A stretch of DNA of 64,000 nucleotides, from the NCBI GenBank assembly GCA_964016885.1, contig OZ024740.1, positions 124,744,001-124,808,000 on the forward strand, given 5' to 3'. The position numbers were made by a program, and so were the translations under genes. Source of the stretch: Eledone cirrhosa (Eukaryota). This document shows, one piece after another, positions 1 through 64,000 of the stretch. The first letter of the stretch is position 1. Each line of letters begins with the position of its first letter. The notes under the pieces were generated by a model. That model did no database searches, was not told where the DNA came from, and worked only from the letters and a program-made list of their open reading frames with translations.

Positions 1-22
1 GGAGTGAAAATTTAAGTAAGAA

Positions 23-63
<41 letters not shown>

Positions 64-609
64 ATTTTTTTAAAAAAATATTTTCTTATTTTACGTCCTT
101 TATATTATTGTTCTGCATTCTCCTGCATTGAACCACCTAGGTACTATGACATAACCTGTGTATTTGCTGGCATGGGCGTGCATCTGTGCGCTTATGTTAG
201 TTGATATATTAAATTATCTATATTTATCTCCAAATCACTGATTTGTCGAGCAAACTTGTCAAAACCACTTCTAAAAAAATTTTTTTTTTTGGGGTGTTAG
301 TAGGCGTCAGTCATCTTACCATCCCATTCCTTCTAACTAGCCTCTGTGTCACGTGATTGATTCTTTAGAATCGGCCATTTGACTTGAAGCAGTGAGAATT
401 TCGGTACATAGAATTCAGTCCTCGCAAGCTGTTCGATCTACCGAATTATTATTATTTTTATATGAGCCGCCAGTGTCCGCGCATTGCCTGGAGACTTAAC
501 TGAGAATAGACTTCCTGATGACGCAATGAATTCTCGACAGTTGGATTACATAACTGTCTTTATCCCATTGCAGAAACTAATTAGTTGGAGTGAAAATTTA
601 AGTAAGAAA

Positions 610-651
<42 letters not shown>

Positions 652-690
652 TTTTAAAAAAATATTTTCTTATTTTACGTCCTTTATATT
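1..690 (+). repeat. Tandem non-coding repeat, period 586 bp, carrying a hammerhead (retrozyme/PLE pseudo-LTR); probably continues upstream of the window
   Basis: ggagtgaaaatttaagtaag...tttacgtcctttatatt occurs at 1 and again at 587; the second copy ends in a (TA)n tract. Confidence 0.75.
510..591 (+). ncRNA. Type I hammerhead ribozyme
   Basis: acttc CTGATGA c gcaatg..[gacagtt/aactgtc hairpin]..cattgc a GAAA ctaattag TT ggagt. Stem I acttc/ggagt; palindromic stem III; predicted cleavage after 586 (GUU). Confidence 0.8.
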
Positions 691-731
<41 letters not shown>

Positions 732-998
732 ACATATATTTATAAATATTTATATATATATACATTTTATATATATAAATACATTTATATATAAGTATGT
801 ACACGTACATACATATATGTTTACCGACGTACAGTAGTATGTATATATATATATACATACATGCACACATATATATATGCACGTATGGATTCACCGAACA
901 TTTATTATAATGCTCGGTGTGTTTGTAAACAAACATCCCGTATTAAGCCGTAGTGTCTAGCGACCACCGTTGCTCGTTTGTTCAACACTGACAAAGGA

Positions 999-1041
999 AC
1001 GCTGTACTAGTTTCAAGCTTGTTAGCTATCGTCAGCAACGT
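999..1041 (-). ncRNA. Minimal type I hammerhead ribozyme (family A)
   Basis: Reverse complement reads acgttg CTGACGA tagct aaca agctt GAAA ctag TA cagcgt. Confidence 0.85.
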
Positions 1042-1624
1042 ATACCTTCCTGCCAGATTGTTGAACGTATATACTTACCTTATGCATATTAACGGCTGAG
1101 TAGCCCAATTTGCATATCGAGTGGGTTAATCGGCCGGGTGCACCGAAAACGATAAACGGAAAAAATGAAACGATATTTCATTTCCCACTCTTAGTACGGC
1201 TGTTACTTAAATATAAGTATGTACACGTACATACATATATGTATACCGACGTACAGTAGTATGTATATATATATATATATACATACATGCACACATATAT
1301 ATATGCACGTATGGATTCACCGAACATTTATTATAATGCTCGGTGTGTTTGTAAACAAACATCCCGTATTAAGCCGTAGTGTCTAGCAACCACCGTTGCT
1401 CGTTTGTTCAACACTGACAAAGGAACGCTGTACTAGTTTCAAGCTTGTTAGCTATCGTACTAACAGCCGTACTAAGAGTGGGAAATGAAATATCGTTTCA
1501 TTTTTTCCGTTTATCGTTTTCGGTGCACCCGGCCGATTAACCCACTCGATATGCAAATTGGGCTACTCAGCCGTTAATATGCATAAGGTAAGTATATACG
1601 TTCAACAATCTGGCAGGAAGGTAT

Positions 1625-1667
1625 ACGTTGCTGACGATAGCTAACAAGCTTGAAACTAGTACAGCGT
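1625..1667 (+). ncRNA. Minimal type I hammerhead ribozyme (family A)
   Basis: acgttg CTGACGA tagct aaca agctt GAAA ctag TA cagcgt; intact core, GUA site. Confidence 0.85.
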
Positions 1668-1959
1668 TCCTTTGTCAGTGTTGAACAAACGAGCAACGGT
1701 GGTTGCTAGACACTACGGCTTAATACGGGATGTTTGTTTACAAACACACCGAGCATTATAATAAATGTTCTGTGAATCCATACGTGCATATATATATGTG
1801 TGCATGTATGTATATATATATATACATACTACTGTACGTCGGTATACATATATGTATGTACGTGTACATACTTATATTTAAGTAACAGCCGTACTAAGAG
1901 TGGGAAATGAAATATCGTTTCATTTTTTCCGTTTACATTTATATATATATATATATATT

Positions 1960-4900
1960 GCAGGGTAGGCTGCTCGCTCGGTGAAATGTAACGTACTAAT
2001 GCTATTTCTTCACTCTTCTCTCCATTTTTTATTCCCTGGTCCATTCATCTATAGGTATCATTTCACCCAGAATCTAATCTTTGCTTCTTCAATGATATTC
2101 GATAATTCTATCGGATTGTTCAAAACAATCTTCTTGTATTTTTTTTAAATTCCCATAATTCTTCTCTTATTAATGTTATGTATGGTTTTTAAATTATGCC
2201 CCAAATTCTAGGATTTCATTTAAACATCCTCGCTAACTACCCCATATCCCTCCCACCCGCCTCCACTCACCACCATTATTACGTGGGTCAAACATAAGTC
2301 AGCGGCCTATGCTATCACTTCTTAAGTTTAGACCTGGTTGCCTTTCGATATGATGGATGGACTACGGAATTCTGGAGAGTTTGAAAAGAAAAAAAATCTG
2401 GACACTCAGTGACAATGCCAAAGATAAAGACAAATTCACCCCATGCTGCCGGACGAGAATGCAAGGACTCCTCCTCTTTGTTTCGGCCGCGGATGGCTAA
2501 CATAATCCCATACCCCCCCCCCCCCCCTGCACCCCACCGTTCCCACCCTCCAAACGCAATCCAAAACTTCAGAGTTGGTACCAAGAATGTAAGCACCTTA
2601 AAAGGTCTCTCTAACGAGGTTGTAGAAATGGTTGTGCGTAAGGAGGTCGATGTTTGCTGTATTGAAGAGACCAGGTGTGGGGGTGGGTCTGCTAGATTCA
2701 TTGTGGGTAAAGAACGATGCTATAAGCTTTTCTTGGTGGGAAATGACAATGGGCTGGGTGGAGTAGGAATCATGGTAGCAGAAAAGTGGGCAGATAAGAT
2801 AATAGACGTAAATAGAGTGAACGACAGAATAATTAAAATAGAACTACTGTGACAATAATATCTGCATATGCACCACAATCCGGACTCCCTGGCGTTATAA
2901 AAGACAGATTCTATGAGACGTTAATGCTCACTACCTCCAAAATAACCGACAGTGACTACATAGTTATCGCTGGCGACCTAAATGGTCATGTAGGACAACA
3001 TTGTGACGGCTATGACGGAATCCATGGAGGCTATGGGTTTGGTACTAGAAATGAGGAAGGCTCCAGAATCCTGGAATTCTGTGACGCAAATAAGCTAACT
3101 ATCTGTAACACTAACTTCAAAAAAACGAGACAATCACTTGGTCACCTATAGATCAGGGGAACACACCAGCTAGGTAGATTATATCCTTACCAGAAGACGT
3201 GACAGAGTGTCTGTGTAAACACTAAATCCCTCCCCCATGAAGAATGCACCTCTCAACATAGACTCATAATTAGCGACCTCAAAGTCAGGACGAGACGTAC
3301 TCGACAACAGAAGAGGACTATCCTCAGGAGAAAAATATGAAAGCTAAAGGACGCCACAGCCAGTAATAAATTTAAAAGCATATTACTTGATGCTTTTGAT
3401 AGTAAGTAAGAGCAATTAGAGTCGTACAATATAGAGGAACAGTGGGAATTCCTGAAAGCTAACCTGCTGAAGGCGACAGATGAAATCTGTGGCTGGAGCA
3501 GACCTATAGGCAGGAGGAGAGTAACTTGGTGGTGTAACAGTAAGGTGGAGGAGTCAATCAAGGCCAAAAAGGAGGCTTAGAAAGCATGGCGGGATGGGGG
3601 GAGTAGAGAAGACTTTCAAGTGGCCAGGAGGGAAGCTAGGAGACAAGTGTACTTCGCAAAAAGGGAAGCAGAGGAAAGAAAGTTCAAGCATGTTCTACAA
3701 CGCGAGGACCAACAACGTGAGGTGTTCAGGATTGCTAGGCAATGTGTTAAGGAAAACCGTGATATTGTCGGGGTGAAGTGTGTCCTTAATGATGATGGTG
3801 TACTTGCCATCACTGACGCTGAGAAGAAGGTAGCATGGAAGTGTCACTACGAAAGGCTACTAAATGAGGAGAATAATTGGGAGAAAGACAGTCTCCCCCA
3901 CATCGACCCAATAGAGGGACCAGCAGTACAAGTTGAAGGTAGTATAATAAGTAAGGCGATCAAAGACATGAAGACGGGCAAGGCGGCCGGGACTTCGGAA
4001 ATAGTTGCTGAAATGCTGAAAGCATCTGGAACGGTGGGACACACTATGGTCACTCGGATAGTAAACCATGTCATACAGAATGGGGTCGTTCCGAAGGACT
4101 GGCGCAGCAGCATCATCATTAACTGCTACAAGGGTAAAGGTGATGCCCTAGATAGGGGAAACTATAGAGGCATTAAATTAATTGACGAGGTCACAGAAGA
4201 AGTAATAGCACAACTAATCAGAGAGCGAATTGATCTAGACGAAATGCAGTTCGGGTGTGTGTCAGGTAAAAGTACAACAGACGCTCTCTTCATTGTACGA
4301 CAACTACAGGAGCAGTACCTAGGTAAAAGTAAACCCCTATACTTAGCCTTTCTTGACTTGGAGAAAGCCTTTGACAGAGTACCCCGCTCGATTATCTGGT
4401 GGGCACTTAGAAAACTAGGTTTTGATGAATGGCTTGTAAGAGCTATACAAGCCATGTATAAAGAAACAGTCAGCACGGTTAGAACTAACAACGAATATAG
4501 TGAAGTGTTTAGAGTAAAAGTTGGTGTTCATCAGGGCTCCGTCCTTAGGCTCCTACTATTTTTTTTGCCCTTCAGTCTATAACAGAGGAGTTCAAGACCG
4601 GTTGCCCATGGGAACTCCTATATGCAGATGATCTAATGCTCATATCTGAATTAATGGCTGAACTAGAGAAGAAATTCCAAACAAGGAAGCATGGCCTAGA
4701 ATCAAAAGGCCTTAAAATTAACCTGTCGAAGACTAAAGTTCTAGTTTGTAGGAAGGAAAATAGGGCAGTGGTCCCATCTGGGAAAGGGCCATGCCCAGTG
4801 TGTAGGAAAGGAGTAGGCAGAAACTCCATTTTATGTCCCAAATGCAAAGTATGGGTGCATAAAAGATGGAGTGGGATCACAGGTAAGCTAACTAAGAACA

Positions 4901-5931
4901 TAGATTTTATATATGGCCGGTGCTCAGGTGCAATAAGTAGCAGCAAGTGCCCACAGAATACTAGCACATTCCATTGCACAGATGGTTCTATAGAAATATT
5001 GGACACCTTCCGTTACCTGGGTGACAAAATCAGCAGTGGTAGAGGGTGCTCTGAAAGTACAGTAGGTAGAGTCAGAACGGGATGGAAAAAGTTCAGAGAG
5101 CTTATACCCCAATTGGCCACTAAAGGGTTCTCTCTAAAAATGAAAGGCAGGCTGTATGATGCCTGCATACGAACAGAAATGTTACATGGCAGTGAGACTT
5201 GGGCATTGTGTGCAGAGGATCTACGCAGACTCGTTAGGAACGAAGCTTGCATGCTCCGTTGGATGTGTAATAGTAATATACGTGAACGGCAAAGCATAAA
5301 TGAACTAAGGGAAAAATTAGGAATAAGAGGAATCAGATGTTGTTTACTCGAGAGAAGACTGCGTTGGTATGGTCACGTGATGCGTATGATAGACGATAGC
5401 TGTATAACAAAGTGCAGGGCGATCAAAATAGACGGTAGCCACGGAGTAGGTAGACCCAGAAAAACCTGGGACGACTTGATAAATTCCGACCTCACACACT
5501 TCTCCAAGACAATGTCACTGGACCGAGATCTTTGGCGCCACACAGTAATACAGAAGACCCACCTTGCCTAAGTACAAAGCGAAACCTACAGTCAGTAGGC
5601 ACCTCTAACAAAAATGCAGCCCCACCCCATCCACACCACCACTTTCGATGTAAAGTTATGTTTGTACCACAACATCCAGTCCGAATAAATGAGGTCGTGT
5701 AGGTGTCACGACAAAAAAACACACAGTCCACGCTGTAATGTGGCCAAGTAGGTAACACCGTAAAAACCTCCCATTCCACACTGTAAACGTGGCTGGAAGG
5801 GCATCCAGCCGTAGAAAACCCGCCAGACAGTCCTATACGAGCAAGACAACCAATCTTGCCTCTATTCGGAAAATTCCCCTCCAAACCCATACAAACGTGG
5901 AAGATGGACGTTAAACGATGATGATGATGAT
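1960..5931 (+). mobile_element. RTE-clade LINE, near full length, disrupted by stops and frameshifts (APE endonuclease + RT + PHD-like finger)
   Basis: APE motifs (DVCCIEET, SAYAPQ, GDLNGHVG); RT motifs (YRGIKL, QFG, DLEKAFDRV, GVHQGS, tatgcagatgat=YADD at 4621); RTE C-terminus RRLRWYGHV..GRPRKTW; (GAT)n tail. Confidence 0.95.
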
Positions 5932-6447
5932 AAAAATATATGTTTTATGTAATTCCGAAGATAAAGCAAAGGAAAAAACGTGTGCTCTGTGTATAGAACA
6001 GAGCTATAAATATATTTTGTTGTTGAAAATATGTGCTAAAGGCAAAGGAAAAACGAGTGCTCTATGTATTGAACAGAGCTCTAAAAATATTTTGTTGTTG
6101 AAAGTATGTGATAAAGGCCCAAGATGCTTAAAATAAGAGAGAATGTTCAGAAAAAGATGAAGTCAATAAGTGAATAATATAAGTGTAAAATAAGTCTAAA
6201 AACAATAAAGTAAAATAAAAAAAAATAAGTGTTGAATATGTAAAAAAGTTCAGGGTGTTTAAAATAAGAGAGAGTGTTCGTGGTTAAAATAATAGAGAGT
6301 GTTCAAGGTAAAAGTAAATGAAGAAATGGATAAACTAGGTATAATATAAAATAAAAGTGTTGAAAATATGTGGTTAAGGGCCAGGTTGGTAAAAATGAGA
6401 GATAATGTTCAGGAAATGATCAAGTCAATAAGTGAATAATATAAGTG

Positions 6448-6642
6448 TAAAATAAAATAAAATAAAATAAAATAAAATAAAATAAAATAAAATAAAATAA
6501 AAATAAAATAAGTATTGAACATTTAAAAAGGGTCTTTAAAAAAGGGAGAGTGTTCGTGGTAAAATAAGAGAGATTTCTCAAGGTAAGCGAAATGAAGTTG
6601 TAGTTCCTGTTTGTTTGTTTGTTTGTTTGTTTGTTTGTTTGT
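6448..6642. repeat. (AAAAT)n and (GTTT)n microsatellites within a degenerate A-rich minisatellite
   Basis: Seen directly. Confidence 0.8.
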
Positions 6643-9186
6643 TCACGAACCCCTCCTATGGTGTTGGAGATAGACCCCTATATATGGAGACATTTGGAGA
6701 TAGACCATATATATTCTGAAACTACATTGCCCAGGGTACTTGGATAAGTATATTTCATTTTAATCAAATGGTTCCCGCTGAAAACCCCTGATGAAAATTG
6801 TTTCCCCTCGATTTATATGAAATTTAAACCATAGGTTTATGGTGCATATTCACAAAAGTTTTTAATTGATATTTTGATAAAAATTATTTACAAGAAACAA
6901 AATAAGAATAAGATTTAATAAATGTAATTTTGATTTGATATATTACAAAAAATAATGTTTTCCAATTTTTCATGCATTACATTTTACATTGAGTAATATT
7001 GAAATGCAGAGTTTTTCTCCATAAATTATATCACTGATTTAAAAGCAATCATTATTTTCTTTCAAAAAAGGTTAACTTTGCCTTTCATCCTTACGGGGTC
7101 GATAAAATAAAGTACCAGTAATGTACTGGATAATTGCTGGCCTTGTGCCTAATGTAGAAACAATAATTTTCTTACAAAAAAGCAATAATTATTTTCTTAC
7201 AAAAAAAAACGTGTGAAATGCAGCAAGGCGCGGGTAATTCAGCTAGTATATATATATATATATATGTATGTATGATCATGAAGACACATAATTTAGTGGG
7301 CAGGGTGTTCAGATCAGGATCATTAGGCTGTTACTTTGATACATGGTGATGGGTCGAATCCTTTAACAAGACACTTATTTTTCATTGCTCCAGTTGACTC
7401 AGCTGGAAAGAATGTGTTGCAGCTGTAATTCAGAGGAGTCAACCTTTTCACACCCTGTATCATTCTGAATCTCCCTGAAAACTAAGTTAAGGGGTGGAAC
7501 TATGTGAAAGTGGACTGCTCAGCTACATGTATCTTAAGTTCATGAGCCAGGTGTTCCATTGTTCACATAACTGGAAGACTCTTCAGAACTGACAGAGGTC
7601 CAATACATGTATGTATCTATGTATGTATGTGTGTGTGTATATATGTATGTTTGCATGTATGTATGTTTATATGTATGTATGATGTATGTATGTTTGTATG
7701 TATGTATATATATGCTAGCGTGGAAGATGGACGTTAAACGATGATGATGATGATATGTGTGTGTTTGTATGTATGAATGTATGTATGTATGCATGAATGT
7801 ATGTATGTATATCTTAGTCTTAGATTCTTCTGCACCGTTCGGCACATCGAGCAGTAAGTACTCGCCAACGGTCACGATCAGCGGCAACTTTTTCGAGACC
7901 GTGCCAGATGATGTTGGATGACATCAGGTCCTTCCGGAACGTTTATATGTATGTATTATGTATGTATGTATTTTGTCTGTATGTGTGTGTGTGTGCATTT
8001 GCCTCAATTGAAGAGTTTGTAAGCATAGGTAAATATAGACTATACAGTTAGGACTGTAACTGTACTTTAAAGCCAAGTGCAAGTCATGGTCATAATTGAA
8101 GCTTGTTGGATATCATTGGCTATGTCTGTTCAACTCAGTTGAATAAAATTAGAAGTGATCAATGTATATAAAAATAGAGGGTATGTAGTAACATTTATAA
8201 TAAATATCAACAATAGAGCTGAAGGAAAAATACCTCAGTAGTGCATACTCTATGTTAAGTACACATTCAGTAGATTTTCACATACATAATTTATTGAGGT
8301 GAATAATTTCTATTAAATGAGATTATCCTTTTCAATACAAGACAAAACTTCCATTCAGTACTGTTCAAAATCTGAAATCAAGTAAACATCCTTAGAATTT
8401 TACTTTATTTCATGTCAGTTAAAATAACCAATTTTGGATGATGTTGTTTAGTACACTCAAACCAAACTCTGCTCTCTTTTTCTTTTTCCAGTGATAACAA
8501 TTTCCAGAATTATATGATTCTAATGTGTTAATCAAGAATCATTTGGTGCGGATGGAATTGTTTTGTTCAGTTTAAATACAAACACCATGACACATTAAAG
8601 TCTCCAAACACCGACAACCAAGCCTGATTCTCCAAGGAAATCAACATTAACAGTGAAAATGTCTTCTTGATTATGTCATCCTCCATGAAGGGATGTTATT
8701 GCATTGCTTTTTTATCATGTTTATTTTCAAGATGTCTCCCTTGGATTATTATCATAAAGTGTTTTCTCTATAATACAGGTGGGGTTTGAGGAAGATTAGA
8801 TCTTGGTTAACAGATAATCGAGTTTTGCTGAGCTAACTACTAACGCATCCATGTGTGGGTGTGTGTGTGTGAACATGTGCTTGGGCGTATACTCCCCCCC
8901 CCATGCTTGGGCGTATACTCCCCCCCCCACGCACACACTCATGTATATATATATATATATATACATATATATAATGTCTGTATACTTCAATATAAATGCA
9001 TTGTATCATCAGATCCCAAATCAGTAATTTGACAATTTCCCTGGTATGTGCATTATTTACAATCAAATTTCATAATGACCTTGCAGATAGCAATTTTAAG
9101 ATGCATCCAATCACATACTAGCCAATGAAACATATATTGGAATAAACACTATTGTATAGCTTATCTGTGTTAATCTTCATTCATTC

Positions 9187-9247
<61 letters not shown>

Positions 9248-9252
<5 letters not shown>

Positions 9253-9627
9253 TATGTATACGTACATACATATATGTATACAGACGTACAGTAGTATGTA
9301 TATACATACATGCACACATAAATATATGTACATATGGGTTTACCGAACATTTATTATAATGCTCAGTTTGTTTGGAAGGTATATGATGCTGATGACAGCT
9401 AATAAGCTAGAAACTAGCTCATCGTTCCTTTGTCAGTGTTGAACAAATAGGGCAGCGATGGTTTCTGAACACTGTACGGCTAATAATTCGGGGTGTTTGT
9501 TTACAAACAAACCGAGCATTATAATAAATGTTCGGTAAAACCATACGTATATATATACGTGTGCATGTATGTATGTATATACATATTACTGTACATCTGT
9601 ATACATATATGTATGTATGTATACATT
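9248..9627. mobile_element. Family A retrozyme array, left part, interrupted by the RTE; HHR copy at 9383-9425 has a mutated NUH site
   Basis: Minus segment then plus segment; atgatg CTGATGA cagct aata agcta GAAA ctag CT catcgt. Confidence 0.75.
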
Positions 9628-12600
9628 TTTGTTATGCTTGTTAAATTATGCCCCAAATACGAGGACTTTATTTAAACTCTTAATCTCTGGTCCCTCCTAT
9701 CTTCACCCCCCCCCCTCTATATCATGCTGGTTCGCCTCCAATACCTTCCGCTCTCTCCAAATATAAAATAAATCCTTTGAAAGTACGAAACTCAGAAACC
9801 GCCAACCCTATTTCAGGCTAGGCTGCAAGCACGGTGAAATGTAGCGTACTAATTGCTATTTCTTCACTCTTCTCTCCATTTTAATTCCCTAGTCCATTCA
9901 TCAATCTGTATCATTTATCCAAGAATCCAATCCATGTTGCTTTTCTATTCGATAATTCTAGTGTACTTTTCAAAACAAATCTTGTATTTCAAAACAAATC
10001 TTGTAATTTTTTATGCTTGTTAAATTATGCCCAAAATACGGGGATCTTATTTAAACCTTAACCTTCTCGCTAATTACCCCATACACCTCCCACCCTCCCC
10101 CAACACACCACCATTATTACATGGGTCAATCATAAGTCGGCGGCCTATGCTATCGCTTACCTGGTTGCCTTTCGATATGATGGATGGACTACGGAATTCT
10201 GGAGAGTTTGAAAAGAAAAAATATGGACACTCAGTGACAATGCCAAAGATAAAGACAAATTCACCCCATGCTGCCGGACGAGAATGCAAGGACTCCTCCT
10301 ACTTGTTTCGGCCGCGGATGGCTAACATAACTCCATCTCCCCTCCCCGCAGCCCCACCGCTCCCGCCCTCCAAACGCAATCCAAAACTTCAGAGTTGGTA
10401 CCATGAATGTAGGCACCCTAAAGGGTCGCTCTAACAAGGTTGTAGAAATGCTTGAACGTAAGAAGGTCGATGTTTGTTGTATTCAAGAGACCAGGTGTGG
10501 GGGTGCATCTGCTAGATTCATTGTGGGTAAAGAACGATATTATAAGCTTTTCTTGGTGGGAAATGACAATGGGCTGGGTGGAGTAGGAATCATGGTAGCA
10601 GAAAAGTGGGCAGATAAGATAATAGACGTAAATAGAGTGAACGACAGAATAATTAAAATAAGACTTGTCCTCAATAGAACTACTGTGACAATAATATCTG
10701 CATATGCACCACAATCCGGACTGCCTGGCGTTATAAAAGACAGATTCTATGAGACGTTAATGCTCACTACCTCCAAAATAACCGACAGTGACTACATAGT
10801 TATCACTGGCGACCTAAATGGTCATGTTGGACAACATTGTGACGGCTATGACGGAATCCATGGAGGCTATGGGTTTGGTACTAGAAATGAGGAAGGCTCC
10901 AGAATCCTGGAATTCTGTGACGCAAATAAGCTAACTATCTGTAACACTAACTTCAAAAAACGAGACAATCACATGATCACCTATAGATCCGGGGAACACA
11001 CTTACCAGGAGACGTGACACAGTGTCTGTTGTAAACACTAAATCCCTCCCCCAAGAATACACCTCTCAACATAGACTCATAATTAGCGACCTCATAGTCA
11101 GGACGAGACGTACTCGACAACAGAAGAGGACTATCCTCAGGAGAAAAATATGGAAGTTAAAAGACCCTACAGCCAGTAATAAATTTAAAAGCATATTACT
11201 TGATGCTTTTGATAGTAAGTAAGAGCAATTAGAGTCGTACAATATAGAGGAACAGTGGGAATTCCGGAAAGCTAACCTCCTGAAGGCGACAGATGAAACC
11301 TGTGGCTGGAGCAGACCTATAGGCAGGAGAAGAGTAACTTGGTGGTGGAACAGTAAGGTGGAGGGGTCAATCAAGGCCAAAAACCAGGCTTGGAAAGCGT
11401 GGCGGGATGGGGGAAGTAGAGAAGACTATCAAGTGGCCAGGAGGGAAGCTAGGAGACAAGTGTACATCGCAAGAAGAGTAGCAGAGGAAAGAAAGTTCAA
11501 GCATGTTCTACAACGCGAGGACCAAAAACGTGAGGTGTTCAGGATTGCTAGGCAATGTGTCATGGAAAACAGTGATATTGTCGGGGAGAAGTGTGTCCTT
11601 AATGATGATGGTGTACTTGCCATCACTGACGCTGATAAGAAGGTAGCTTGGAAGTGTCACTACGAAAGGCTACTAAATGAGGAGAATAATTGGGTGAAAG
11701 ACAGTCTCCCCCACATCGACCCAATAGAGGGACCAGCAGTGCAAGTTGAAGGTAGTATAATAAGTAAGGCGATCAAAGACATGAAGACGGGCAAGGCGGC
11801 CGGGCCTTCGGAAATAGTTGCTGAAATGCTGAAAGCATCTGGAACGGTGGGACACACTATGGTCACTCGGATAGTAAACCATGTCATACAGAATGGGGTC
11901 GTCCGAAGGACTGGCGCAGCAGCATCATCATTAACTGCTACAAGGGTAAAGGTGATGCCCTAGATAGGGGAAACTATAGAGGCATTAAATTAATTGACCA
12001 GGTCACAGAAGAAGTAATAGCACAACTAATCAGAGAGCGAATTGATCTAGACGAAATGCAGTTCGGGTGTGTGTCAGGTAAAAGTACAACAGACGCTCTC
12101 TTCATTGTACGACAACTACAGGAGCAGTACCTAGGTAAAAGTAAACCCCTATACTTAGCCTTTCTTGACTTGGAGAAAGCCTTTGACAGAGTACCCCGCT
12201 CGATTATCTGGTGGGCCCTTAGAAAACTAAGTGTTGATGAATGGCTTGTGAGAGCTATACAAGCCATGTATAAAGAAACAGTCAGCAAGGTTAGAATTAA
12301 CAACGAATATAATGAAGAGTTTAGCGTAAAAGTTGGTGTTCATCAGGGCTGTCCTTAGCCCCCTACTATTTATTATTGCCCTTCAGGCTATAACAGAGGA
12401 TATACGCAGACTGGAGAGAAACGAAGCTTGCATGATCCGCTGGACGTATAATAATACGTGAACGGCAAAGCATAAACGAACTAAGGGAGAAATTAAGAAT
12501 AAGAGGAATCAGATGTTGCTTACTCGAGAGAAGACTACGTTGGTACGGTCATGTGATGCGCATGAAAGACGACAGCTGTATTAAAAAGTGCAGGGCGATA

Positions 12601-13280
12601 AAAATAGACGGTAGCCACGGAGTAGGCAGACCCAGAAAAACCTGGGACGACTTGATAAATTCCGACCTCACACACTTACACCTCTCCAAGACAATGTTAC
12701 TGGACCGAGATCTTTGGCGCTACACAGTTATACAGAAGACCCGACTTGCCTAAGTACAAAGCGAAACCTACAGTCAGAGGCACCTTTAACAAAATACACT
12801 CCCGTCCCACTACCCCCACCCTATCCACAACACCCCCTTAAATGTGAAGTTATGTTGGTACCACAACATCCAGTCCGAAACAAATGAGGTCGTGTAGGTG
12901 TCACGAAAAAAAAACACACAGTCCACGCTGTAATGTGGCCGTGTAGGTAACACGGTAAAAACCTCCCAGTACTTACTGTAAATGTGGTTGTTGTTGGGAA
13001 GAGCACCGAGCCGTAGAAAACCCGCCAGACAAGTAGGTGTCACGACAATAAAACACACAGTCCACGCTGTAATGTGGCCGTGTAGGTAATACGGTAAAAA
13101 ACCTCACAGTCCACACTGTAAACGTGGTTGGTGTTAGGAAGGGAATCCAGCCGTAGAAAACCCGCCAGACAGTCCTGAGCAAGACAACCAATCTTGCCTC
13201 AAGTGGGACAATTCCCGTCCAGACCCATGCTAGCGTGGAAAATTGACGTTAAACGATGATGATGATGATGATGATGATGA
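9628..13280 (+). mobile_element. RTE-clade LINE copy 2, with a ~630 bp internal deletion and a duplicated 3' UTR block
   Basis: ORFs 10403-11017 (APE), 11358-11963 and 12056-12358 (RT); (GAT)n tail; candidate TSD tgtatacat at 9619-9627 and 13281-13289. Confidence 0.93.
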
Positions 13281-13756
13281 TGTATACATACTTATATTTA
13301 AGTATCAACCATACTAAGGGTGAGAAATGAAATTTCATTTTTTCCATTTATCGTTTTCGGTATGCCCGGCCGACTAACTCACTCGATATGCAAATTAGGC
13401 TGCTCAGCCATTAATATGCATAAAGAAAGTATATACTTTCAAACGTTCAATTGACTGACAGAAAGATATACGGTGTTGATGACAGCTAATAAGCTAGAGA
13501 CTAGTTCATCGTTCCTTTGTCAGTGTTGCCAAACACTGTACGGCTAATAATTTGGGCTCTTTGTTTATAAACAAACCGAGCATTTTAATAAATGTTCGGT
13601 AAACCCATACTTACATATATATATATATATGTGTGCATGTATGTATGTATATACATACTACTGTACGTCTGTAAACATATATGTATGTACGTATACATAC
13701 TTATATTTAAGTATCAGCCGTACTAAGAGTGAAAAATGGAATTTCATTTTATCCAT
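13281..13756 (+). mobile_element. Family A retrozyme array, right part; degenerate HHR at 13470-13512
   Basis: Resumes the unit interrupted at 9627; acggtg TTGATGA cagct aata agcta GAGA ctag TT catcgt. Confidence 0.75.
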
Positions 13757-13769
13757 TTATATATATATA

Positions 13770-14515
13770 TGAAAGGCCGACTGTTTGATGCGTGTATATG
13801 AACAACAATGTTACTTAGTAGTGAGACCTGGGCGTTGAAGGTCGAAGACTTACGTAGATTAGAAAGAAACGAAGCCTGCATGCTCCGATGGATATGTAAT
13901 AGTAATATACCCGAACGGCAAAGTATAATTGAATTGAGAGAGAGAGACTGAGCATAAGAGGAATCAAATGCTGTGTGCAGGAGAGGCGGTTGCGTTGGTA
14001 TGGACATATGATGTGTATGAAGGATGACAGCTGCATAAAAAGGTGCAGAGCACTAGAAGTCGATGGAAACCGCGAAGTGGGGAGACCCAAGAAGACCTGG
14101 GATGAGGTGATAAAAGCCGACTTTACCCAATTACACCTCTCAAAGGCGATGACACACGACCGTGATCTCTGGCGTTATGCAGTAATACAGAGTGCACGAC
14201 CTCCAACGGGTACAAGCCGAAGTTGAGGCATATATACTATATGCCCCCACACCCTCCCACTGCAAAGTGGTCGTGGAGGTGCCACAGCAAAAAAGCACCC
14301 AGCCCACACTGTAAAGTGGACGTGTAGGCGCCACAGAAAAAAAGCACCCAGCACGCACTCTAAATGAGGTTGGTGTTAGGAAGGGCATCCAGCTGTAGAA
14401 ATCAAGCCAGAATCAGTTCTTGTATGAGCAAGACAAGGTCAGCCGACCAGACATTGCCCACAACAGGACAACCCGTCTAACCCATGCTAGCGTGGAAGAA
14501 CGTAAAACAGTGATA

Positions 14516-14578
<63 letters not shown>

Positions 14579-14585
14579 CTGATGA
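13770..14585 (+). mobile_element. 5'-truncated RTE LINE (different subfamily)
   Basis: ORF 13975-14226 RRLRWYGHM..GRPKKTW; long (GAT)n tail. Confidence 0.88.
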
Positions 14586-14609
14586 TATATATATATATTA
14601 TGTAATTTG

Positions 14610-16905
14610 CTGTAAAGCATGGAAAGAGCTATAGCGCAACTAATTAGGGAAAGAGTCAAATTAGATGAGATGCAGTTTGGCTTCATGCCTGGAAAAAGTA
14701 CTAAAGATGCTCTCTTCTTAGTGAGGAGTTCCTAGCAAAGAATAAGCCACTATGTTTAGCTTTTTTTAAATCTAGAAAAGGACTTTGACAGAGTATCTCT
14801 ACTATTTTCTGGACCTAAAGGAAATTAGGTGAAGAAGAATGGCTTGTAAGAGCAGTGCAAGCCATGCACAGAGGAGCTGTCAATAAAGTGAGAGTAGGAA
14901 GTGATTTTAGTGAGGAATTTTAGGTACATATAAGAATTCATCAAGGCTTGGTTCTTAGCTCACTGCTGTTCATTATAGTTCTCCAGGTCATAACATGGGA
15001 ACATCTCTATACAATTGATTTTCTCCTTATAACCAAATCCATGAAAGAACAAGAAAATAAGTTATGTCTATGGAAACGGAAATTTAAAATAATAATGAAA
15101 ACATTGTGTACAGTTCTCAGGTGCACTACAACTCATCAAAAGTGTATGTATAGTATATAGGGTAATGTACAAACGTCAGGAAAATGAACAGTGCATGAGT
15201 CATGATATACACATGTGTGCATATGTATGGAAGGGGGACATCAGGTGTAGTTTTGGAGAATTTCGGGAAGCATGAGGGTTTTAAAGGATGCAGTGTCTCG
15301 GCAGCTAACAACTGACGCAGGCAGTTTGTTCCACGCTTCAGCAACTCTAAGTATGAAAAAATGTTTCTGAAAGTCATGGGAGCTGTGTTGTTTTCTGACT
15401 TTGTCGGCATGTCGACGTGTGTTAGACATATGGAAATCAAAAAGGTGCTCAGGGTTGTTGTTGGCGAGAGGGTTAATAACTTTGTGGGTGTTTACCAAGT
15501 CCATTGTCAGACGTCGGAGCTTCAATGAATCCATGCCCAGGGAAACAAGGCGTTCAGAGTATGGTAGGTGTCTGATGGAGGGTATGCGCTTGGTTGCATG
15601 TCTCTGAACAGTTTCCAGGAGGTCAATGTTCTGAGCAAGATAGAGGTTCCAGACATGATGCGAATTCCAAGTGTGGTCGTACCATAGCTGTATAGAGCTT
15701 TAAATAGATGGCTGGAGAGTGGCTAACAAAGGTCTTGCTGAGTGATGCCAAGACTCCCTCGGCCTTCTTGACAATTTTAGAGATGTGCTTTGTCCAACGC
15801 AAATCGCTGCTGACAGTAATGCCCAGGTCACGTTCACAAGACGACTTCTTGATATCAGTGTTGTGGAGGGAGTATGTGGATTTTTCCTCCCAAAATGCAT
15901 GGTGGTACACTTGTCCACAGCCAGCTTCAGTTGCCAATCTGTGATCCATTGTTGCATTGTGTCCAGGTCTGATTGTAGGAAAGAGTTATAGATTTCAGGA
16001 TCTGACCTTTTGATTTCAAGGTACAGCTTGATGTCATCTGCATATTTCAGTACTGTGGCATTCTTTAAGTTGGCATATATGTCATTTGGAATCAAAATGT
16101 CCGAGAATAAACTTGCAAGTTGCTTACTCCATAAGTCGGAAAGGAGTAAGCATAAACACCATATGTTGTACACAATTTAAATCTTGGGTACCCATGGGAT
16201 AACGATAACAGGAAAGAAGACTTTTTATGTATAAGAGGCGCAGGAGTAATCGAGGAGAAGTGCGTCAGTGGTATAAACCTCTTCAAGTCACAGAAAGGTT
16301 GGTTGGTTGGTAGCTTCTACTATCTGGGTGACTTAAGTAGAGTGTGTTTTGAGAGTGAAATAGCTAGAATATGGATAGGATTGAAGAAGTTTAGAAAGCT
16401 ACTCTCACTGTTGACAACAAAGAGTTTCTCATTAAATACAAAATGCTAACTGTATGAAACCTGTGTGTGAAATCCAATGCTGCATGGTAGTGAAACATTG
16501 GCAGTCACTGCAAAAGACATGTGTAAACTGGAGAAAAATGAAGCAGCTATGTTTTGTTGGATGCGCAATGTAAATGTAAGAGAAATACAGAGCTTGAATG
16601 AACTGAAGGAGAAGCTGGGTTTAAGAGGAATCTAATGTGGTATACAGGAGAACAGACTGCATTGGTACAGACATGTGATGAAATGGATGCGTGCCGGTAA
16701 ATACCAGTGGAAGGAAGCCACTGTAGAGGTAGACCAAAAAGATCTAGGCAGAGGTGGTGAGTGCTGACCTGAAATTGCTGAGACTCACAGAGAAGATGAC
16801 AAAGAAGTATGTCAAGTGGAGAGATACTGTGATGAGAATGACCCATCCAACTCATACAAGCATGGAAAATGGACATAAAAATGATGATGTTGATGTTGAT
16901 GATGA
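14610..16905 (+). pseudogene. Old degenerate RTE RT/3' fragment, split by the CR1 insertion
   Basis: gagctatagcgcaactaattagggaaagagtc..atgcagtttggc (RT) at ~14630-15080; resumes at ~16200-16905 with GSET/EKNEA-like sequence and a GAT tail. Confidence 0.7.
15240..16090 (-). mobile_element. CR1-group LINE 3' fragment (RT C-terminus), frameshifted
   Basis: LKYADDIKLY, LQSDLD..W..WQLKL..DKC, ERDLGITVSSDL, LYTAMVRPHLEFAS, FF..RV...WNKLP. Confidence 0.9.
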
Positions 16906-17127
16906 CACATTTCTGTGGTGACATTTTTAAACAGTTCGGGTCAGTAAAAACATCTATATAAACCACATGATATGACAACTACAGCCTAATAGGTAAAGGT
17001 TTAGTTGTTGTTATACTGGGATTGATTTTGGTAGAATTCTGAAGGACATGATTTTTTTATGTTTAATTTATGTCCAGTGTAGTATGTATCTGGTGTATCA
17101 GATTGAGTTTAGGTGTATGGACAATAT

Positions 17128-17514
17128 TTACTTGGATTGCATTGGTTTTGGAGCAGGGGCATTCACAGATTTAGTGATACCCGGCAACAACTCCTTCAAT
17201 GTATGGCCCAAAGACTCAAGTATAGGATGTAATACTGAGAAAGGTGTGAAAGAAGAGAACTTAACTATATAGAAACAACTAAAACATGAAACAAATACTT
17301 CAAATTAACTTAAAATCAGTCACATAGGTTTGTTCGAATAAAACATCAAATTTTAAGTTAATAACTTACTCAGCCTTTTGATCTGGGCAGGAGAATGAAT
17401 ATAAATCTTGGATAGGTACTTGAGAAATCTGTGGGTGATGTGCTTAGTAGTTATAGAGAATAGAGAGTTTTGCATGATTCTTTTGCTGGAAACCACCTCA
17501 ACCTTCTTAGGCAT
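17128..17514 (-). CDS. Putative two-exon 83 aa ORF (17514-17370 + 17234-17128), unknown product
   Basis: acagccATG start, A|gtaagt donor, tttcacacctttctcag acceptor; frame stays open across the 135 nt intron to TAA. Confidence 0.3.
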
Positions 17515-19180
17515 GGCTGTCGCTAGTTTGGAGTTAATTTGTGTTTATATAAGGGCAATTTACAATTATAGTTGTGTATATATATTTGATGAGATTGTTC
17601 TCAGTTTACATTCAAAATCTATTAGACTACCTATAACATCAGTGAAAGATAATTTCTGAAAATTTCATGCAGTGAGATTAAACGCTAAAGCACATGTATG
17701 TGAAGCAAAATTCTTGACCCTACAACCCTGGCTATTGCTATGGCTGTTGATGGTTAAATAGAAAAGACAAGAATGGTTATAAAATAATGGTTTCTGATTT
17801 TGGCACAAGGCCAAACATTTTGGCAGAGAGGGAAAGTTGATTAAATCTACCCCAGTGCATTACTGCTACTTTATTTTATTTACCCCATAAGGATGAAAAG
17901 CAAAGATAACCTTGGTAGGATTTGAGCTCAGAATGAAAAATTTGGTAACTATTTGCCATAAAGCTTGTACCTGACACTTTATTGATATTGTCAATCTACA
18001 ATTTATAACTTGAATGGTTATAAAATAATAATTTTTCAAGTGCATAAAATAGCAATTATATTGAGTGAACAAATGTGTAAAATCATTCAAAAGTTTTACC
18101 AAAGAACGCCCATTGGATTATGGAGAAAGAGGAAAATAACCTGAAACAATTAATTGTGGGACACAATAAAACTCAGTAACTGGAGAGATATATTTCAATT
18201 TATTTTTCTATTTAAACAGTTTAAACGTCCATCCTAAACGGACGGTAGTCCGTTTAGTAATATTGTTGTGGTCGTGTTATCGTTGGCAATCGTCTGTTTA
18301 CGACAGTACAGCGCGGCTCTACTTTATTTAACTGAGATAAAACTTATATGAGCATGAACAGTAGATCATTACGCATCTTTTGGCTTAGAAATCTAGAAAT
18401 TTGGTCCAGCGGGAAAAAGTTTATAATCAAAGTTTGCTGATAAATCTTGTGTTCAAGTGAGTGAGTAGTAAGTGTGACGCTAGGGAAGGTAATTACAAGT
18501 GGAGGTAATCTAATATATTTCAAATTGTATTTTTAACTAAATTCATTTATCATAGTCTAATATTTTAAAAATAGGTGAGTGCTCCACTATGATGACCCAT
18601 GTCCCCGCCATGTGGAGAGGATGCTTAGGAGCCATCCAGATATCATGTGACCATTTTTGGTTCGCGGTGTCCACATGATATCTAGATGGCCCTTTATACT
18701 AATTAGTCATTTATCTGCATAAAAATTATACCAGATCATTCTGATTATTGGCTTGAAATCTTTTACAAAATTAGTATGAGCAACTAAGAGGTCATCAATA
18801 GAAATAGAACTACTTTTTGAAGTTTTCATGCACAGCATTTTTGGGGATTTTAAATAAAAGTTAATATCATAATTCTTATTTTGTATACCCACATTGCAGA
18901 TACAGAGAAACATGACAATCCTATATAAAGGTCGTAGACAGCAGTATCAGTTTTTATCCGTAACACCATTGAAATGCACAAGTTTCACCAATTCACTATT
19001 ATGCACTAATCATCTCAAATGCATTCATGATTTACTAGCTTTGTCATTAAGCCAGTTGCCTCAACTAGATTGCAATTATACTCAAAAGAACTTTAAAATG
19101 TCAATCACTTGTCAGTAATTCACTATGATCTTTTAATTATTAGATAGTTGTTGCTTGCATTGCCTTAAAAAATAGTAGAC

Positions 19181-20205
19181 CAGATAGAAAAATGCGTACA
19201 GCAAACAAAAGTAATATTGTTGGAATATAAACCTTTAAAAATACAGGACAAGAAACTAAAATAAAACTTTAAAAGAATAGGACAAGAAACTAAGATAAAA
19301 CTTTAAAGAATTGGACAAGAAATAAAAAAATTTACAATAATATTAGTGGCAAAAGTTTTTTATTCGTTTCCTGTGCTATGCCCCAGTATCTTCTTGATTA
19401 GTGCATACTAATTGTCATGCTCTCATAGTACGTTGCCCCTGAGCGGTTGGTTCTGGTTGGGGTTGGTTGGCTGAGCAGTTCTGCTCCGTCAGAATGACCA
19501 GTGCAAGAAGAATTGGCCGATGCAGCTGCAGGTCTCCTCCAAGAATGCACTTCTGGTCCCGCAACACCAGACGAAGATGGAGAAGACGACCGGGACAAGA
19601 TGTCGACTCTGACCACCGACTACGGTACCTCCCTCAACCACCGGTCTTCCCTCCCTCTGTCCCGTCATCCCTCCAGTCCTCCTGCTCCCCCTTCCTGTAC
19701 CAGAAAGCTATGGCACGCATTCATCTGGTGGACTGCCGGACTTGAACTGAAGGACAAGATGCAAGGAGAAGATGGACGGGTTGGTCAAGATCAAGGATGA
19801 GCGGGACGACAAGACCGTCCGCTGCTGCTCAAGATCTGTGCTCATGGGCCCATGGGTCCATTCACATTATGCATGACACATGAGGCGTGTCGCCGAATGA
19901 TGAAATAGGGGTATGGTTATGGCCCAATTGGTGTTCAAACCAGGATCAAATGATCCCCCGGTCTGACGACGACCTCTGAATGTGGAACCCAGAGCCTATG
20001 AATGTGGAACTCGATTTTTTACCAATAGAAATTTTGCCACTAATATTATTGTAACATTTTTTATTTGTTGTCCAATTCTTTAAAGTTTTATCTTAGTTTC
20101 TTGTCCTATTCTTTTAAAGTTTTATTTTAGTTTCTTGTCCTGTATTTTTAAAGGTTTATATTCCAACAATATTACTTTTTTTTGGTGTACGCATTTTTCT
20201 ATCTG
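19181..20205. mobile_element. Foldback/non-autonomous DNA-transposon-like element with ~175 bp inverted arms and a GC-rich interior
   Basis: 19181-19355 is the reverse complement of 20031-20205 (CAGATAG...CTATCTG); each arm holds three ~33 bp ggacaagaaactaaaataaaacttt subrepeats. Confidence 0.7.
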
Positions 20206-20677
20206 ATATAGAGCTTGCTCAGCTATGACAGACTAGGGGAAGTATCTAGTACTTTTTACAGTTAAGAAACCAAAAGCAAGAAATACAGAGATAAAATAAA
20301 AAAAAATATAAAAAATAAATATATAAAATGAAATAAAATAAAATAAAATGAATTTCAACACAAATATACTCATATGCTGGGCTGGCTCGAGACTATTTGG
20401 CATCTTAGGCAAGGTTAAATTCTGGCTCAGCCCCCCACCGGAAAATATCAAAACTTATAAACAATGAATTTAAAAAAATAATTTTTCCACATTTCAGCAC
20501 AGACCAAGGGTAATTTAAAATAAAAAAATTGTGTGCTCAAATGTCTGAACACCCCACAAAAAGCACTAATTGATACCATTTTATTTGCAAAATTAAGACA
20601 AGACTAAAGAAAAATATAAATAGACATTAGTGATGAACTAACAACATAATGGACAGTTGAACAGACGCTCAATACTA

Positions 20678-21972
20678 TTGGGTTGGTGCATAATTATTGC
20701 GGCTTTTTTTCAACAAATTTTATTTAACAAAAACAATAACAATATTTAACAAAAATATCTTTAAATGAAAGTCGGGTTTTTCTCTTTTCAGAATGCGTAT
20801 CAAAATCATATCCACATTCATCATATTATACTCTACCACTTCGAGAAAGGTTGGAATGGAGCACAGTCATTTTCCGATCTCAATGATCTTTTTGGTGAAG
20901 GAACAATCAGCAAAAGCCAAGTTGAAAGATGGTCCAGGAAGTTCAAATCGAGCGATACAAACCTCGCAGATGAAGAGGGAAGAGGTCGACAATCAAATTT
21001 CAACGACCAGGCACTTTTGGCAGCCGTGGAAGAGGACGTATGCTTGACAACGAGAATGTTGGCCGAAGACTTCAATGTGGACCATTCGACCATTGTTCGT
21101 CGTCTCAAAAAGCTCGGAGGAGTATGGAAATTGGCTGGGTGGGTCCCCCACGAACTCTCCGATAACAACAAAGCCGAACGTATCCGAACTTTTACCGATA
21201 AGCTGCAGCGAAATGAGCAAACTCCGTTCCTGAAGAATCTCGTCACTGGGGATGAATCGTGGCTTCTCTTCAAAAACGTCAAAAGAAAGGTGTGTTTCGC
21301 CAGGTGTTTCACCCAAAGGAATACCGAAAGGCGTCCACTGTAAGAAGGCAATGTGGTGTGTTTGGTGGGACAGAAGCGAAATCATTCACTGGGAAATCAT
21401 CTCAAACGGGATTTGTTATTGGTGGAATGACGACGATGAGCGTCAACAGTGGCGGATTCTGGACAAAAACGGCAAGCAGCAATTAAATATCAACGGCAAC
21501 ATTTATCTAGCTCACCTTGACCGCATTCACGCTGCAATCGAGACGAAAAGACCGCGCAAAAAGAACCATATCGTCTACCACCACAATAATGCGCGACCAC
21601 ATGTTGAGCGTCGTGTCGTCGAATCTATAGTCAATAAGGACTGCGAACTGCTTCCTCATCCGCCATATTCTCCCACAGAAGCGCCTACGGACTATCACGT
21701 CAATCGATCGCTGAAAAATTGGTTTGCGAACAAAGTTTCCGACGACTTGGATGACTTGGTTGCCACTGTCAAAGAGTGGATTGCCTCTAAGAACACTAAC
21801 TTCTTCGCCTGTGGAATCGACCGTCTGCCAAGCAAATGGGAAGCAGTAATTGAAGTAGATGGGGAATATGCTCCGGAATATTCATTTAAAGATGTTTTTG
21901 TTAAATGTTGTTATTGTTTTTATTGAATAAAATTTGTTGAAAAAAGGCCGCAATAATTATGCACCAACCCAA
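20678..21972 (+). mobile_element. Full-length mariner (Tc1/mariner DD34D) transposon with frameshifted transposase
   Basis: TA duplication on both sides; inverted ends ttgggttggtgcataattattgcggc extending ~90 bp; WVPHEL, TGDESW, HNNARPH and PYSPTEAPTDYH in ORFs 20765-21343 and 21252-21926. Confidence 0.96.
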
Positions 21973-22775
21973 TAGTACACCGGAAACCAAATATGGCTGA
22001 GGGATACATGCAGACAGAAAGACAATTCAAAATCTCATTTTGTGTGCCTTTTTCTCGGCAAAGTTTTTAACCAATTCAGCTAAACCAAGTGATAAAGCCT
22101 GAGCATGTTCCATTAATATAGTTGCCAAGCCAACCAGTCTCTCTTGCGACATTGTAGAGTGAATGTAAGATTTTAAATGCTTCAGCTTTTAAAACAATTC
22201 TGACCACTTTCCACTGATACTGGACATGTGAGAAGGATCCTCAATGCAATAATAACATTAGGGAAATTATCCAAAAGTTTTTGTTGGAAAAATTTGTGGC
22301 CTATAAAAACACACAAGCGTAATTGCACTCTTAAAGTTTGGTATATGCACAGTTTTCACTCACTCATTTTCCTTGTTCTGGTCAGACTAATCTACCTGAT
22401 TATTTGTCACTGTATGGAATAAGCCAGGATCAAAAACGACCCTCAATAAAACAGAAATTCATTTATTTATTTTTCAAAATTGTTGTTGATTTGGAGAAAT
22501 GTGCCTGTGAAATCAGCGCCCTAGGCAGCTGCCTAGTTCGCTTATATGGTAGTGACAGCTCTGCTCATATGTTATTTTATCTAAAACTTACTAGTAAAAG
22601 ATGTGTTTAAGCATAAAAACACACACTGACATATGCATAAGCCACTCTCTCTATATATATATATATACAAGTGGAAGTTTAGTAAAATCGTTTGGCAGGT
22701 TTGCACGAAGCATATATACGTCTGGGACTAGCTGTTGAAATGGTAGAAGCTCAAACATCGAGGTCCTGACTCAAT

Positions 22776-22844
<69 letters not shown>

Positions 22845-22849
<5 letters not shown>

Positions 22850-22897
22850 TATGTGTGTATACGTACATACATATATGTATACAGACGTACAGTAGCA

Positions 22898-22941
<44 letters not shown>

Positions 22942-23628
22942 CAGGTACACATACATATATGCACGTATCAGTTTAGCGGACGCTTATTATAACGCCGCTT
23001 TGTTCGTTTGTAAACAAACTGAACAGCCTGAATGTTATGCCGTACGGTGTTAAGGCAACCACGTCACCTGTTTGTTCAACACTGACACAGGAACGATGTA
23101 CTAGTTTCAAGCTTGTTAGCTATCATCAACACCGTATACCCATCTGCCAGATAGTTGAACGTTCGAAAGTATATACTTTCCTTATGAAAATTAACGGCTG
23201 AGCAGCCTAATTTGCATATCGAGTGAGTTATGTCGGTCAGGCATACCGAGAACGATAAGTTGAAATAAAATGAAAACGAAATTTCATTTCTCACTCTAGT
23301 ACGGCACTTACTTAAATGTAAGTATGTGTGTATGACCGACATAACTCACTCGATATGCAAATTAGGCTGCTCAGCCGTTAATTTTCATAAGGAAAGTATA
23401 TACTTTCGAACGTTCAACTATCTGGCAGATACGGTGCTGATGATAGCTAACAAGCTTGAAACTAGTACATCGTTCCTGTGTCAGTTTTGAACAAAAAGGT
23501 GACGTGGTTGCCTTAACACCGTACGGCATAACATTCAGGCTGTTCAGTTTGTTTACAAACGAACAAAGCGGCGTTATAATAAGCGTCCGCTAAACTGATA
23601 CGTGCATATATGTATGTGTACCTGTATG

Positions 23629-23684
<56 letters not shown>

Positions 23685-23795
23685 TGCTACTGTACGTCTG
23701 TATACATATATGTATGTACGTATACACACATACTTACATTTAAGTAAGTGCCGTTCTAGAGTGAGAAATGAAATTTCGTTTTCATTTTATTTCAA

Positions 23796-23797
<2 letters not shown>
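22845..23797. mobile_element. Family A retrozyme inverted array between (TA)n tracts
   Basis: Minus arm to ~23333 (HHR 23093-23135, core TTGATGA); plus arm after it. Confidence 0.8.
23431..23473 (+). ncRNA. Minimal type I hammerhead ribozyme (family A)
   Basis: acggtg CTGATGA tagct aaca agctt GAAA ctag TA catcgt. Confidence 0.85.
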
Positions 23798-23850
<53 letters not shown>

Positions 23851-23856
<6 letters not shown>

Positions 23857-25380
23857 TAAAATAACAGATTAAAGTTTAAGCAAAGAATCGCTGCTTTCAC
23901 CCTTAACGGGATCTTCTGAAACTAACAAAGTCAATCTGTAAACGCAGAACTGGATATTTCAAAAAACGTTGCAACCGGAGGAAGACAGGAAGACGATACT
24001 TTGGTTCGTGGTAACGTTCGCTGGCAAAGAACGGGAAAAAACGAATATAATACGTCATTAATAGGAGCGGTGAAAAACAATTACGCGCAAAGACAGAACC
24101 ACGTTTATGGCATAAGAGAGGTCGTAGACTAATGTTTTCTCATGTAGTTCATAGAGACGTCCTCTAGCAATGAACGAAAAAAACGAATAATACGTCATTA
24201 ATAGGAGCGGTGAAAAACAATTACGCGCAAAGACAGAACCATGTTTATGGTATAAAGGAGGTCGTAGATTAATGTTCTCTTAGGTGGTGCATAGAGACGT
24301 TCTCTGGCAATGAACGAAAAAACAAAGATAATACGTCATATGTGGAGCGTGGAGAACAATAGCACGCAAAGACAAAACCACGTAAATGGTATAGCAGAAG
24401 TCCTAGACTAAAATTCTAACTAGGAGACCTAATGAATCTCCGCTACAGAGTTAAGAACAAAGTAAATAAATACAACACAGAAGAAATAGAAATAAATAAA
24501 AACATACACGCAAACAAATACGTACATACACAAGCATACGCAAAACACTTACCATAGGTATACAAAACCACGCACATATAAATATGTGTGTGTGTGTATG
24601 CGTGTATACAAATAAATAAATAATTATATAAACGTATATAAATAAATAAACACGTATATAACAAGCGCAAACACATACCTACATGTAAATACACGAATGT
24701 TCGGAGACGTAAGTCAACCAAAACATGAAGTACACATATACACACACCCACATACGTACGAACCAGCAAACTCACACAGACGCAAAACTCCCGTATACAC
24801 ATAGCCAAACCATATGTACCAGAATATAGCGGAGATTCATTCGGTCTCCTAGTTAGAATTTTAGTCTATGACTTCTGCTATACCATTTACGTGGTTTTGT
24901 CTTTGCGTGCTATTTTTCTCCACGCACCACATATGACGTATTATCCTCGTTTTTTTTCGTTCATTGCTAGAGGACGTCTCTATGAACCACCTGAGAGAAC
25001 ATTAGTCTATGATCTCTCTTATACCATAAACGTGGTTCTGTCTTTGCGCGTAATTGTTTTTCACCGCTCCTATTAATGACGTATTATATTCGTTTTTTCC
25101 CGTTCTTTGCCAGCGAACGTTACCACGAACCAAAGTATCGTCTTCCTGTCTTCCTCCGGTTGCAACGTTTTTTGAAATATCCAGTTCTGCGTTTACAGAT
25201 TAACTTTGTTAGTTTCAGAAGATCCCGTTAAGGGTGAAAGCAGCGACTCTTTGCTTAAACTTTAATCTGTTATTTTAATAAATATTTGCTCTACGGTTCT
25301 TATATATTTGACATATATTATCCTTATCGAGCCCTCTTTGGATTTTAGTCTTCAAATTTATTATTATTACTATATATATA
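23851..25380. mobile_element. Family B large inverted-repeat element with ~140 bp internal tandem units, flanked by (TA)n
   Basis: 23851-24444 is mirrored by 24827-25283 (one internal unit fewer); internal repeats at 24051, 24191 and 24332; a deleted copy at 26943-27240. Confidence 0.75.
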
Positions 25381-25617
25381 TATATAAATGTAAGTATGTA
25401 TGTATGTATACGTACATACATATATGTATACAGACGTACAGTAGTATGTATATATATATATATACATACATGCACACATATATATATGCACGTATCGTTT
25501 TACCGAACATTTATTATAATGCTCGGTTTGTTTGTTTGTAAACAAACAAACAGCCCAAATTACGCCGTACAGTGTTTAGGCAGCCACGTCACCTTTTTGT
25601 TCAACACTGACACAGGA

Positions 25618-25660
25618 ACGATGTACTAGTTTCAAGCTTATTAGCTATCGTCAGCATCGT
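25618..25660 (-). ncRNA. Minimal type I hammerhead ribozyme (family A)
   Basis: Reverse complement reads acgatg CTGACGA tagct aata agctt GAAA ctag TA catcgt. Confidence 0.85.
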
Positions 25661-26184
25661 ATACCTTCCTGCCAGATGGTTGAACGTCTGAAAGTATATA
25701 CTTTCCTTATGCATATTAACGGCTGAGCAGCCTAATTAGCATATCGAGTGAGTTCAGTCGGCCGGGCACACTGAAAACGATAAATGGAATAGAATGAAAC
25801 GAAATTTCATTTCTCACTCGTTAATATGCATAAGGAAAGTATATACTTTCAGACGTTCAACGGATGTTTGTTTACAAACACACGGAGCATTATAATGAAT
25901 GTTCGGTGAATCCATACGTACATATATATATGTGTGCATGTATGTATATATATATACATACTACTGTACGTCTGTATACATATATGTATGTACGTATACA
26001 TACTTATATTTAAGTAACAGCCGTACTAAGAGTGAGAAATGAAATTTCGTTTCATTTTTTCCGTTTATCGTTTACGGTACCCCGGCCGATTAACTCACTC
26101 GATATACAAATTAAGCTGCTCAGCCGTTAATATGCATAAGGAAAGTATATACTTTCAGACTTCAACAATCTGGCAGGAAGGTAT

Positions 26185-26227
26185 ACGTTGCTGACGATAG
26201 CTAATAAGCTTGAAACTAGTACAGCGT
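26185..26227 (+). ncRNA. Minimal type I hammerhead ribozyme (family A)
   Basis: acgttg CTGACGA tagct aata agctt GAAA ctag TA cagcgt. Confidence 0.85.
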
Positions 26228-26612
26228 TCCTTTGTCAGTGTTGAACAAATGAGCAACGATGGTTGCTAGACACTGTACGGCTTAATTCGGGATGTTTGTT
26301 TACAAACACACCGAGCATTATAATGAATGTTCGGTGAATACATACGTACATATATATATGTGTGCATGTATGTATATATATATACATACTACTGTACGTC
26401 TGTATACATATATGTATGTACGTATACATACTTATATTTAAGTAACAGCCGTTCTAAGAGTGAGAAATGAAATTTCGTTTCATTTTTTCCGTTTATCGTT
26501 TACGGTACCCCGGCCGATTAACTCACTCGATATACAAATTAGGCTGCTCAGCTGTTAATATGCATAAGGAAAGTATATATTTTCAGACTTCAACCATCTG
26601 GCAGGAAGGTAT

Positions 26613-26655
26613 ACGTTGCTGACGATAGCTAATAAGCTTGAAACTAGTACAGCGT
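26613..26655 (+). ncRNA. Minimal type I hammerhead ribozyme (family A)
   Basis: Identical motif 428 bp downstream of the previous copy. Confidence 0.85.
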
Positions 26656-26862
26656 TCCTTTGTCAGTGTTGAACAAATGAGCAACGATGGTTGCTAGACA
26701 CTGTACGGCTTAATTCGGGATGTTTGTTTACAAACACACCGAGCATTATAATGAATGTTCGGTGAATACATACGTACATGTATATATGTGTGCATGTATG
26801 TATATATATATATATACATACTATTGTACGTCTTTATACATATATGTATGTACATATACATA

Positions 26863-26947
<85 letters not shown>

Positions 26948-27235
26948 TAAAATAACAGAATAAAGTTTAAGCAAAGAATCGTTGCTTTCACTCTTAACGT
27001 GATCTTCTGAAACTAACAAAGTCAATCTGTGAACGCAGAAGTAAATATTTCAAAAAACGTTGTAACCGGAGGAAGACAGGAAGACGATACTTTGGTTCGT
27101 GGAAATGTTCCCTGGCAAAGAACGGGAAAAAACGAATATAATACGTCATTATTTGATCTACGGTTCTTATATATTTGATATATATTTATCCTTATCGAGC
27201 CCTCTTTGGATTTTAGTCTTCAAATTTATTATTAT

Positions 27236-27321
<86 letters not shown>

Positions 27322-27525
27322 GTGTGTTTAATGGTAGCTATGGTGCATCCATAGGCGGTATACCAAAATTAGCACTCAATATTCTTACAGAGCAGAGTGT
27401 GAATAGTATAAAAAAACGAAAAATCAGTGTACAGTGATCATGTCTCGAGCTTTATGCCGGCGAAACAATTGTAACACGCAATAAACTGAGTCCAGATGCA
27501 TCACTGATTTTTCGTTTTTTTATAC

Positions 27526-27591
<66 letters not shown>

Positions 27592-27597
<6 letters not shown>

Positions 27598-28665
27598 AGT
27601 TAAGCAAATCAGGACCACAGGCTCACATAGAAGACATTAGTCGAAAAGTATCAACATTAACTGCAGTTTAATATAAACAAGGGGGTAATAATGTCAGTTT
27701 ACAATTGTTTCACTACTCCATATAATGTTTCTGGATCAATCGATGGTAATATCGTTATTGATTTGGTGCAGAGAAAGATAATTAACATAGAACAATGTTA
27801 TGGAGCATCTCCTCAGAACTTAAGGTTAAATAATGAAAATATTAATATGTATAAAGTAGAAATAAAAATAAAATAAAATGAGAGGGTTTCGTGTCCATAG
27901 ATAATCGTCAGATTAGCGGGTCCCTAGATGTGGTCCCTTGGCACTGGAAAATCTAAGTGTATGGTATAAAGAAATGTTACGTATCTGTCGAGGCTGAATG
28001 TAAACAATGCCACCTAACGCACAACAAAATGGCTTCTTGTAGAGAAACTACCTTATTGTACAGAGATGGGTTTCAAGGGAGGCAATTCCTTGAAGATCCA
28101 AAGGTAGCTAATAGGTAAAGTTATAATGAGATATGTGACTAAGATAATGTGAGGGAGGTAACTTATAGGTGTTTACGTGGTGGACTAAAAATGTTCTAGT
28201 TTATTAGTTATAGTAAATGATAGGCTAAGGTGGGTCAAATATTCTGTTAGCGAAGGAGCTCGCTCTGCGGTGGTGGCAGTTGATGACCATCTCATTTCTG
28301 TCATTTATGGGGGTGAGGGTTGCCTTGACAAACTTATGTGATAGGCCTCGGTGAGGCAGAGATCGCAAGAATTTTTCTCCCGTTAAACGCTGGAGATCTA
28401 GTCAATATAACCCAAGTTAGTGAATGTTCAATGTTGGCCAGTTTAAGGTTTTTAACGAGCCTAGCTAGAGAAGTAGAGCATCTATGGCCAGGTTCGCGGA
28501 AGGAAAACGAGTGCGCGTTATATCGAACCTTAAATGGGTTAGATGTAGAGCCAATATAGGAGCTAGTAGATAGGCCGTTCTAACGATGCACTTAGATACG
28601 ATATTGGGCGTAAGGCATTGCCCGTTAAGCGGGCATGCGGCGGGGTTACGGCATTTGCAATTAGG
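27592..28665 (-). mobile_element. 5'-truncated Penelope-like element: GIY-YIG endonuclease remnant + 3' UTR with HHR, flanked by (TA)n
   Basis: Manual minus-strand translation of 28662-28245 across frameshifts: NCKCRNPAACPLNGQCLTPNIVSKCIV / SYIGSTSNPFKVRYNAHSFSFR..STSLA..W / CDLCLTEAYHI / INDRNEMVINCHH. Confidence 0.85.
27696..27820 (-). ncRNA. Type I hammerhead with extended stem II (PLE 3' UTR)
   Basis: Reverse complement reads agtt CTGAGGA ga tgctccata...tatggagta gt GAAA caattg TA aact. Confidence 0.85.
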
Positions 28666-28719
28666 ATATATATATATATATATATAAAGAATGAAACAGT
28701 TCTAGTCCTGTAGAATCTC

Positions 28720-28751
<32 letters not shown>

Positions 28752-28755
<4 letters not shown>

Positions 28756-29028
28756 GTGATGTGTTATTTCCTTGAGCAAGACACTTTATTTCATATTTCT
28801 CGAGTTTACTCAGCTGTATAAATAAGATGATAGGACTGGGGTCCCTATCATTCCACTGCAAAGTAGTTGTGGAGGTGCCACGGCAAAAAAATCACCCAGC
28901 TCACATTGTAAAGTGGACGTGTAGGCGCCACGGAAAAAAAAGCACCCAGCACTCACTGTAAATGAGGTTTGTGTTAGGAATGTCATCCATCTGGAGAAAT
29001 CAAGCCAGAATCAGTCCTGTCCCACCCT
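28752..29028 (+). mobile_element. 5'-truncated tRNA-derived SINE
   Basis: ccttgagcaagacactttatttc core plus RTE-like tail; same family as 41051. Confidence 0.8.
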
Positions 29029-29029
29029 T

Positions 29030-29343
29030 GTGTGTGTGTGTCTGATGGTAGCTAAGATGCTTCCATGGTTGAGCACTCTATGCTCTTACAGAGTAGAGTA
29101 TGACAGAATAGAAAACCAAAAATCAGTGATGCATCTGAAATCAATTTATTATGTGTTACAATTGTTTCGCCGGCGGACAGCTCGAGACGCGATCATTGTG
29201 TGGATCTGTCTGATTCTGGAACCGCATGTTCGACGGACACGTCTAATGATTTCGGAGCATCATTAGACGTGTCCGTCGAAACTGCGGGTCCAGAATCAAA
29301 CAGATCCACACAATTATCGCGTCTCGAGCTGACTGCCGGCGAA

Positions 29344-29345
<2 letters not shown>
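29030..29345. mobile_element. Family C inverted-repeat element with HHR-like motif (29153-29240, minus); related copies at 27320-27530 and 30465-30705
   Basis: ~90 bp arms mirrored around 29254; GAAA caattg TA acac with gtgt stem I; core degenerate (CCGTCGA). Confidence 0.7.
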
Positions 29346-29427
<82 letters not shown>

Positions 29428-29506
29428 AGACCCATAACAGTTGGAGCTTCCAGCTTCCTTTTTTCAGGGTATGTCAATATTTATTTATAAAACTAATCTG
29501 TATTGT

Positions 29507-29570
29507 ATTTTATCTGATGAAAGCGCACCATAATTTGCCTTGGTGGCCCTTGAAATATGTATAATAAAAT
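29507..29570 (+). ncRNA. Type I hammerhead ribozyme (family D)
   Basis: attttat CTGATGA aagcgcacca..tggtggccctt GAAA tatgta TA ataaaat; 7 bp stem I; related degenerate copy at 50001-50042 (minus). Confidence 0.75.
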
Positions 29571-29720
29571 AAATATGGTTTTATAAATATAGTTTCCATT
29601 TGGTAGTATATTGTATATTTACTCCACTAAATTGTCGAGTGCTTTATATCAGTTATAAAAATGTTTAAGCTTGTTGAATCCCAACAAAATTAAATATAAC
29701 CTCTGCATATATATATATGA

Positions 29721-29930
29721 AGGCGTGTGGCTGAGTGGGTAGAGAATTGGTTTCGCAATGGTGAGGTTGTGAGTTCGATTCCCAGACCAGGCGATGCGTT
29801 ATATGCTATAGCAAGATACTTTATTTCACGTTTCTCCTTCTACTTGGAGTTGCGACCGATAGATAGTACTAGCAATTGGAAAGACCACTGGAAACATTGT
29901 CTCCTTGGTCCGATTTGACGAAAGTCGATC
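29721..29930 (+). mobile_element. tRNA-derived SINE
   Basis: A box tggctgagtgg, B box gagttcgattcc, then the gcaagatactttatttcac core. Confidence 0.75.
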
Positions 29931-29934
29931 ATTC

Positions 29935-29985
<51 letters not shown>

Positions 29986-30090
29986 TCTCTTATGGTCAGA
30001 AACATATTCTCTTACAACTAATACAGACCGACAAAATGTGCACACTCCACTTTTACCTTCACAGCTCTGTATACACACATACACACCATT

Positions 30091-30135
<45 letters not shown>

Positions 30136-30284
30136 TGCGAGAAAAACCACAAAACCTCCATCTCAATTCTACTTTTGAAAAGAACAAATACTTTCACTCG
30201 TGTAGGACGTCTCGTTTTTGTAAAAAACCTCATTTACTAATATATATATATCATCATTTTACGCCCCCGGTCTTCCCTGCTTGC

Positions 30285-30318
<34 letters not shown>

Positions 30319-30321
30319 ATA

Positions 30322-30383
<62 letters not shown>

Positions 30384-30511
30384 CACATTTATACATATAT
30401 ATGTATGTATATATATATACATATATATATATACATACATATATATGTATATATATATATAGAGAGATGGAAAACGAAAAGTCAGCGATACAGCGGAACT
30501 CAATTTATTGT

Positions 30512-30599
30512 GTGTTACAATTGTTTCCCCGGCGAACAGCTCGAAGTGCGATCCGTTCGTGGATCTACCTGACTCTAGTCATGCAGGTTCCTCGGACAC
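30512..30599 (-). ncRNA. Hammerhead-like motif, U4C core variant (family C)
   Basis: Reverse complement reads gtgt CCGAGGA ... GAAA caattg TA acac; stem II imperfect. Confidence 0.55.
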
Positions 30600-31284
30600 G
30601 TCTATTAATTTCGGATCATATCCCCTTTCTATAATACTCTGCTCAGTAGGAGCATAGAGTGCTCAACCGGCATACCGCATATGGAAGCATCTTATCTACC
30701 ATTAGACATATATATATATATATATATATGGGTCATACTTTTTCCTATATATATATATATATATGAATTTGTTTTGTGGCGTAGACATTACAGTACAATA
30801 GGAGGGAACATAATAGTACCACTGATGATGTTGCCGATGTACAACAAAAGGACTTTGATAGACTATATATATATATTTAAATCTGTATTTTTAACCATTG
30901 GTCAATCAATGATAAACGTTGATTGCCAAATAAATTTAACGATGGAGATACAACCAAACAGTGAGTGTGTTCTGTTATCATTTCTGGCAATATTATTACA
31001 ACAACATGACCCTCCCAAGTATAACAATATATATATATATATATATATATTTAGAAACACACAGATACATGCGGACACACACATATATACATGAGTGCAT
31101 CCGCACCCAACTGTGAGTTAAGGGTGCCAACTTCACCGATGTTGCTCAATGAATGACTGGGACAGACCAATTCAGTTTGAACTAGACTGAACCAGTATCA
31201 GAGTTAAAAATACATTATGAAGATAGAAGAAACATTTAGATATAATTAGTAATAAAATGTATCATACATAAACTGTTCCTAAAT

Positions 31285-31372
31285 TCCTCGACTACGTAGT
31301 TTCGTGGCATAAACAAAAACAATATATCAAAGATATAGAGTCCTTGCGAGGTCTGCCGACTTATCAAGAGGA
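31285..31372 (-). ncRNA. Type I hammerhead, U3:A8 core variant
   Basis: Reverse complement reads tcctc TTGATAA gt(c)ggca...tgccac GAAA ctacgtag TC gagga. Confidence 0.85.
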
Positions 31373-31871
31373 TACCTCATTTTACTAGTCTCAAGAACGC
31401 GTCTACACGACGTGAGAAAGAATCCCAAAAGGCGGAGGGGGAGATAGTCACGCGATATAACGGTCGAGAAACAGAGCTAAGCCTCTTATAACCACGAAGA
31501 AAATACCACGGAGGCGGAGGGGGTATTCATATCGAGGCCGCAGAAGAGGTAGTGAAGAAGGCGAGAAGTATGAGTAATGGAAGCTTTCCAGTTGTCCCCA
31601 CACTTCAAAGATTGCTCGACCAGAGGGAGTTAATATATTTAGAAACACACAGATACATGCGGACACACACATATATACATGAGTGCATCCGCACCCAACT
31701 GTGAGTTAAGGGTGCCAACTTCACCGATGTTGCTCAATGAATGACTGGGACAGACCAATTCAGTTTGAACTAGACTGAACCAGTATCAGAGTTAAAAATA
31801 CATTATGAAGAGAGAAAAACATTTAGATATAATTAGTAATAAAATGTATCATACCTAAACTGTTCCTAAAT

Positions 31872-31959
31872 TCCTCGACTACGTAGTTTCGTGGCATAAA
31901 CAAAAACAATATATCAAAGATATAGAGTCCTTGCGAGGTCTGCCGACTTATCAAGAGGA
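31872..31959 (-). ncRNA. Type I hammerhead, U3:A8 core variant (unit 2)
   Basis: Identical to 31285-31372. Confidence 0.85.
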
Positions 31960-32459
31960 TACCTCATTTTACTAGTCTCAAGAACGCGTCTACACGACGT
32001 GAGAAAGAATCCCAAAAGGCGGAGGGGGAGATAGTCACGCGATATAACGGTCGAGAAACAGAGCTAAGCCTCTTATAACCACGAAGAAAATACCACGGAG
32101 GCGGAGGAGGTATTCATATCGAGGCCGCAGAAGAGGTAGTGAAGAAGGCGAGAAGTATGAGTAATGGAAGCTTTCCAGTTGTCCCCACACTTCAAAGATT
32201 GCTCGACCAGAGGGAGTTAATATATTTAGAAACACACAGATACATGCGGACACACACATATATACATGAGTGCATCCGCACCCAACTGTGAGTTAAGGGT
32301 GCCAACTTCACCGATGTTGCTCAATGAATGACTGGGACAGACCAATTCAGTTTGAACTAGACTGAACCAGTATCAGAGTTAAAAATACATTATGAAGAGA
32401 GAAGAAACATTTAGATATAATTAGTAATAAAATGTATCATACCTAAACTGTTCCTAAAT

Positions 32460-32547
32460 TCCTCGACTACGTAGTTTCGTGGCATAAACAAAAACAATAT
32501 ATCAAAGATATAGAGTCCTTGCGAGGTCTGCCGACTTATCAAGAGGA
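32460..32547 (-). ncRNA. Type I hammerhead, U3:A8 core variant (unit 3)
   Basis: Identical to 31285-31372. Confidence 0.85.
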
Positions 32548-32883
32548 TACCTCATTTTACTAGTCTCAAGAACGCGTCTACACGACGTGAGAAAGAATCC
32601 CAAAAGGCGGAGGGGGAGATAGTCACGCGATATAACGGTCGAGAAACAGAGCTAAGCCTCTTATAACCACGAAGAAAATACCACGGAGGCGGAGGGGGTA
32701 TTCATATCGAGGCCGCAGAAGAGGTAGTGAAGAAGGCGAGAAGTATGAGTAATGGAAGCTTTCCAGTTGTCCCCACACTTCAAAGATTGCTCGACCAGAG
32801 GGAGTTAATATATTTAGAAACACACAGATACATGCGGACACACACATATATACATGAGTGCATCCGCACCCAACTGTGAGTTA

Positions 32884-32927
<44 letters not shown>

Positions 32928-32949
32928 ATGCACATGTTTGTGTACTTCT

Positions 32950-35900
32950 ATGGCATCATCAACATCACCTTCCACGCTAACATGTCTCACTCATGCAGGT
33001 GTGTTTCTGGCTGCTTTTCTACAGCTGGATGCCCTTCCTAACGCCAACCACATTTACAGTGTGGATGGGTGTTATTTTTCGTGACACCTACTTGACCAGA
33101 TTACAGTGTGGACTGGGCACTTTTTGTCATGACACCTCACAACCATTTTACAGTGTGGACTGGGCACCTTTGTCATGTCACCAACACAACCACTTTACAG
33201 TGGGGACTGTCTTGGGACAGTCTTGGGACAGTCTTGGGACTAGTGAGGAGGAAGAAAGCTTGGGGAAATTGTGGACAAGATAGTAGGGAAGGTATGGTTA
33301 CCGCTAAGGGAGGTGAATGAGATGGGAGAAGGTTGAGAAAGGTGTTACCTACTAGGTATAAGTCTCAGCCTGAGAATAATAGAGGGTGGATCTTCTGTAA
33401 AACTGCATAGCGCCAGTGGTCGCGGTCCTGTGTCATTGCCTTTGAGAGGTGTAATTGTCCAAGATCAGCTTTTATTACCTCATCCTAAGTCTTCTTAGGT
33501 CTGCCCACACCATGGCTACCATCAACTTTGAGCGCTCCGCACCTTATTATACAGCTGTCATCCTTCATACACATCACATATCCATACCAACACAATCTCC
33601 TTTCCTGCACGCAACAGCTGATCCTTCTTATGCCTAATTTCTCTCACAGTATATTTATATTTTTCCATTCATGTCTATTTCTATTGCACATCCACCGAAG
33701 CATGGGGGCTTCATTTCTTTCCAATCTTCGCAGATCCCCAGCACACAGTGCCAAGGTCTCACTGATGTGCAACATTTTTGTTTGTATACATGCATCATAC
33801 AGTCCACCTTTCATATTGAGGGAAAACCCGTTTGTAGTTAGTAATGTTAATTGCTCCTTTATCTTTCTCCAACCTGATCTTACTCTGGTTACTGTGCATT
33901 CAGAACACCCTGTCCCACTACAGAGTTGGTCATCCAGAGAACAGAATCTATCTACCACTTCAACCGGGCCCTCTGAGCATTTGAAGATGGTTTTATCATG
34001 AGAGTTCTTGCTTCTTACAGCCCGTGCACCAGCCCCAATTAAAACCTACATTCTTAGTTAGCCTGCCTGAGATCCCACTACATCTCTTGTGTACCCATTG
34101 CATTCATTTGGTACATAGAATGGAATTTCTACCTACTCCTTTTCTGCACACTGAACAGGGCCATTTCCCAGAGGGGATCTGGGCTCTGTTTTCCCTTCTA
34201 CTTACTAGGACTTTAGTCTTTGCCAGGTTGACTTTATGACCTTTAAATTCTAGGCCTTGCTTCCAGGTTTGGAATTACATCTCTAGTTCAGCTATAGATT
34301 TGGCTATACGGGTTAGGTCATCAGCATACAGAAATTCCCAGAGGCAGCCAGTCTTAAACTTTTCTGTTATTGGCTGCAGAACGATAAACAGAAGAGGTCT
34401 AAGAACAGAGCCATGATGGGCACCAGCCAGCATGCTAAATTCTTCACTATAGTTATTGTTAATCCTAACTTTACTGGCTGTTCTTCTATACACTGCTTGA
34501 ATTGCCCTCATCAGCCATTCATCAACTCTTGGTTTCTTTTAGTTTACTAAGAGCCCACCAGATAGTGGAACAGCGGACTCTGTCAAAGGCTTACTAAAGG
34601 TTGACAAAAGCTAAGTAGAGGGGCTTACTCTTAGCTAGATACTTCTCTTGTAGTTGTCTTACGAGGAAGAGGGCATCTATGGTACTCTTACATGGGACAA
34701 ATCCAAACTGCATCTTTTCTATGTTAACACTTTCCCTAATTAGCTGAGCAAAGACTCTTTCAGTGACCTTCATAACCTGGTCAACCAACTTAATGCCTCT
34801 ATAGTTTTCTCTATCTACTGCTTCTTCTTTGCCCTTGTAGCAGTTTACGATGATGCTCCTACACCAGTCATTGGCTATGACACCATTTTGTATGACTTGA
34901 TTTATAATGCAGAAGACTATGGTGTGGCCCACCATACCTGAAGATTCAGCATCTCAGCAACTATCCCCGAGGGGCCAGCTGCACTGCCTGACTTCAAATC
35001 CCTGTTTGCCTTACTTACTATACTACCGCTAACTTGTACAGCTGAGCCCTCTGTTGGGTTGACATGAAACAGACTGTCTTTATCCGATGCATTCTCCTTA
35101 TTCAGTAATCTTTCATAGTGGCACTTCCATGCTACCTTTGTTCCAGCATCAGAAGGCAAGTTCACCTAAATCATTTCTGACACCCCTCTCTCCACCAACA
35201 TCACAATTTTCCCTGACACACTGTCTAGTGATGCTGAACACCTCACGTCTTTGATCCTCGCACTGCTAAACATGCTTAATTTGTTTTGTTTTCTGCTTCC
35301 CTTGTAGCAAGGTAAACTTGTCACCTAGCTTCTCTTCTAGCCTTCTGGTAAACTTCCCTGCTACCCCTATTAGGCCAATCTTTCCAAGCCTGTCTTTTGG
35401 CTTTAATTGTCTCATCTAATTTACTATTCCACCATCATGTCACTCTCTGTCTCCCTAGAAACCTACTCCAACCACAGATTTCATCTGTTGCCTTCAGTAG
35501 GTTATCTTTCAGAAACTGCCACTGCTCCTCTATATCGTATGTCTCTACTTGTTCTTCATACTGTTGAAGGCGTCAGTCAACATACTTCTAAATTTTTTAC
35601 TGTTTGATGGGTCTTTTAACTGCCATACTCATCTCCTCCAGCTCGGCTTTTGTTGTCGAGTTCTTCTAGCCCTGATTATAAGGTCACTAACTACTAAGTT
35701 ATGTTGGGAGGTACATTCTTCACTGGGAAGTTTGTGTTCCTAAGAGTCACTCTGTCTCATCTTCTAGTAACAATGAAATCAATTTGGCTGGTGTGGTCAC
35801 CTGATCTTTATATGATTAGGCGACTGTCACATTTTCTGAATTTGTGTTACAAATAAATATGTCATTGACATCACAGAATTCCAATAGTCTGAAGCCTTCC

Positions 35901-36350
35901 TCATTTTTAGTACTGTATCTGTAACAACCGTGGATCCCATCAAATCCATTGCAGAGTTGTCACACATGTCCGTTGAAGTCACCTGCAATGAGTAGGAAGT
36001 GGTTGTCATTAATTTGGGAGGTAGTGTGCATTAGGGATTCATAGAGCCTGTCTTGTTGTATGTCTGGAGGTCCAGATTGAGAAGCGTAGGCAGATATAAT
36101 TGTTATGGTTGTTCTGTTTATTACAAGTCTAAGTTTGATTATTCTATCATTTACTCTATTTATAGCAATGACTTTGTTTATTCAATTTTCTGCTACCAAA
36201 TCGCTACTGGAGTTCGGAGGGAAAGTGGGAGGTAGATGCGAATTTGGTAAAGGGGCATGTGGGATGGGAGGGGAGGGGAGGGTTGGTATAGGTTTTCCAT
36301 GTCTGAAATAAAGAAGAGCAATTTTGCGATCGTCCAGAGGTGGTTGGTGG
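32950..36350 (-). mobile_element. Degenerate near full-length RTE LINE
   Basis: ORF pieces NYRGIKL..MQFGF (34594-34935), WEFLYADD (34275-34511), LYDAC..LERNEA (33644-33958); APE remnants near 35800-36150. Confidence 0.9.
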
Positions 36351-36774
36351 GGTTCATATTTGTTGATTAGTAATGCTCCAACTTAGTATTCCATATGCCA
36401 TACAGAAACAAACATCAGATCTAAAAACAACTGTCCTAGGAGGGGATTGAGTTAGCTGGTTGCTAGTTTGTGCTGCAGAGGTTTGAGTGGTTGATGTGGC
36501 AATGTTGGCAGAAGGGGAATTGTGGCATGGTGAAAGAGAAAAGGAAACTTTTGAGATGAAGGAAAAAAGAAATGAAAAAAGGAGAGACGACGATCTGTGA
36601 AAGGAGTGCATGGATTAGGCCTGGTTGGTTTGGAAGAATACAAAAAGATTACATTACCGAACAGAAAACATGATAATAACAGAAAACATGATAATAATAA
36701 TAATAATAAACCCTGTATCCAAGATAATTTAAGATTGAAATGAAAGGGTCTTTTATATATATATATATATATAA

Positions 36775-37015
36775 TTTTACTCAGCTGTAGAAATGAGATG
36801 ATTGGACTGGGGTCCCTATCATTACCACGGAAAAAAAAGCAACCAGCCCACACTGTAAAGTGGACTTGTAGGCGCCATGGAAAAAAAGCACCCAGCAATC
36901 TCTGTAAATGAGGTTGGTGTTAGGAATGGCATCCATCTGTAGAAATCAAGCCAGAATCAGTTCCTGTCCCACCCTTGCAAGCAGGGAAAAGCAAACGTAA
37001 AATGATGATGATGAT
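36775..37015 (+). mobile_element. Truncated SINE (RTE-tailed family)
   Basis: tcagctgtagaaatgagatga...ggtgttaggaatggcatcc...(GAT)n. Confidence 0.75.
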
Positions 37016-37068
37016 AAGGTAAAATAAAATAAAGATGCGTGGTTACTCCTTCATTACATTTATTGATT

Positions 37069-37226
37069 GGTGACGCGCGTTTCGCTATTGATCAGCTCAA
37101 TGTTCGATATGTATCGATCAAGCCTGCCTCTGTAATCAATTGCTCATTGGACCTCATTACCACCAAAGAGGTCCAAGAGCAATTGATTACAGAGGCGGGC
37201 TAGATCAAAACATATTGAACATTGAT
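37069..37226. repeat. Inverted repeat with degenerate HHR (37069-37153, minus)
   Basis: Reverse complement reads ggt CCAATGA gcaattgat...atcaatagc GAAA cgcgcg TC acc; arms ~37097-37155 and ~37167-37226; adjoins (TA)n. Confidence 0.6.
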
Positions 37227-37229
37227 ATT

Positions 37230-37357
<128 letters not shown>

Positions 37358-37991
37358 TGTATATCAAATAAGTATGCATGCATAAATACATACATAAAAA
37401 TATGAGTACATACCTAAAGACGTTGTATACTGACACAGCATTTTATTGCATGCATATATATATTCATATATCATACTGTATTATATAGAGGGTTCCATAT
37501 ATTTTATTCAAAGCAATTTTTTGTAAACATTCTGACATCATTTTTGTTATTATCATTTCAATATTGATTCTCTCTTATACACTTTAATGATTTATATTTA
37601 AATATATTTCAATTATTTTGGTTTTACATTTACACATAAATTCTACATTTTCGTGTATTCATGTATATATATATATATATATATTTGTGTGTATATGTTA
37701 TGTATTCGTATGAAATTGTGTATTTATTTTCTGCTTGCATATAGAAATTGTCAGTAAATACATATAAATTGTGGATGTGAACATAGATATTTATATACAC
37801 ACATATACATAGAGAGGGAGACACATATTTTATCATCATAACTTTTTCACCTGCTCTTCCATGTGGATATATATTTTTTCTTTTTTCTTTCTTTTTCTTC
37901 ACCCACTTATTCCTGAGAGGGTTGTAGGGTATTTATCTCTCTATCCATCTATCTATCTATCTATCTATCTATCTATATATATGTGTGTGCG

Positions 37992-38085
<94 letters not shown>

Positions 38086-38506
38086 TGTCTGTGTGTGTGT
38101 GTGTGTGAATGTATGTATACATATTCGTTACATTATTATATATTAACTATAAAATTGCGATTTTGCCATTTTTGTTGTATCTTATGTTATTGGTGTATGT
38201 GTATGTATGTGAATTATATATTTTATTTCATTGGTCTTTTGCATATATTTACTTTTATTTTAGAAACAAAAAATAAAGAAGTAGCAAACGAAATCAGATA
38301 GTATTCTTAGAATGGTTATTGCTTTGGACAATGAAACCCAAGAGAACAGTCTTGGCATAGAGATAAATTCCTAAAATTGAGACATGGTAAATAATTTAAA
38401 ATAATCTATTTAGAATGTCTGAAAGAATACAGTCTATTGGAGGATTCAGAGTGTGATTAAACTTCGTAGATGTGAGGTAAATAGGTATGTTAGTGTGTAT
38501 ATATAA

Positions 38507-38537
<31 letters not shown>

Positions 38538-38759
38538 CACATACACACACACATATATAAATGCACATAATTAATTATTGGCTTTAGGAAAAGCATCTGG
38601 CAGAGGAAACCATGTCAGATATGGAATATAGAATTCATGACTTGGTTCCCCAAACAGTTAACTTTTAGATTATGATAACCTGTCCAACCCATGGCAACAA
38701 GGAAGGTTGCCATAAAATATATACAAATATATATATATATATATATATATGCGTCATCC

Positions 38760-38922
38760 ATCGGTCTCCGTTCACGACGAGGCAATGATCGAAGGGAGCA
38801 ATCGGGGCCACTCGTATTGCGACATTAGACGTGAAATTCTTGGATCGTCGCATGACACACTGCAGCAACGGCATGTGACAAGTACGTTTTCCTCGATCAA
38901 GAGCAAAAGTCGGAGGTTCGAA
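38760..38922 (+). pseudogene. 18S rRNA gene fragment (central domain), diverged
   Basis: cgtattgcgacattagacgtgaaattcttggatcg...tcaagagcaaaagtcggaggttcgaa resembles conserved eukaryotic SSU GTGAAATTCTTGGA...TCAAGAACGAAAGT..GAGGTTCGAA. Confidence 0.8.
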
Positions 38923-40499
38923 TGCTCACATATTGCTCGGTTTGTTGTTTTTTCACTATTTCTCTTTTCTTCCCTTTTGCTTTCCTTCCCTCCCTCCTCC
39001 GTTTTCCCAATAACCTATCCAGTTATTGACGCCCTGGGGTGAGATATCTTGTCCCACGCCCCGTTCTTACTTTCTTCTTATTCCCACTGCATTTTAAGTT
39101 ACCTTAAATAGCAACTACACAGCCATTTCTATGCTCCATTTATTTCATATATATATATGAGTTGGCAAACGTGTTAATGTGTCTGATGAAATGCCTTAAA
39201 CTATTCATTCTGGCTCTCTGTGATTTAAGTTAAATCCTCCCATCATCTTTGCCATTTATTCCTTCAGGGTCTTTAAATAATATATGAGTGTATGACAGTA
39301 GAGTGGTAGAATTATTAGTATGTAAAATAAGATGGATTTTGGTAACTATTCTATCACATTGCATTCTGAGTTTAATTATTACATATATGCCTTTATAATC
39401 ACAGTTGCAAACCCATTGAACTAGAATGCAATGCAAGACACATTCTCAAAAATAATGCCAGCACCAAACATTTGGTGCTGAACAGATTTGAGAAAGATAT
39501 TTCTAGTGAAATTGGCATATACCTTAGGGAGGGTGTATAGATTCATAGATATATAAATGTTTAGTGATATTTGGGGACACATCAAAAATGTAGAAACAAT
39601 TAAGAAAACCAAAACAGGTTTTATCAATAACAAGATGAAGAAATGTTATGAGACAAGTCAGGTCCAGAGACCACTTCATGTACATAGAGATCTGTATTTT
39701 GGCTTAGTTTCTATGGCTGGATGCCCTTCTTAACACCAACCCAATTACAGTGTGGAATAAGTGCATTTTATTGTGGCACCAAAATGACCACCTTACAGGG
39801 TGAACTGGGTGCTTTTTGTTGTCTTCAACATAAACACTTTACAGTGTAGACTGGGTACTTTTTTTTCATGTCACCAGCACAACCACCTTACAGTGTGGAC
39901 TGATGATTTTTTTCATGTCACCATCATGATTCCCTTACAGGATAGACCTTGTGCTTTTGTTGTCATGGTGCCAGATAAACATACAGGGTGGACGTTGTTT
40001 TTTGTCATGGCACAACATTATGTAAATAAATATTGCATATATTATTTATCTTACATAATTTTATGTGTATGTTGAACCAAATTGTAAATACCATGTTTGA
40101 GTATATTCTTCTGTATTAACATCATGTAAATCTTACTATCAGAAAAATATAATTATTGCAAAGAATAGTTGGTGGGAAGAAGCTTGCAAAATATGGTTCC
40201 AAATCACATGAAACTGGCAGAAAATTCAATATCTTTTCACACTGGCTTCAACTTTCAGTCTCTCCTTTTACAACTTTTCCTATATCTGGACATTAAATTA
40301 TTCCAGAGAGATTGAGAGGGAGAAGATTTGATGATGGATGAAAACACCTCCTTCTTGTTTGTATGTGTGTGAGTTTGTCCATTCTCCTGATGGATGGATG
40401 GATAGCCAGATGGATTAGATTAAATGGATGGATGGATGGATGGCCAGATGGATTATATTAGACAAATGGAGTGATAGATAATGAGAAATTAGCTGTTGT

Positions 40500-40695
40500 T
40501 ATGGGTGGTAGTTTGGTAGTATCAGTAGAGGGTCGGATGCCATGCTTTCCAGCATAGAGTTGCATCTCTTTATGATCTGAGTTCAAATCCTGCCAAGGTT
40601 AACTTTGCCTATCATCCTTACGAGATTGATAAACTAAAGTACCAGTAATTCACTAGTATAATTGCTGGCCTTGTACCAAAAGTAGAAACAATTAT
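40500..40695 (+). mobile_element. Second SINE family (fragments also at ~7065-7170, ~17790-17930 minus, ~47895-48060)
   Basis: B box gagttcaaatcc followed by aactttgcct.tcatcctt.cg..gt.gataaa..aaagtaccagt. Confidence 0.65.
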
Positions 40696-40958
40696 TAAAT
40701 GTTTTCTTTTAATTGCTAAATGTAGTTAGATTATTTAATCAAATTTCTAATTTGTATGTGTCTAAAAGAGGAATTAGTATTGACCTTCCCCCTTAATAGT
40801 ATTTATGGGCCATGCTGATGCTTGGGTTAGTGGAGGTAAGTTCAGCTGTATATAGATTTGTTTCTACATTAAAAGACATACAGAGTCTGCCAAGAAATGT
40901 ATATACTTCAGGAAAAGGAAATCTTTTATAAAAATTTAACTTGTTTAAATACCTTTAT

Positions 40959-41027
<69 letters not shown>

Positions 41028-41050
41028 AGCATGGAGGCTCAAGGCTTAGT

Positions 41051-41398
41051 ATGGAGGCACATGGCTTAGTGGTTAGAGCATTGGCCTTGCAATCGAAAGC
41101 TTGTGAGTTCAATTCTCAGACCGGGTGATGTGTTGTTTCCTTGAGCAAGACACTTTATTTCACATTGCTCCAGTTTACTCAGCTGTAGAAATGAGATGAT
41201 AGGGACTGAGGTCCCTATCATTCCATTGTAAAAGTGGACGTGTAGGCACCACGGAGAAAAAGCACCCAGCACTCACTGTAAATGAGGTTGGTGTTAGGAA
41301 GGGCATCCAGCTGTAGAAATCAAGCCAGAATCAGTTCCCGTCCCACCCTTGCAAGCAGGGAAATAGCGGACGTAAAATAAAATGATGATGATGATGAT
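41051..41398 (+). mobile_element. Full-length tRNA-derived SINE with RTE-derived 3' tail
   Basis: A box tggcttagtgg, B box gagttcaattc, central core, ggaagggcatccagc tail, (GAT)n. Confidence 0.88.
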
Positions 41399-41730
41399 AA
41401 CAAAATCAGCAGTGGAGGTGGATGCACAGAAAGTACAGTTGCCAGAGTAAGAACGGGATGGAAGAAGGTCAAGCTGCTGCCATTGCTAGATACAAAAGGT
41501 CTCAAACTCAAGATAAAAGGCAAATCGTGGGCACTGTGTGCTGACGATCTATGGAGGTTGGAAAGAAATGAAGCCTGTATGCACAGATGGATGTGTAACA
41601 GTAGCTTGCATGAATAACAAAGTGTGACTTGAGAATGAAACTTGGCATAAGAGGGATCAAATGCTGTGTGCAGGAGAGAAGACTGCAGTGGTATGGACAT
41701 GTGATTTGCATGAAGGATGACACATGTAAA
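41399..41730 (+). pseudogene. RTE internal fragment
   Basis: KISSGGGC..STVARVRTGWKK-like and RRLQWYGHV-like sequence. Confidence 0.75.
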
Positions 41731-44168
41731 TAAGACCAGTAAAACTCCAATATGGTAAGAGATAACAAAAATAATCATAATATACCATCCTTCACATGTG
41801 TTAAGAAGGTATGCAATGAGGCCTTAATTAGAGATGCCTGTTCAAAAAACATGTTGCAATCTACGTTCATGCTATAAAAACTGGTAATGGGCCTGTAACA
41901 TGTCTTGGGAGACATGGGATGGACACACAAAGAGTGCATTTTCTGAGAACCCACAGAGGATTTTGGAAAGAGAAACTATAACAACTTGTATCTGGATCAT
42001 CATAACCTACTATAATTCTATTGAAATTATTCTTTTGGTTATGTATTTTACATTCAGATTTAATTTAGGTTGCAGGGTTTAATTTGTTATAAATGATAAT
42101 ATGAATTGACTGAATATAAGACAATCACACTATAACACTATTAGATTACATTTCTTTTATTTATTTTTAATTTAGTTTTCAGTCACATGATCTTAATTTG
42201 AGATTAATGGAGTTGATTCAACTAGACACTTAATTTGGCTCTATAATTCAAAATCATGTCAACTAGAAAGGAATGTAGTCAATACCAATTTAATTAATAC
42301 AATAATAACACATAGCAGTTTAAATTTAATTTATTAAACTTGGCTTCTAATAGTGCTAACTGCAAGGAACATTATCCTAGACAACATTTTGTTCTTGCTG
42401 CTTCCTTGAAATAAACAATTGTTAATAATAGCAATCAAGAATTACTTTCATGGATACAACATAATTATAGCAATGAGGAGTTATGGCTTGTCTCAGTACC
42501 GTGTAAGTACATGTCCCCAATGATGGTTAAACATCTAGAAACATGTGTCTGAAATATTATATAGCTACTGAGATAACTATTTCTTGATCACAGCTAAAAT
42601 AGTCATAGCATGACTCTTGTGTTTTTATTATACATAAACATATCATATATGTCTTCAATACACACACATACACAAACATATATATGTGTGTGTGTGTAAT
42701 GAATTTATATCTGTGTATATAAAATATAAAGGCAATTTATACTGTGTAAATGTTTCTATAAATTTACACATATAGACAAATTTACACATACAGAATCAGT
42801 TCCCGTCCCACCCTTGCAAGCAGGGAAAAGCGGACATAAAAATGATGATGATGATGATGTTGCCTGTATTTCCCTATAACTTGAAAATATATTTTTAATC
42901 AATTTTTGAACCTTTCGATGTTCTCATCAGAATATATGTATATGATCTAAACAACTACAAGAAACACGATTGCTAATAATATACAAAGTAGTACCTACAT
43001 TTCAGTAATACTACAACAAATGTTTGGGAATATAAGCCACTCAGTTACATATGTCCTAGATTTTTATCATTTTTATTTTTTCAGAAATACAGGAAATTTG
43101 AAATGTTTAAAAGACTATATACTCAAGGTGCCAATTTATATAGATTTCTGCATCCTGGTCACCTCTGTAAACTATATATACAGATATAAATTTATCATAT
43201 ACTTGAGCTGCTTAGAACACAACTTAATACACACACATATATATTACATGTTAGCAATCAATACAAAATAAAAATAATATTGATAGCTATATATGGAGCA
43301 AAATGTCAAGCTAAGCTTTCATCCTCAAAGGAGAGGGTTTAATTTTCTCTTTATATATATATAAATGTGTGTGTATGAATATTTTGTGAACATGCGTATG
43401 GGAATTTGTGCATGTGTTTGTGTATATATATATATTTATATGTGTGAATGTATATTTGTATTTATATATATATAACTATACATCTAGTGCTATGTTATTT
43501 TGTTGGTAGCTTTCCACTTTTTTAGCTTTGTTTTATCTTATTTTATTCATGTATTTATTTTTATTATTTTTTTATGGCAGCATTCTTCCGGAATTCAATA
43601 AAGCAATAAGCAAATGTTTCGAGAATGTCATTGAAAAGAAATGAAACGATATTCCGGAAGATTTATAGTATATTACCCTTAGTGAGAATAAAAGCGGAAT
43701 TTCAGAATGGAAAGTAAATTTGTAAAAGAAGTAGTTAAAATGAAAGTTCGCTTAGAAAAGACAAAAACAAATCAAAATATGAAACGATAAAAATGGAGCA
43801 GTGGGAATGGTTCGTGCATTAACAAGGGGAATTAATTTAGATTAAAATTAATGAGTATATGTGTTATATATGTGTTATATATGTGTTATATATGTATATG
43901 TTGTATACATATATATATATAAAGTTGTATCTATAAACATACAGAGTGGGTAACCAAGATGGCATCAGTGTGTGTATAAATATACATTTTATTGTACACA
44001 TCGGCTCTAGTGCACTTAATATTTAAATATGTGAGTCCTGGATTCAACTGGCGGTAACCACAGTTAGTAAGGTACTCAATACATTAGTAGAGTGTAGACA
44101 TCAAGTTTAATATAGAAATGGCTTCTACAGGATGAGAACTGTTTCATTCAGAAGAAATCACAAGGAAA

Positions 44169-44213
44169 GTCCTGATGATTTCTTCAGGATGAAACAGTTC
44201 TAGTGTTGTAGAC
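44169..44213 (+). ncRNA. Type I hammerhead (family F), right arm of a short inverted repeat at 44105-44232
   Basis: gtc CTGATGA tttc ttca ggat GAAA cag ttctagtg ttg TA gac; stem I is only 3 bp; related 3' half at ~28690-28715. Confidence 0.6.
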
Positions 44214-44364
44214 GCTATTTCTATATTAGACTTAATATATATATATGTGTATATATTTATATATGTCCATAAATAAATATATATATATATATATACATAG
44301 AGATAGAGAGAGAGAGAGAAGAAGAGAGAAATTAATAAATAAAACGAAAACATCAAATATTTAT

Positions 44365-45530
44365 ATCATCATCATCATCATCATCAACGTTTAACGTCCG
44401 TGTTCCACGCTTGCATGGGTTTGGACGGGGGTTTTCCCACTTGAGGCAAGAGTGATTGTCTTGCTCGCATAGGACTGTCTGGCAGGTTTTCTACAGTTGG
44501 ATGCCCTTCCTAACACCAACCACATTTACAGTGTGGGTCTGGGAGGTTTTTACCGTGTTGCCTACACGGCCACATTACAGCGTGGACTGTGTGTTTTTTT
44601 GTCGTGACACCTACACGATCTCATTTGTTTCGGCCTGGATGGTGTGGCACCAACATAACTTTACATAGAAGGGGGCGGTGTGGATGGGGTGGGGGTGGTG
44701 GGACGGTGGTGTATTTTGTTAGAGATGCCTACTGACTGTAGTAGGTTTTACTTTGTATTTAGGTAAGGCGGGTCTTCTCTATTACTGAGTACCGCCAAAG
44801 GTCTCGGTCCAGTGACATTGTCTTGGTGAGATGTAAGTGTGTGAGGTCGGAGTTTATCAGCTCGTCCCAGGTTTTTCATGGTCTGCCTATTCCGTGGCTA
44901 CCGTCTATCTTTATTGCCCTGCACTTTGTTATACAGCTATCGTCCTTCATGCGCATCACGTGACCATACCAACGTAGCCTTCTCTCTAGTAAACAACATC
45001 TGATCCCTCTTATTTCTAATTTTTTCCTTAGTTCGTTTATGCTTTGTCGTTCACGTATATTACTATTACACATCCAGCGGAGCATGCAAGCTTCGTTTCT
45101 CTCTAGTCTGCGTATATCCTCTGCACACAATGCCCAGGTCTCACTGCCATGCAACATTGCTGTTCGTATGCAGGCATCGTACAGCCTGTCTTTCATTTTT
45201 AGGGAGAACCCTTTAGCGGCTAATAGTGGTATAAGCTCTCTGAACTTTTTCCACCCAGTTCTGACTCTAGCTACTGTACTTTCAGAGCACCCTCCCCCAC
45301 TGTTGATTTTGTCACCCAGGTAACGGAAGCTGTCCACTATTTCTATAGAACCCTCTGCGCAGTTGAAAGAGCTAGTATTTGTGGGCACTTGCTGCTACTT
45401 ATTGCCCCAGAACACCGGCCACATGTAAAATCTATGTTCTTAGTTAGCTTACCTGTGATCCCACTACATCTTTTATGCACCCAAACTTTGCATTTGGGAC
45501 ACAAAATGGAATTTCTACCTACGCCTTTCC
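44365..45530 (-). mobile_element. 5'-truncated RTE LINE
   Basis: ORF 44876-45388 RTE C-terminus; (CAT)n tail at the left end. Confidence 0.93.
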
Positions 45531-45691
45531 TTTCCTTTATATATATATATATATATACATGAAATCATTGCAGATTCACATTTAATAATTGGAAGTGTTC
45601 CTGGACATATTTAGATATGAAAAGTTCAATCACTTGTTCTACATAGCTATATATCATTTTTTGAATGAGCCTTGCCTATGGCAGCTATTGC

Positions 45692-45732
<41 letters not shown>

Positions 45733-46294
45733 AGAATACTGATTTTTCGATATTTAGCAATCATTCGACTGCTAGTTCTAGTAGATTAAATGTGTGTATG
45801 AAGAGATTCCTTCAGTTACTTTAAATGTCTACAAGTTTTAGCTGTACTATAAACTTGGTGAGAGTTGTTTTGAGCTTAGTTCTTCCCACTGCAAAAATCA
45901 AATATGTTTGACTAACTTTTTACCATAGAGAACACTCATTTTTCATCTATACCAAACTACCAAAAACCGGCATTGGTTCTATGATACAAATGTATATATT
46001 TTAAAGTGTTTATATCTATTTAAAAACGATCCACCATAATTATATATAAGAACCTTTGTTAAATTATGCAACACTTCAATAATGTGGAATTTAGTTATTT
46101 CATTGAAGACATCCAAATTCTTGAATATTTTCAAAGATATTTGAAATTGGTAAATAGTGTCTTTCATTATAAATATGGCAATTAAAAGGGTAATTCACTG
46201 GGATTAGAGTAAAGCAATAATTCTGTGACCCATGTATGTTCAGAAGACAAATAATGCCCGAAAGTGTGTCAGGACTGTTGAAAACATTAAATCT

Positions 46295-46330
<36 letters not shown>

Positions 46331-46335
<5 letters not shown>

Positions 46336-47777
46336 GAGTTTAGTGTAAAAGCTGCGGTTCATCAGGGATCTGTTCTTAGCCCCCTACTATTTATTATTGC
46401 CCTCCAGGCTATAACAGTGGAGTTCAAGACCGGCTGCCCATGGGAACTCCTATACGCAGATGATCTAACGATCATAGCTGAATCAATGGCCGAGCTAGAG
46501 AAGAAATTCCAAACATGGAAGCACGGCCTAGAATCAAAAGGCCTTAAAATTAACCTGGCTAAGACTAAAGTTCTAGTTTGTAAGAAAGAAAATAAGGCGG
46601 CGGTCCCCTCCAGGAAGTGGCCATGCACAGAGTGTAGGAAAGGCGTAGGTAGAAACTCCATTTTGTGTCCCAAATGCAAAGTTTGGGTGCATAAAAGATG
46701 TAGTGGTATCACAGGTAAGCTAACTAAGAACATAGATTTTACATGTGGCCAGTGTTCCGGCGCAATAAGTAGCAGCAAGTGCCCACAAAATACTAGCTCT
46801 TTCAGCTGCGCAGAGGGTTCTATAGAAATAGTGGACAGCTTCCGTTACCTGGGTGACAAAATCAGCAGTGGGGGAGGGTGCTCTGAAAGTACAGTAGCTA
46901 GAGTCAGAACTGGGTGGAAAAAGTTCAGAGAGCTTATACCACTATTAGCCGCTAAAGGGTTCTCCCTAAAAATGAAAGGCAGGTTGTATGATGCCTGCAT
47001 ACGAACAGCAATGTTGCATGGCAGTGAGACCTGGGCATTGTGTGCAGAAGATATACGCAGACTAGAGAGAAACGAAGCTTGCATGCTCTGCTGGATGTGT
47101 AATAGTAATATACGTGAACGACAAAGCATAAACGAACTAAGGAAAAAATTAGAAATAAGAGGGATCAGATGTTGTCTACTCGAGAGAAGGCTACGTTGGT
47201 ATGGTCACGTAATGCGCATGAAGGACGATACCTGTATAACAAAGTGCAGGCAATAAAGATAGACGGTAGCCACGGAATAGGCAGACCCAGAAAAACCTGG
47301 GATGAGCTGATAAACTCCGACCTCACCAAGACAATGTCACTGGACCGAGACCTTTGGCGGTACTCAGTAATAGAGAAGACCCGCCTTACCTAAATACATA
47401 GTAAAACCTACTACAGCCAGTAGGCATCTCTAACAAAATACACCCCCGTCCCACCACCCACAACACCCCCTCCTATGTAAAGTTATGTTGGTGCCACAAC
47501 ATCCAGGCCGAAACAAATGAGATCGTGTAGGTGTCACGACAAAAAAAACACACAGTCCACGCTGTAATGTGGCCGTGTAGGCAACACGGTAAAAACCTCC
47601 CAGTCCCACACTGTAAATGTGGTTGGTGTTAGGAAGGGCATCCAACTGTAGAAAACCTGCCAGACAGTCCTATGCGAGCAAGACAATCACTCTTGCCTCA
47701 AGTGGGAATACCCCCGTCCAAACCCATGCAAACGTGGAACACGGACGTTAAACGTTGATGATGATGATGATGATGAT
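46331..47777 (+). mobile_element. 5'-truncated RTE LINE
   Basis: ORF 46417-47256 with LYADD, PHD-like Cys cluster and RRLRWYGHV; (GAT)n tail. Confidence 0.93.
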
Positions 47778-48949
47778 ACCTTAAATTTTATAGATTCATC
47801 TTTTGAAGTCCTTATTTCAAATCCTATTAGTATCAATGATATGAATACGAAGCATATACTTAGTTTAATTTTAACTACTTTTATTATATTGACAACATTG
47901 GTAGAGCATCAAACAAAATGTTGTGCAGTATTTAGTTGTGATTTTCTATGCTCTGTGTTCAAATCCTGTCTTTTATCCTTCTGATGTCAAAAGATATAGT
48001 ACCAGTTAAGTATAGGGGTTAATATAGTCAGCTTTCCCATTTCCACAAATTTCTGTCCTTATGTGAATGTGAAAATGAGTTTTAACTTATAAATCAAAGG
48101 ATTTATTAGTTAAAACTGATATTTATATTTGTAAAGTTTTAACCTGAAAACAAAGTAATTGATTTTGAAAGGAAATATTATTTTTCATTTCATAGTAGAG
48201 GTTTTAGCTTAACATATATCTACAGCACCACAGAAATTAACTAATACACAAGTCGTATAGCCCCCTCCCCCTCCAACATACAATATCCCAAATCAACACT
48301 CCAAATTAGAGGTTTCTTAAACTATAAGATATAATCATGAGATATATTAATCAGAAAGATGTTAAATGATTTATAGTGTATACCAAAACTGGTGATTTCT
48401 TTTGTCCATGGCTATTTTTAAGCAGTAGAATATCATTTATATCATATTTTTATTTTACCAATTATTTGATTCGAAAATAGAATGTGATACTTGAAAGCTA
48501 TCTTAAAGAAGTCTGTTTAGGAAATCAATTTCTGAATTGGTTAAATCGTTTGGAATGACATTTTCTATTTATAATAAATAGTTCACAAAAGGTAAAATTA
48601 ATGACTAAATAACAATAATAATGGACATTCCAAGAAAAAGGAGGAGTTTTAATATTTATTTATGTGTATGTGTTTAACTAATAGCAAACATATATAACTG
48701 GGGAATTGGAATAAACAAAATATTTTAGAAAGTATGTATTAAAAAATCATTAATGCAAATGGTTTCAAACATTCATTGGAAAATAAATTTTCTTGTATTG
48801 TACTTGATAAGCAACCTAGATAATTAATATCAATGTTTTTAAACAAAACTAACATTATTTAAAATTTATATTGCACTTTAGTAAGAAATAATAAAAAAAA
48901 TAAATAAATCATAAATAAGGGAAAATAAACATTTTATATTTTTTAGACT

Positions 48950-49900
48950 TTTGCTGCAGACATACTTTATAACAAGATTGAATTTGTTTTAAGAACTATG
49001 TATGAAGCACTGTCTTTGTCAGTAATGCTACTCTGATAATCAGGAAAACATTGACCCTCAGTTATCTCTAAACTGGGCTGCTATATAAAACAATAAGTTG
49101 CATCTTAAAATTATTCAAATCAATGAACTGCAACATTTATAAATTCAGATTATCTAAATTTACATTGTTAACATACTTCATGTTCTTTCTAATAACGTGA
49201 ATTTAGTACATCCTGAGGAAAATGTTGTTCAACATTGTCTTTTGAATTCTGGGAGTGTCTATTTTCTCAGAATCTGAAGATCAGTCAAAAGTTTGTATTT
49301 TTTAAAGATTTAGATAATATTTACAAGTTAGTCAACATCTCATTGAAAAGCCTTTAGTTTAATGGCAGACTCTTTTATGCTATCAAGTTGTGTGCTAAAT
49401 CTTTTCAAATGTATTCAAATCATTTACATGGAAGAGAAATGTGTACAATGCTTTACCCTACAAATCCTTCCAGCATCCGTTAATTCTTGACAAGAAAATG
49501 TTTCATTTGTCAAAATCAAAGAAATGTCATCCCAACACTCAACGAATCCAATGAACATTTCTGTTAGCAGTCATAGGTACACTGATTATACATTGCTCAG
49601 TATATTCTAAAATTGTTTTTTTAAAGAATTCACAGATAGAATGTTTACTAATTTAGTTACAATTGTAATGGCACATTCAAGTTCATTGAAGCCACATTTT
49701 GAACCCAAAACTTTATCATGGACAATAAAATGAACCAACGTATTTTGCAACTTCATTTACAAAATGTACTGCTTTACCAGACATGGAGAGTGTTCTAACA
49801 GTTACCAAATACACTATTTTTGAAATGCATAATTCATTTATTAGTGCCTCACGAATATCAGCCCCAGTGACATGCTCAAATAAGGTTAGCACAATAGACA
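48950..49900 (-). pseudogene. Highly degenerate hAT (Charlie/SPIN/GTF2IRD2-like) transposase remnant
   Basis: TGADI..A..KIV..T..LSMSGK..FV resembles TTGxDI..TDGAPSMxGK; downstream stop-ridden reading resembles V.KIVN.I and VRW motifs. Confidence 0.55.
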
Positions 49901-49916
49901 AAAGAAGAGACAATAT

Positions 49917-49956
<40 letters not shown>

Positions 49957-51615
49957 CAATAATATTAATAAATGGAAAATATCTTTATAAAACCATATTT
50001 ATTTTATTATACATATTTAAGTACGCTTTCATCAGATAAAATATAATAATTGGTGTTAAGGTTGTGATATATCTTCACATGAACTTAATGTTATAAGTTC
50101 AGTGAGGGTAGTGAATAGAATTTTTCAAAACACAAGGGACATATGCTAATGAAGATAATGTTAAAACTGAAAAGATCCATTAAGTTTAGACGCTAGATGA
50201 ATTTTAAATATTTATTTAATTTTTTTTTAAAGGGTTTGCTGTTAAATTTGAAAAAAATATTGAGAGTTATTTTCGAATTATTTATACAAATATGCATATA
50301 TACATCCAAATATATATACATGGGTTTAGAAAGAATGATATAATTATACTTATTTATTTATTTAATTGTTTAGCATATTTTAAGAATATGGAAGTATTTA
50401 TAATATTTAGGTGAGAGTTATAATGTATTGTATTAAATTATGAACTATTAATTTATTAAAGCAATTACAACAATATAATATGTGGAAGATATCCTGTTGG
50501 ATATATTTTTTCGCATATATTTTAATATTATGATTAGTGCAGTGATAAATATAATGTATTATAGACATTATTGTATATCGTTATTTTAAAAAAATTATTA
50601 TTTAGAACATAAATGATTATGCGTGAATATAGATCTTATTTAAGTATATATATATAGACATAGAATTATAAATGAGCGTAAGATAGATCAAGCAATAATA
50701 TATATGCATTTTCTACATATACTTTAAGAATGTGAAAGTAATTATATTTTTTAAGTAAAGATGTATAGTATTATGTATAATCTATTATTGCATATGGTTA
50801 GTAATATAACATTTAAGCATTTATGTAAGTTGGAATGTATCGTATATGTGAATTGTAAACAAAATCTTTCCTTTTTTTATAAGGGAAGATAACTCTAATA
50901 TTTAGTAATTTAAGTAATGTATACTATAGATATTTAAAATTATATTGTTTTATCTAATGTTTAACTTAATAATTAATTATAATTTATATTATGATATAAG
51001 TAAACATTTCTATAAGGTTTCAGGGCACCATATAGTAAATATGGTTTTGATAATAATAAATAAACAGTTATTTCTATGTATAAATTTTGATAATAATAAA
51101 TATTTCTATGTATAAATTTAAGAACATTTAAAAACAATTAAAAATATATATTGTACGTAGGCAACCCATAGTGTAATAGTTTCTATAATTTATAAATATT
51201 GTGAAATGTTCTGGAGAATCAATGCAAAAAAGAATTAAATATTTCCTTTTTTTGTTAATAATATTACCAGGATTGATAATTATATGAAAGATTTCTTCTA
51301 TACAGAGATGACAAATTCTTGAGAGAGCCATATTTTGGTAAACTGGCACATTCTATAATATTCTACAAGAGATTGAATAGTCAGTGTTATTGTCTTTTAA
51401 AGACCAAATTTAAATATTCCACGACTCTCTACAACAATCTTCTTACACCTTCTACTTCTCACCCATCTATTTTTCACTCCCACCCTAGTACCTTCAGTGT
51501 GCCCAATCTCAAATCTTTTCTCTGCTCCATTCTATGGACCTGTTATTTTTATCTAAAGACATTTTTTCCAATTCCAACCTGCCTGTCCCCTCAATCTATC
51601 TTATTTCTCATTCTT

Positions 51616-51651
51616 TCTTCTGATGAAGGACTAGCGTCTGAAACGTTAAGG
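51616..51651 (+). ncRNA. Minimal PLE-type hammerhead motif
   Basis: tctt CTGATGA agga ctagcg tct GAAA cg TT aagg, after a pyrimidine-rich UTR-like tract and upstream of (CA)n(TA)n. Confidence 0.55.
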
Positions 51652-51740
51652 CCCTCTTCCTGCTATATCAAGCATTAACCTAATATATCCCTTCCATATA
51701 CTGTACCGATTGTGTTGTTATTTCTGTTTACCTTTTACAT

Positions 51741-51778
<38 letters not shown>

Positions 51779-51784
51779 CATTTT

Positions 51785-52121
51785 CATCATCATTTCATTT
51801 TACGTCCGCTTTTCCCTGCTAGCAAGGGTGGGACGGGAACTGTTTCTGGCTTGATTTCTACAGCTGGATGCCCTTCCTAACACCAACCTCATTTACAGTG
51901 AGTGCTGGGTGCTTTTATGCCGTGGCACCTCCACAACCACTTTGCAGTGGAATGATATGGACCCCAGTCCTATCATCTCATTTCTACAGCTGAGTAAACT
52001 AGAGCAATGTGAAATAAAGTGTCTTGCTCAAGGAAACAACACATCACCCGGTCTAAGAATTGAATTCACAACCTCTCGATTGCAAGGCCAATGCTCTAAC
52101 CACTAAGCCATGTGCCTCCAT
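51785..52121 (-). mobile_element. Full-length tRNA-derived SINE (same family as 41051)
   Basis: Reverse-complement match, including A and B boxes and the RTE tail. Confidence 0.88.
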
Positions 52122-54209
52122 ATATATATATATATAAATTTGTCTCACTAATATACTAATATATGGTTGACTAAAAGTCATTCACAGTGGAGCCAAGTAT
52201 GACCACAGTGTAATGATTGAAATCAATAAAAGAGTATGTATGAATAAATGTTAAGGGTTTAATGTTTCAGTAATTAAATATGCTTTCACCTACATAACAG
52301 TCTATCATACTATCATGATAAGAAGTGCATGATTTAGTATAACTTTTTAGCAATTTGTCTTGATAATATTTCCACAATTTACAAAAAGAATACTTCACGA
52401 AGGGTGAAAAAGAGATAAAAAACATCTGGAATTGTCTCTCATCCTTTCCTATCGAAATAATAATTGTTGTCATAGACTAATATTTTGTTCTCTTTTATCG
52501 TATATGGGAATCTACTTTAGTGTCTTACTTTTCTAATCATTAAATATGTTTTCACCTACATATTACAGTACAGAACAGAAATTGTTGAATAATGATAAAG
52601 ATATATTGACTTATGAGTCTATATGTATGTGCGTGGTTTGTTGAACGTAGGTGCTTGTGTATGCATGAATATATATATATATGTATATATATATAGAGGG
52701 GTATGTATGTGTGACTGTGTGCTTGTATGTGTGTTTGTGTCTGTGTGATATTGTATTGCACATATATATTGTATTGCACATGTATAATTATGGAAAAGGA
52801 AAATGAGATTACGAGGAGCATTGACACACATATAAACAAAAAAGTGATGTACAAAATATAAAAGAGAGATGATATAAAAGACTAAAACTCAGAGAAAAAT
52901 ATTGGTGACTATCATTAAAAATATAAATTGCAAATAACAGCTGGGATAGAAAAGTTGGGAAACTGCCAAAGAGCTCACTATAAAAACCAGAAATGTAGTC
53001 TTTTGACACTTTTATCTATCTCTTAAATTGTTCGACGAAATTGTCTAAAATTAATATGGCTTACATATGTTTGTTATAAAATAATACATGTTCTTCTAAC
53101 GGATTGTTTTTCTATGTCAGATTAACTACCAGCAACTGTTGTAGCTTCAGATTGTGCCATATGGTGCAGGGCATGAGTTTACTCTTCCCACGCTCAAAAA
53201 CATAATGCTGTTGACCAAAAGTGCCTCCTCAAAGGATTTTTACTATTATCCCCTTTTTCTCTATGCCACTGCAACCAACTTATACAAGCACCTAACTCCT
53301 TCAGAGAAACCTATGTATTTATTTAAATACCAGTCTGCCTACACTTTCCCTCTCTCTCAATATATATATGTATAGTTTTCACATTATTACAAATATTGAG
53401 ATAAATATTTTATATCTACATTGTTACATTGCAGAATCATAGCAAAAGCTGTTACTTAATGTTTCAAATAAACCCAATTCAATTATGTAACACATTATTG
53501 AGCAATAATAATTAACTTAAAATTTACTAGATATGTATTGAACATTCTTCGACTACTTTATGCTTAATTTGTTTCGCCTTGCCGATAAACCTGAGAGAAA
53601 TACTCATAGACTGTTTCATTATATAAATAAGATGGGGGAGAAGACACTAGGGATATATTACTTTTCTTCTTATGTAATCGTGGGAAACTTTCTTGGGCAA
53701 GGAGACACACCACTGTGTTTTATTTCTTTTTGTGTGGATCTTTTCCATACCCAGAATGTATTTTGACAAGCAACATTTGCAAACAAGCTTCCAAAGCCAC
53801 TAGCAATTACACACAACAAGGTGTGTCTACGTGTTAAACTTTTGTTGTCTCTTTTTACTGTGAATGTTTAAATCAAAAAATTGTTATTGTTTACAGCCAC
53901 AAAGTTATTACTTTTCTTTTGAGTGTATCAACTTTTTTTTACATGTCTTAATATTTTTCCACAGATTTGTAATTGTGGGAAGGTGTGTACCTCATTATGT
54001 TGGTGCTATCACCACTGTTGCAATCACTTCTTCCCACTATTCCAATTTCAATCTAAAAACAAATGGAAAAAATGAAAAACAGATTCTCACTTTTCTTTGG
54101 AAAAATTCCATGTGATACAGCACAAGAAATCCTCCAATTCATAAAGTAATCAGATATTTTTCTAAAAGACATGAGCTTACAAAAGATGTATTCTCAACTC
54201 AAAAAAAGA

Positions 54210-54216
54210 TAATAAT

Positions 54217-54250
<34 letters not shown>

Positions 54251-57200
54251 TTTTCTTTATTAACCACAAGGGTTTACATAAAGTAGACATTAAGGACAGT
54301 ACAGGACAATACAGGACGGTACAAATGGGCATTTCTGCGTGTAAAAAAAACAGAGGATGTAATAAAATAACAAAGAAAAATTCCCCAATAGGGGGGAGAC
54401 TTCCGAGGGACATTTGTGGAGAAAGCCCATTAAAAGACCACAGTGCCCTCTCCCAGTTTTCCACCTTTAATTTACAGACACATACCCAGAGTAGGCCCAT
54501 TCACTCGGGCCATTCTTGCTTCTCTCACCCATCTTTCAACAAAATGCTGGGAAGAGAGCACTTCCCTCTCTACCCTGATTTTCCTTTTCAAATGAAATTT
54601 GAAAAAGTTAATCAGGGCATCACCGAAGAGGTAAGTGCTCGTCTTCAGCCCTTTCAAACGTGTCCACCATACTATCTCTTTCGCCATGGCCACCAGACAG
54701 ATAAAAACTGCCTGCTCTTCCCGGCTTAAGGAAGAGGGCGGGGCAATCCTCACGATGGACTCAGCTGATAACTGGATCCGTCCTACAGGTGACAGCAGGT
54801 GTTCGACATAAACCCACAAGTCAGCAATGCTCGGACACTGGACGAGTGCGTGCAGGACGGTTTCGTCGCCCTGCGCGCATCTCGGACATGCCTGGCTGAC
54901 GGCACCTCCATGCCTGTAGAGTTTATCCCGAACTGGCAAAGCTCCCCGGTAGCACTGCCAGGTCAGGGATTTCTGGAAGTTGTCAATAGGCCCCGGCCCG
55001 AAAGTCCTTCCGAAGAGATTGGCTAGTTGATTTTCGTCGATGCCTAGAGTTTCTCCAAGTACGTCGTCGCTCTTCCTCTCCACTAATCCTCTATAGAACG
55101 CCAAGGTGGAGTTTCCACCGATCACATTTCCCGATTGGTCGAGGGCTGTGAGCGCCTGAAGACATTCCAGTCTCCAAGTGCTCCCTCTCGGTCTTCGCTT
55201 GACCCAGGTCTGCAGCTCCGTCAAGGAGACGAGCTGGGGAAAGACGTGTCTAGCAAACGGCGACCACACCTGATCACCGTCGAGGAAGAGGTGGAGATGT
55301 CGTAGCCTGAGCGCGTGTCTGCGCATCATCAGCCACGGCATGCCCAGCCCTCCACGTAGCGGGTCTTGACAGCAGATGGACCGCCTGACCATCGGAACGC
55401 GTCCCTTCCACAAAAAGCGAAAGAGCAAACGCTCCAGCACAGTCAGGCGGGGCTTAGGACAAGGTACGACGGTCAGGCGGTAGTAGATGACGGACGCGAT
55501 GTACGCGTTAGCCACCTCCGCTCGACCTTTCAGGGATAGCTTCCTCTCCGCCCAATTCTGGGTGAGAGAAGCCACCCTGATCGTCACCTCGTCCCAGTTT
55601 TTGTCCGTCTGGAGGTCCGGACCGAACCAGACCCCTAGCAATTTAACCAGTCCATCCGTCCAGCGCCCGACGACGTTGTTGGACGGCATGGACCTGCCTC
55701 TCCAGGTGCCGAGCTGCAGGCCCACTGACTTTTTCCTGGTTGATCATTGCTCCTGTCACCGTTTCGTATTCTTTTAGTGTAGTGCCGATCACCTCGATGT
55801 GTTTGGCGTTCGACACCACTACAGTAACATCGTCCGCATATGCTGACACGGATCTTCCGCATCCTAGTTCGCGCGGGACCCCCCTCAACGTCTCCAGTTT
55901 GTGCAGTAATGGCTCGAGAGTCAATACGTACGAGAGGGACGAGAGGGGACATCCTTGGCGGACCGAGCGCATGATGTTGAACGGTTCCGAAAGGTGACCG
56001 TTCACTCTCCCCACAGAGCAGATGTCGCTGTGCATGGCAGCGATCCAGCCTCTGAAGAGGGGCCCAAAGCCAGCCGCCTTCAGGACTGCCGCTAGGTAAC
56101 GATGGTCGAACCTATCGAAAGCTTTCGACTGATCTAAATTGATCAAGGACCCACCCGTGCCAGGTTACCTAGCTACCCTCTCTACGATGTATCGCATGAG
56201 CTGGAGGTTGTCGTGGATGGATCTGTCGGGAATGGCGCATGTCTGCGCCTCTCTCACCAGACCACCAACGACAAGCGCCAACCTCTTTGCTAGCACCTTG
56301 GCAAAAATCTTGAACTCTGTGTTTAGCAGAGTTATGTGCCTTAAATTATCTATTTTATCCCCTTGTTCGGATCCTTTCTCAGCAGTGCCACCGCTCCTCG
56401 GCTCACAGAACTGGGAATTCTCCCGTTCTGTTGCCAGTTGCAGTAGACGTCCGCCAAGAGTCGTCCGAACAAGTCTGGCATCTGTACGTAAAGTTCATAG
56501 GGCAGACCATCCAAACCAGGCGATTTACCCCTTGTGCAGCAAGTTATTGCCTCCCTTACTTCAGCGGCTGTTATCGGCTTTTCGCAACACTCCGCCTCAG
56601 TGGCCGAAAGCCGCGGCAGTCCGTCGAGGTAGACACTAAAGTCCATCCCTCGACCCGGCCCACCGCCTGCCCCCGAACATCTGAGCGAAGTGTCGCTGAA
56701 AAGCTTCACACATTTGCCCGGGATCGAGTAGCATGCGCCCGTCGTGTTCCACCAAAGACCGGATCGTAGCTTTGTTGCCACGACGCGTCCCTGCCACTCG
56801 AGCCCATTGAACGGCTTTCGTCCCCTGGTGTCTGATAGCACGCACCCTAGCTCTGACAACGCAGCCTTCGTGCTATGCATTGAAGAATTGGTAAAGGGCC
56901 AATTTCGCCGCAAGCACGTCGGTCGCAATGCCTTTGCTAAGCGCCTCGTCTAATTTTCTAACTAATTCTCCCTCTGCTCTATTTTTCTCTATTGCTAAAG
57001 CCTTACTAAACCTAATTGATTCTACTCTAATCGCTCTTTTCACAGCAAACCACCACTTGTTGTTGACTATGGCCCCCGTCAACGCCCGCTTAACTAGTTC
57101 GCTAATCCGGTCTCTGTAGGCTTTGCGCGCTGGTAAGGACGCGCTTAGCTTCCAGTAGCCGGGTCCTCGTCTATGAAGCCTATCTAAGTCAAGCACACAG

Positions 57201-58125
57201 ATCACGAATTTGTGGTCCGTGTAGCTGACTATCTTGAATTGTGGACAGCCTATGCTAGACCTATCTATTTCCCTACAAAATACTCTATCTAGATATGATC
57301 TGGATGACCCCTATGCGATTTGTCCAAGTCCACATTGGCACATTCGGGAAATCCAATCGGTACCTGTCAGACAGTTCAAAACGCCTGAGCAGGTTGGTGA
57401 GGCTCTTGCACCCTCCACCCCTATCCGCTAATCCCACACAATCCCAGCGTGCATCTAAGATCCCGTTCCAGTCGCCCACTAACACTAAAGAGCGGGGCGT
57501 TCCAAAAACGGTCTCCAGACGCTGGAAGAAATCAGGCCGCCCTGCTCCTGTCGGGGCATAGACGGCTACTAGCCTGAAAGCTTGCCCGTCTCCGCTGGTC
57601 ACGTCCAGCACCACCAACTTACCCTCTGGTTCCAGGCAGATGGCCCGTATGGCGAGATCCAAATCTCTCCGAAAAATCACAGCAACTCCTCCCCCCGATC
57701 CAGGACGGTTGGGAGATGCGTACACATCTTAGCCGCCGAAGATTGGTGTGAAGGCCCGTGCTTCGGAGATCCTGGTCTCGCTGATGGCCACTACATATAT
57801 GTTTAGTGACCTGAGGTCGTTGAGCAGGTGACCCTGCTTCCATGACGTCCCCAAGCCACGCGAATTTATGCTGCCTATTCTGAGTGAGGTCATGTTTAAA
57901 ATAGAGTGGAAAAGATGGGAAAGACCACTTAACGTACTTTTCGTAGAGGAAGGATGGTTTTTCCATCCCTTTTCACTTGATCATCTGTTGAATCGTCCCT
58001 TCGGCTGGTCGTCGGCTCTTCTATGAGTATGCCCGAATATACTCTTCGGTTGAGAGTCCCTCCTAGGTCTCTGAAATCACCAACTGCGTTGGGGAATTTC
58101 GTTTTAATGTTTGTGTATTGTTTCC
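54210..58125 (-). mobile_element. Tx1/L1-clade LINE copy A: end of ORF1 + complete but frameshifted ORF2 + 3' UTR + (ATT)n tail
   Basis: VYAP, GDWN, GPGYWKL, KSPGLDGLPYE, LDQSKAFDR, VRQGCPLS, YADD, C-terminal CPRC..ET..H....C. Confidence 0.95.
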
Positions 58126-61100
58126 TTAACCACCCTCTCTATGATGTATCGCATGAAGTGGAGGTTGTCGTGTATGGATCTGTCCGGAATGGCGCACGTC
58201 TGCGCCTCTCACACCAGACCCTTGACGACAAGCGCCAACCTCGTTGCTAACACCTTGGCCAAAATCTTGAACTCTGCGTTTAGCAGGGTTATGGGCCTGA
58301 AATTATCAATAACATCCCCATTGTTCGGGTCTTTTCTCAGCAGCGCCACTGCTCCCCGGCTCACAAAACTGGGAATGCTCCCGTTCTGCTGCCAGTTGCA
58401 GTATACATCTGCCAAGATGTCACCGAACAAGTCTGGCATAAATGCATAAAGCTCGTAGGGCAGACCATCTATACCTGGCGATTTACCTCTTGTGCAGTTA
58501 GCCATCGCTTCCCGTATTTCACCGGCTGTTATTGGCTTTTCGCAATACTGAGCTGCGGTCGTCAAGAGCCGAGGCAGTCCGTCAAGGTATGCACTGAAGT
58601 CCATGCCCCAATCCGGGCCGCCGCCGCTCCCGAACAGTTCAGCAACGTGCTGCTGAAAAGCTCCACACATCCGCTCGGGTTCGAGCATCACGCACCCGTT
58701 TTGGTCAGACAAAGACCGAATTGTGGCTTTATTGCCACGTCGCGCCTCTGCCACCCGGGCCCATTGGACGGCTTTTGTCCCCTCGTGTTTCAGAGCACGC
58801 GCTCTAGCTCTGACAACGCAGCCTTCATGTTTTGCGTTGAAGAATTGGTCGAGTGCCAATCTCGCCGCAAGCACGTCGGTTGCGATGCCTGTCCTAAACG
58901 CCTCTTCTAGCTTTCTGACTAGCTCTCCCTCTACTCTATTTTCCTCTATCACTACTCCTTTGCTAAACCTAATCGACTCTACTTTAATTGCCCTTTTCAG
59001 GGCGAACCACCACCTGTTGTTGACGACCGCTCCCGTCAACGCCCGCTTAACTAATACGCTAATCCGGTCTCTGTAGGCCTTGCGCGCCTGGAAAAACGCG
59101 TTCAGCTTCCAGTAACCAGGCCCTTGTCTATGAAGTCTGTCTATGTCGATCTCACAGATCACAAATTTGTGGTCTGTGTAGTCGACTATTTTAAATTGTG
59201 GACAACTTATACTAGCCTTATCTAGTTCCCTGCAGAATACCCTATCTAGATACGATCTGGATGACCCGATACGGTTTGTCCATGTCCACATTGGCACATT
59301 CGGGTGATCCAGTCGATACCAGTCTGAGCAGGTTGGTGAGGCTCTTGCACCCTCCTCCCCTATCCACTAGCCCCACACGATCCCAGCGTGCATCGAAGAT
59401 ACCGTTCCAGTCGCCCACTAACACTAAAGAGCGGGACGTTCCAAGAAAGGTCTCTAGACGTCTGAAGCAATCTGGCCGTCCTGCCCCTGTTGGGGCGTAG
59501 ACGGCTACTAGCCTGAAAGCATTGCCTTTGCTGCCGGTCACGTCCAGCACCACCGACTTACCGTCTGGGTCCAGGAAGATGGCCCGTATCGCGAGATCCA
59601 AGCCTCTCCGAAAAAGGACGGCAACCCCTCCCCCCGATCCTGGACGGCTGGGAGATGCGTATACATCGTAACCGCCGAAGATCGGTGCGAAGGCTCGTGC
59701 CTCGGAGATCCTGGTTTCACTGATGGCCACCACATCTATGTTTAGTGACCTGAGGTTATTGAGCAGGTGACCCTGCTTCCAAGATGACTCCAGGCCACGT
59801 GCATTTATACTGTCTATTCTGAGTACAGCCATGTTGGATGAGAAACGGGGCAAATGAGAAAGGGTCACCTACCTTGTTCGTGTAGTGAAGGGACAGTAGA
59901 ACCGTCCCTTTCGCTGGTCATGGGTGTTTCCAAGAAGATGTCAGTGTATATCCTCTTGGTAACCGTATCTCTGAAGTCTCCAACTGCGTTGGGAATTTTT
60001 GTTTTAAAGGTTTGTATTGTTCTATTGAGATTTCGATGATGCTTATGTTTGTCGGGAGAGTTCTTGGTGTTGGTGGGGTGTAGGAGTTTTATTTCCGTGA
60101 TGTATGTGTGCTGCTTTATATATTTTATGAGTTCTTTTTTTGCTATGTTTATGGCTGTGTACTTTTTGGGGGGAGGGGTGATTTTGTTGTCGTTTTCTTC
60201 TTGTTGCTGTTTGGTGTGTGTGTCTTGTTGTGTTTGCATTGTTGGTGTTTCTGGTGGTGTTGCTGCAAGTTTCCTTGCTGCCTTTACCCCTCTTTGTATG
60301 CCTTCGCTTTTGGAGGGTGAATCTAAGGGTTTTTTTGTTTTTTGTTTTTTGTGGTAGATTGTTTGCCACGTCACTCCCGCCTCAAACTCCATGTCGGATT
60401 CTGTGGCGTCTGGGAGAGGTATGAGCTCCACGGCTGTTGGTGGTGGTAGTGGAGCCCTCTTCGGCAATTTTGTTGCTGGTGTAGCTATTTCAAATGTAGC
60501 TATTGGTGTTGCCGCTACTGATGATGCTGCTTTAGTTATCCGTGGCCTTGGTACGGGTGCTACGGACGTTGCCCTCCTACACACCGTGGAAGGGGCTTCT
60601 TCGTTTGTTGCTAGTCCTGCTCTTGGTAGCAGCGGACCAGTTATTGGAAGGAGAGGGGCCCTCTTCGGTGTCTTCTGCGGGCAAAAGGCCCTGAGGTGAT
60701 CTTTCGACCCACAGAGATAACATTTTGGCCGTCTTCCTTCTACACTTATAGGGAGTTGGAGTCCTTCCTCGAAGTCTATGATATCGGGGATAGCCTCGAT
60801 ACATTCCTGGTCAGTTTGTATAAGCATTTGCATGCCTATACCTGACCAGTTCTCTCTCCCTATTTTTTCTACTTGCAGCATGGTCGCCCTGTTCTCAATT
60901 CCAGCAAGGACAGACGCGGCCAGCCAAGGTATGGGCACGTCGGGTGTTGGACCTGGGTCACTTTGACCCTCACAATTTTCTGCCCGCAGTAGGAGGGCAC
61001 CAAGACTAACTCCTCACTATTTAGGGTTTCCAAAGAGTGAGACTTTGCTTCCTGGGGGGTGGCGAAAAGTACGTCTACTGTGGTGTACTTTCTGCCTCGG

Positions 61101-62020
61101 GTGATGTGGGTTTTGCGTGCCCAGACGCACTCCAAGGCCTTTTGGATTTCAGCCTCCGTGGCTCTCTCCACTCGATGTGAGATTTTGCTTACGGTGCGGT
61201 AAGTCACCGTCCGTAGCTGCTGGTCCTTGAAAAAATGGGGAAGAGGTTTCAGGGAAACTCTATTTGCGCTTCTTGTCACCATGGCCCTTGCGACTGCCAT
61301 CTCCTCCTCTGTGACTAACACTGTCTCGATATTTCAGGCGACACCTGCAAAAGAAGTGGTCCCTTTTTCAGCAGCACCACTATTGCTGCCGCTACTGGTC
61401 TTACTGGTGGTGCTGAGGTCGCTATTACAGGTTTCGGTGTCATTGTTCTTTTCGCTGGTACAGTTGATGGTGTTGTTTTCGTTGATACTGTTGCTGCTGT
61501 TACTGTTATTGTGGCTGTTGTTATTATTGTTGTTTTTATTGATACTGTTCCTACTATTATTGTTGTTGTGGCTGAGGTTATTGTCATTGTTATTGTCGTT
61601 CTCGACCTTACCGCTGTTATTTTTGTTATTGTCGTTCTCGACTTTACCGCTGTTATTTTTGGTGTTGTTGTTGGTGATGTTGTTGGTGTTATTGTTGGTG
61701 TTGTTTGTGTTAAAAATATTTGGTAATTTTAAATCTGTAACAATCTTTTTTTCGTTTGTCATATTTTCGTTTATATTTACCTCCGCTGGAACGCAATCTT
61801 GTTGACATGCTGATAAAGTCTCCTTCTCTCTGTATTGTCTGACAGCGCTCTCTCTCTTTGTGTTATCCATGTTGAAATTTAAAAAAAAAAAATATTTTTA
61901 CACAAATACGAATACGACTAAACTTTTATCAAATTTAAAACCTGAATAAAAGGTTTAGAACGGTTGAAAAATATGTAAAACGTTGAAAAAAACTGGAGGC
62001 GATAAGAAACGTGGCTTCAC
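58126..62020 (-). mobile_element. Tx1/L1-clade LINE copy B: 5' UTR, ORF1 (61870-59865, frameshifted), ORF2 from ATG 59832, truncated in RT
   Basis: ORF1 has an Asn-rich N-terminus and CCHC knuckle CYLCGSKDHLRAFC; ORF2 has INARGL..ISET, YLDR, TDH, FRPITLLN..KILAK. Confidence 0.93.
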
Positions 62021-62024
62021 CAAC

Positions 62025-64000
62025 GATAATAATATGAATAATAATAATGATTTCTTTATTAACCACAAGGGTTTACATAAAGTAGACATTAAGGACAGTG
62101 CAGGACAATACAGGACGGTACAAATGGGCATTTCTGCGTGTAAAAAAACAAAAACAGAGGATGTAACAAAAAAATAACAATGAAAAATTGTCCAATAGGG
62201 GGGAGACTGCCGAGGGACATTTGTGGAGAAAGCCCATTAAAAGGCCACAGTGACCCTGACGACCAGGGCAAGTGCCCTCTCCCAGTTTTCAACCTTTAAT
62301 TTACAGACAAATACTCAGAGTAGGCCCATTCTTGCTTCTCTCACCCATCTTTCAACAAAATGCTGGGAAGAGAGCACTTCCCTCTCTACCCTGATATTCC
62401 TTTTCAAATGAATTTTGAAAAAGTTAATCAGAGCCTCACCGAAGAGGTAAGTGCTCGTCTTCAGCCCTTTCAAACGTGTCCACCATACTATCTCTTTTGC
62501 CATGACCACCAGACAGATAAAAACTGCCTGCCCTTCCCGGCTAAAGGAAGTGGGTGGGGCAATCCTCACGATGGACTCATCTGATAGCCACATCCGTCCT
62601 ACACGCGACAGCAGGTGTTCGACATAAACCCACAAGTCAGCAATGCTAGGACACTGGACGAGTGCGTGCAGGACGGTTTCGTCGCCCTGCACGCATCTCG
62701 GACATGCCCGGGGGACGGCACCTCCATGCCTGTAGAGTTTATCCCGAACTAGCAAAGCTCCTCGGTAGCACTGCCAGGTCAGGAAGTTGTCCATAGGCCC
62801 CGGCCCGAAAGTTCTTCCGAAGAGATTGGCTAGTCGATTTTCGTCGACGCCTAGAGTTTCCCCAAGTACGTCGTCGCTCTTCCCCTCCACTAATCCTATA
62901 TAGAACGCCGAGGTGGAGTTTCCACCGATCACATTGCCCGATTGGTCGAGGGCTGTGAGTGTCTGAAGACATTCCAGTCTCCAAGCGCTCCCTCTCGGTC
63001 TTCGCTTGACCCAGGACTGCAGCTCCGTCAAGGAGACGAGCTGGGGAAAGACGCATTTAGCAAACGGCGACCACACCTGATCACCGTCGAGGAAGAGGTG
63101 GAGATGTCGTAGCCTGAACGCGTGTCTGCGCATCATCAGCCACGGCATGCCCAGCCCTCCATGTAGCGGGTGTTGACAGCAGATGGACCGCCTGACCATC
63201 GGAGCGCGTCCCTTCCACAAAAAGCGAAAGAGCAAACGCTCCAGCGCAGTTAGGCAGGACTTTGGACAAGGTACGACGGTCAGGCGGTAGTAGATGACGG
63301 ACGCGATGTACGCGTTAGCCACCTCCGCTCGACCTTTCAGGGATAGCTTCCTCTCCGCCCATTTCTGGGTGAGAGAAGCCACCCTGCTCGTCACCTCGTC
63401 CCAGTTTTTGTCCGTCTGGAGGTTGGGACCGAACCAGACCCCTAGCAATTTAACCGTTCCGTCCGTCCAGCGCCCGACGACGCTGTTGGACGGCATGGAC
63501 CTGCCTCTGCAGGTGCCGAGCTGCAGGCCCACTGACTTTTCCTGGTTGATCATTGCTCCTGTCACCGCTTCGTATTCTCTTAGTATAGTGCCGATCGCCT
63601 CGATGTGTTTGGCGTTCGACACCACTACGGTGACATCGTCCGCATATGCTGACACGGTTCTTCCGCATCCTAGTTCGCGCGGGACCCCCCTCAAGTGTCC
63701 AGTTTGTGCAGTAATGGCTCGAGAGTCAATACGTACAAGTGGGACGAGAGGGGACATCCTTGGCGGACCGAGCGCATGATGTTGAACGGTTCTGAAAGGT
63801 GATCGTTCACTCTCCCCTCAGAGCAGATGTCGCTGTGCATGGCAGCGATCCAGCCTCTGAAAACGGGCCCAAAGCCAGCCGCCCCCAGGACTGCCGCTAG
63901 GTAACGATGGTCGAACCTATCGAAAGCTTTCGACTGATCTAAATTGATCAAGGACCCACCCGTGCCAGGTTCCCTAGCTACCCTCTCTACGATGTATCGC
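62025..64000 (-). mobile_element. Tx1/L1-clade LINE copy C, 3' half (runs off the window)
   Basis: ORFs 63951-63691 and 63757-62315 are near-identical to copy A; same 3' UTR and ATT-type tail. Confidence 0.95.

Follow-up and report, generated by a model that had tools for sequence, protein, structure and literature searches.

Animal non-LTR retrozymes, as presented by Cervera and de la Pena 2020 (PMC7229834), are low-GC, non-coding tandem repeats with one type I hammerhead per unit, a highly self-paired monomer and thousands of copies, for which both RNA circles and cleavage have been demonstrated. Penelope-like elements (PLEs) carry a tail and two internal start sites and have both target strands cut and extended (Frangieh et al. 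2024, PMC11167929), occur as tandem and inverted 5'-truncated copies that bear a tail at just one end (Craig et al. 2021, PMC8557442) and insert into AT-rich targets (PMC11167929, PMC8557442); the non-autonomous head-to-tail Chlamys elements offer a precedent for a dependent repeat (PMC11167929, PMC8557442). That retrozymes depend on PLEs has been concluded from Xenopus co-occurrence and pLTR homology (Li, Clavereau and Pollet 2026, bioRxiv 10.64898/2026.07.22.740005). The class is known and its PLE dependence already proposed; the copying enzyme and the RNA form that is copied are not shown for animal retrozymes in the literature searched.

The repeat described here is likely a further family of animal non-LTR retrozymes, the class already proposed to be non-autonomous PLEs. 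It is a non-coding repeat with a hammerhead ribozyme motif and a unit of ~430 bp, present at tens of thousands of sites in the Eledone cirrhosa genome; its unit length (420-500 bp) lies at or above the 170-400 nt of known animal retrozymes (PMC7229834). By a genome-wide exact-pattern count, the hammerhead core occurs in 24,001 copies in the 3.0-Gb genome (control, 0), and a sister family, ~60% identical to the present one (family A), adds 9,497 matches. Like the described retrozymes, the repeat is dispersed, abundant and low in GC, consists of short tandem units with one type I hammerhead each and no LTR, PBS or PPT, and has a self-paired monomer, a 428-nt unit folding far better than its shuffles (z -7.4). 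An ORF with reverse transcriptase and GIY-YIG endonuclease, as in an autonomous PLE, was not found in the repeat unit. The retrozyme-type identity proposed by the sequence-only reading is supported, and its tandem period of 426-428 bp is recovered (426 between 1036 and 1462 on the minus strand, 428 between 26190 and 26618). That reading had counted four separate loci; the window, that is the whole 64-kb stretch analysed, holds five, with ten hammerhead positions on both strands, and four of the five are inverted two-arm insertions:

785..1935, both strands: insertion 1, whose minus arm 785-1458 spans 1.6 units, has its 3' end within a TA tract at site S1 and meets a plus arm head-to-head
1461-1935, plus: plus arm of insertion 1, 3' end at site S2, then TA
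999..1041, minus: intact type I hammerhead of insertion 1, U.G stem I variant, loop II AACA
1625..1667, plus: intact type I hammerhead, predicted cut after 1661
9243..9626, both strands: insertion 2, short inverted pair, GUU-site subfamily
9383-9425, plus: hammerhead of insertion 2, private U16.1->C
13282..13760, plus: insertion 3, single arm, GUU-site subfamily, ending at S2 before TA
13470-13512, plus: hammerhead of insertion 3, private C3->U and A14->G
22840..23800, both strands: insertion 4, G.U-variant subfamily, its minus arm finishing at S1 and its plus arm at S2
23093-23135, minus: hammerhead of insertion 4, C3->U
23431-23473, plus: hammerhead of insertion 4, intact
25396-25819, minus: minus arm of insertion 5 (whole insertion 25396..26872), A-U variant, hammerhead at 25618-25660
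25862-26872, plus: plus arm of insertion 5, 2.3 units of 428 bp
26185..26227, plus: 43-nt type I hammerhead, cleavage predicted after 26221
26613-26655, plus: second hammerhead of the insertion 5 plus arm
26222..26649, plus: full 428-nt unit from cut site to cut site, no ORF
26430..26443, plus: site S1, small hairpin whose loop is the first fixed 3' end of insertions
26435..26495, plus: "tail" between S1 and S2, ~60 nt, with hairpin
26495, plus: site S2, second fixed 3' end of insertions

The hammerhead copy ending at 1462 on the minus strand is 5'-truncated within the core. Since both arms of insertion 5 end at S1 and carry different variants, this locus likely records two events. The core-damaging changes noted earlier at 9383 and 13470 are present, but private to each copy, and both copies belong to a separate GUU-site subfamily (806 pattern matches, its usual form combining an intact core with the GUU site); a further core change, C3->U in the minus-strand copy 23135-23093, had been overlooked.

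The 43-nt motif has the organization first described, with a 6-bp stem I, CUGA(C/U)GA, a loop reading AACA or AAUA, and GAAA-CUAG-UA; its designation as minimal holds in part, stem I extending beyond an internal loop. Core elements CUGANGA, GAAA and NUH are flanked by stems I-III in type I order, with H17 being A, U or C across subfamilies; the Rfam hammerhead models do not match the motif at the gathering score, nor at E-values up to 10, and the type I assignment rests on core and stems. Stem II starts with a U.U base followed by four pairs, as in HHR_Amex2, and helix III is reduced to one pair and a palindromic tetraloop, as in axolotl HHR_Amex1, an arrangement active in dimeric form in salamanders (PMC7229834). 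Stems I and II are present in the predicted fold, where opening the core has a modelled cost of 1.4 kcal/mol, and a loop III self-duplex is predicted at -4.8 kcal/mol. With a single-pair helix III and a stem II starting at U.U, cleavage of the monomer is probably slow. Self-cleavage is a plausible prediction by analogy, and so is the cutting of tandem transcripts into ~427-nt monomers that circularise, for which the mussel, coral and axolotl retrozymes are the model (PMC7229834).

As claimed, the third stem I pair is U.G, G.U or A-U in different copies: among 229 distinct hammerhead contexts (window plus 176 loci) these states number 111, 82 and 23, respectively, the rest being C-G (3), U-A (4) or unpaired (6). 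Covariation within the window amounts to this one pair, which is weak by itself as an indication of selection on RNA structure; what upholds that earlier proposal is the sister family, together with the subfamilies. Compensatory changes occur in stems I and II of the sister family around an unchanged core, identical between the two families except at N7 and H17, and this comparison supports selection of the source elements for the hammerhead fold. In 11 chosen copies of both families, which are related and represent few independent events, 6 of 15 pairs changed on both sides; paired cells make up 95.7% of the hammerhead alignment of the two families (34-51% in slid controls), whose covariation score was reached by 0 of 500 shuffles.

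The strongest clue to mechanism, absent from the sequence-only reading, is the PLE-like signature of the insertions. The selection criterion for sampled loci was an intact core or high similarity, and many lie within the initial 30 Mb of a single contig. Of their 236 arms, 195 have a 3' end at S1 or S2, two internal sites ~60 nt apart, and 41 have other 3' ends, with 5' truncation being random. TA-rich DNA, mostly (TA)n, follows 147/195 of the S1/S2 ends versus 7/41 of the others. Out of 69 inverted pairs, 19 are not classifiable by end type; 47 of the remaining 50 (46/49 without one duplicated locus) join one S1 arm to one S2 arm, as do 9/9 pairs of the sister family, judged by eye. Seamless unit-length arrays contain as many as 31 units and end once at S1 and once at S2. 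Fixed 3' ends, an optional tail present at one end only, an inverted 5'-truncated arm and an AT-rich or microsatellite target are thus shared with PLEs, whereas the repeat differs from them in having no ORF, a tail of ~56-76 nt instead of 30-40 bp, and arrays built from exact units where PLEs form partial tandems (PMC11167929, PMC8557442). Fixed internal 3' ends, inverted arms and microsatellite targets, all found here, are not described for animal retrozymes in the available text of PMC7229834, and a search of the main texts of openly accessible papers returned no description of this repeat family or of an S1/S2 rule for retrozymes.

Because back-to-back arms lie in TA microsatellites and use two fixed end sites, the repeat was likely copied by Penelope-type enzymes, S1 representing a putative start of reverse transcription. 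PLE-type mobilisation is highly probable; with good, if somewhat lower, confidence, these footprints also suggest that the repeat is a protein-free non-LTR retrozyme moved by a PLE reverse transcriptase and GIY-YIG endonuclease. This is the conclusion of Li, Clavereau and Pollet 2026, reached here from an insertion footprint, with no homologous pLTR found among the PLE loci sampled. In three insertions (L068/L012, L100 and L074; a raw count that may not exceed chance), moreover, the 5' end of the repeat is joined directly to coding sequence of Neptune/Nematis-type PLEs, at three different unit positions and involving two PLE families; PLE-like matches also occur in 3' flanks. L074 is a mixed insertion with one arm made of coding PLE, so that two arms can derive from different RNAs. 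C-terminal GIY-YIG PLE sequence is abundant in the genome (a first look gave 41,022 candidates, of which 150 were scored); since the RVT_1 and GIY-YIG Pfam matches of PLE pieces are all sub-threshold, these pieces are assigned to their clade by motifs that PMC8557442 describes, not by a tree.

Which RNA was copied is indicated by the cut site. At least 22,679 copies read through it, and 5' junctions there number 26 genome-wide, against 54 at a control position (raw counts whose pattern denominators may differ); most of the sampled arms that seem to begin at the cut site are alignment artefacts, and the genome-wide count has no excess. Read-through and absence of junction enrichment point to a circle or an uncleaved multimer, and not a cut linear monomer, as the template; a circle is slightly favoured over uncleaved linear RNA. 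Transcription of tandem copies would then be followed by excision of a unit-length RNA by the hammerhead, probably as a dimer through its palindromic loop III, and by closure of this RNA into a circle by a host ligase. A PLE protein would bind the S1-S2 region and nick both strands of a (TA)n tract; one DNA end would start cDNA at S1 and the other at S2. By passing the cut site and circling the unit, the two cDNAs would become seamless tandems whose 5' ends are random, before being joined head-to-head. We tentatively read the insertions, short of an even chance for the scheme as a whole, as a record of a Neptune/Nematis-type PLE enzyme reverse-transcribing, in rolling-circle fashion, an RNA circle made by the ribozyme. 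In this scheme the ends of the TA tract were primed one each at the two fixed RNA sites, cDNAs crossed the ligated cut site, and a single complex could copy a coding PLE RNA into one arm and the retrozyme into the other.

Read-through is compatible with monomer circles, but the DNA evidence is fitted equally by a non-autonomous PLE copied from uncleaved linear multimers, whose hammerhead only trims or acts late with protein help; such a scheme, with no circular template, has a substantial minority share of our confidence. PLE insertion in vitro did not need hammerhead cleavage: mutating the hammerhead of the anole PLE left insertion at the wild-type level, uncut RNA served as the principal substrate, and no RNA-seq ends lay at the cut site (PMC11167929). 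Slow monomer cleavage and the L074 arms from different RNAs also suit this account, which on the other hand demands very long linear templates for seamless 31-unit arrays with S1 and S2 ends, leaves arrays shortened by 5' truncation in every round unless regenerated, and sets the repeat apart from its mussel, coral and axolotl relatives, which accumulate as circles (PMC7229834). That the repeat is a mere pseudo-LTR of an autonomous PLE, seen in 5'-truncated copies, is improbable, even though its footprint is that of coding PLEs and type I hammerheads do occur in pseudo-LTRs (PMC8557442; bioRxiv 10.64898/2026.07.22.740005): arrays are seamless, head-to-tail and devoid of coding sequence, many-unit arms never meet an ORF at a fixed place, the window's coding PLE family has a different 3' region and hammerhead, the three PLE joins vary in unit position and PLE family, and no autonomous PLE with the repeat as pseudo-LTR was found among 30 PLE loci and nine longer stretches, one PLE family being sampled in depth. 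Spread at the DNA level as a dispersed satellite with a vestigial hammerhead is most unlikely, for private core damage in many copies and higher-order variant patterns suggestive of unequal crossing-over in long arrays are outweighed by retrotransposition marks (fixed 3' but random 5' ends, insertion at TA targets, and S1+S2 pairing of arms) and by a core predicted to be cleavable in every amplified subfamily examined.

Taken alone, the finding reveals no new ribozyme biology. The footprints of this family can be counted across tens of thousands of copies (one start site per arm, no stop at the cut site, occasional PLE-mixed insertions), and since RNA, target and candidate enzyme are defined, the question of enzyme and template becomes directly testable. 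If true, the rolling-circle reading would name the enzyme class that mobilises animal retrozymes, and the S1-S2 region with a TA target would be a ready in vitro substrate.

Of 95 monomers, 80 carry an octamer-like ATGCAAAT, which occurs in both families. An snRNA promoter reportedly drives newt satellite 2 (PMC2220036); because the exact octamer occurs in 0 of 21 host U1 and U2 upstream regions, and the motif common to these regions is not clearly in the repeat, an internal snRNA-type promoter is not claimed.

One insertion consists of 17/17 identical monomers across both arms and another alternates two unit types. Variants shared at higher-order periods within long arrays suggest that expansion at the DNA level took place too. 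The two arms belong to the same subfamily in 35 of the 69 pairs, to different ones in 1 and are unclear in 33; within-locus arm distances exceed those to the nearest other locus in 44 of 59 cases, because copies radiate from near-identical sources.

Family A, a ~427-bp non-coding tandem repeat of retrozyme type with a 43-nt type I hammerhead, occupies five loci in the window rather than the four counted in the sequence-only reading, as placed by sequence mapping:

785–1935: insertion 1, family A
9243–9626: insertion 2, family A repeat
13282–13760: insertion 3, family A repeat
22840–23800: insertion 4, family A
25396–26872: insertion 5, family A

The tandem period of 426–428 bp was reproduced on remeasurement in the window, as were the described hammerhead motif of 43 nt in the window copies and all three reported variants of the third pair in stem I (U·G, G·U and A–U). 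The ten hammerhead positions in the window comprise six with an exact core (the conserved nucleotides), three with a changed core and one that is truncated; the unit contains no ORF, and the repeat matches no Rfam model.

Arms (oriented stretches of repeat within an insertion) were mapped in the window and in 206 loci fetched from elsewhere in the genome, giving 253 after duplicate removal and 236 of ≥100 bp, a sample that leans to young copies because it was chosen by intact core or high similarity. Most of the longer arms (195/236) end at one of two fixed internal 3′ ends, S1 and S2, whose acceptance windows together cover ~13% of the unit. S1 lies ~215 nt past the cut site (the predicted hammerhead cleavage position), within the loop of a small hairpin, and S2 56–76 nt beyond it, the stretch between them being the tail; TA-rich DNA follows 147/195 S1/S2 ends versus 7/41 other ends, and 5′ ends are scattered. 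Among 69 head-to-head pairs, both ends could be classed in 50, of which 47 combine S1 with S2, three are S1/S1 and none is S2/S2 (binomial p = 2e-11; 46/49 with a duplicated locus counted once). Judged by eye, 9/9 pairs of a sister family also have one end of each type; in the window the rule is kept by insertions 1 and 4, and insertions 2 and 5 are S1/S1. At one fetched locus (L068, 2827–3373), very short family A pieces reaching hardly beyond the S1–S2 tail are repeated inside TA tracts and adjoin a longer copy.

This is the insertion footprint of Penelope-like elements (PLEs), from which family A differs in having no coding capacity. The available text of PMC8557442 describes PLE insertions as tandem and inverted, 5′-truncated and microsatellite-biased, with a 30–40-bp tail often at one end only; in excerpts of PMC11167929, AT-rich DNA given to a purified PLE protein is cut and extended on both strands, and the two internal start sites of the cDNA delimit the tail.

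If cut linear monomers served as template, cDNA would end at the cut site. Genome-wide, copies that start at that point and have three unrelated bases before it number 26; a control position gives 54, and an intact core precedes the site in at least 22,679 copies. So few starts amid such read-through point to a circular template or an uncleaved multimeric one, not a cut linear monomer. All monomers of one young insertion are identical over both arms (17/17) and two unit types alternate in another, the pattern expected if a monomer or dimer were copied by rolling circle; but in longer arrays, variants are also common to units at higher-order periods. We lean slightly towards circular RNA as the template. 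The PLE studied in vitro inserts without need for ribozyme cleavage, according to the same excerpts of PMC11167929.

As to a partner, the window holds a 5′-truncated PLE piece (27593–28665, minus strand), with a broken GIY-YIG endonuclease and a cysteine motif upstream, whose relatives are abundant in the genome and whose 3′ region and hammerhead differ from those of family A. The clade name Neptune/Nematis for the PLE pieces, whose Pfam matches fall under the cut-off, comes from a motif description in the available part of PMC8557442. Three insertions join a family A 5′ end to coding PLE sequence, which would fit one enzyme serving both RNAs:

L068/L012: in sense, behind a PLE 3′ UTR
L100: in sense, within a two-arm PLE insertion
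L074: head-to-head with a 5′-truncated endonuclease piece of another PLE family

The window piece has a TA tract at its end and, in its 3′ UTR (~27697–27819, minus strand), a hammerhead-like motif with CUGAGGA, a long stem II and GAAA-CAAUUG-UA. Upstream regions of host U1 and U2 genes (L253–L279, 320 bp) share two elements, TCAGT at about −57 and a motif resembling TTACCTCCCTT at about −260, and no octamer was found in these regions; TTACCTCCC, similar to the latter motif, occurs in the 3′ UTR of the window PLE family (L064, L069, window ~28150), which may borrow an snRNA-type promoter element.

Family A would work like the animal non-LTR retrozymes of PMC7229834, whose sequence hallmarks it has, its expression, cleavage and circular RNA being predictions from DNA; the accessible part of a 2026 preprint (10.64898/2026.07.22.740005) derives such retrozymes from PLEs. 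That family A is a further member of this known class is well supported, and its mechanistic footprint is clear. None of the papers listed by literature searches describes family A or a one-arm-per-site rule for retrozymes.

Exact matches to a 31-nt family A core pattern number 24,001 across the 3.0-Gb genome (443 Mb of it in the contig bearing the window), against 0 for the reversed control. Two copies earlier called core-damaged do carry changes, but their subfamily (806 pattern matches), with a GUU site and C·A replacing U·U at the stem II base, is normally intact; their extra changes occur in one or two among 100 matches listed. A relaxed pattern surfaced the sister family (466–469-bp units, 9,497 matches), which is ~60% identical to family A and has the same module order.

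The proposed selection on RNA structure gains from this comparison: with the sister family included, 6/15 pairs change on both sides among 11 chosen copies, whereas family A alone varies on both sides at one stem I pair, amounting to two or three events (U·G 111, G·U 82, A–U 23; n = 229 contexts). Across the 11 copies 95.7% of cells are paired, versus 34–51% in slid structures, and 0/500 shuffles reached the covariation score, although related sequences can outscore shuffles. More telling as a sign of selection is the constancy of the core between families 40% apart, which differ there only at N7 and H17. Stem I of family A resumes past an internal loop, and helix III is a single pair capped by a palindromic tetraloop (computed self-duplex −4.8 kcal/mol), a form that in salamanders cleaves efficiently as a dimer (available text of PMC7229834). 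The predicted monomer fold is far more stable than those of shuffles, with z −7.4, and −4.0 with the AT-rich tract removed.

Other repeats lie nearby. One, TA-inserted in inverted arrangements (27320–27520, 29040–29330, 30470–30700), may be a hammerhead family related to the window PLE, which it resembles in carrying, on its minus strand, a core of CCGAGGA type together with GAAA-CAAUUG-UA. A third repeat (23850–24440, 24850–25290, 26950–27240) contains internal tandems of 140 bp and lies directly past the TA tracts of insertions 4 and 5; its end, a motif resembling TGCTTAAAC followed by TA, is similar to the 3′ end of the window PLE. Positions 1–690 hold a tandem repeat whose 587-bp unit includes a long run of T and, at ~516, CTGATGA; a copy of this unit extends left of the window (L175). 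Other hammerhead repeat families with differing palindromic loop III occur at L070 (4439–5717), at L074, L086 and L142, at L003 and L170, and at window 51612; one is a 310-bp tandem array. The remaining elements we take to be decayed LINE-type retrotransposons with endonuclease-RT frames and (GAT)n ends (2400–5930, 10200–13280, 33385–36200, 44365–47780), a mariner-like DNA transposon with terminal inverted repeats (20673–21977) and a second LINE family (54200–64000).

What the first reader, a model, noticed from the sequence alone, without database searches (positions are those of the whole stretch)
27592..28665. Cryptic Penelope-like GIY-YIG endonuclease with its own hammerhead: likely type of mobilising partner
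Seen: absent from the ORF track because of frameshifts. The minus strand encodes a CxCx5CPLxGxC linker, NIV(S)..YIG, the RY..H..SF helix, CxxC-xxE, and N-x-R-x-E..CxH. A canonical HHR (CUGAGGA, caattg, GUA) follows ~430 bp downstream, and (TA)n lies on both sides. Known: PLEs pair RT with GIY-YIG and carry HHRs. From memory, the CxCx5C linker and (TA)n preference fit the Hydra clade of PLEs; this needs checking. Inference: this kind of element supplies RT/EN in trans to the non-coding HHR families.
Basis: partly seen in the sequence, partly recalled or inferred. Interest (0 to 1): 0.78.

Follow-up and report, generated by a model that had tools for sequence, protein, structure and literature searches.

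The report
Broken Hydra-clade Penelope element, oversized hammerhead
This is a broken, front-truncated copy of a known kind of animal jumping gene (Hydra-clade Penelope); it has no reverse transcriptase and so cannot move anything itself, and its only unusual part is a predicted self-cutting RNA with a much enlarged loop whose cutting activity is untested.

Summary
Window 28667-27592 (minus strand) is a 5'-truncated copy, between two (TA)n tracts, of a Hydra-clade Penelope-like element (PLE) family. It keeps a GIY-YIG endonuclease remnant with three frameshifts and the 3' pseudo-LTR; the window holds no RT. Longer genomic copies (~3.4 kb) show the Hydra marks RWK, DKT, CxCx5C, CxxC and CxH, and lack CCHH. 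An intact sibling endonuclease models onto I-TevI (Z 9.5). (TA)n flanks 20 of 20 3' ends.

The hammerhead is not canonical: helix II carries a 76-nt loop (3-10 nt in published Hydra elements), Rfam misses it, and most of the lineage has the impaired U4C core.

Trans-mobilisation is only partly supported. Neighbouring non-coding families share the PLE footprint but no sequence with this family. They also look younger than it, and an intact second Hydra family and a young Neptune-like family are better candidates. PLE mobilisation of retrozymes is already proposed in print. Earlier notes of this scan report the same footprint, and a long-stem Hydra hammerhead, on other DNA of this genome. Verdict: new member of a known clade; modest interest.

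The parts
27592..28667 (-). 5'-truncated copy of Hydra-clade PLE family H1 (endonuclease remnant plus 3' pseudo-LTR, ending at 3' end A)
   Evidence: 39 other genomic copies listed at 84-93% identity; boundaries
28225..28659 (-). GIY-YIG endonuclease remnant with CxCx5C linker, YIG, R..H, CxxC-E, N..CxH; three frameshifts
   Evidence: fold of an open sibling copy matches I-TevI, Z 9.5
27592..28224 (-). 3' UTR / pseudo-LTR
   Evidence: repeated directly or inverted at the 5' side of long copies
27696..27820 (-). Type I hammerhead-shaped motif: stem I 4 bp, core CUGAGGA, 11-bp helix II with 76-nt loop, palindromic helix III, predicted cleavage after 27700
27521..27591 (.). (TA)n target tract at the 3' end
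28668..28687 (.). (TA)n target tract at the 5' truncation point
29468..29718 (+). Neighbour: isolated 3' end (hammerhead to end B) of a second Hydra family, H2
   Evidence: 79-86% identity to the pseudo-LTR of H2 copies; hammerhead 29514-29563
29030..29345 (-). Neighbour: non-coding family NC1 (further copies at 27330-27520 and about 30460-30700), inverted arm plus direct arm, hammerhead-shaped motif with deviant core
25862..26869 (+). Neighbour: 428-bp retrozyme-type tandem repeat with a short canonical hammerhead in each unit

Best explanation
The stretch is a dead, 5'-truncated insertion of a Hydra-clade Penelope-like retrotransposon, holding only a frameshifted GIY-YIG endonuclease and the 3' repeat, and it was most likely made by target-primed reverse transcription into a TA microsatellite. 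Shown: family anatomy (monomer about 3.4 kb, one RT-EN ORF of about 830 codons, hammerhead motif in the 3' repeat), (TA)n targeting, two fixed 3' ends A and B 170-173 nt apart, and one A plus one B end in every back-to-back insertion. Inferred: the RT-EN protein of an active master copy nicked the TA tract; the freed TA end paired with 3-5 matching bases at internal site A of a tandem or circular transcript; reverse transcription ran about 1.1 kb and stopped; the copy then decayed. When both DNA strands are primed, one starts at A and the other at B, giving the inverted structure with a one-sided tail. The hammerhead is predicted to cleave only as a dimer or with protein help, if at all. Non-coding hammerhead repeats nearby were probably moved by PLE enzymes in the same way, but more likely by younger families than by this one.
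For: Family: 1029 first-look candidates, 40 scored, 84-93% identical apart from self. Long copies carry RWK (4 of 20 loci), SDKT (3 of 20), YRDD (7 of 20); most copies are 5'-truncated. These match the Hydra definition (PMC8557442 section 11) and the printed Hydra-1_Obim protein by eye. Model pLDDT 88: I-TevI Z 9.5, rmsd 2.4, 89 aligned; T4 EndoII Z 8.3; the top 11 Foldseek rows are GIY-YIG-type nucleases, each with E above 0.001. (TA)4 at 20 of 20 3' ends and 17 of 20 5' ends against 5% and 11% background. Mixed A+B ends in 9 of 9 inverted H1 insertions read by eye (6 of 6 by script). The template matches the TA target over 4 nt at both A and B. Two internal RT start sites that define the tail, and nicking of both strands, were shown in vitro for a Poseidon PLE (PMC11167929). 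Helix pairs hold in 91.8% of cells against 28-45% when slid.
Against: Pfam GIY-YIG is below its cut-off (E 0.077 for the window piece, 0.058 for an open copy). No RT tree with published Hydra references was built. No unbroken H1 ORF was found, so the master copy is inferred. The monomer (3388 nt in L022) is longer than the 'generally <3 kb' of published Hydra elements. The in vitro PLE started at template sites not homologous to the cut DNA, whereas I infer short homology; junctions inside a TA tract cannot be placed exactly. Covariation in the hammerhead is thin: 3 pairs change on both sides and 60 of 500 shuffles do as well. End coordinates for the TA count were set by me from BLAST limits.
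Confidence: 0.92

Rival explanations
1. This family (H1) was itself the enzyme donor for the non-coding hammerhead families in the window.
For: NC1 shares the palindromic helix III (ACAAUUGU), a C at core position 4 and a long loop II with the H1 lineage. NC1 and the 428-bp family insert in (TA)n with mixed ends: 16 of 16 and 3 of 3 by script, 9 of 11 by eye for the 428-bp family. The sister subfamily H1b aligns to NC1 with score 34 against a shuffle maximum of 33.
Against: No BLAST homology between the H1 monomer and either family; H1 against NC1 and against the 428-bp unit is at shuffle level (11 and 292 of 300 shuffles as high). The H1b-NC1 match centres on the constrained ribozyme core. 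Median nearest-neighbour identity is 0.947 for H1 against 0.983 (NC1) and 0.993 (428-bp) (top-hit samples, so biased).
Confidence: 0.1
2. A younger Hydra family (H2, or the sister subfamily H1b) is the donor for the non-coding families.
For: H2 has complete ORFs (741 and 742 aa from Met), median nearest-neighbour identity 0.993, the same two-end geometry, and a remnant in the window. The 428-bp hammerhead has the CUGAnGAU...UGAA form with short palindromic helix III that is common in the published Hydra table.
Against: No sequence shared between the H2 3' repeat and NC1 or the 428-bp unit beyond shuffle level. Same target and footprint do not name a donor.
Confidence: 0.45
3. A non-Hydra PLE (a young Neptune-like family, or Naiad) is the donor.
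For: The Neptune-like family has 33691 first-look candidates, stop-free frames up to 1217 aa, 98% mean EN identity, TA-flanked fixed ends and its own minimal hammerhead; a remnant lies at window 30777-31030. Naiads also target (TA)n.
Against: Its hammerhead lacks the palindromic helix III of the 428-bp family (read by eye). 'Neptune-like' rests on linker motif and domain order, not on a tree. I did not examine Naiad here.
Confidence: 0.35
4. The hammerhead motif of this lineage no longer cleaves and is kept as a protein-recognition or folding element, or is simply a relic.
For: C at position 4 in 20 of 33 copies on the tree and on both main branches; U4 is concentrated in the window's subclade (9 of 11 against 4 of 22 elsewhere), as CpG decay in one master would give. 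NC1 spread with core CCGUCGA in 50 of 64 arms. Stem I is 3-4 bp. U4C lowers activity in vitro (PMC3088659 passage), and hammerhead mutants did not impair insertion in vitro.
Against: All other core positions are kept while the free position 7 varies (G, U, A) across subfamilies. The same passage says U4C is tolerated in a viroid in vivo. Other families in the genome pair long loops with a normal core.
Confidence: 0.4
5. The stretch is a domesticated host gene or a chance mosaic.
For: None found.
Against: Three frameshifts, no start codon, many dispersed copies with the same ends, TA flanks.
Confidence: 0.01

Closest known systems
Hydra clade of C-terminal EN+ PLEs (Craig et al. 2021, PMC8557442; e.g. 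Hydra-1_Obim, Penelope-2_NV)
   Same: RWK, DKT, CxCx5C linker, CxxC and CxH around E and N, no CCHH, C-terminal GIY-YIG, sense-strand hammerhead in the 3' repeat with short palindromic helix III, (TA)n insertions.
   Different: Monomer about 3.4 kb against 'generally <3 kb'; loop II 76 nt against 3-10 nt in all 26 Hydra rows of file S2; core mostly CCGAnGA against CUGAnGA in all 26 rows; tail 170-173 nt against the 30-40 bp described for PLEs.
PAc, Poseidon PLE of Anolis (Frangieh et al. 2024, PMC11167929)
   Same: Two fixed internal start sites that define a tail; inverted and tandem insertions; AT-rich targets.
   Different: In H1 both sites lie upstream of the ATG (B is 46 nt before it) and match the TA target over 4 nt; in PAc they lie inside the ORF and were reported as not homologous to the cut DNA.
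Minimal and palindromic PLE hammerheads (Cervera and de la Pena 2014, PMC4209133)
   Same: Type I, short helix I, long helix II, palindromic helix III expected to work as a dimer; low activity in vitro.
   Different: The enlarged loop II, with a possible inner hairpin, and the lineage-wide U4C are not described in the parts read.
Metazoan non-LTR retrozymes (PMC7229834; bioRxiv 10.64898/2026.07.22.740005)
   Same: Applies to the neighbouring 428-bp family: tandem non-coding units with type I hammerheads; PLEs are proposed as the mobiliser.
   Different: The finding itself is a coding-element remnant, not a retrozyme; no pseudo-LTR homology to the neighbours was found, unlike 24 of 57 Xenopus families that matched known TEs in the preprint.

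Membership tests
Hydra-clade PLE | Single ORF with RT and C-terminal GIY-YIG endonuclease | tested here: met
   RT motifs lie upstream of the EN in long H1 copies; continuous in sister H1b, 725 and 727 aa; GIY-YIG fold, Z 9.5. The window copy has the EN only.
Hydra-clade PLE | RWK motif present, N-terminal GxKF/Y not conserved | tested here: met
   RW[KR]A in 4 of 20 loci (L022, L023, L030, L036), all long copies; GxKF/Y pattern absent from those four.
Hydra-clade PLE | DKG modified to DKT | tested here: met
   SDKT in 3 of 20 H1 loci and in H1b.
Hydra-clade PLE | Linker CxCx5C | tested here: met
   Window 28659-28633; 17 of 20 loci.
Hydra-clade PLE | CCHH motif absent; CxxC and CxH beside the conserved E and N | tested here: met
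   No cysteine pair inside the GIY-YIG hairpin (0 of 20 by pattern); CxxC..E in 17 of 20; CHH read directly at 28278-28270 and near-invariant C127, H129 in 61 proteins. My N..CxH pattern had the wrong spacing and scored 0.
Hydra-clade PLE | Insertion into (TA)n | tested here: met
   20 of 20 3' ends, 17 of 20 5' ends; background 5-11%.
Hydra-clade PLE | Canonical hammerhead in the pseudo-LTR | tested here: inconclusive
   Motif present at the expected place with canonical letters in this copy, but loop II is 76 nt and 20 of 33 lineage copies have C4; cleavage untested.
Hydra-clade PLE | Generally shorter than 3 kb | tested here: not met
   Monomer 3388 nt. The paper gives this as a tendency, not a criterion.
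Hydra-clade PLE | RT phylogeny groups with published Hydra RTs | not testable with these tools
   Reference sequences could be read in the supplement but not loaded into a tree; compared by eye only.
Neptune / Nematis / Naiad PLEs | CX2-5CxxC linker and CCHH motif; N-terminal EN for Naiad | tested here: not met
   Linker is CxCx5C, no CCHH, EN is C-terminal; H1b against the Neptune-like protein aligns only over 63 aa of EN.
Active autonomous element | Intact RT-EN ORF | tested here: not met
   Window copy lacks RT and has three frameshifts; longest motif-bearing open stretch in 20 H1 loci is 496 aa of about 830.
Self-cleaving hammerhead ribozyme | Cleavage at the predicted site | not testable with these tools
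   Needs an in vitro assay or raw RNA reads.

The most novel reading that the evidence does not exclude
In this Hydra lineage the hammerhead has turned from a cutter into a structural handle for the RT-EN protein: helix II has gained a 75-nt domain, the catalytic core has drifted (U4C across the lineage, U4C plus A6U in the abundant non-coding family NC1) and the 3' half is nearly invariant. The same proteins start copying at two fixed template sites by pairing 3-5 bases with the nicked TA target, which would give a simple rule for which small RNAs a Hydra enzyme can mobilise.
Probability: 0.2. Interest if true: 0.6.

Novelty: new member of a known kind. Interest (0 to 1): 0.3.

Why it matters
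The stretch itself is an ordinary dead transposon fragment. Its family adds three details to a little-studied PLE clade. (1) Its hammerhead has a loop too large for Rfam and for the published descriptors (7-17 nt and 35-50 nt spacers), so such motifs are probably under-counted. (2) The lineage kept spreading with an impaired core, a natural test of the open question whether PLE hammerheads need to cleave. (3) A long, clean tail with one A and one B end in back-to-back insertions fits two-strand priming. The genome also holds complete Hydra ORFs beside young retrozymes, so the published but unproven idea that PLEs mobilise retrozymes can be tested directly, though not with this copy.

Tried and rejected
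Rfam found no hammerhead in the window at E<=1 or in 27600-28240 at E<=10. My first two descriptors missed most motifs and were replaced. Pfam gave only sub-threshold GIY-YIG hits. A sequence search of solved structures gave nothing useful. I looked for NC1 copies joined to a PLE ORF in 60 loci and saw none (ORFs were screened in the second 30 only). An earlier scan note suggested a small hairpin shared between coding and non-coding families; pairwise alignment and folding of five 3' regions showed none for H1 (one copy each, so a weak test). I first read NC1 as lacking a core; it has a deviant one. Lunse et al. on PLE hammerhead variants is not held, so variants described there may overlap with these. 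Supplements of the bioRxiv preprint were not seen. Searches for prior description returned no paper on long-loop or U4C hammerheads in Hydra PLEs; the library lacks most subscription papers. The host species was not determined.

Full report
1. Observation. Alignment to an open sibling copy shows three indels. Distant full-length proteins hit the stretch independently (E down to 3e-10). Pfam GIY-YIG is below cut-off (E 0.077). A model of an open sibling EN built on 61 sequences (pLDDT 88) matches I-TevI (Z 9.5, rmsd 2.4, 89 aligned), T4 EndoII (8.3) and UvrC (6.5) among 48,161 chains. tblastn with three PLE proteins finds only this EN in the window and no RT.

2. The family (H1). A search of the 3.0-Gb own genome gave 1029 candidates, of which 40 were scored; apart from self they are 84-93% identical. 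I took 9.9-kb stretches around 20 of them. Most are 5'-truncated. The monomer is 3388 nt, with the ATG 46 nt after end B and about 830 codons. RWK occurs in 4, SDKT in 3, YRDD in 7, CxCx5C in 17 and CxxC..E in 17 of 20 loci. These are the marks of the Hydra clade (PMC8557442; seen: abstract, passages, sections 6, 11, 15, 20, supplement part 2 and passages). The RT also reads like the printed Hydra-1_Obim (by eye). Of 112 database homologues, 111 have YRDD and 67 CxCx5C. (TA)4 lies at 20 of 20 3' ends and 17 of 20 5' ends, against 458 of 9139 windows in the window and 973 of 8500 in far flanks (I set the end positions from BLAST limits). No H1 locus has an unbroken ORF; the longest motif-bearing stretch is 496 aa. 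A sister subfamily (H1b, 74-78% RT identity) has frames up to 727 aa among 150 scored hits.

3. Insertion footprint. H1 copies end at one of two sites, A or B, 170-173 nt apart. The window copy ends at A. All 9 insertions whose inverted 5' arm ends in the pseudo-LTR have one A and one B end (5 with B inverted, 4 with A inverted). A tenth, L032, has an internal inverted piece and was left out. A script recovered 6 of these, all mixed. A one-sided tail of 30-40 bp is known for PLEs, and a Poseidon PLE starts copying at two internal sites that define the tail (PMC11167929; parts 1-2 of 4 read). The template matches the TA target over 4 nt at both H1 sites and over 3-5 nt at both 428-bp ends and NC1 end A (read by eye). 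I infer priming by short homology; this differs from the in vitro report and cannot be proved from junctions inside a TA tract.

4. The hammerhead. The motif runs 27820-27696: stem I 4 bp, CUGAGGA, an 11-bp helix II closing a 76-nt loop, GAA, palindromic ACAAUUGU, and the cut after 27700. The descriptor finds 9 motifs in the window and none in 40 simulations. Rfam finds none, and the monomer does not fold into the junction by energy alone, as expected for forms thought to act as dimers (PMC4209133; parts 1-2 of 4). In the 26 Hydra rows of the published table, loop II is 3-10 nt and every core is CUGAnGA. Across 16 lineage copies that I chose to span the subfamilies, 91.8% of cells pair against 28-45% for slid controls, but only 3 pairs change on both sides (60 of 500 shuffles as high). 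Position 7 varies while the other core letters hold, which favours a real motif. Position 4 is C in 20 of 33 copies and on both main branches of a midpoint-rooted tree; U is found in 9 of 11 copies of the window's subclade (support 98/97) and 4 of 22 outside. The 'canonical' core here is therefore probably a derived CpG change. U4C is a known natural variant with reduced activity in vitro (PMC3088659 passages). Cleavage is untested.

5. The trans-mobilisation claim. The idea is in print: PMC7229834 names PLEs as strong candidates (passages) and bioRxiv 10.64898/2026.07.22.740005 argues that retrozymes derive from PLE pseudo-LTRs (parts 1-3 of 5). For: the 428-bp family and NC1 sit in (TA)n and have mixed ends in 3 of 3 and 16 of 16 script-detected pairs (for most NC1 loci the query fixed the direct end). 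By eye, 9 of 11 inverted 428-bp loci are mixed; two, including the window's own, are not. The hammerhead at 29514 is simply the 3' end of another Hydra family, H2. Against H1 as donor: no homology to either family, and lower nearest-neighbour identity (0.947, n=20) than NC1 (0.983, n=29) or the 428-bp family (0.993, n=29) (top-hit samples). H2 (0.993, n=30; complete ORFs in 2 of 5 long frames fetched) and a Neptune-like family (mean 0.981, n=19) are as young as the non-coding families and use the same target. The 428-bp hammerhead resembles published Hydra forms more than the Neptune-like one, a weak pointer to Hydra. The donor cannot be named from these data.

6. Earlier scan notes. None overlap this place or sequence. 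Notes on other DNA of this genome report the two-end footprint, a 422-nt retrozyme with ends 59 nt apart, and a Hydra hammerhead with a long stem II. I had seen the footprint before reading them; they are not independent support. The shared-hairpin lead from them was not confirmed for H1.

7. Verdict. A real but ordinary remnant of a new Hydra-clade family. Novelty: new member of a known kind, with an atypical hammerhead. Interest 0.3.

Noticed in passing
window 29468-29718 (+): Isolated 3' end of a second, younger and far more abundant Hydra family (H2) that has complete 741-742 aa ORFs elsewhere; one of the window's 'non-coding' hammerheads is therefore just a truncated autonomous element.
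   Followed up: yes
window 30777-31030 (+): 3' repeat remnant of a young Neptune-like PLE family with a minimal hammerhead.
   Followed up: partly
window 27330-27520, 29030-29345, 30460-30700: Non-coding family NC1 (longer than 1 kb, GT-rich 5' part) with a hammerhead-shaped fold whose core is CCGUCGA in 50 of 64 arms.
   Followed up: partly
window 785-1881, 22840-23740, 25350-26869: 428-bp retrozyme-type family; six short canonical hammerheads in the window; long tandem arrays elsewhere; two fixed ends about 56 nt apart.
   Followed up: partly
L168, L170, L174, L177, L178, L179, L183, L184, L185, just 3' of the hammerhead: A tRNA-like short element of varying 5' length sits in the (ATT)n tract of the sister subfamily's 3' repeat in 9 of 20 loci, suggesting repeated targeted insertion ('tRNA-like' judged by eye).
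   Followed up: no
L173:429-532, L039, L086, L089, L148, L153, L172: Other hammerhead families with core-to-GAAA spans of 78-115 nt; one (85 nt) lies behind a third Hydra ORF, so long loops are not confined to H1.
   Followed up: partly
window 28688-28722: 35-nt fragment of another repeat between two TA tracts just upstream of the copy.
   Followed up: no
window 51620-51647 (+); 37083 (-): A further short hammerhead motif and a GAAA/palindrome half motif of unassigned families.
   Followed up: no
window 31045-32704: Three-copy 587-bp tandem repeat at 99-100% identity; my descriptor found no hammerhead in it.
   Followed up: no
L029, L032, L034, L036, L077, L173 flanks: Pieces of several other Hydra families lie within a few kb of H1 or NC1 copies, often in the same TA tract.
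   Followed up: no
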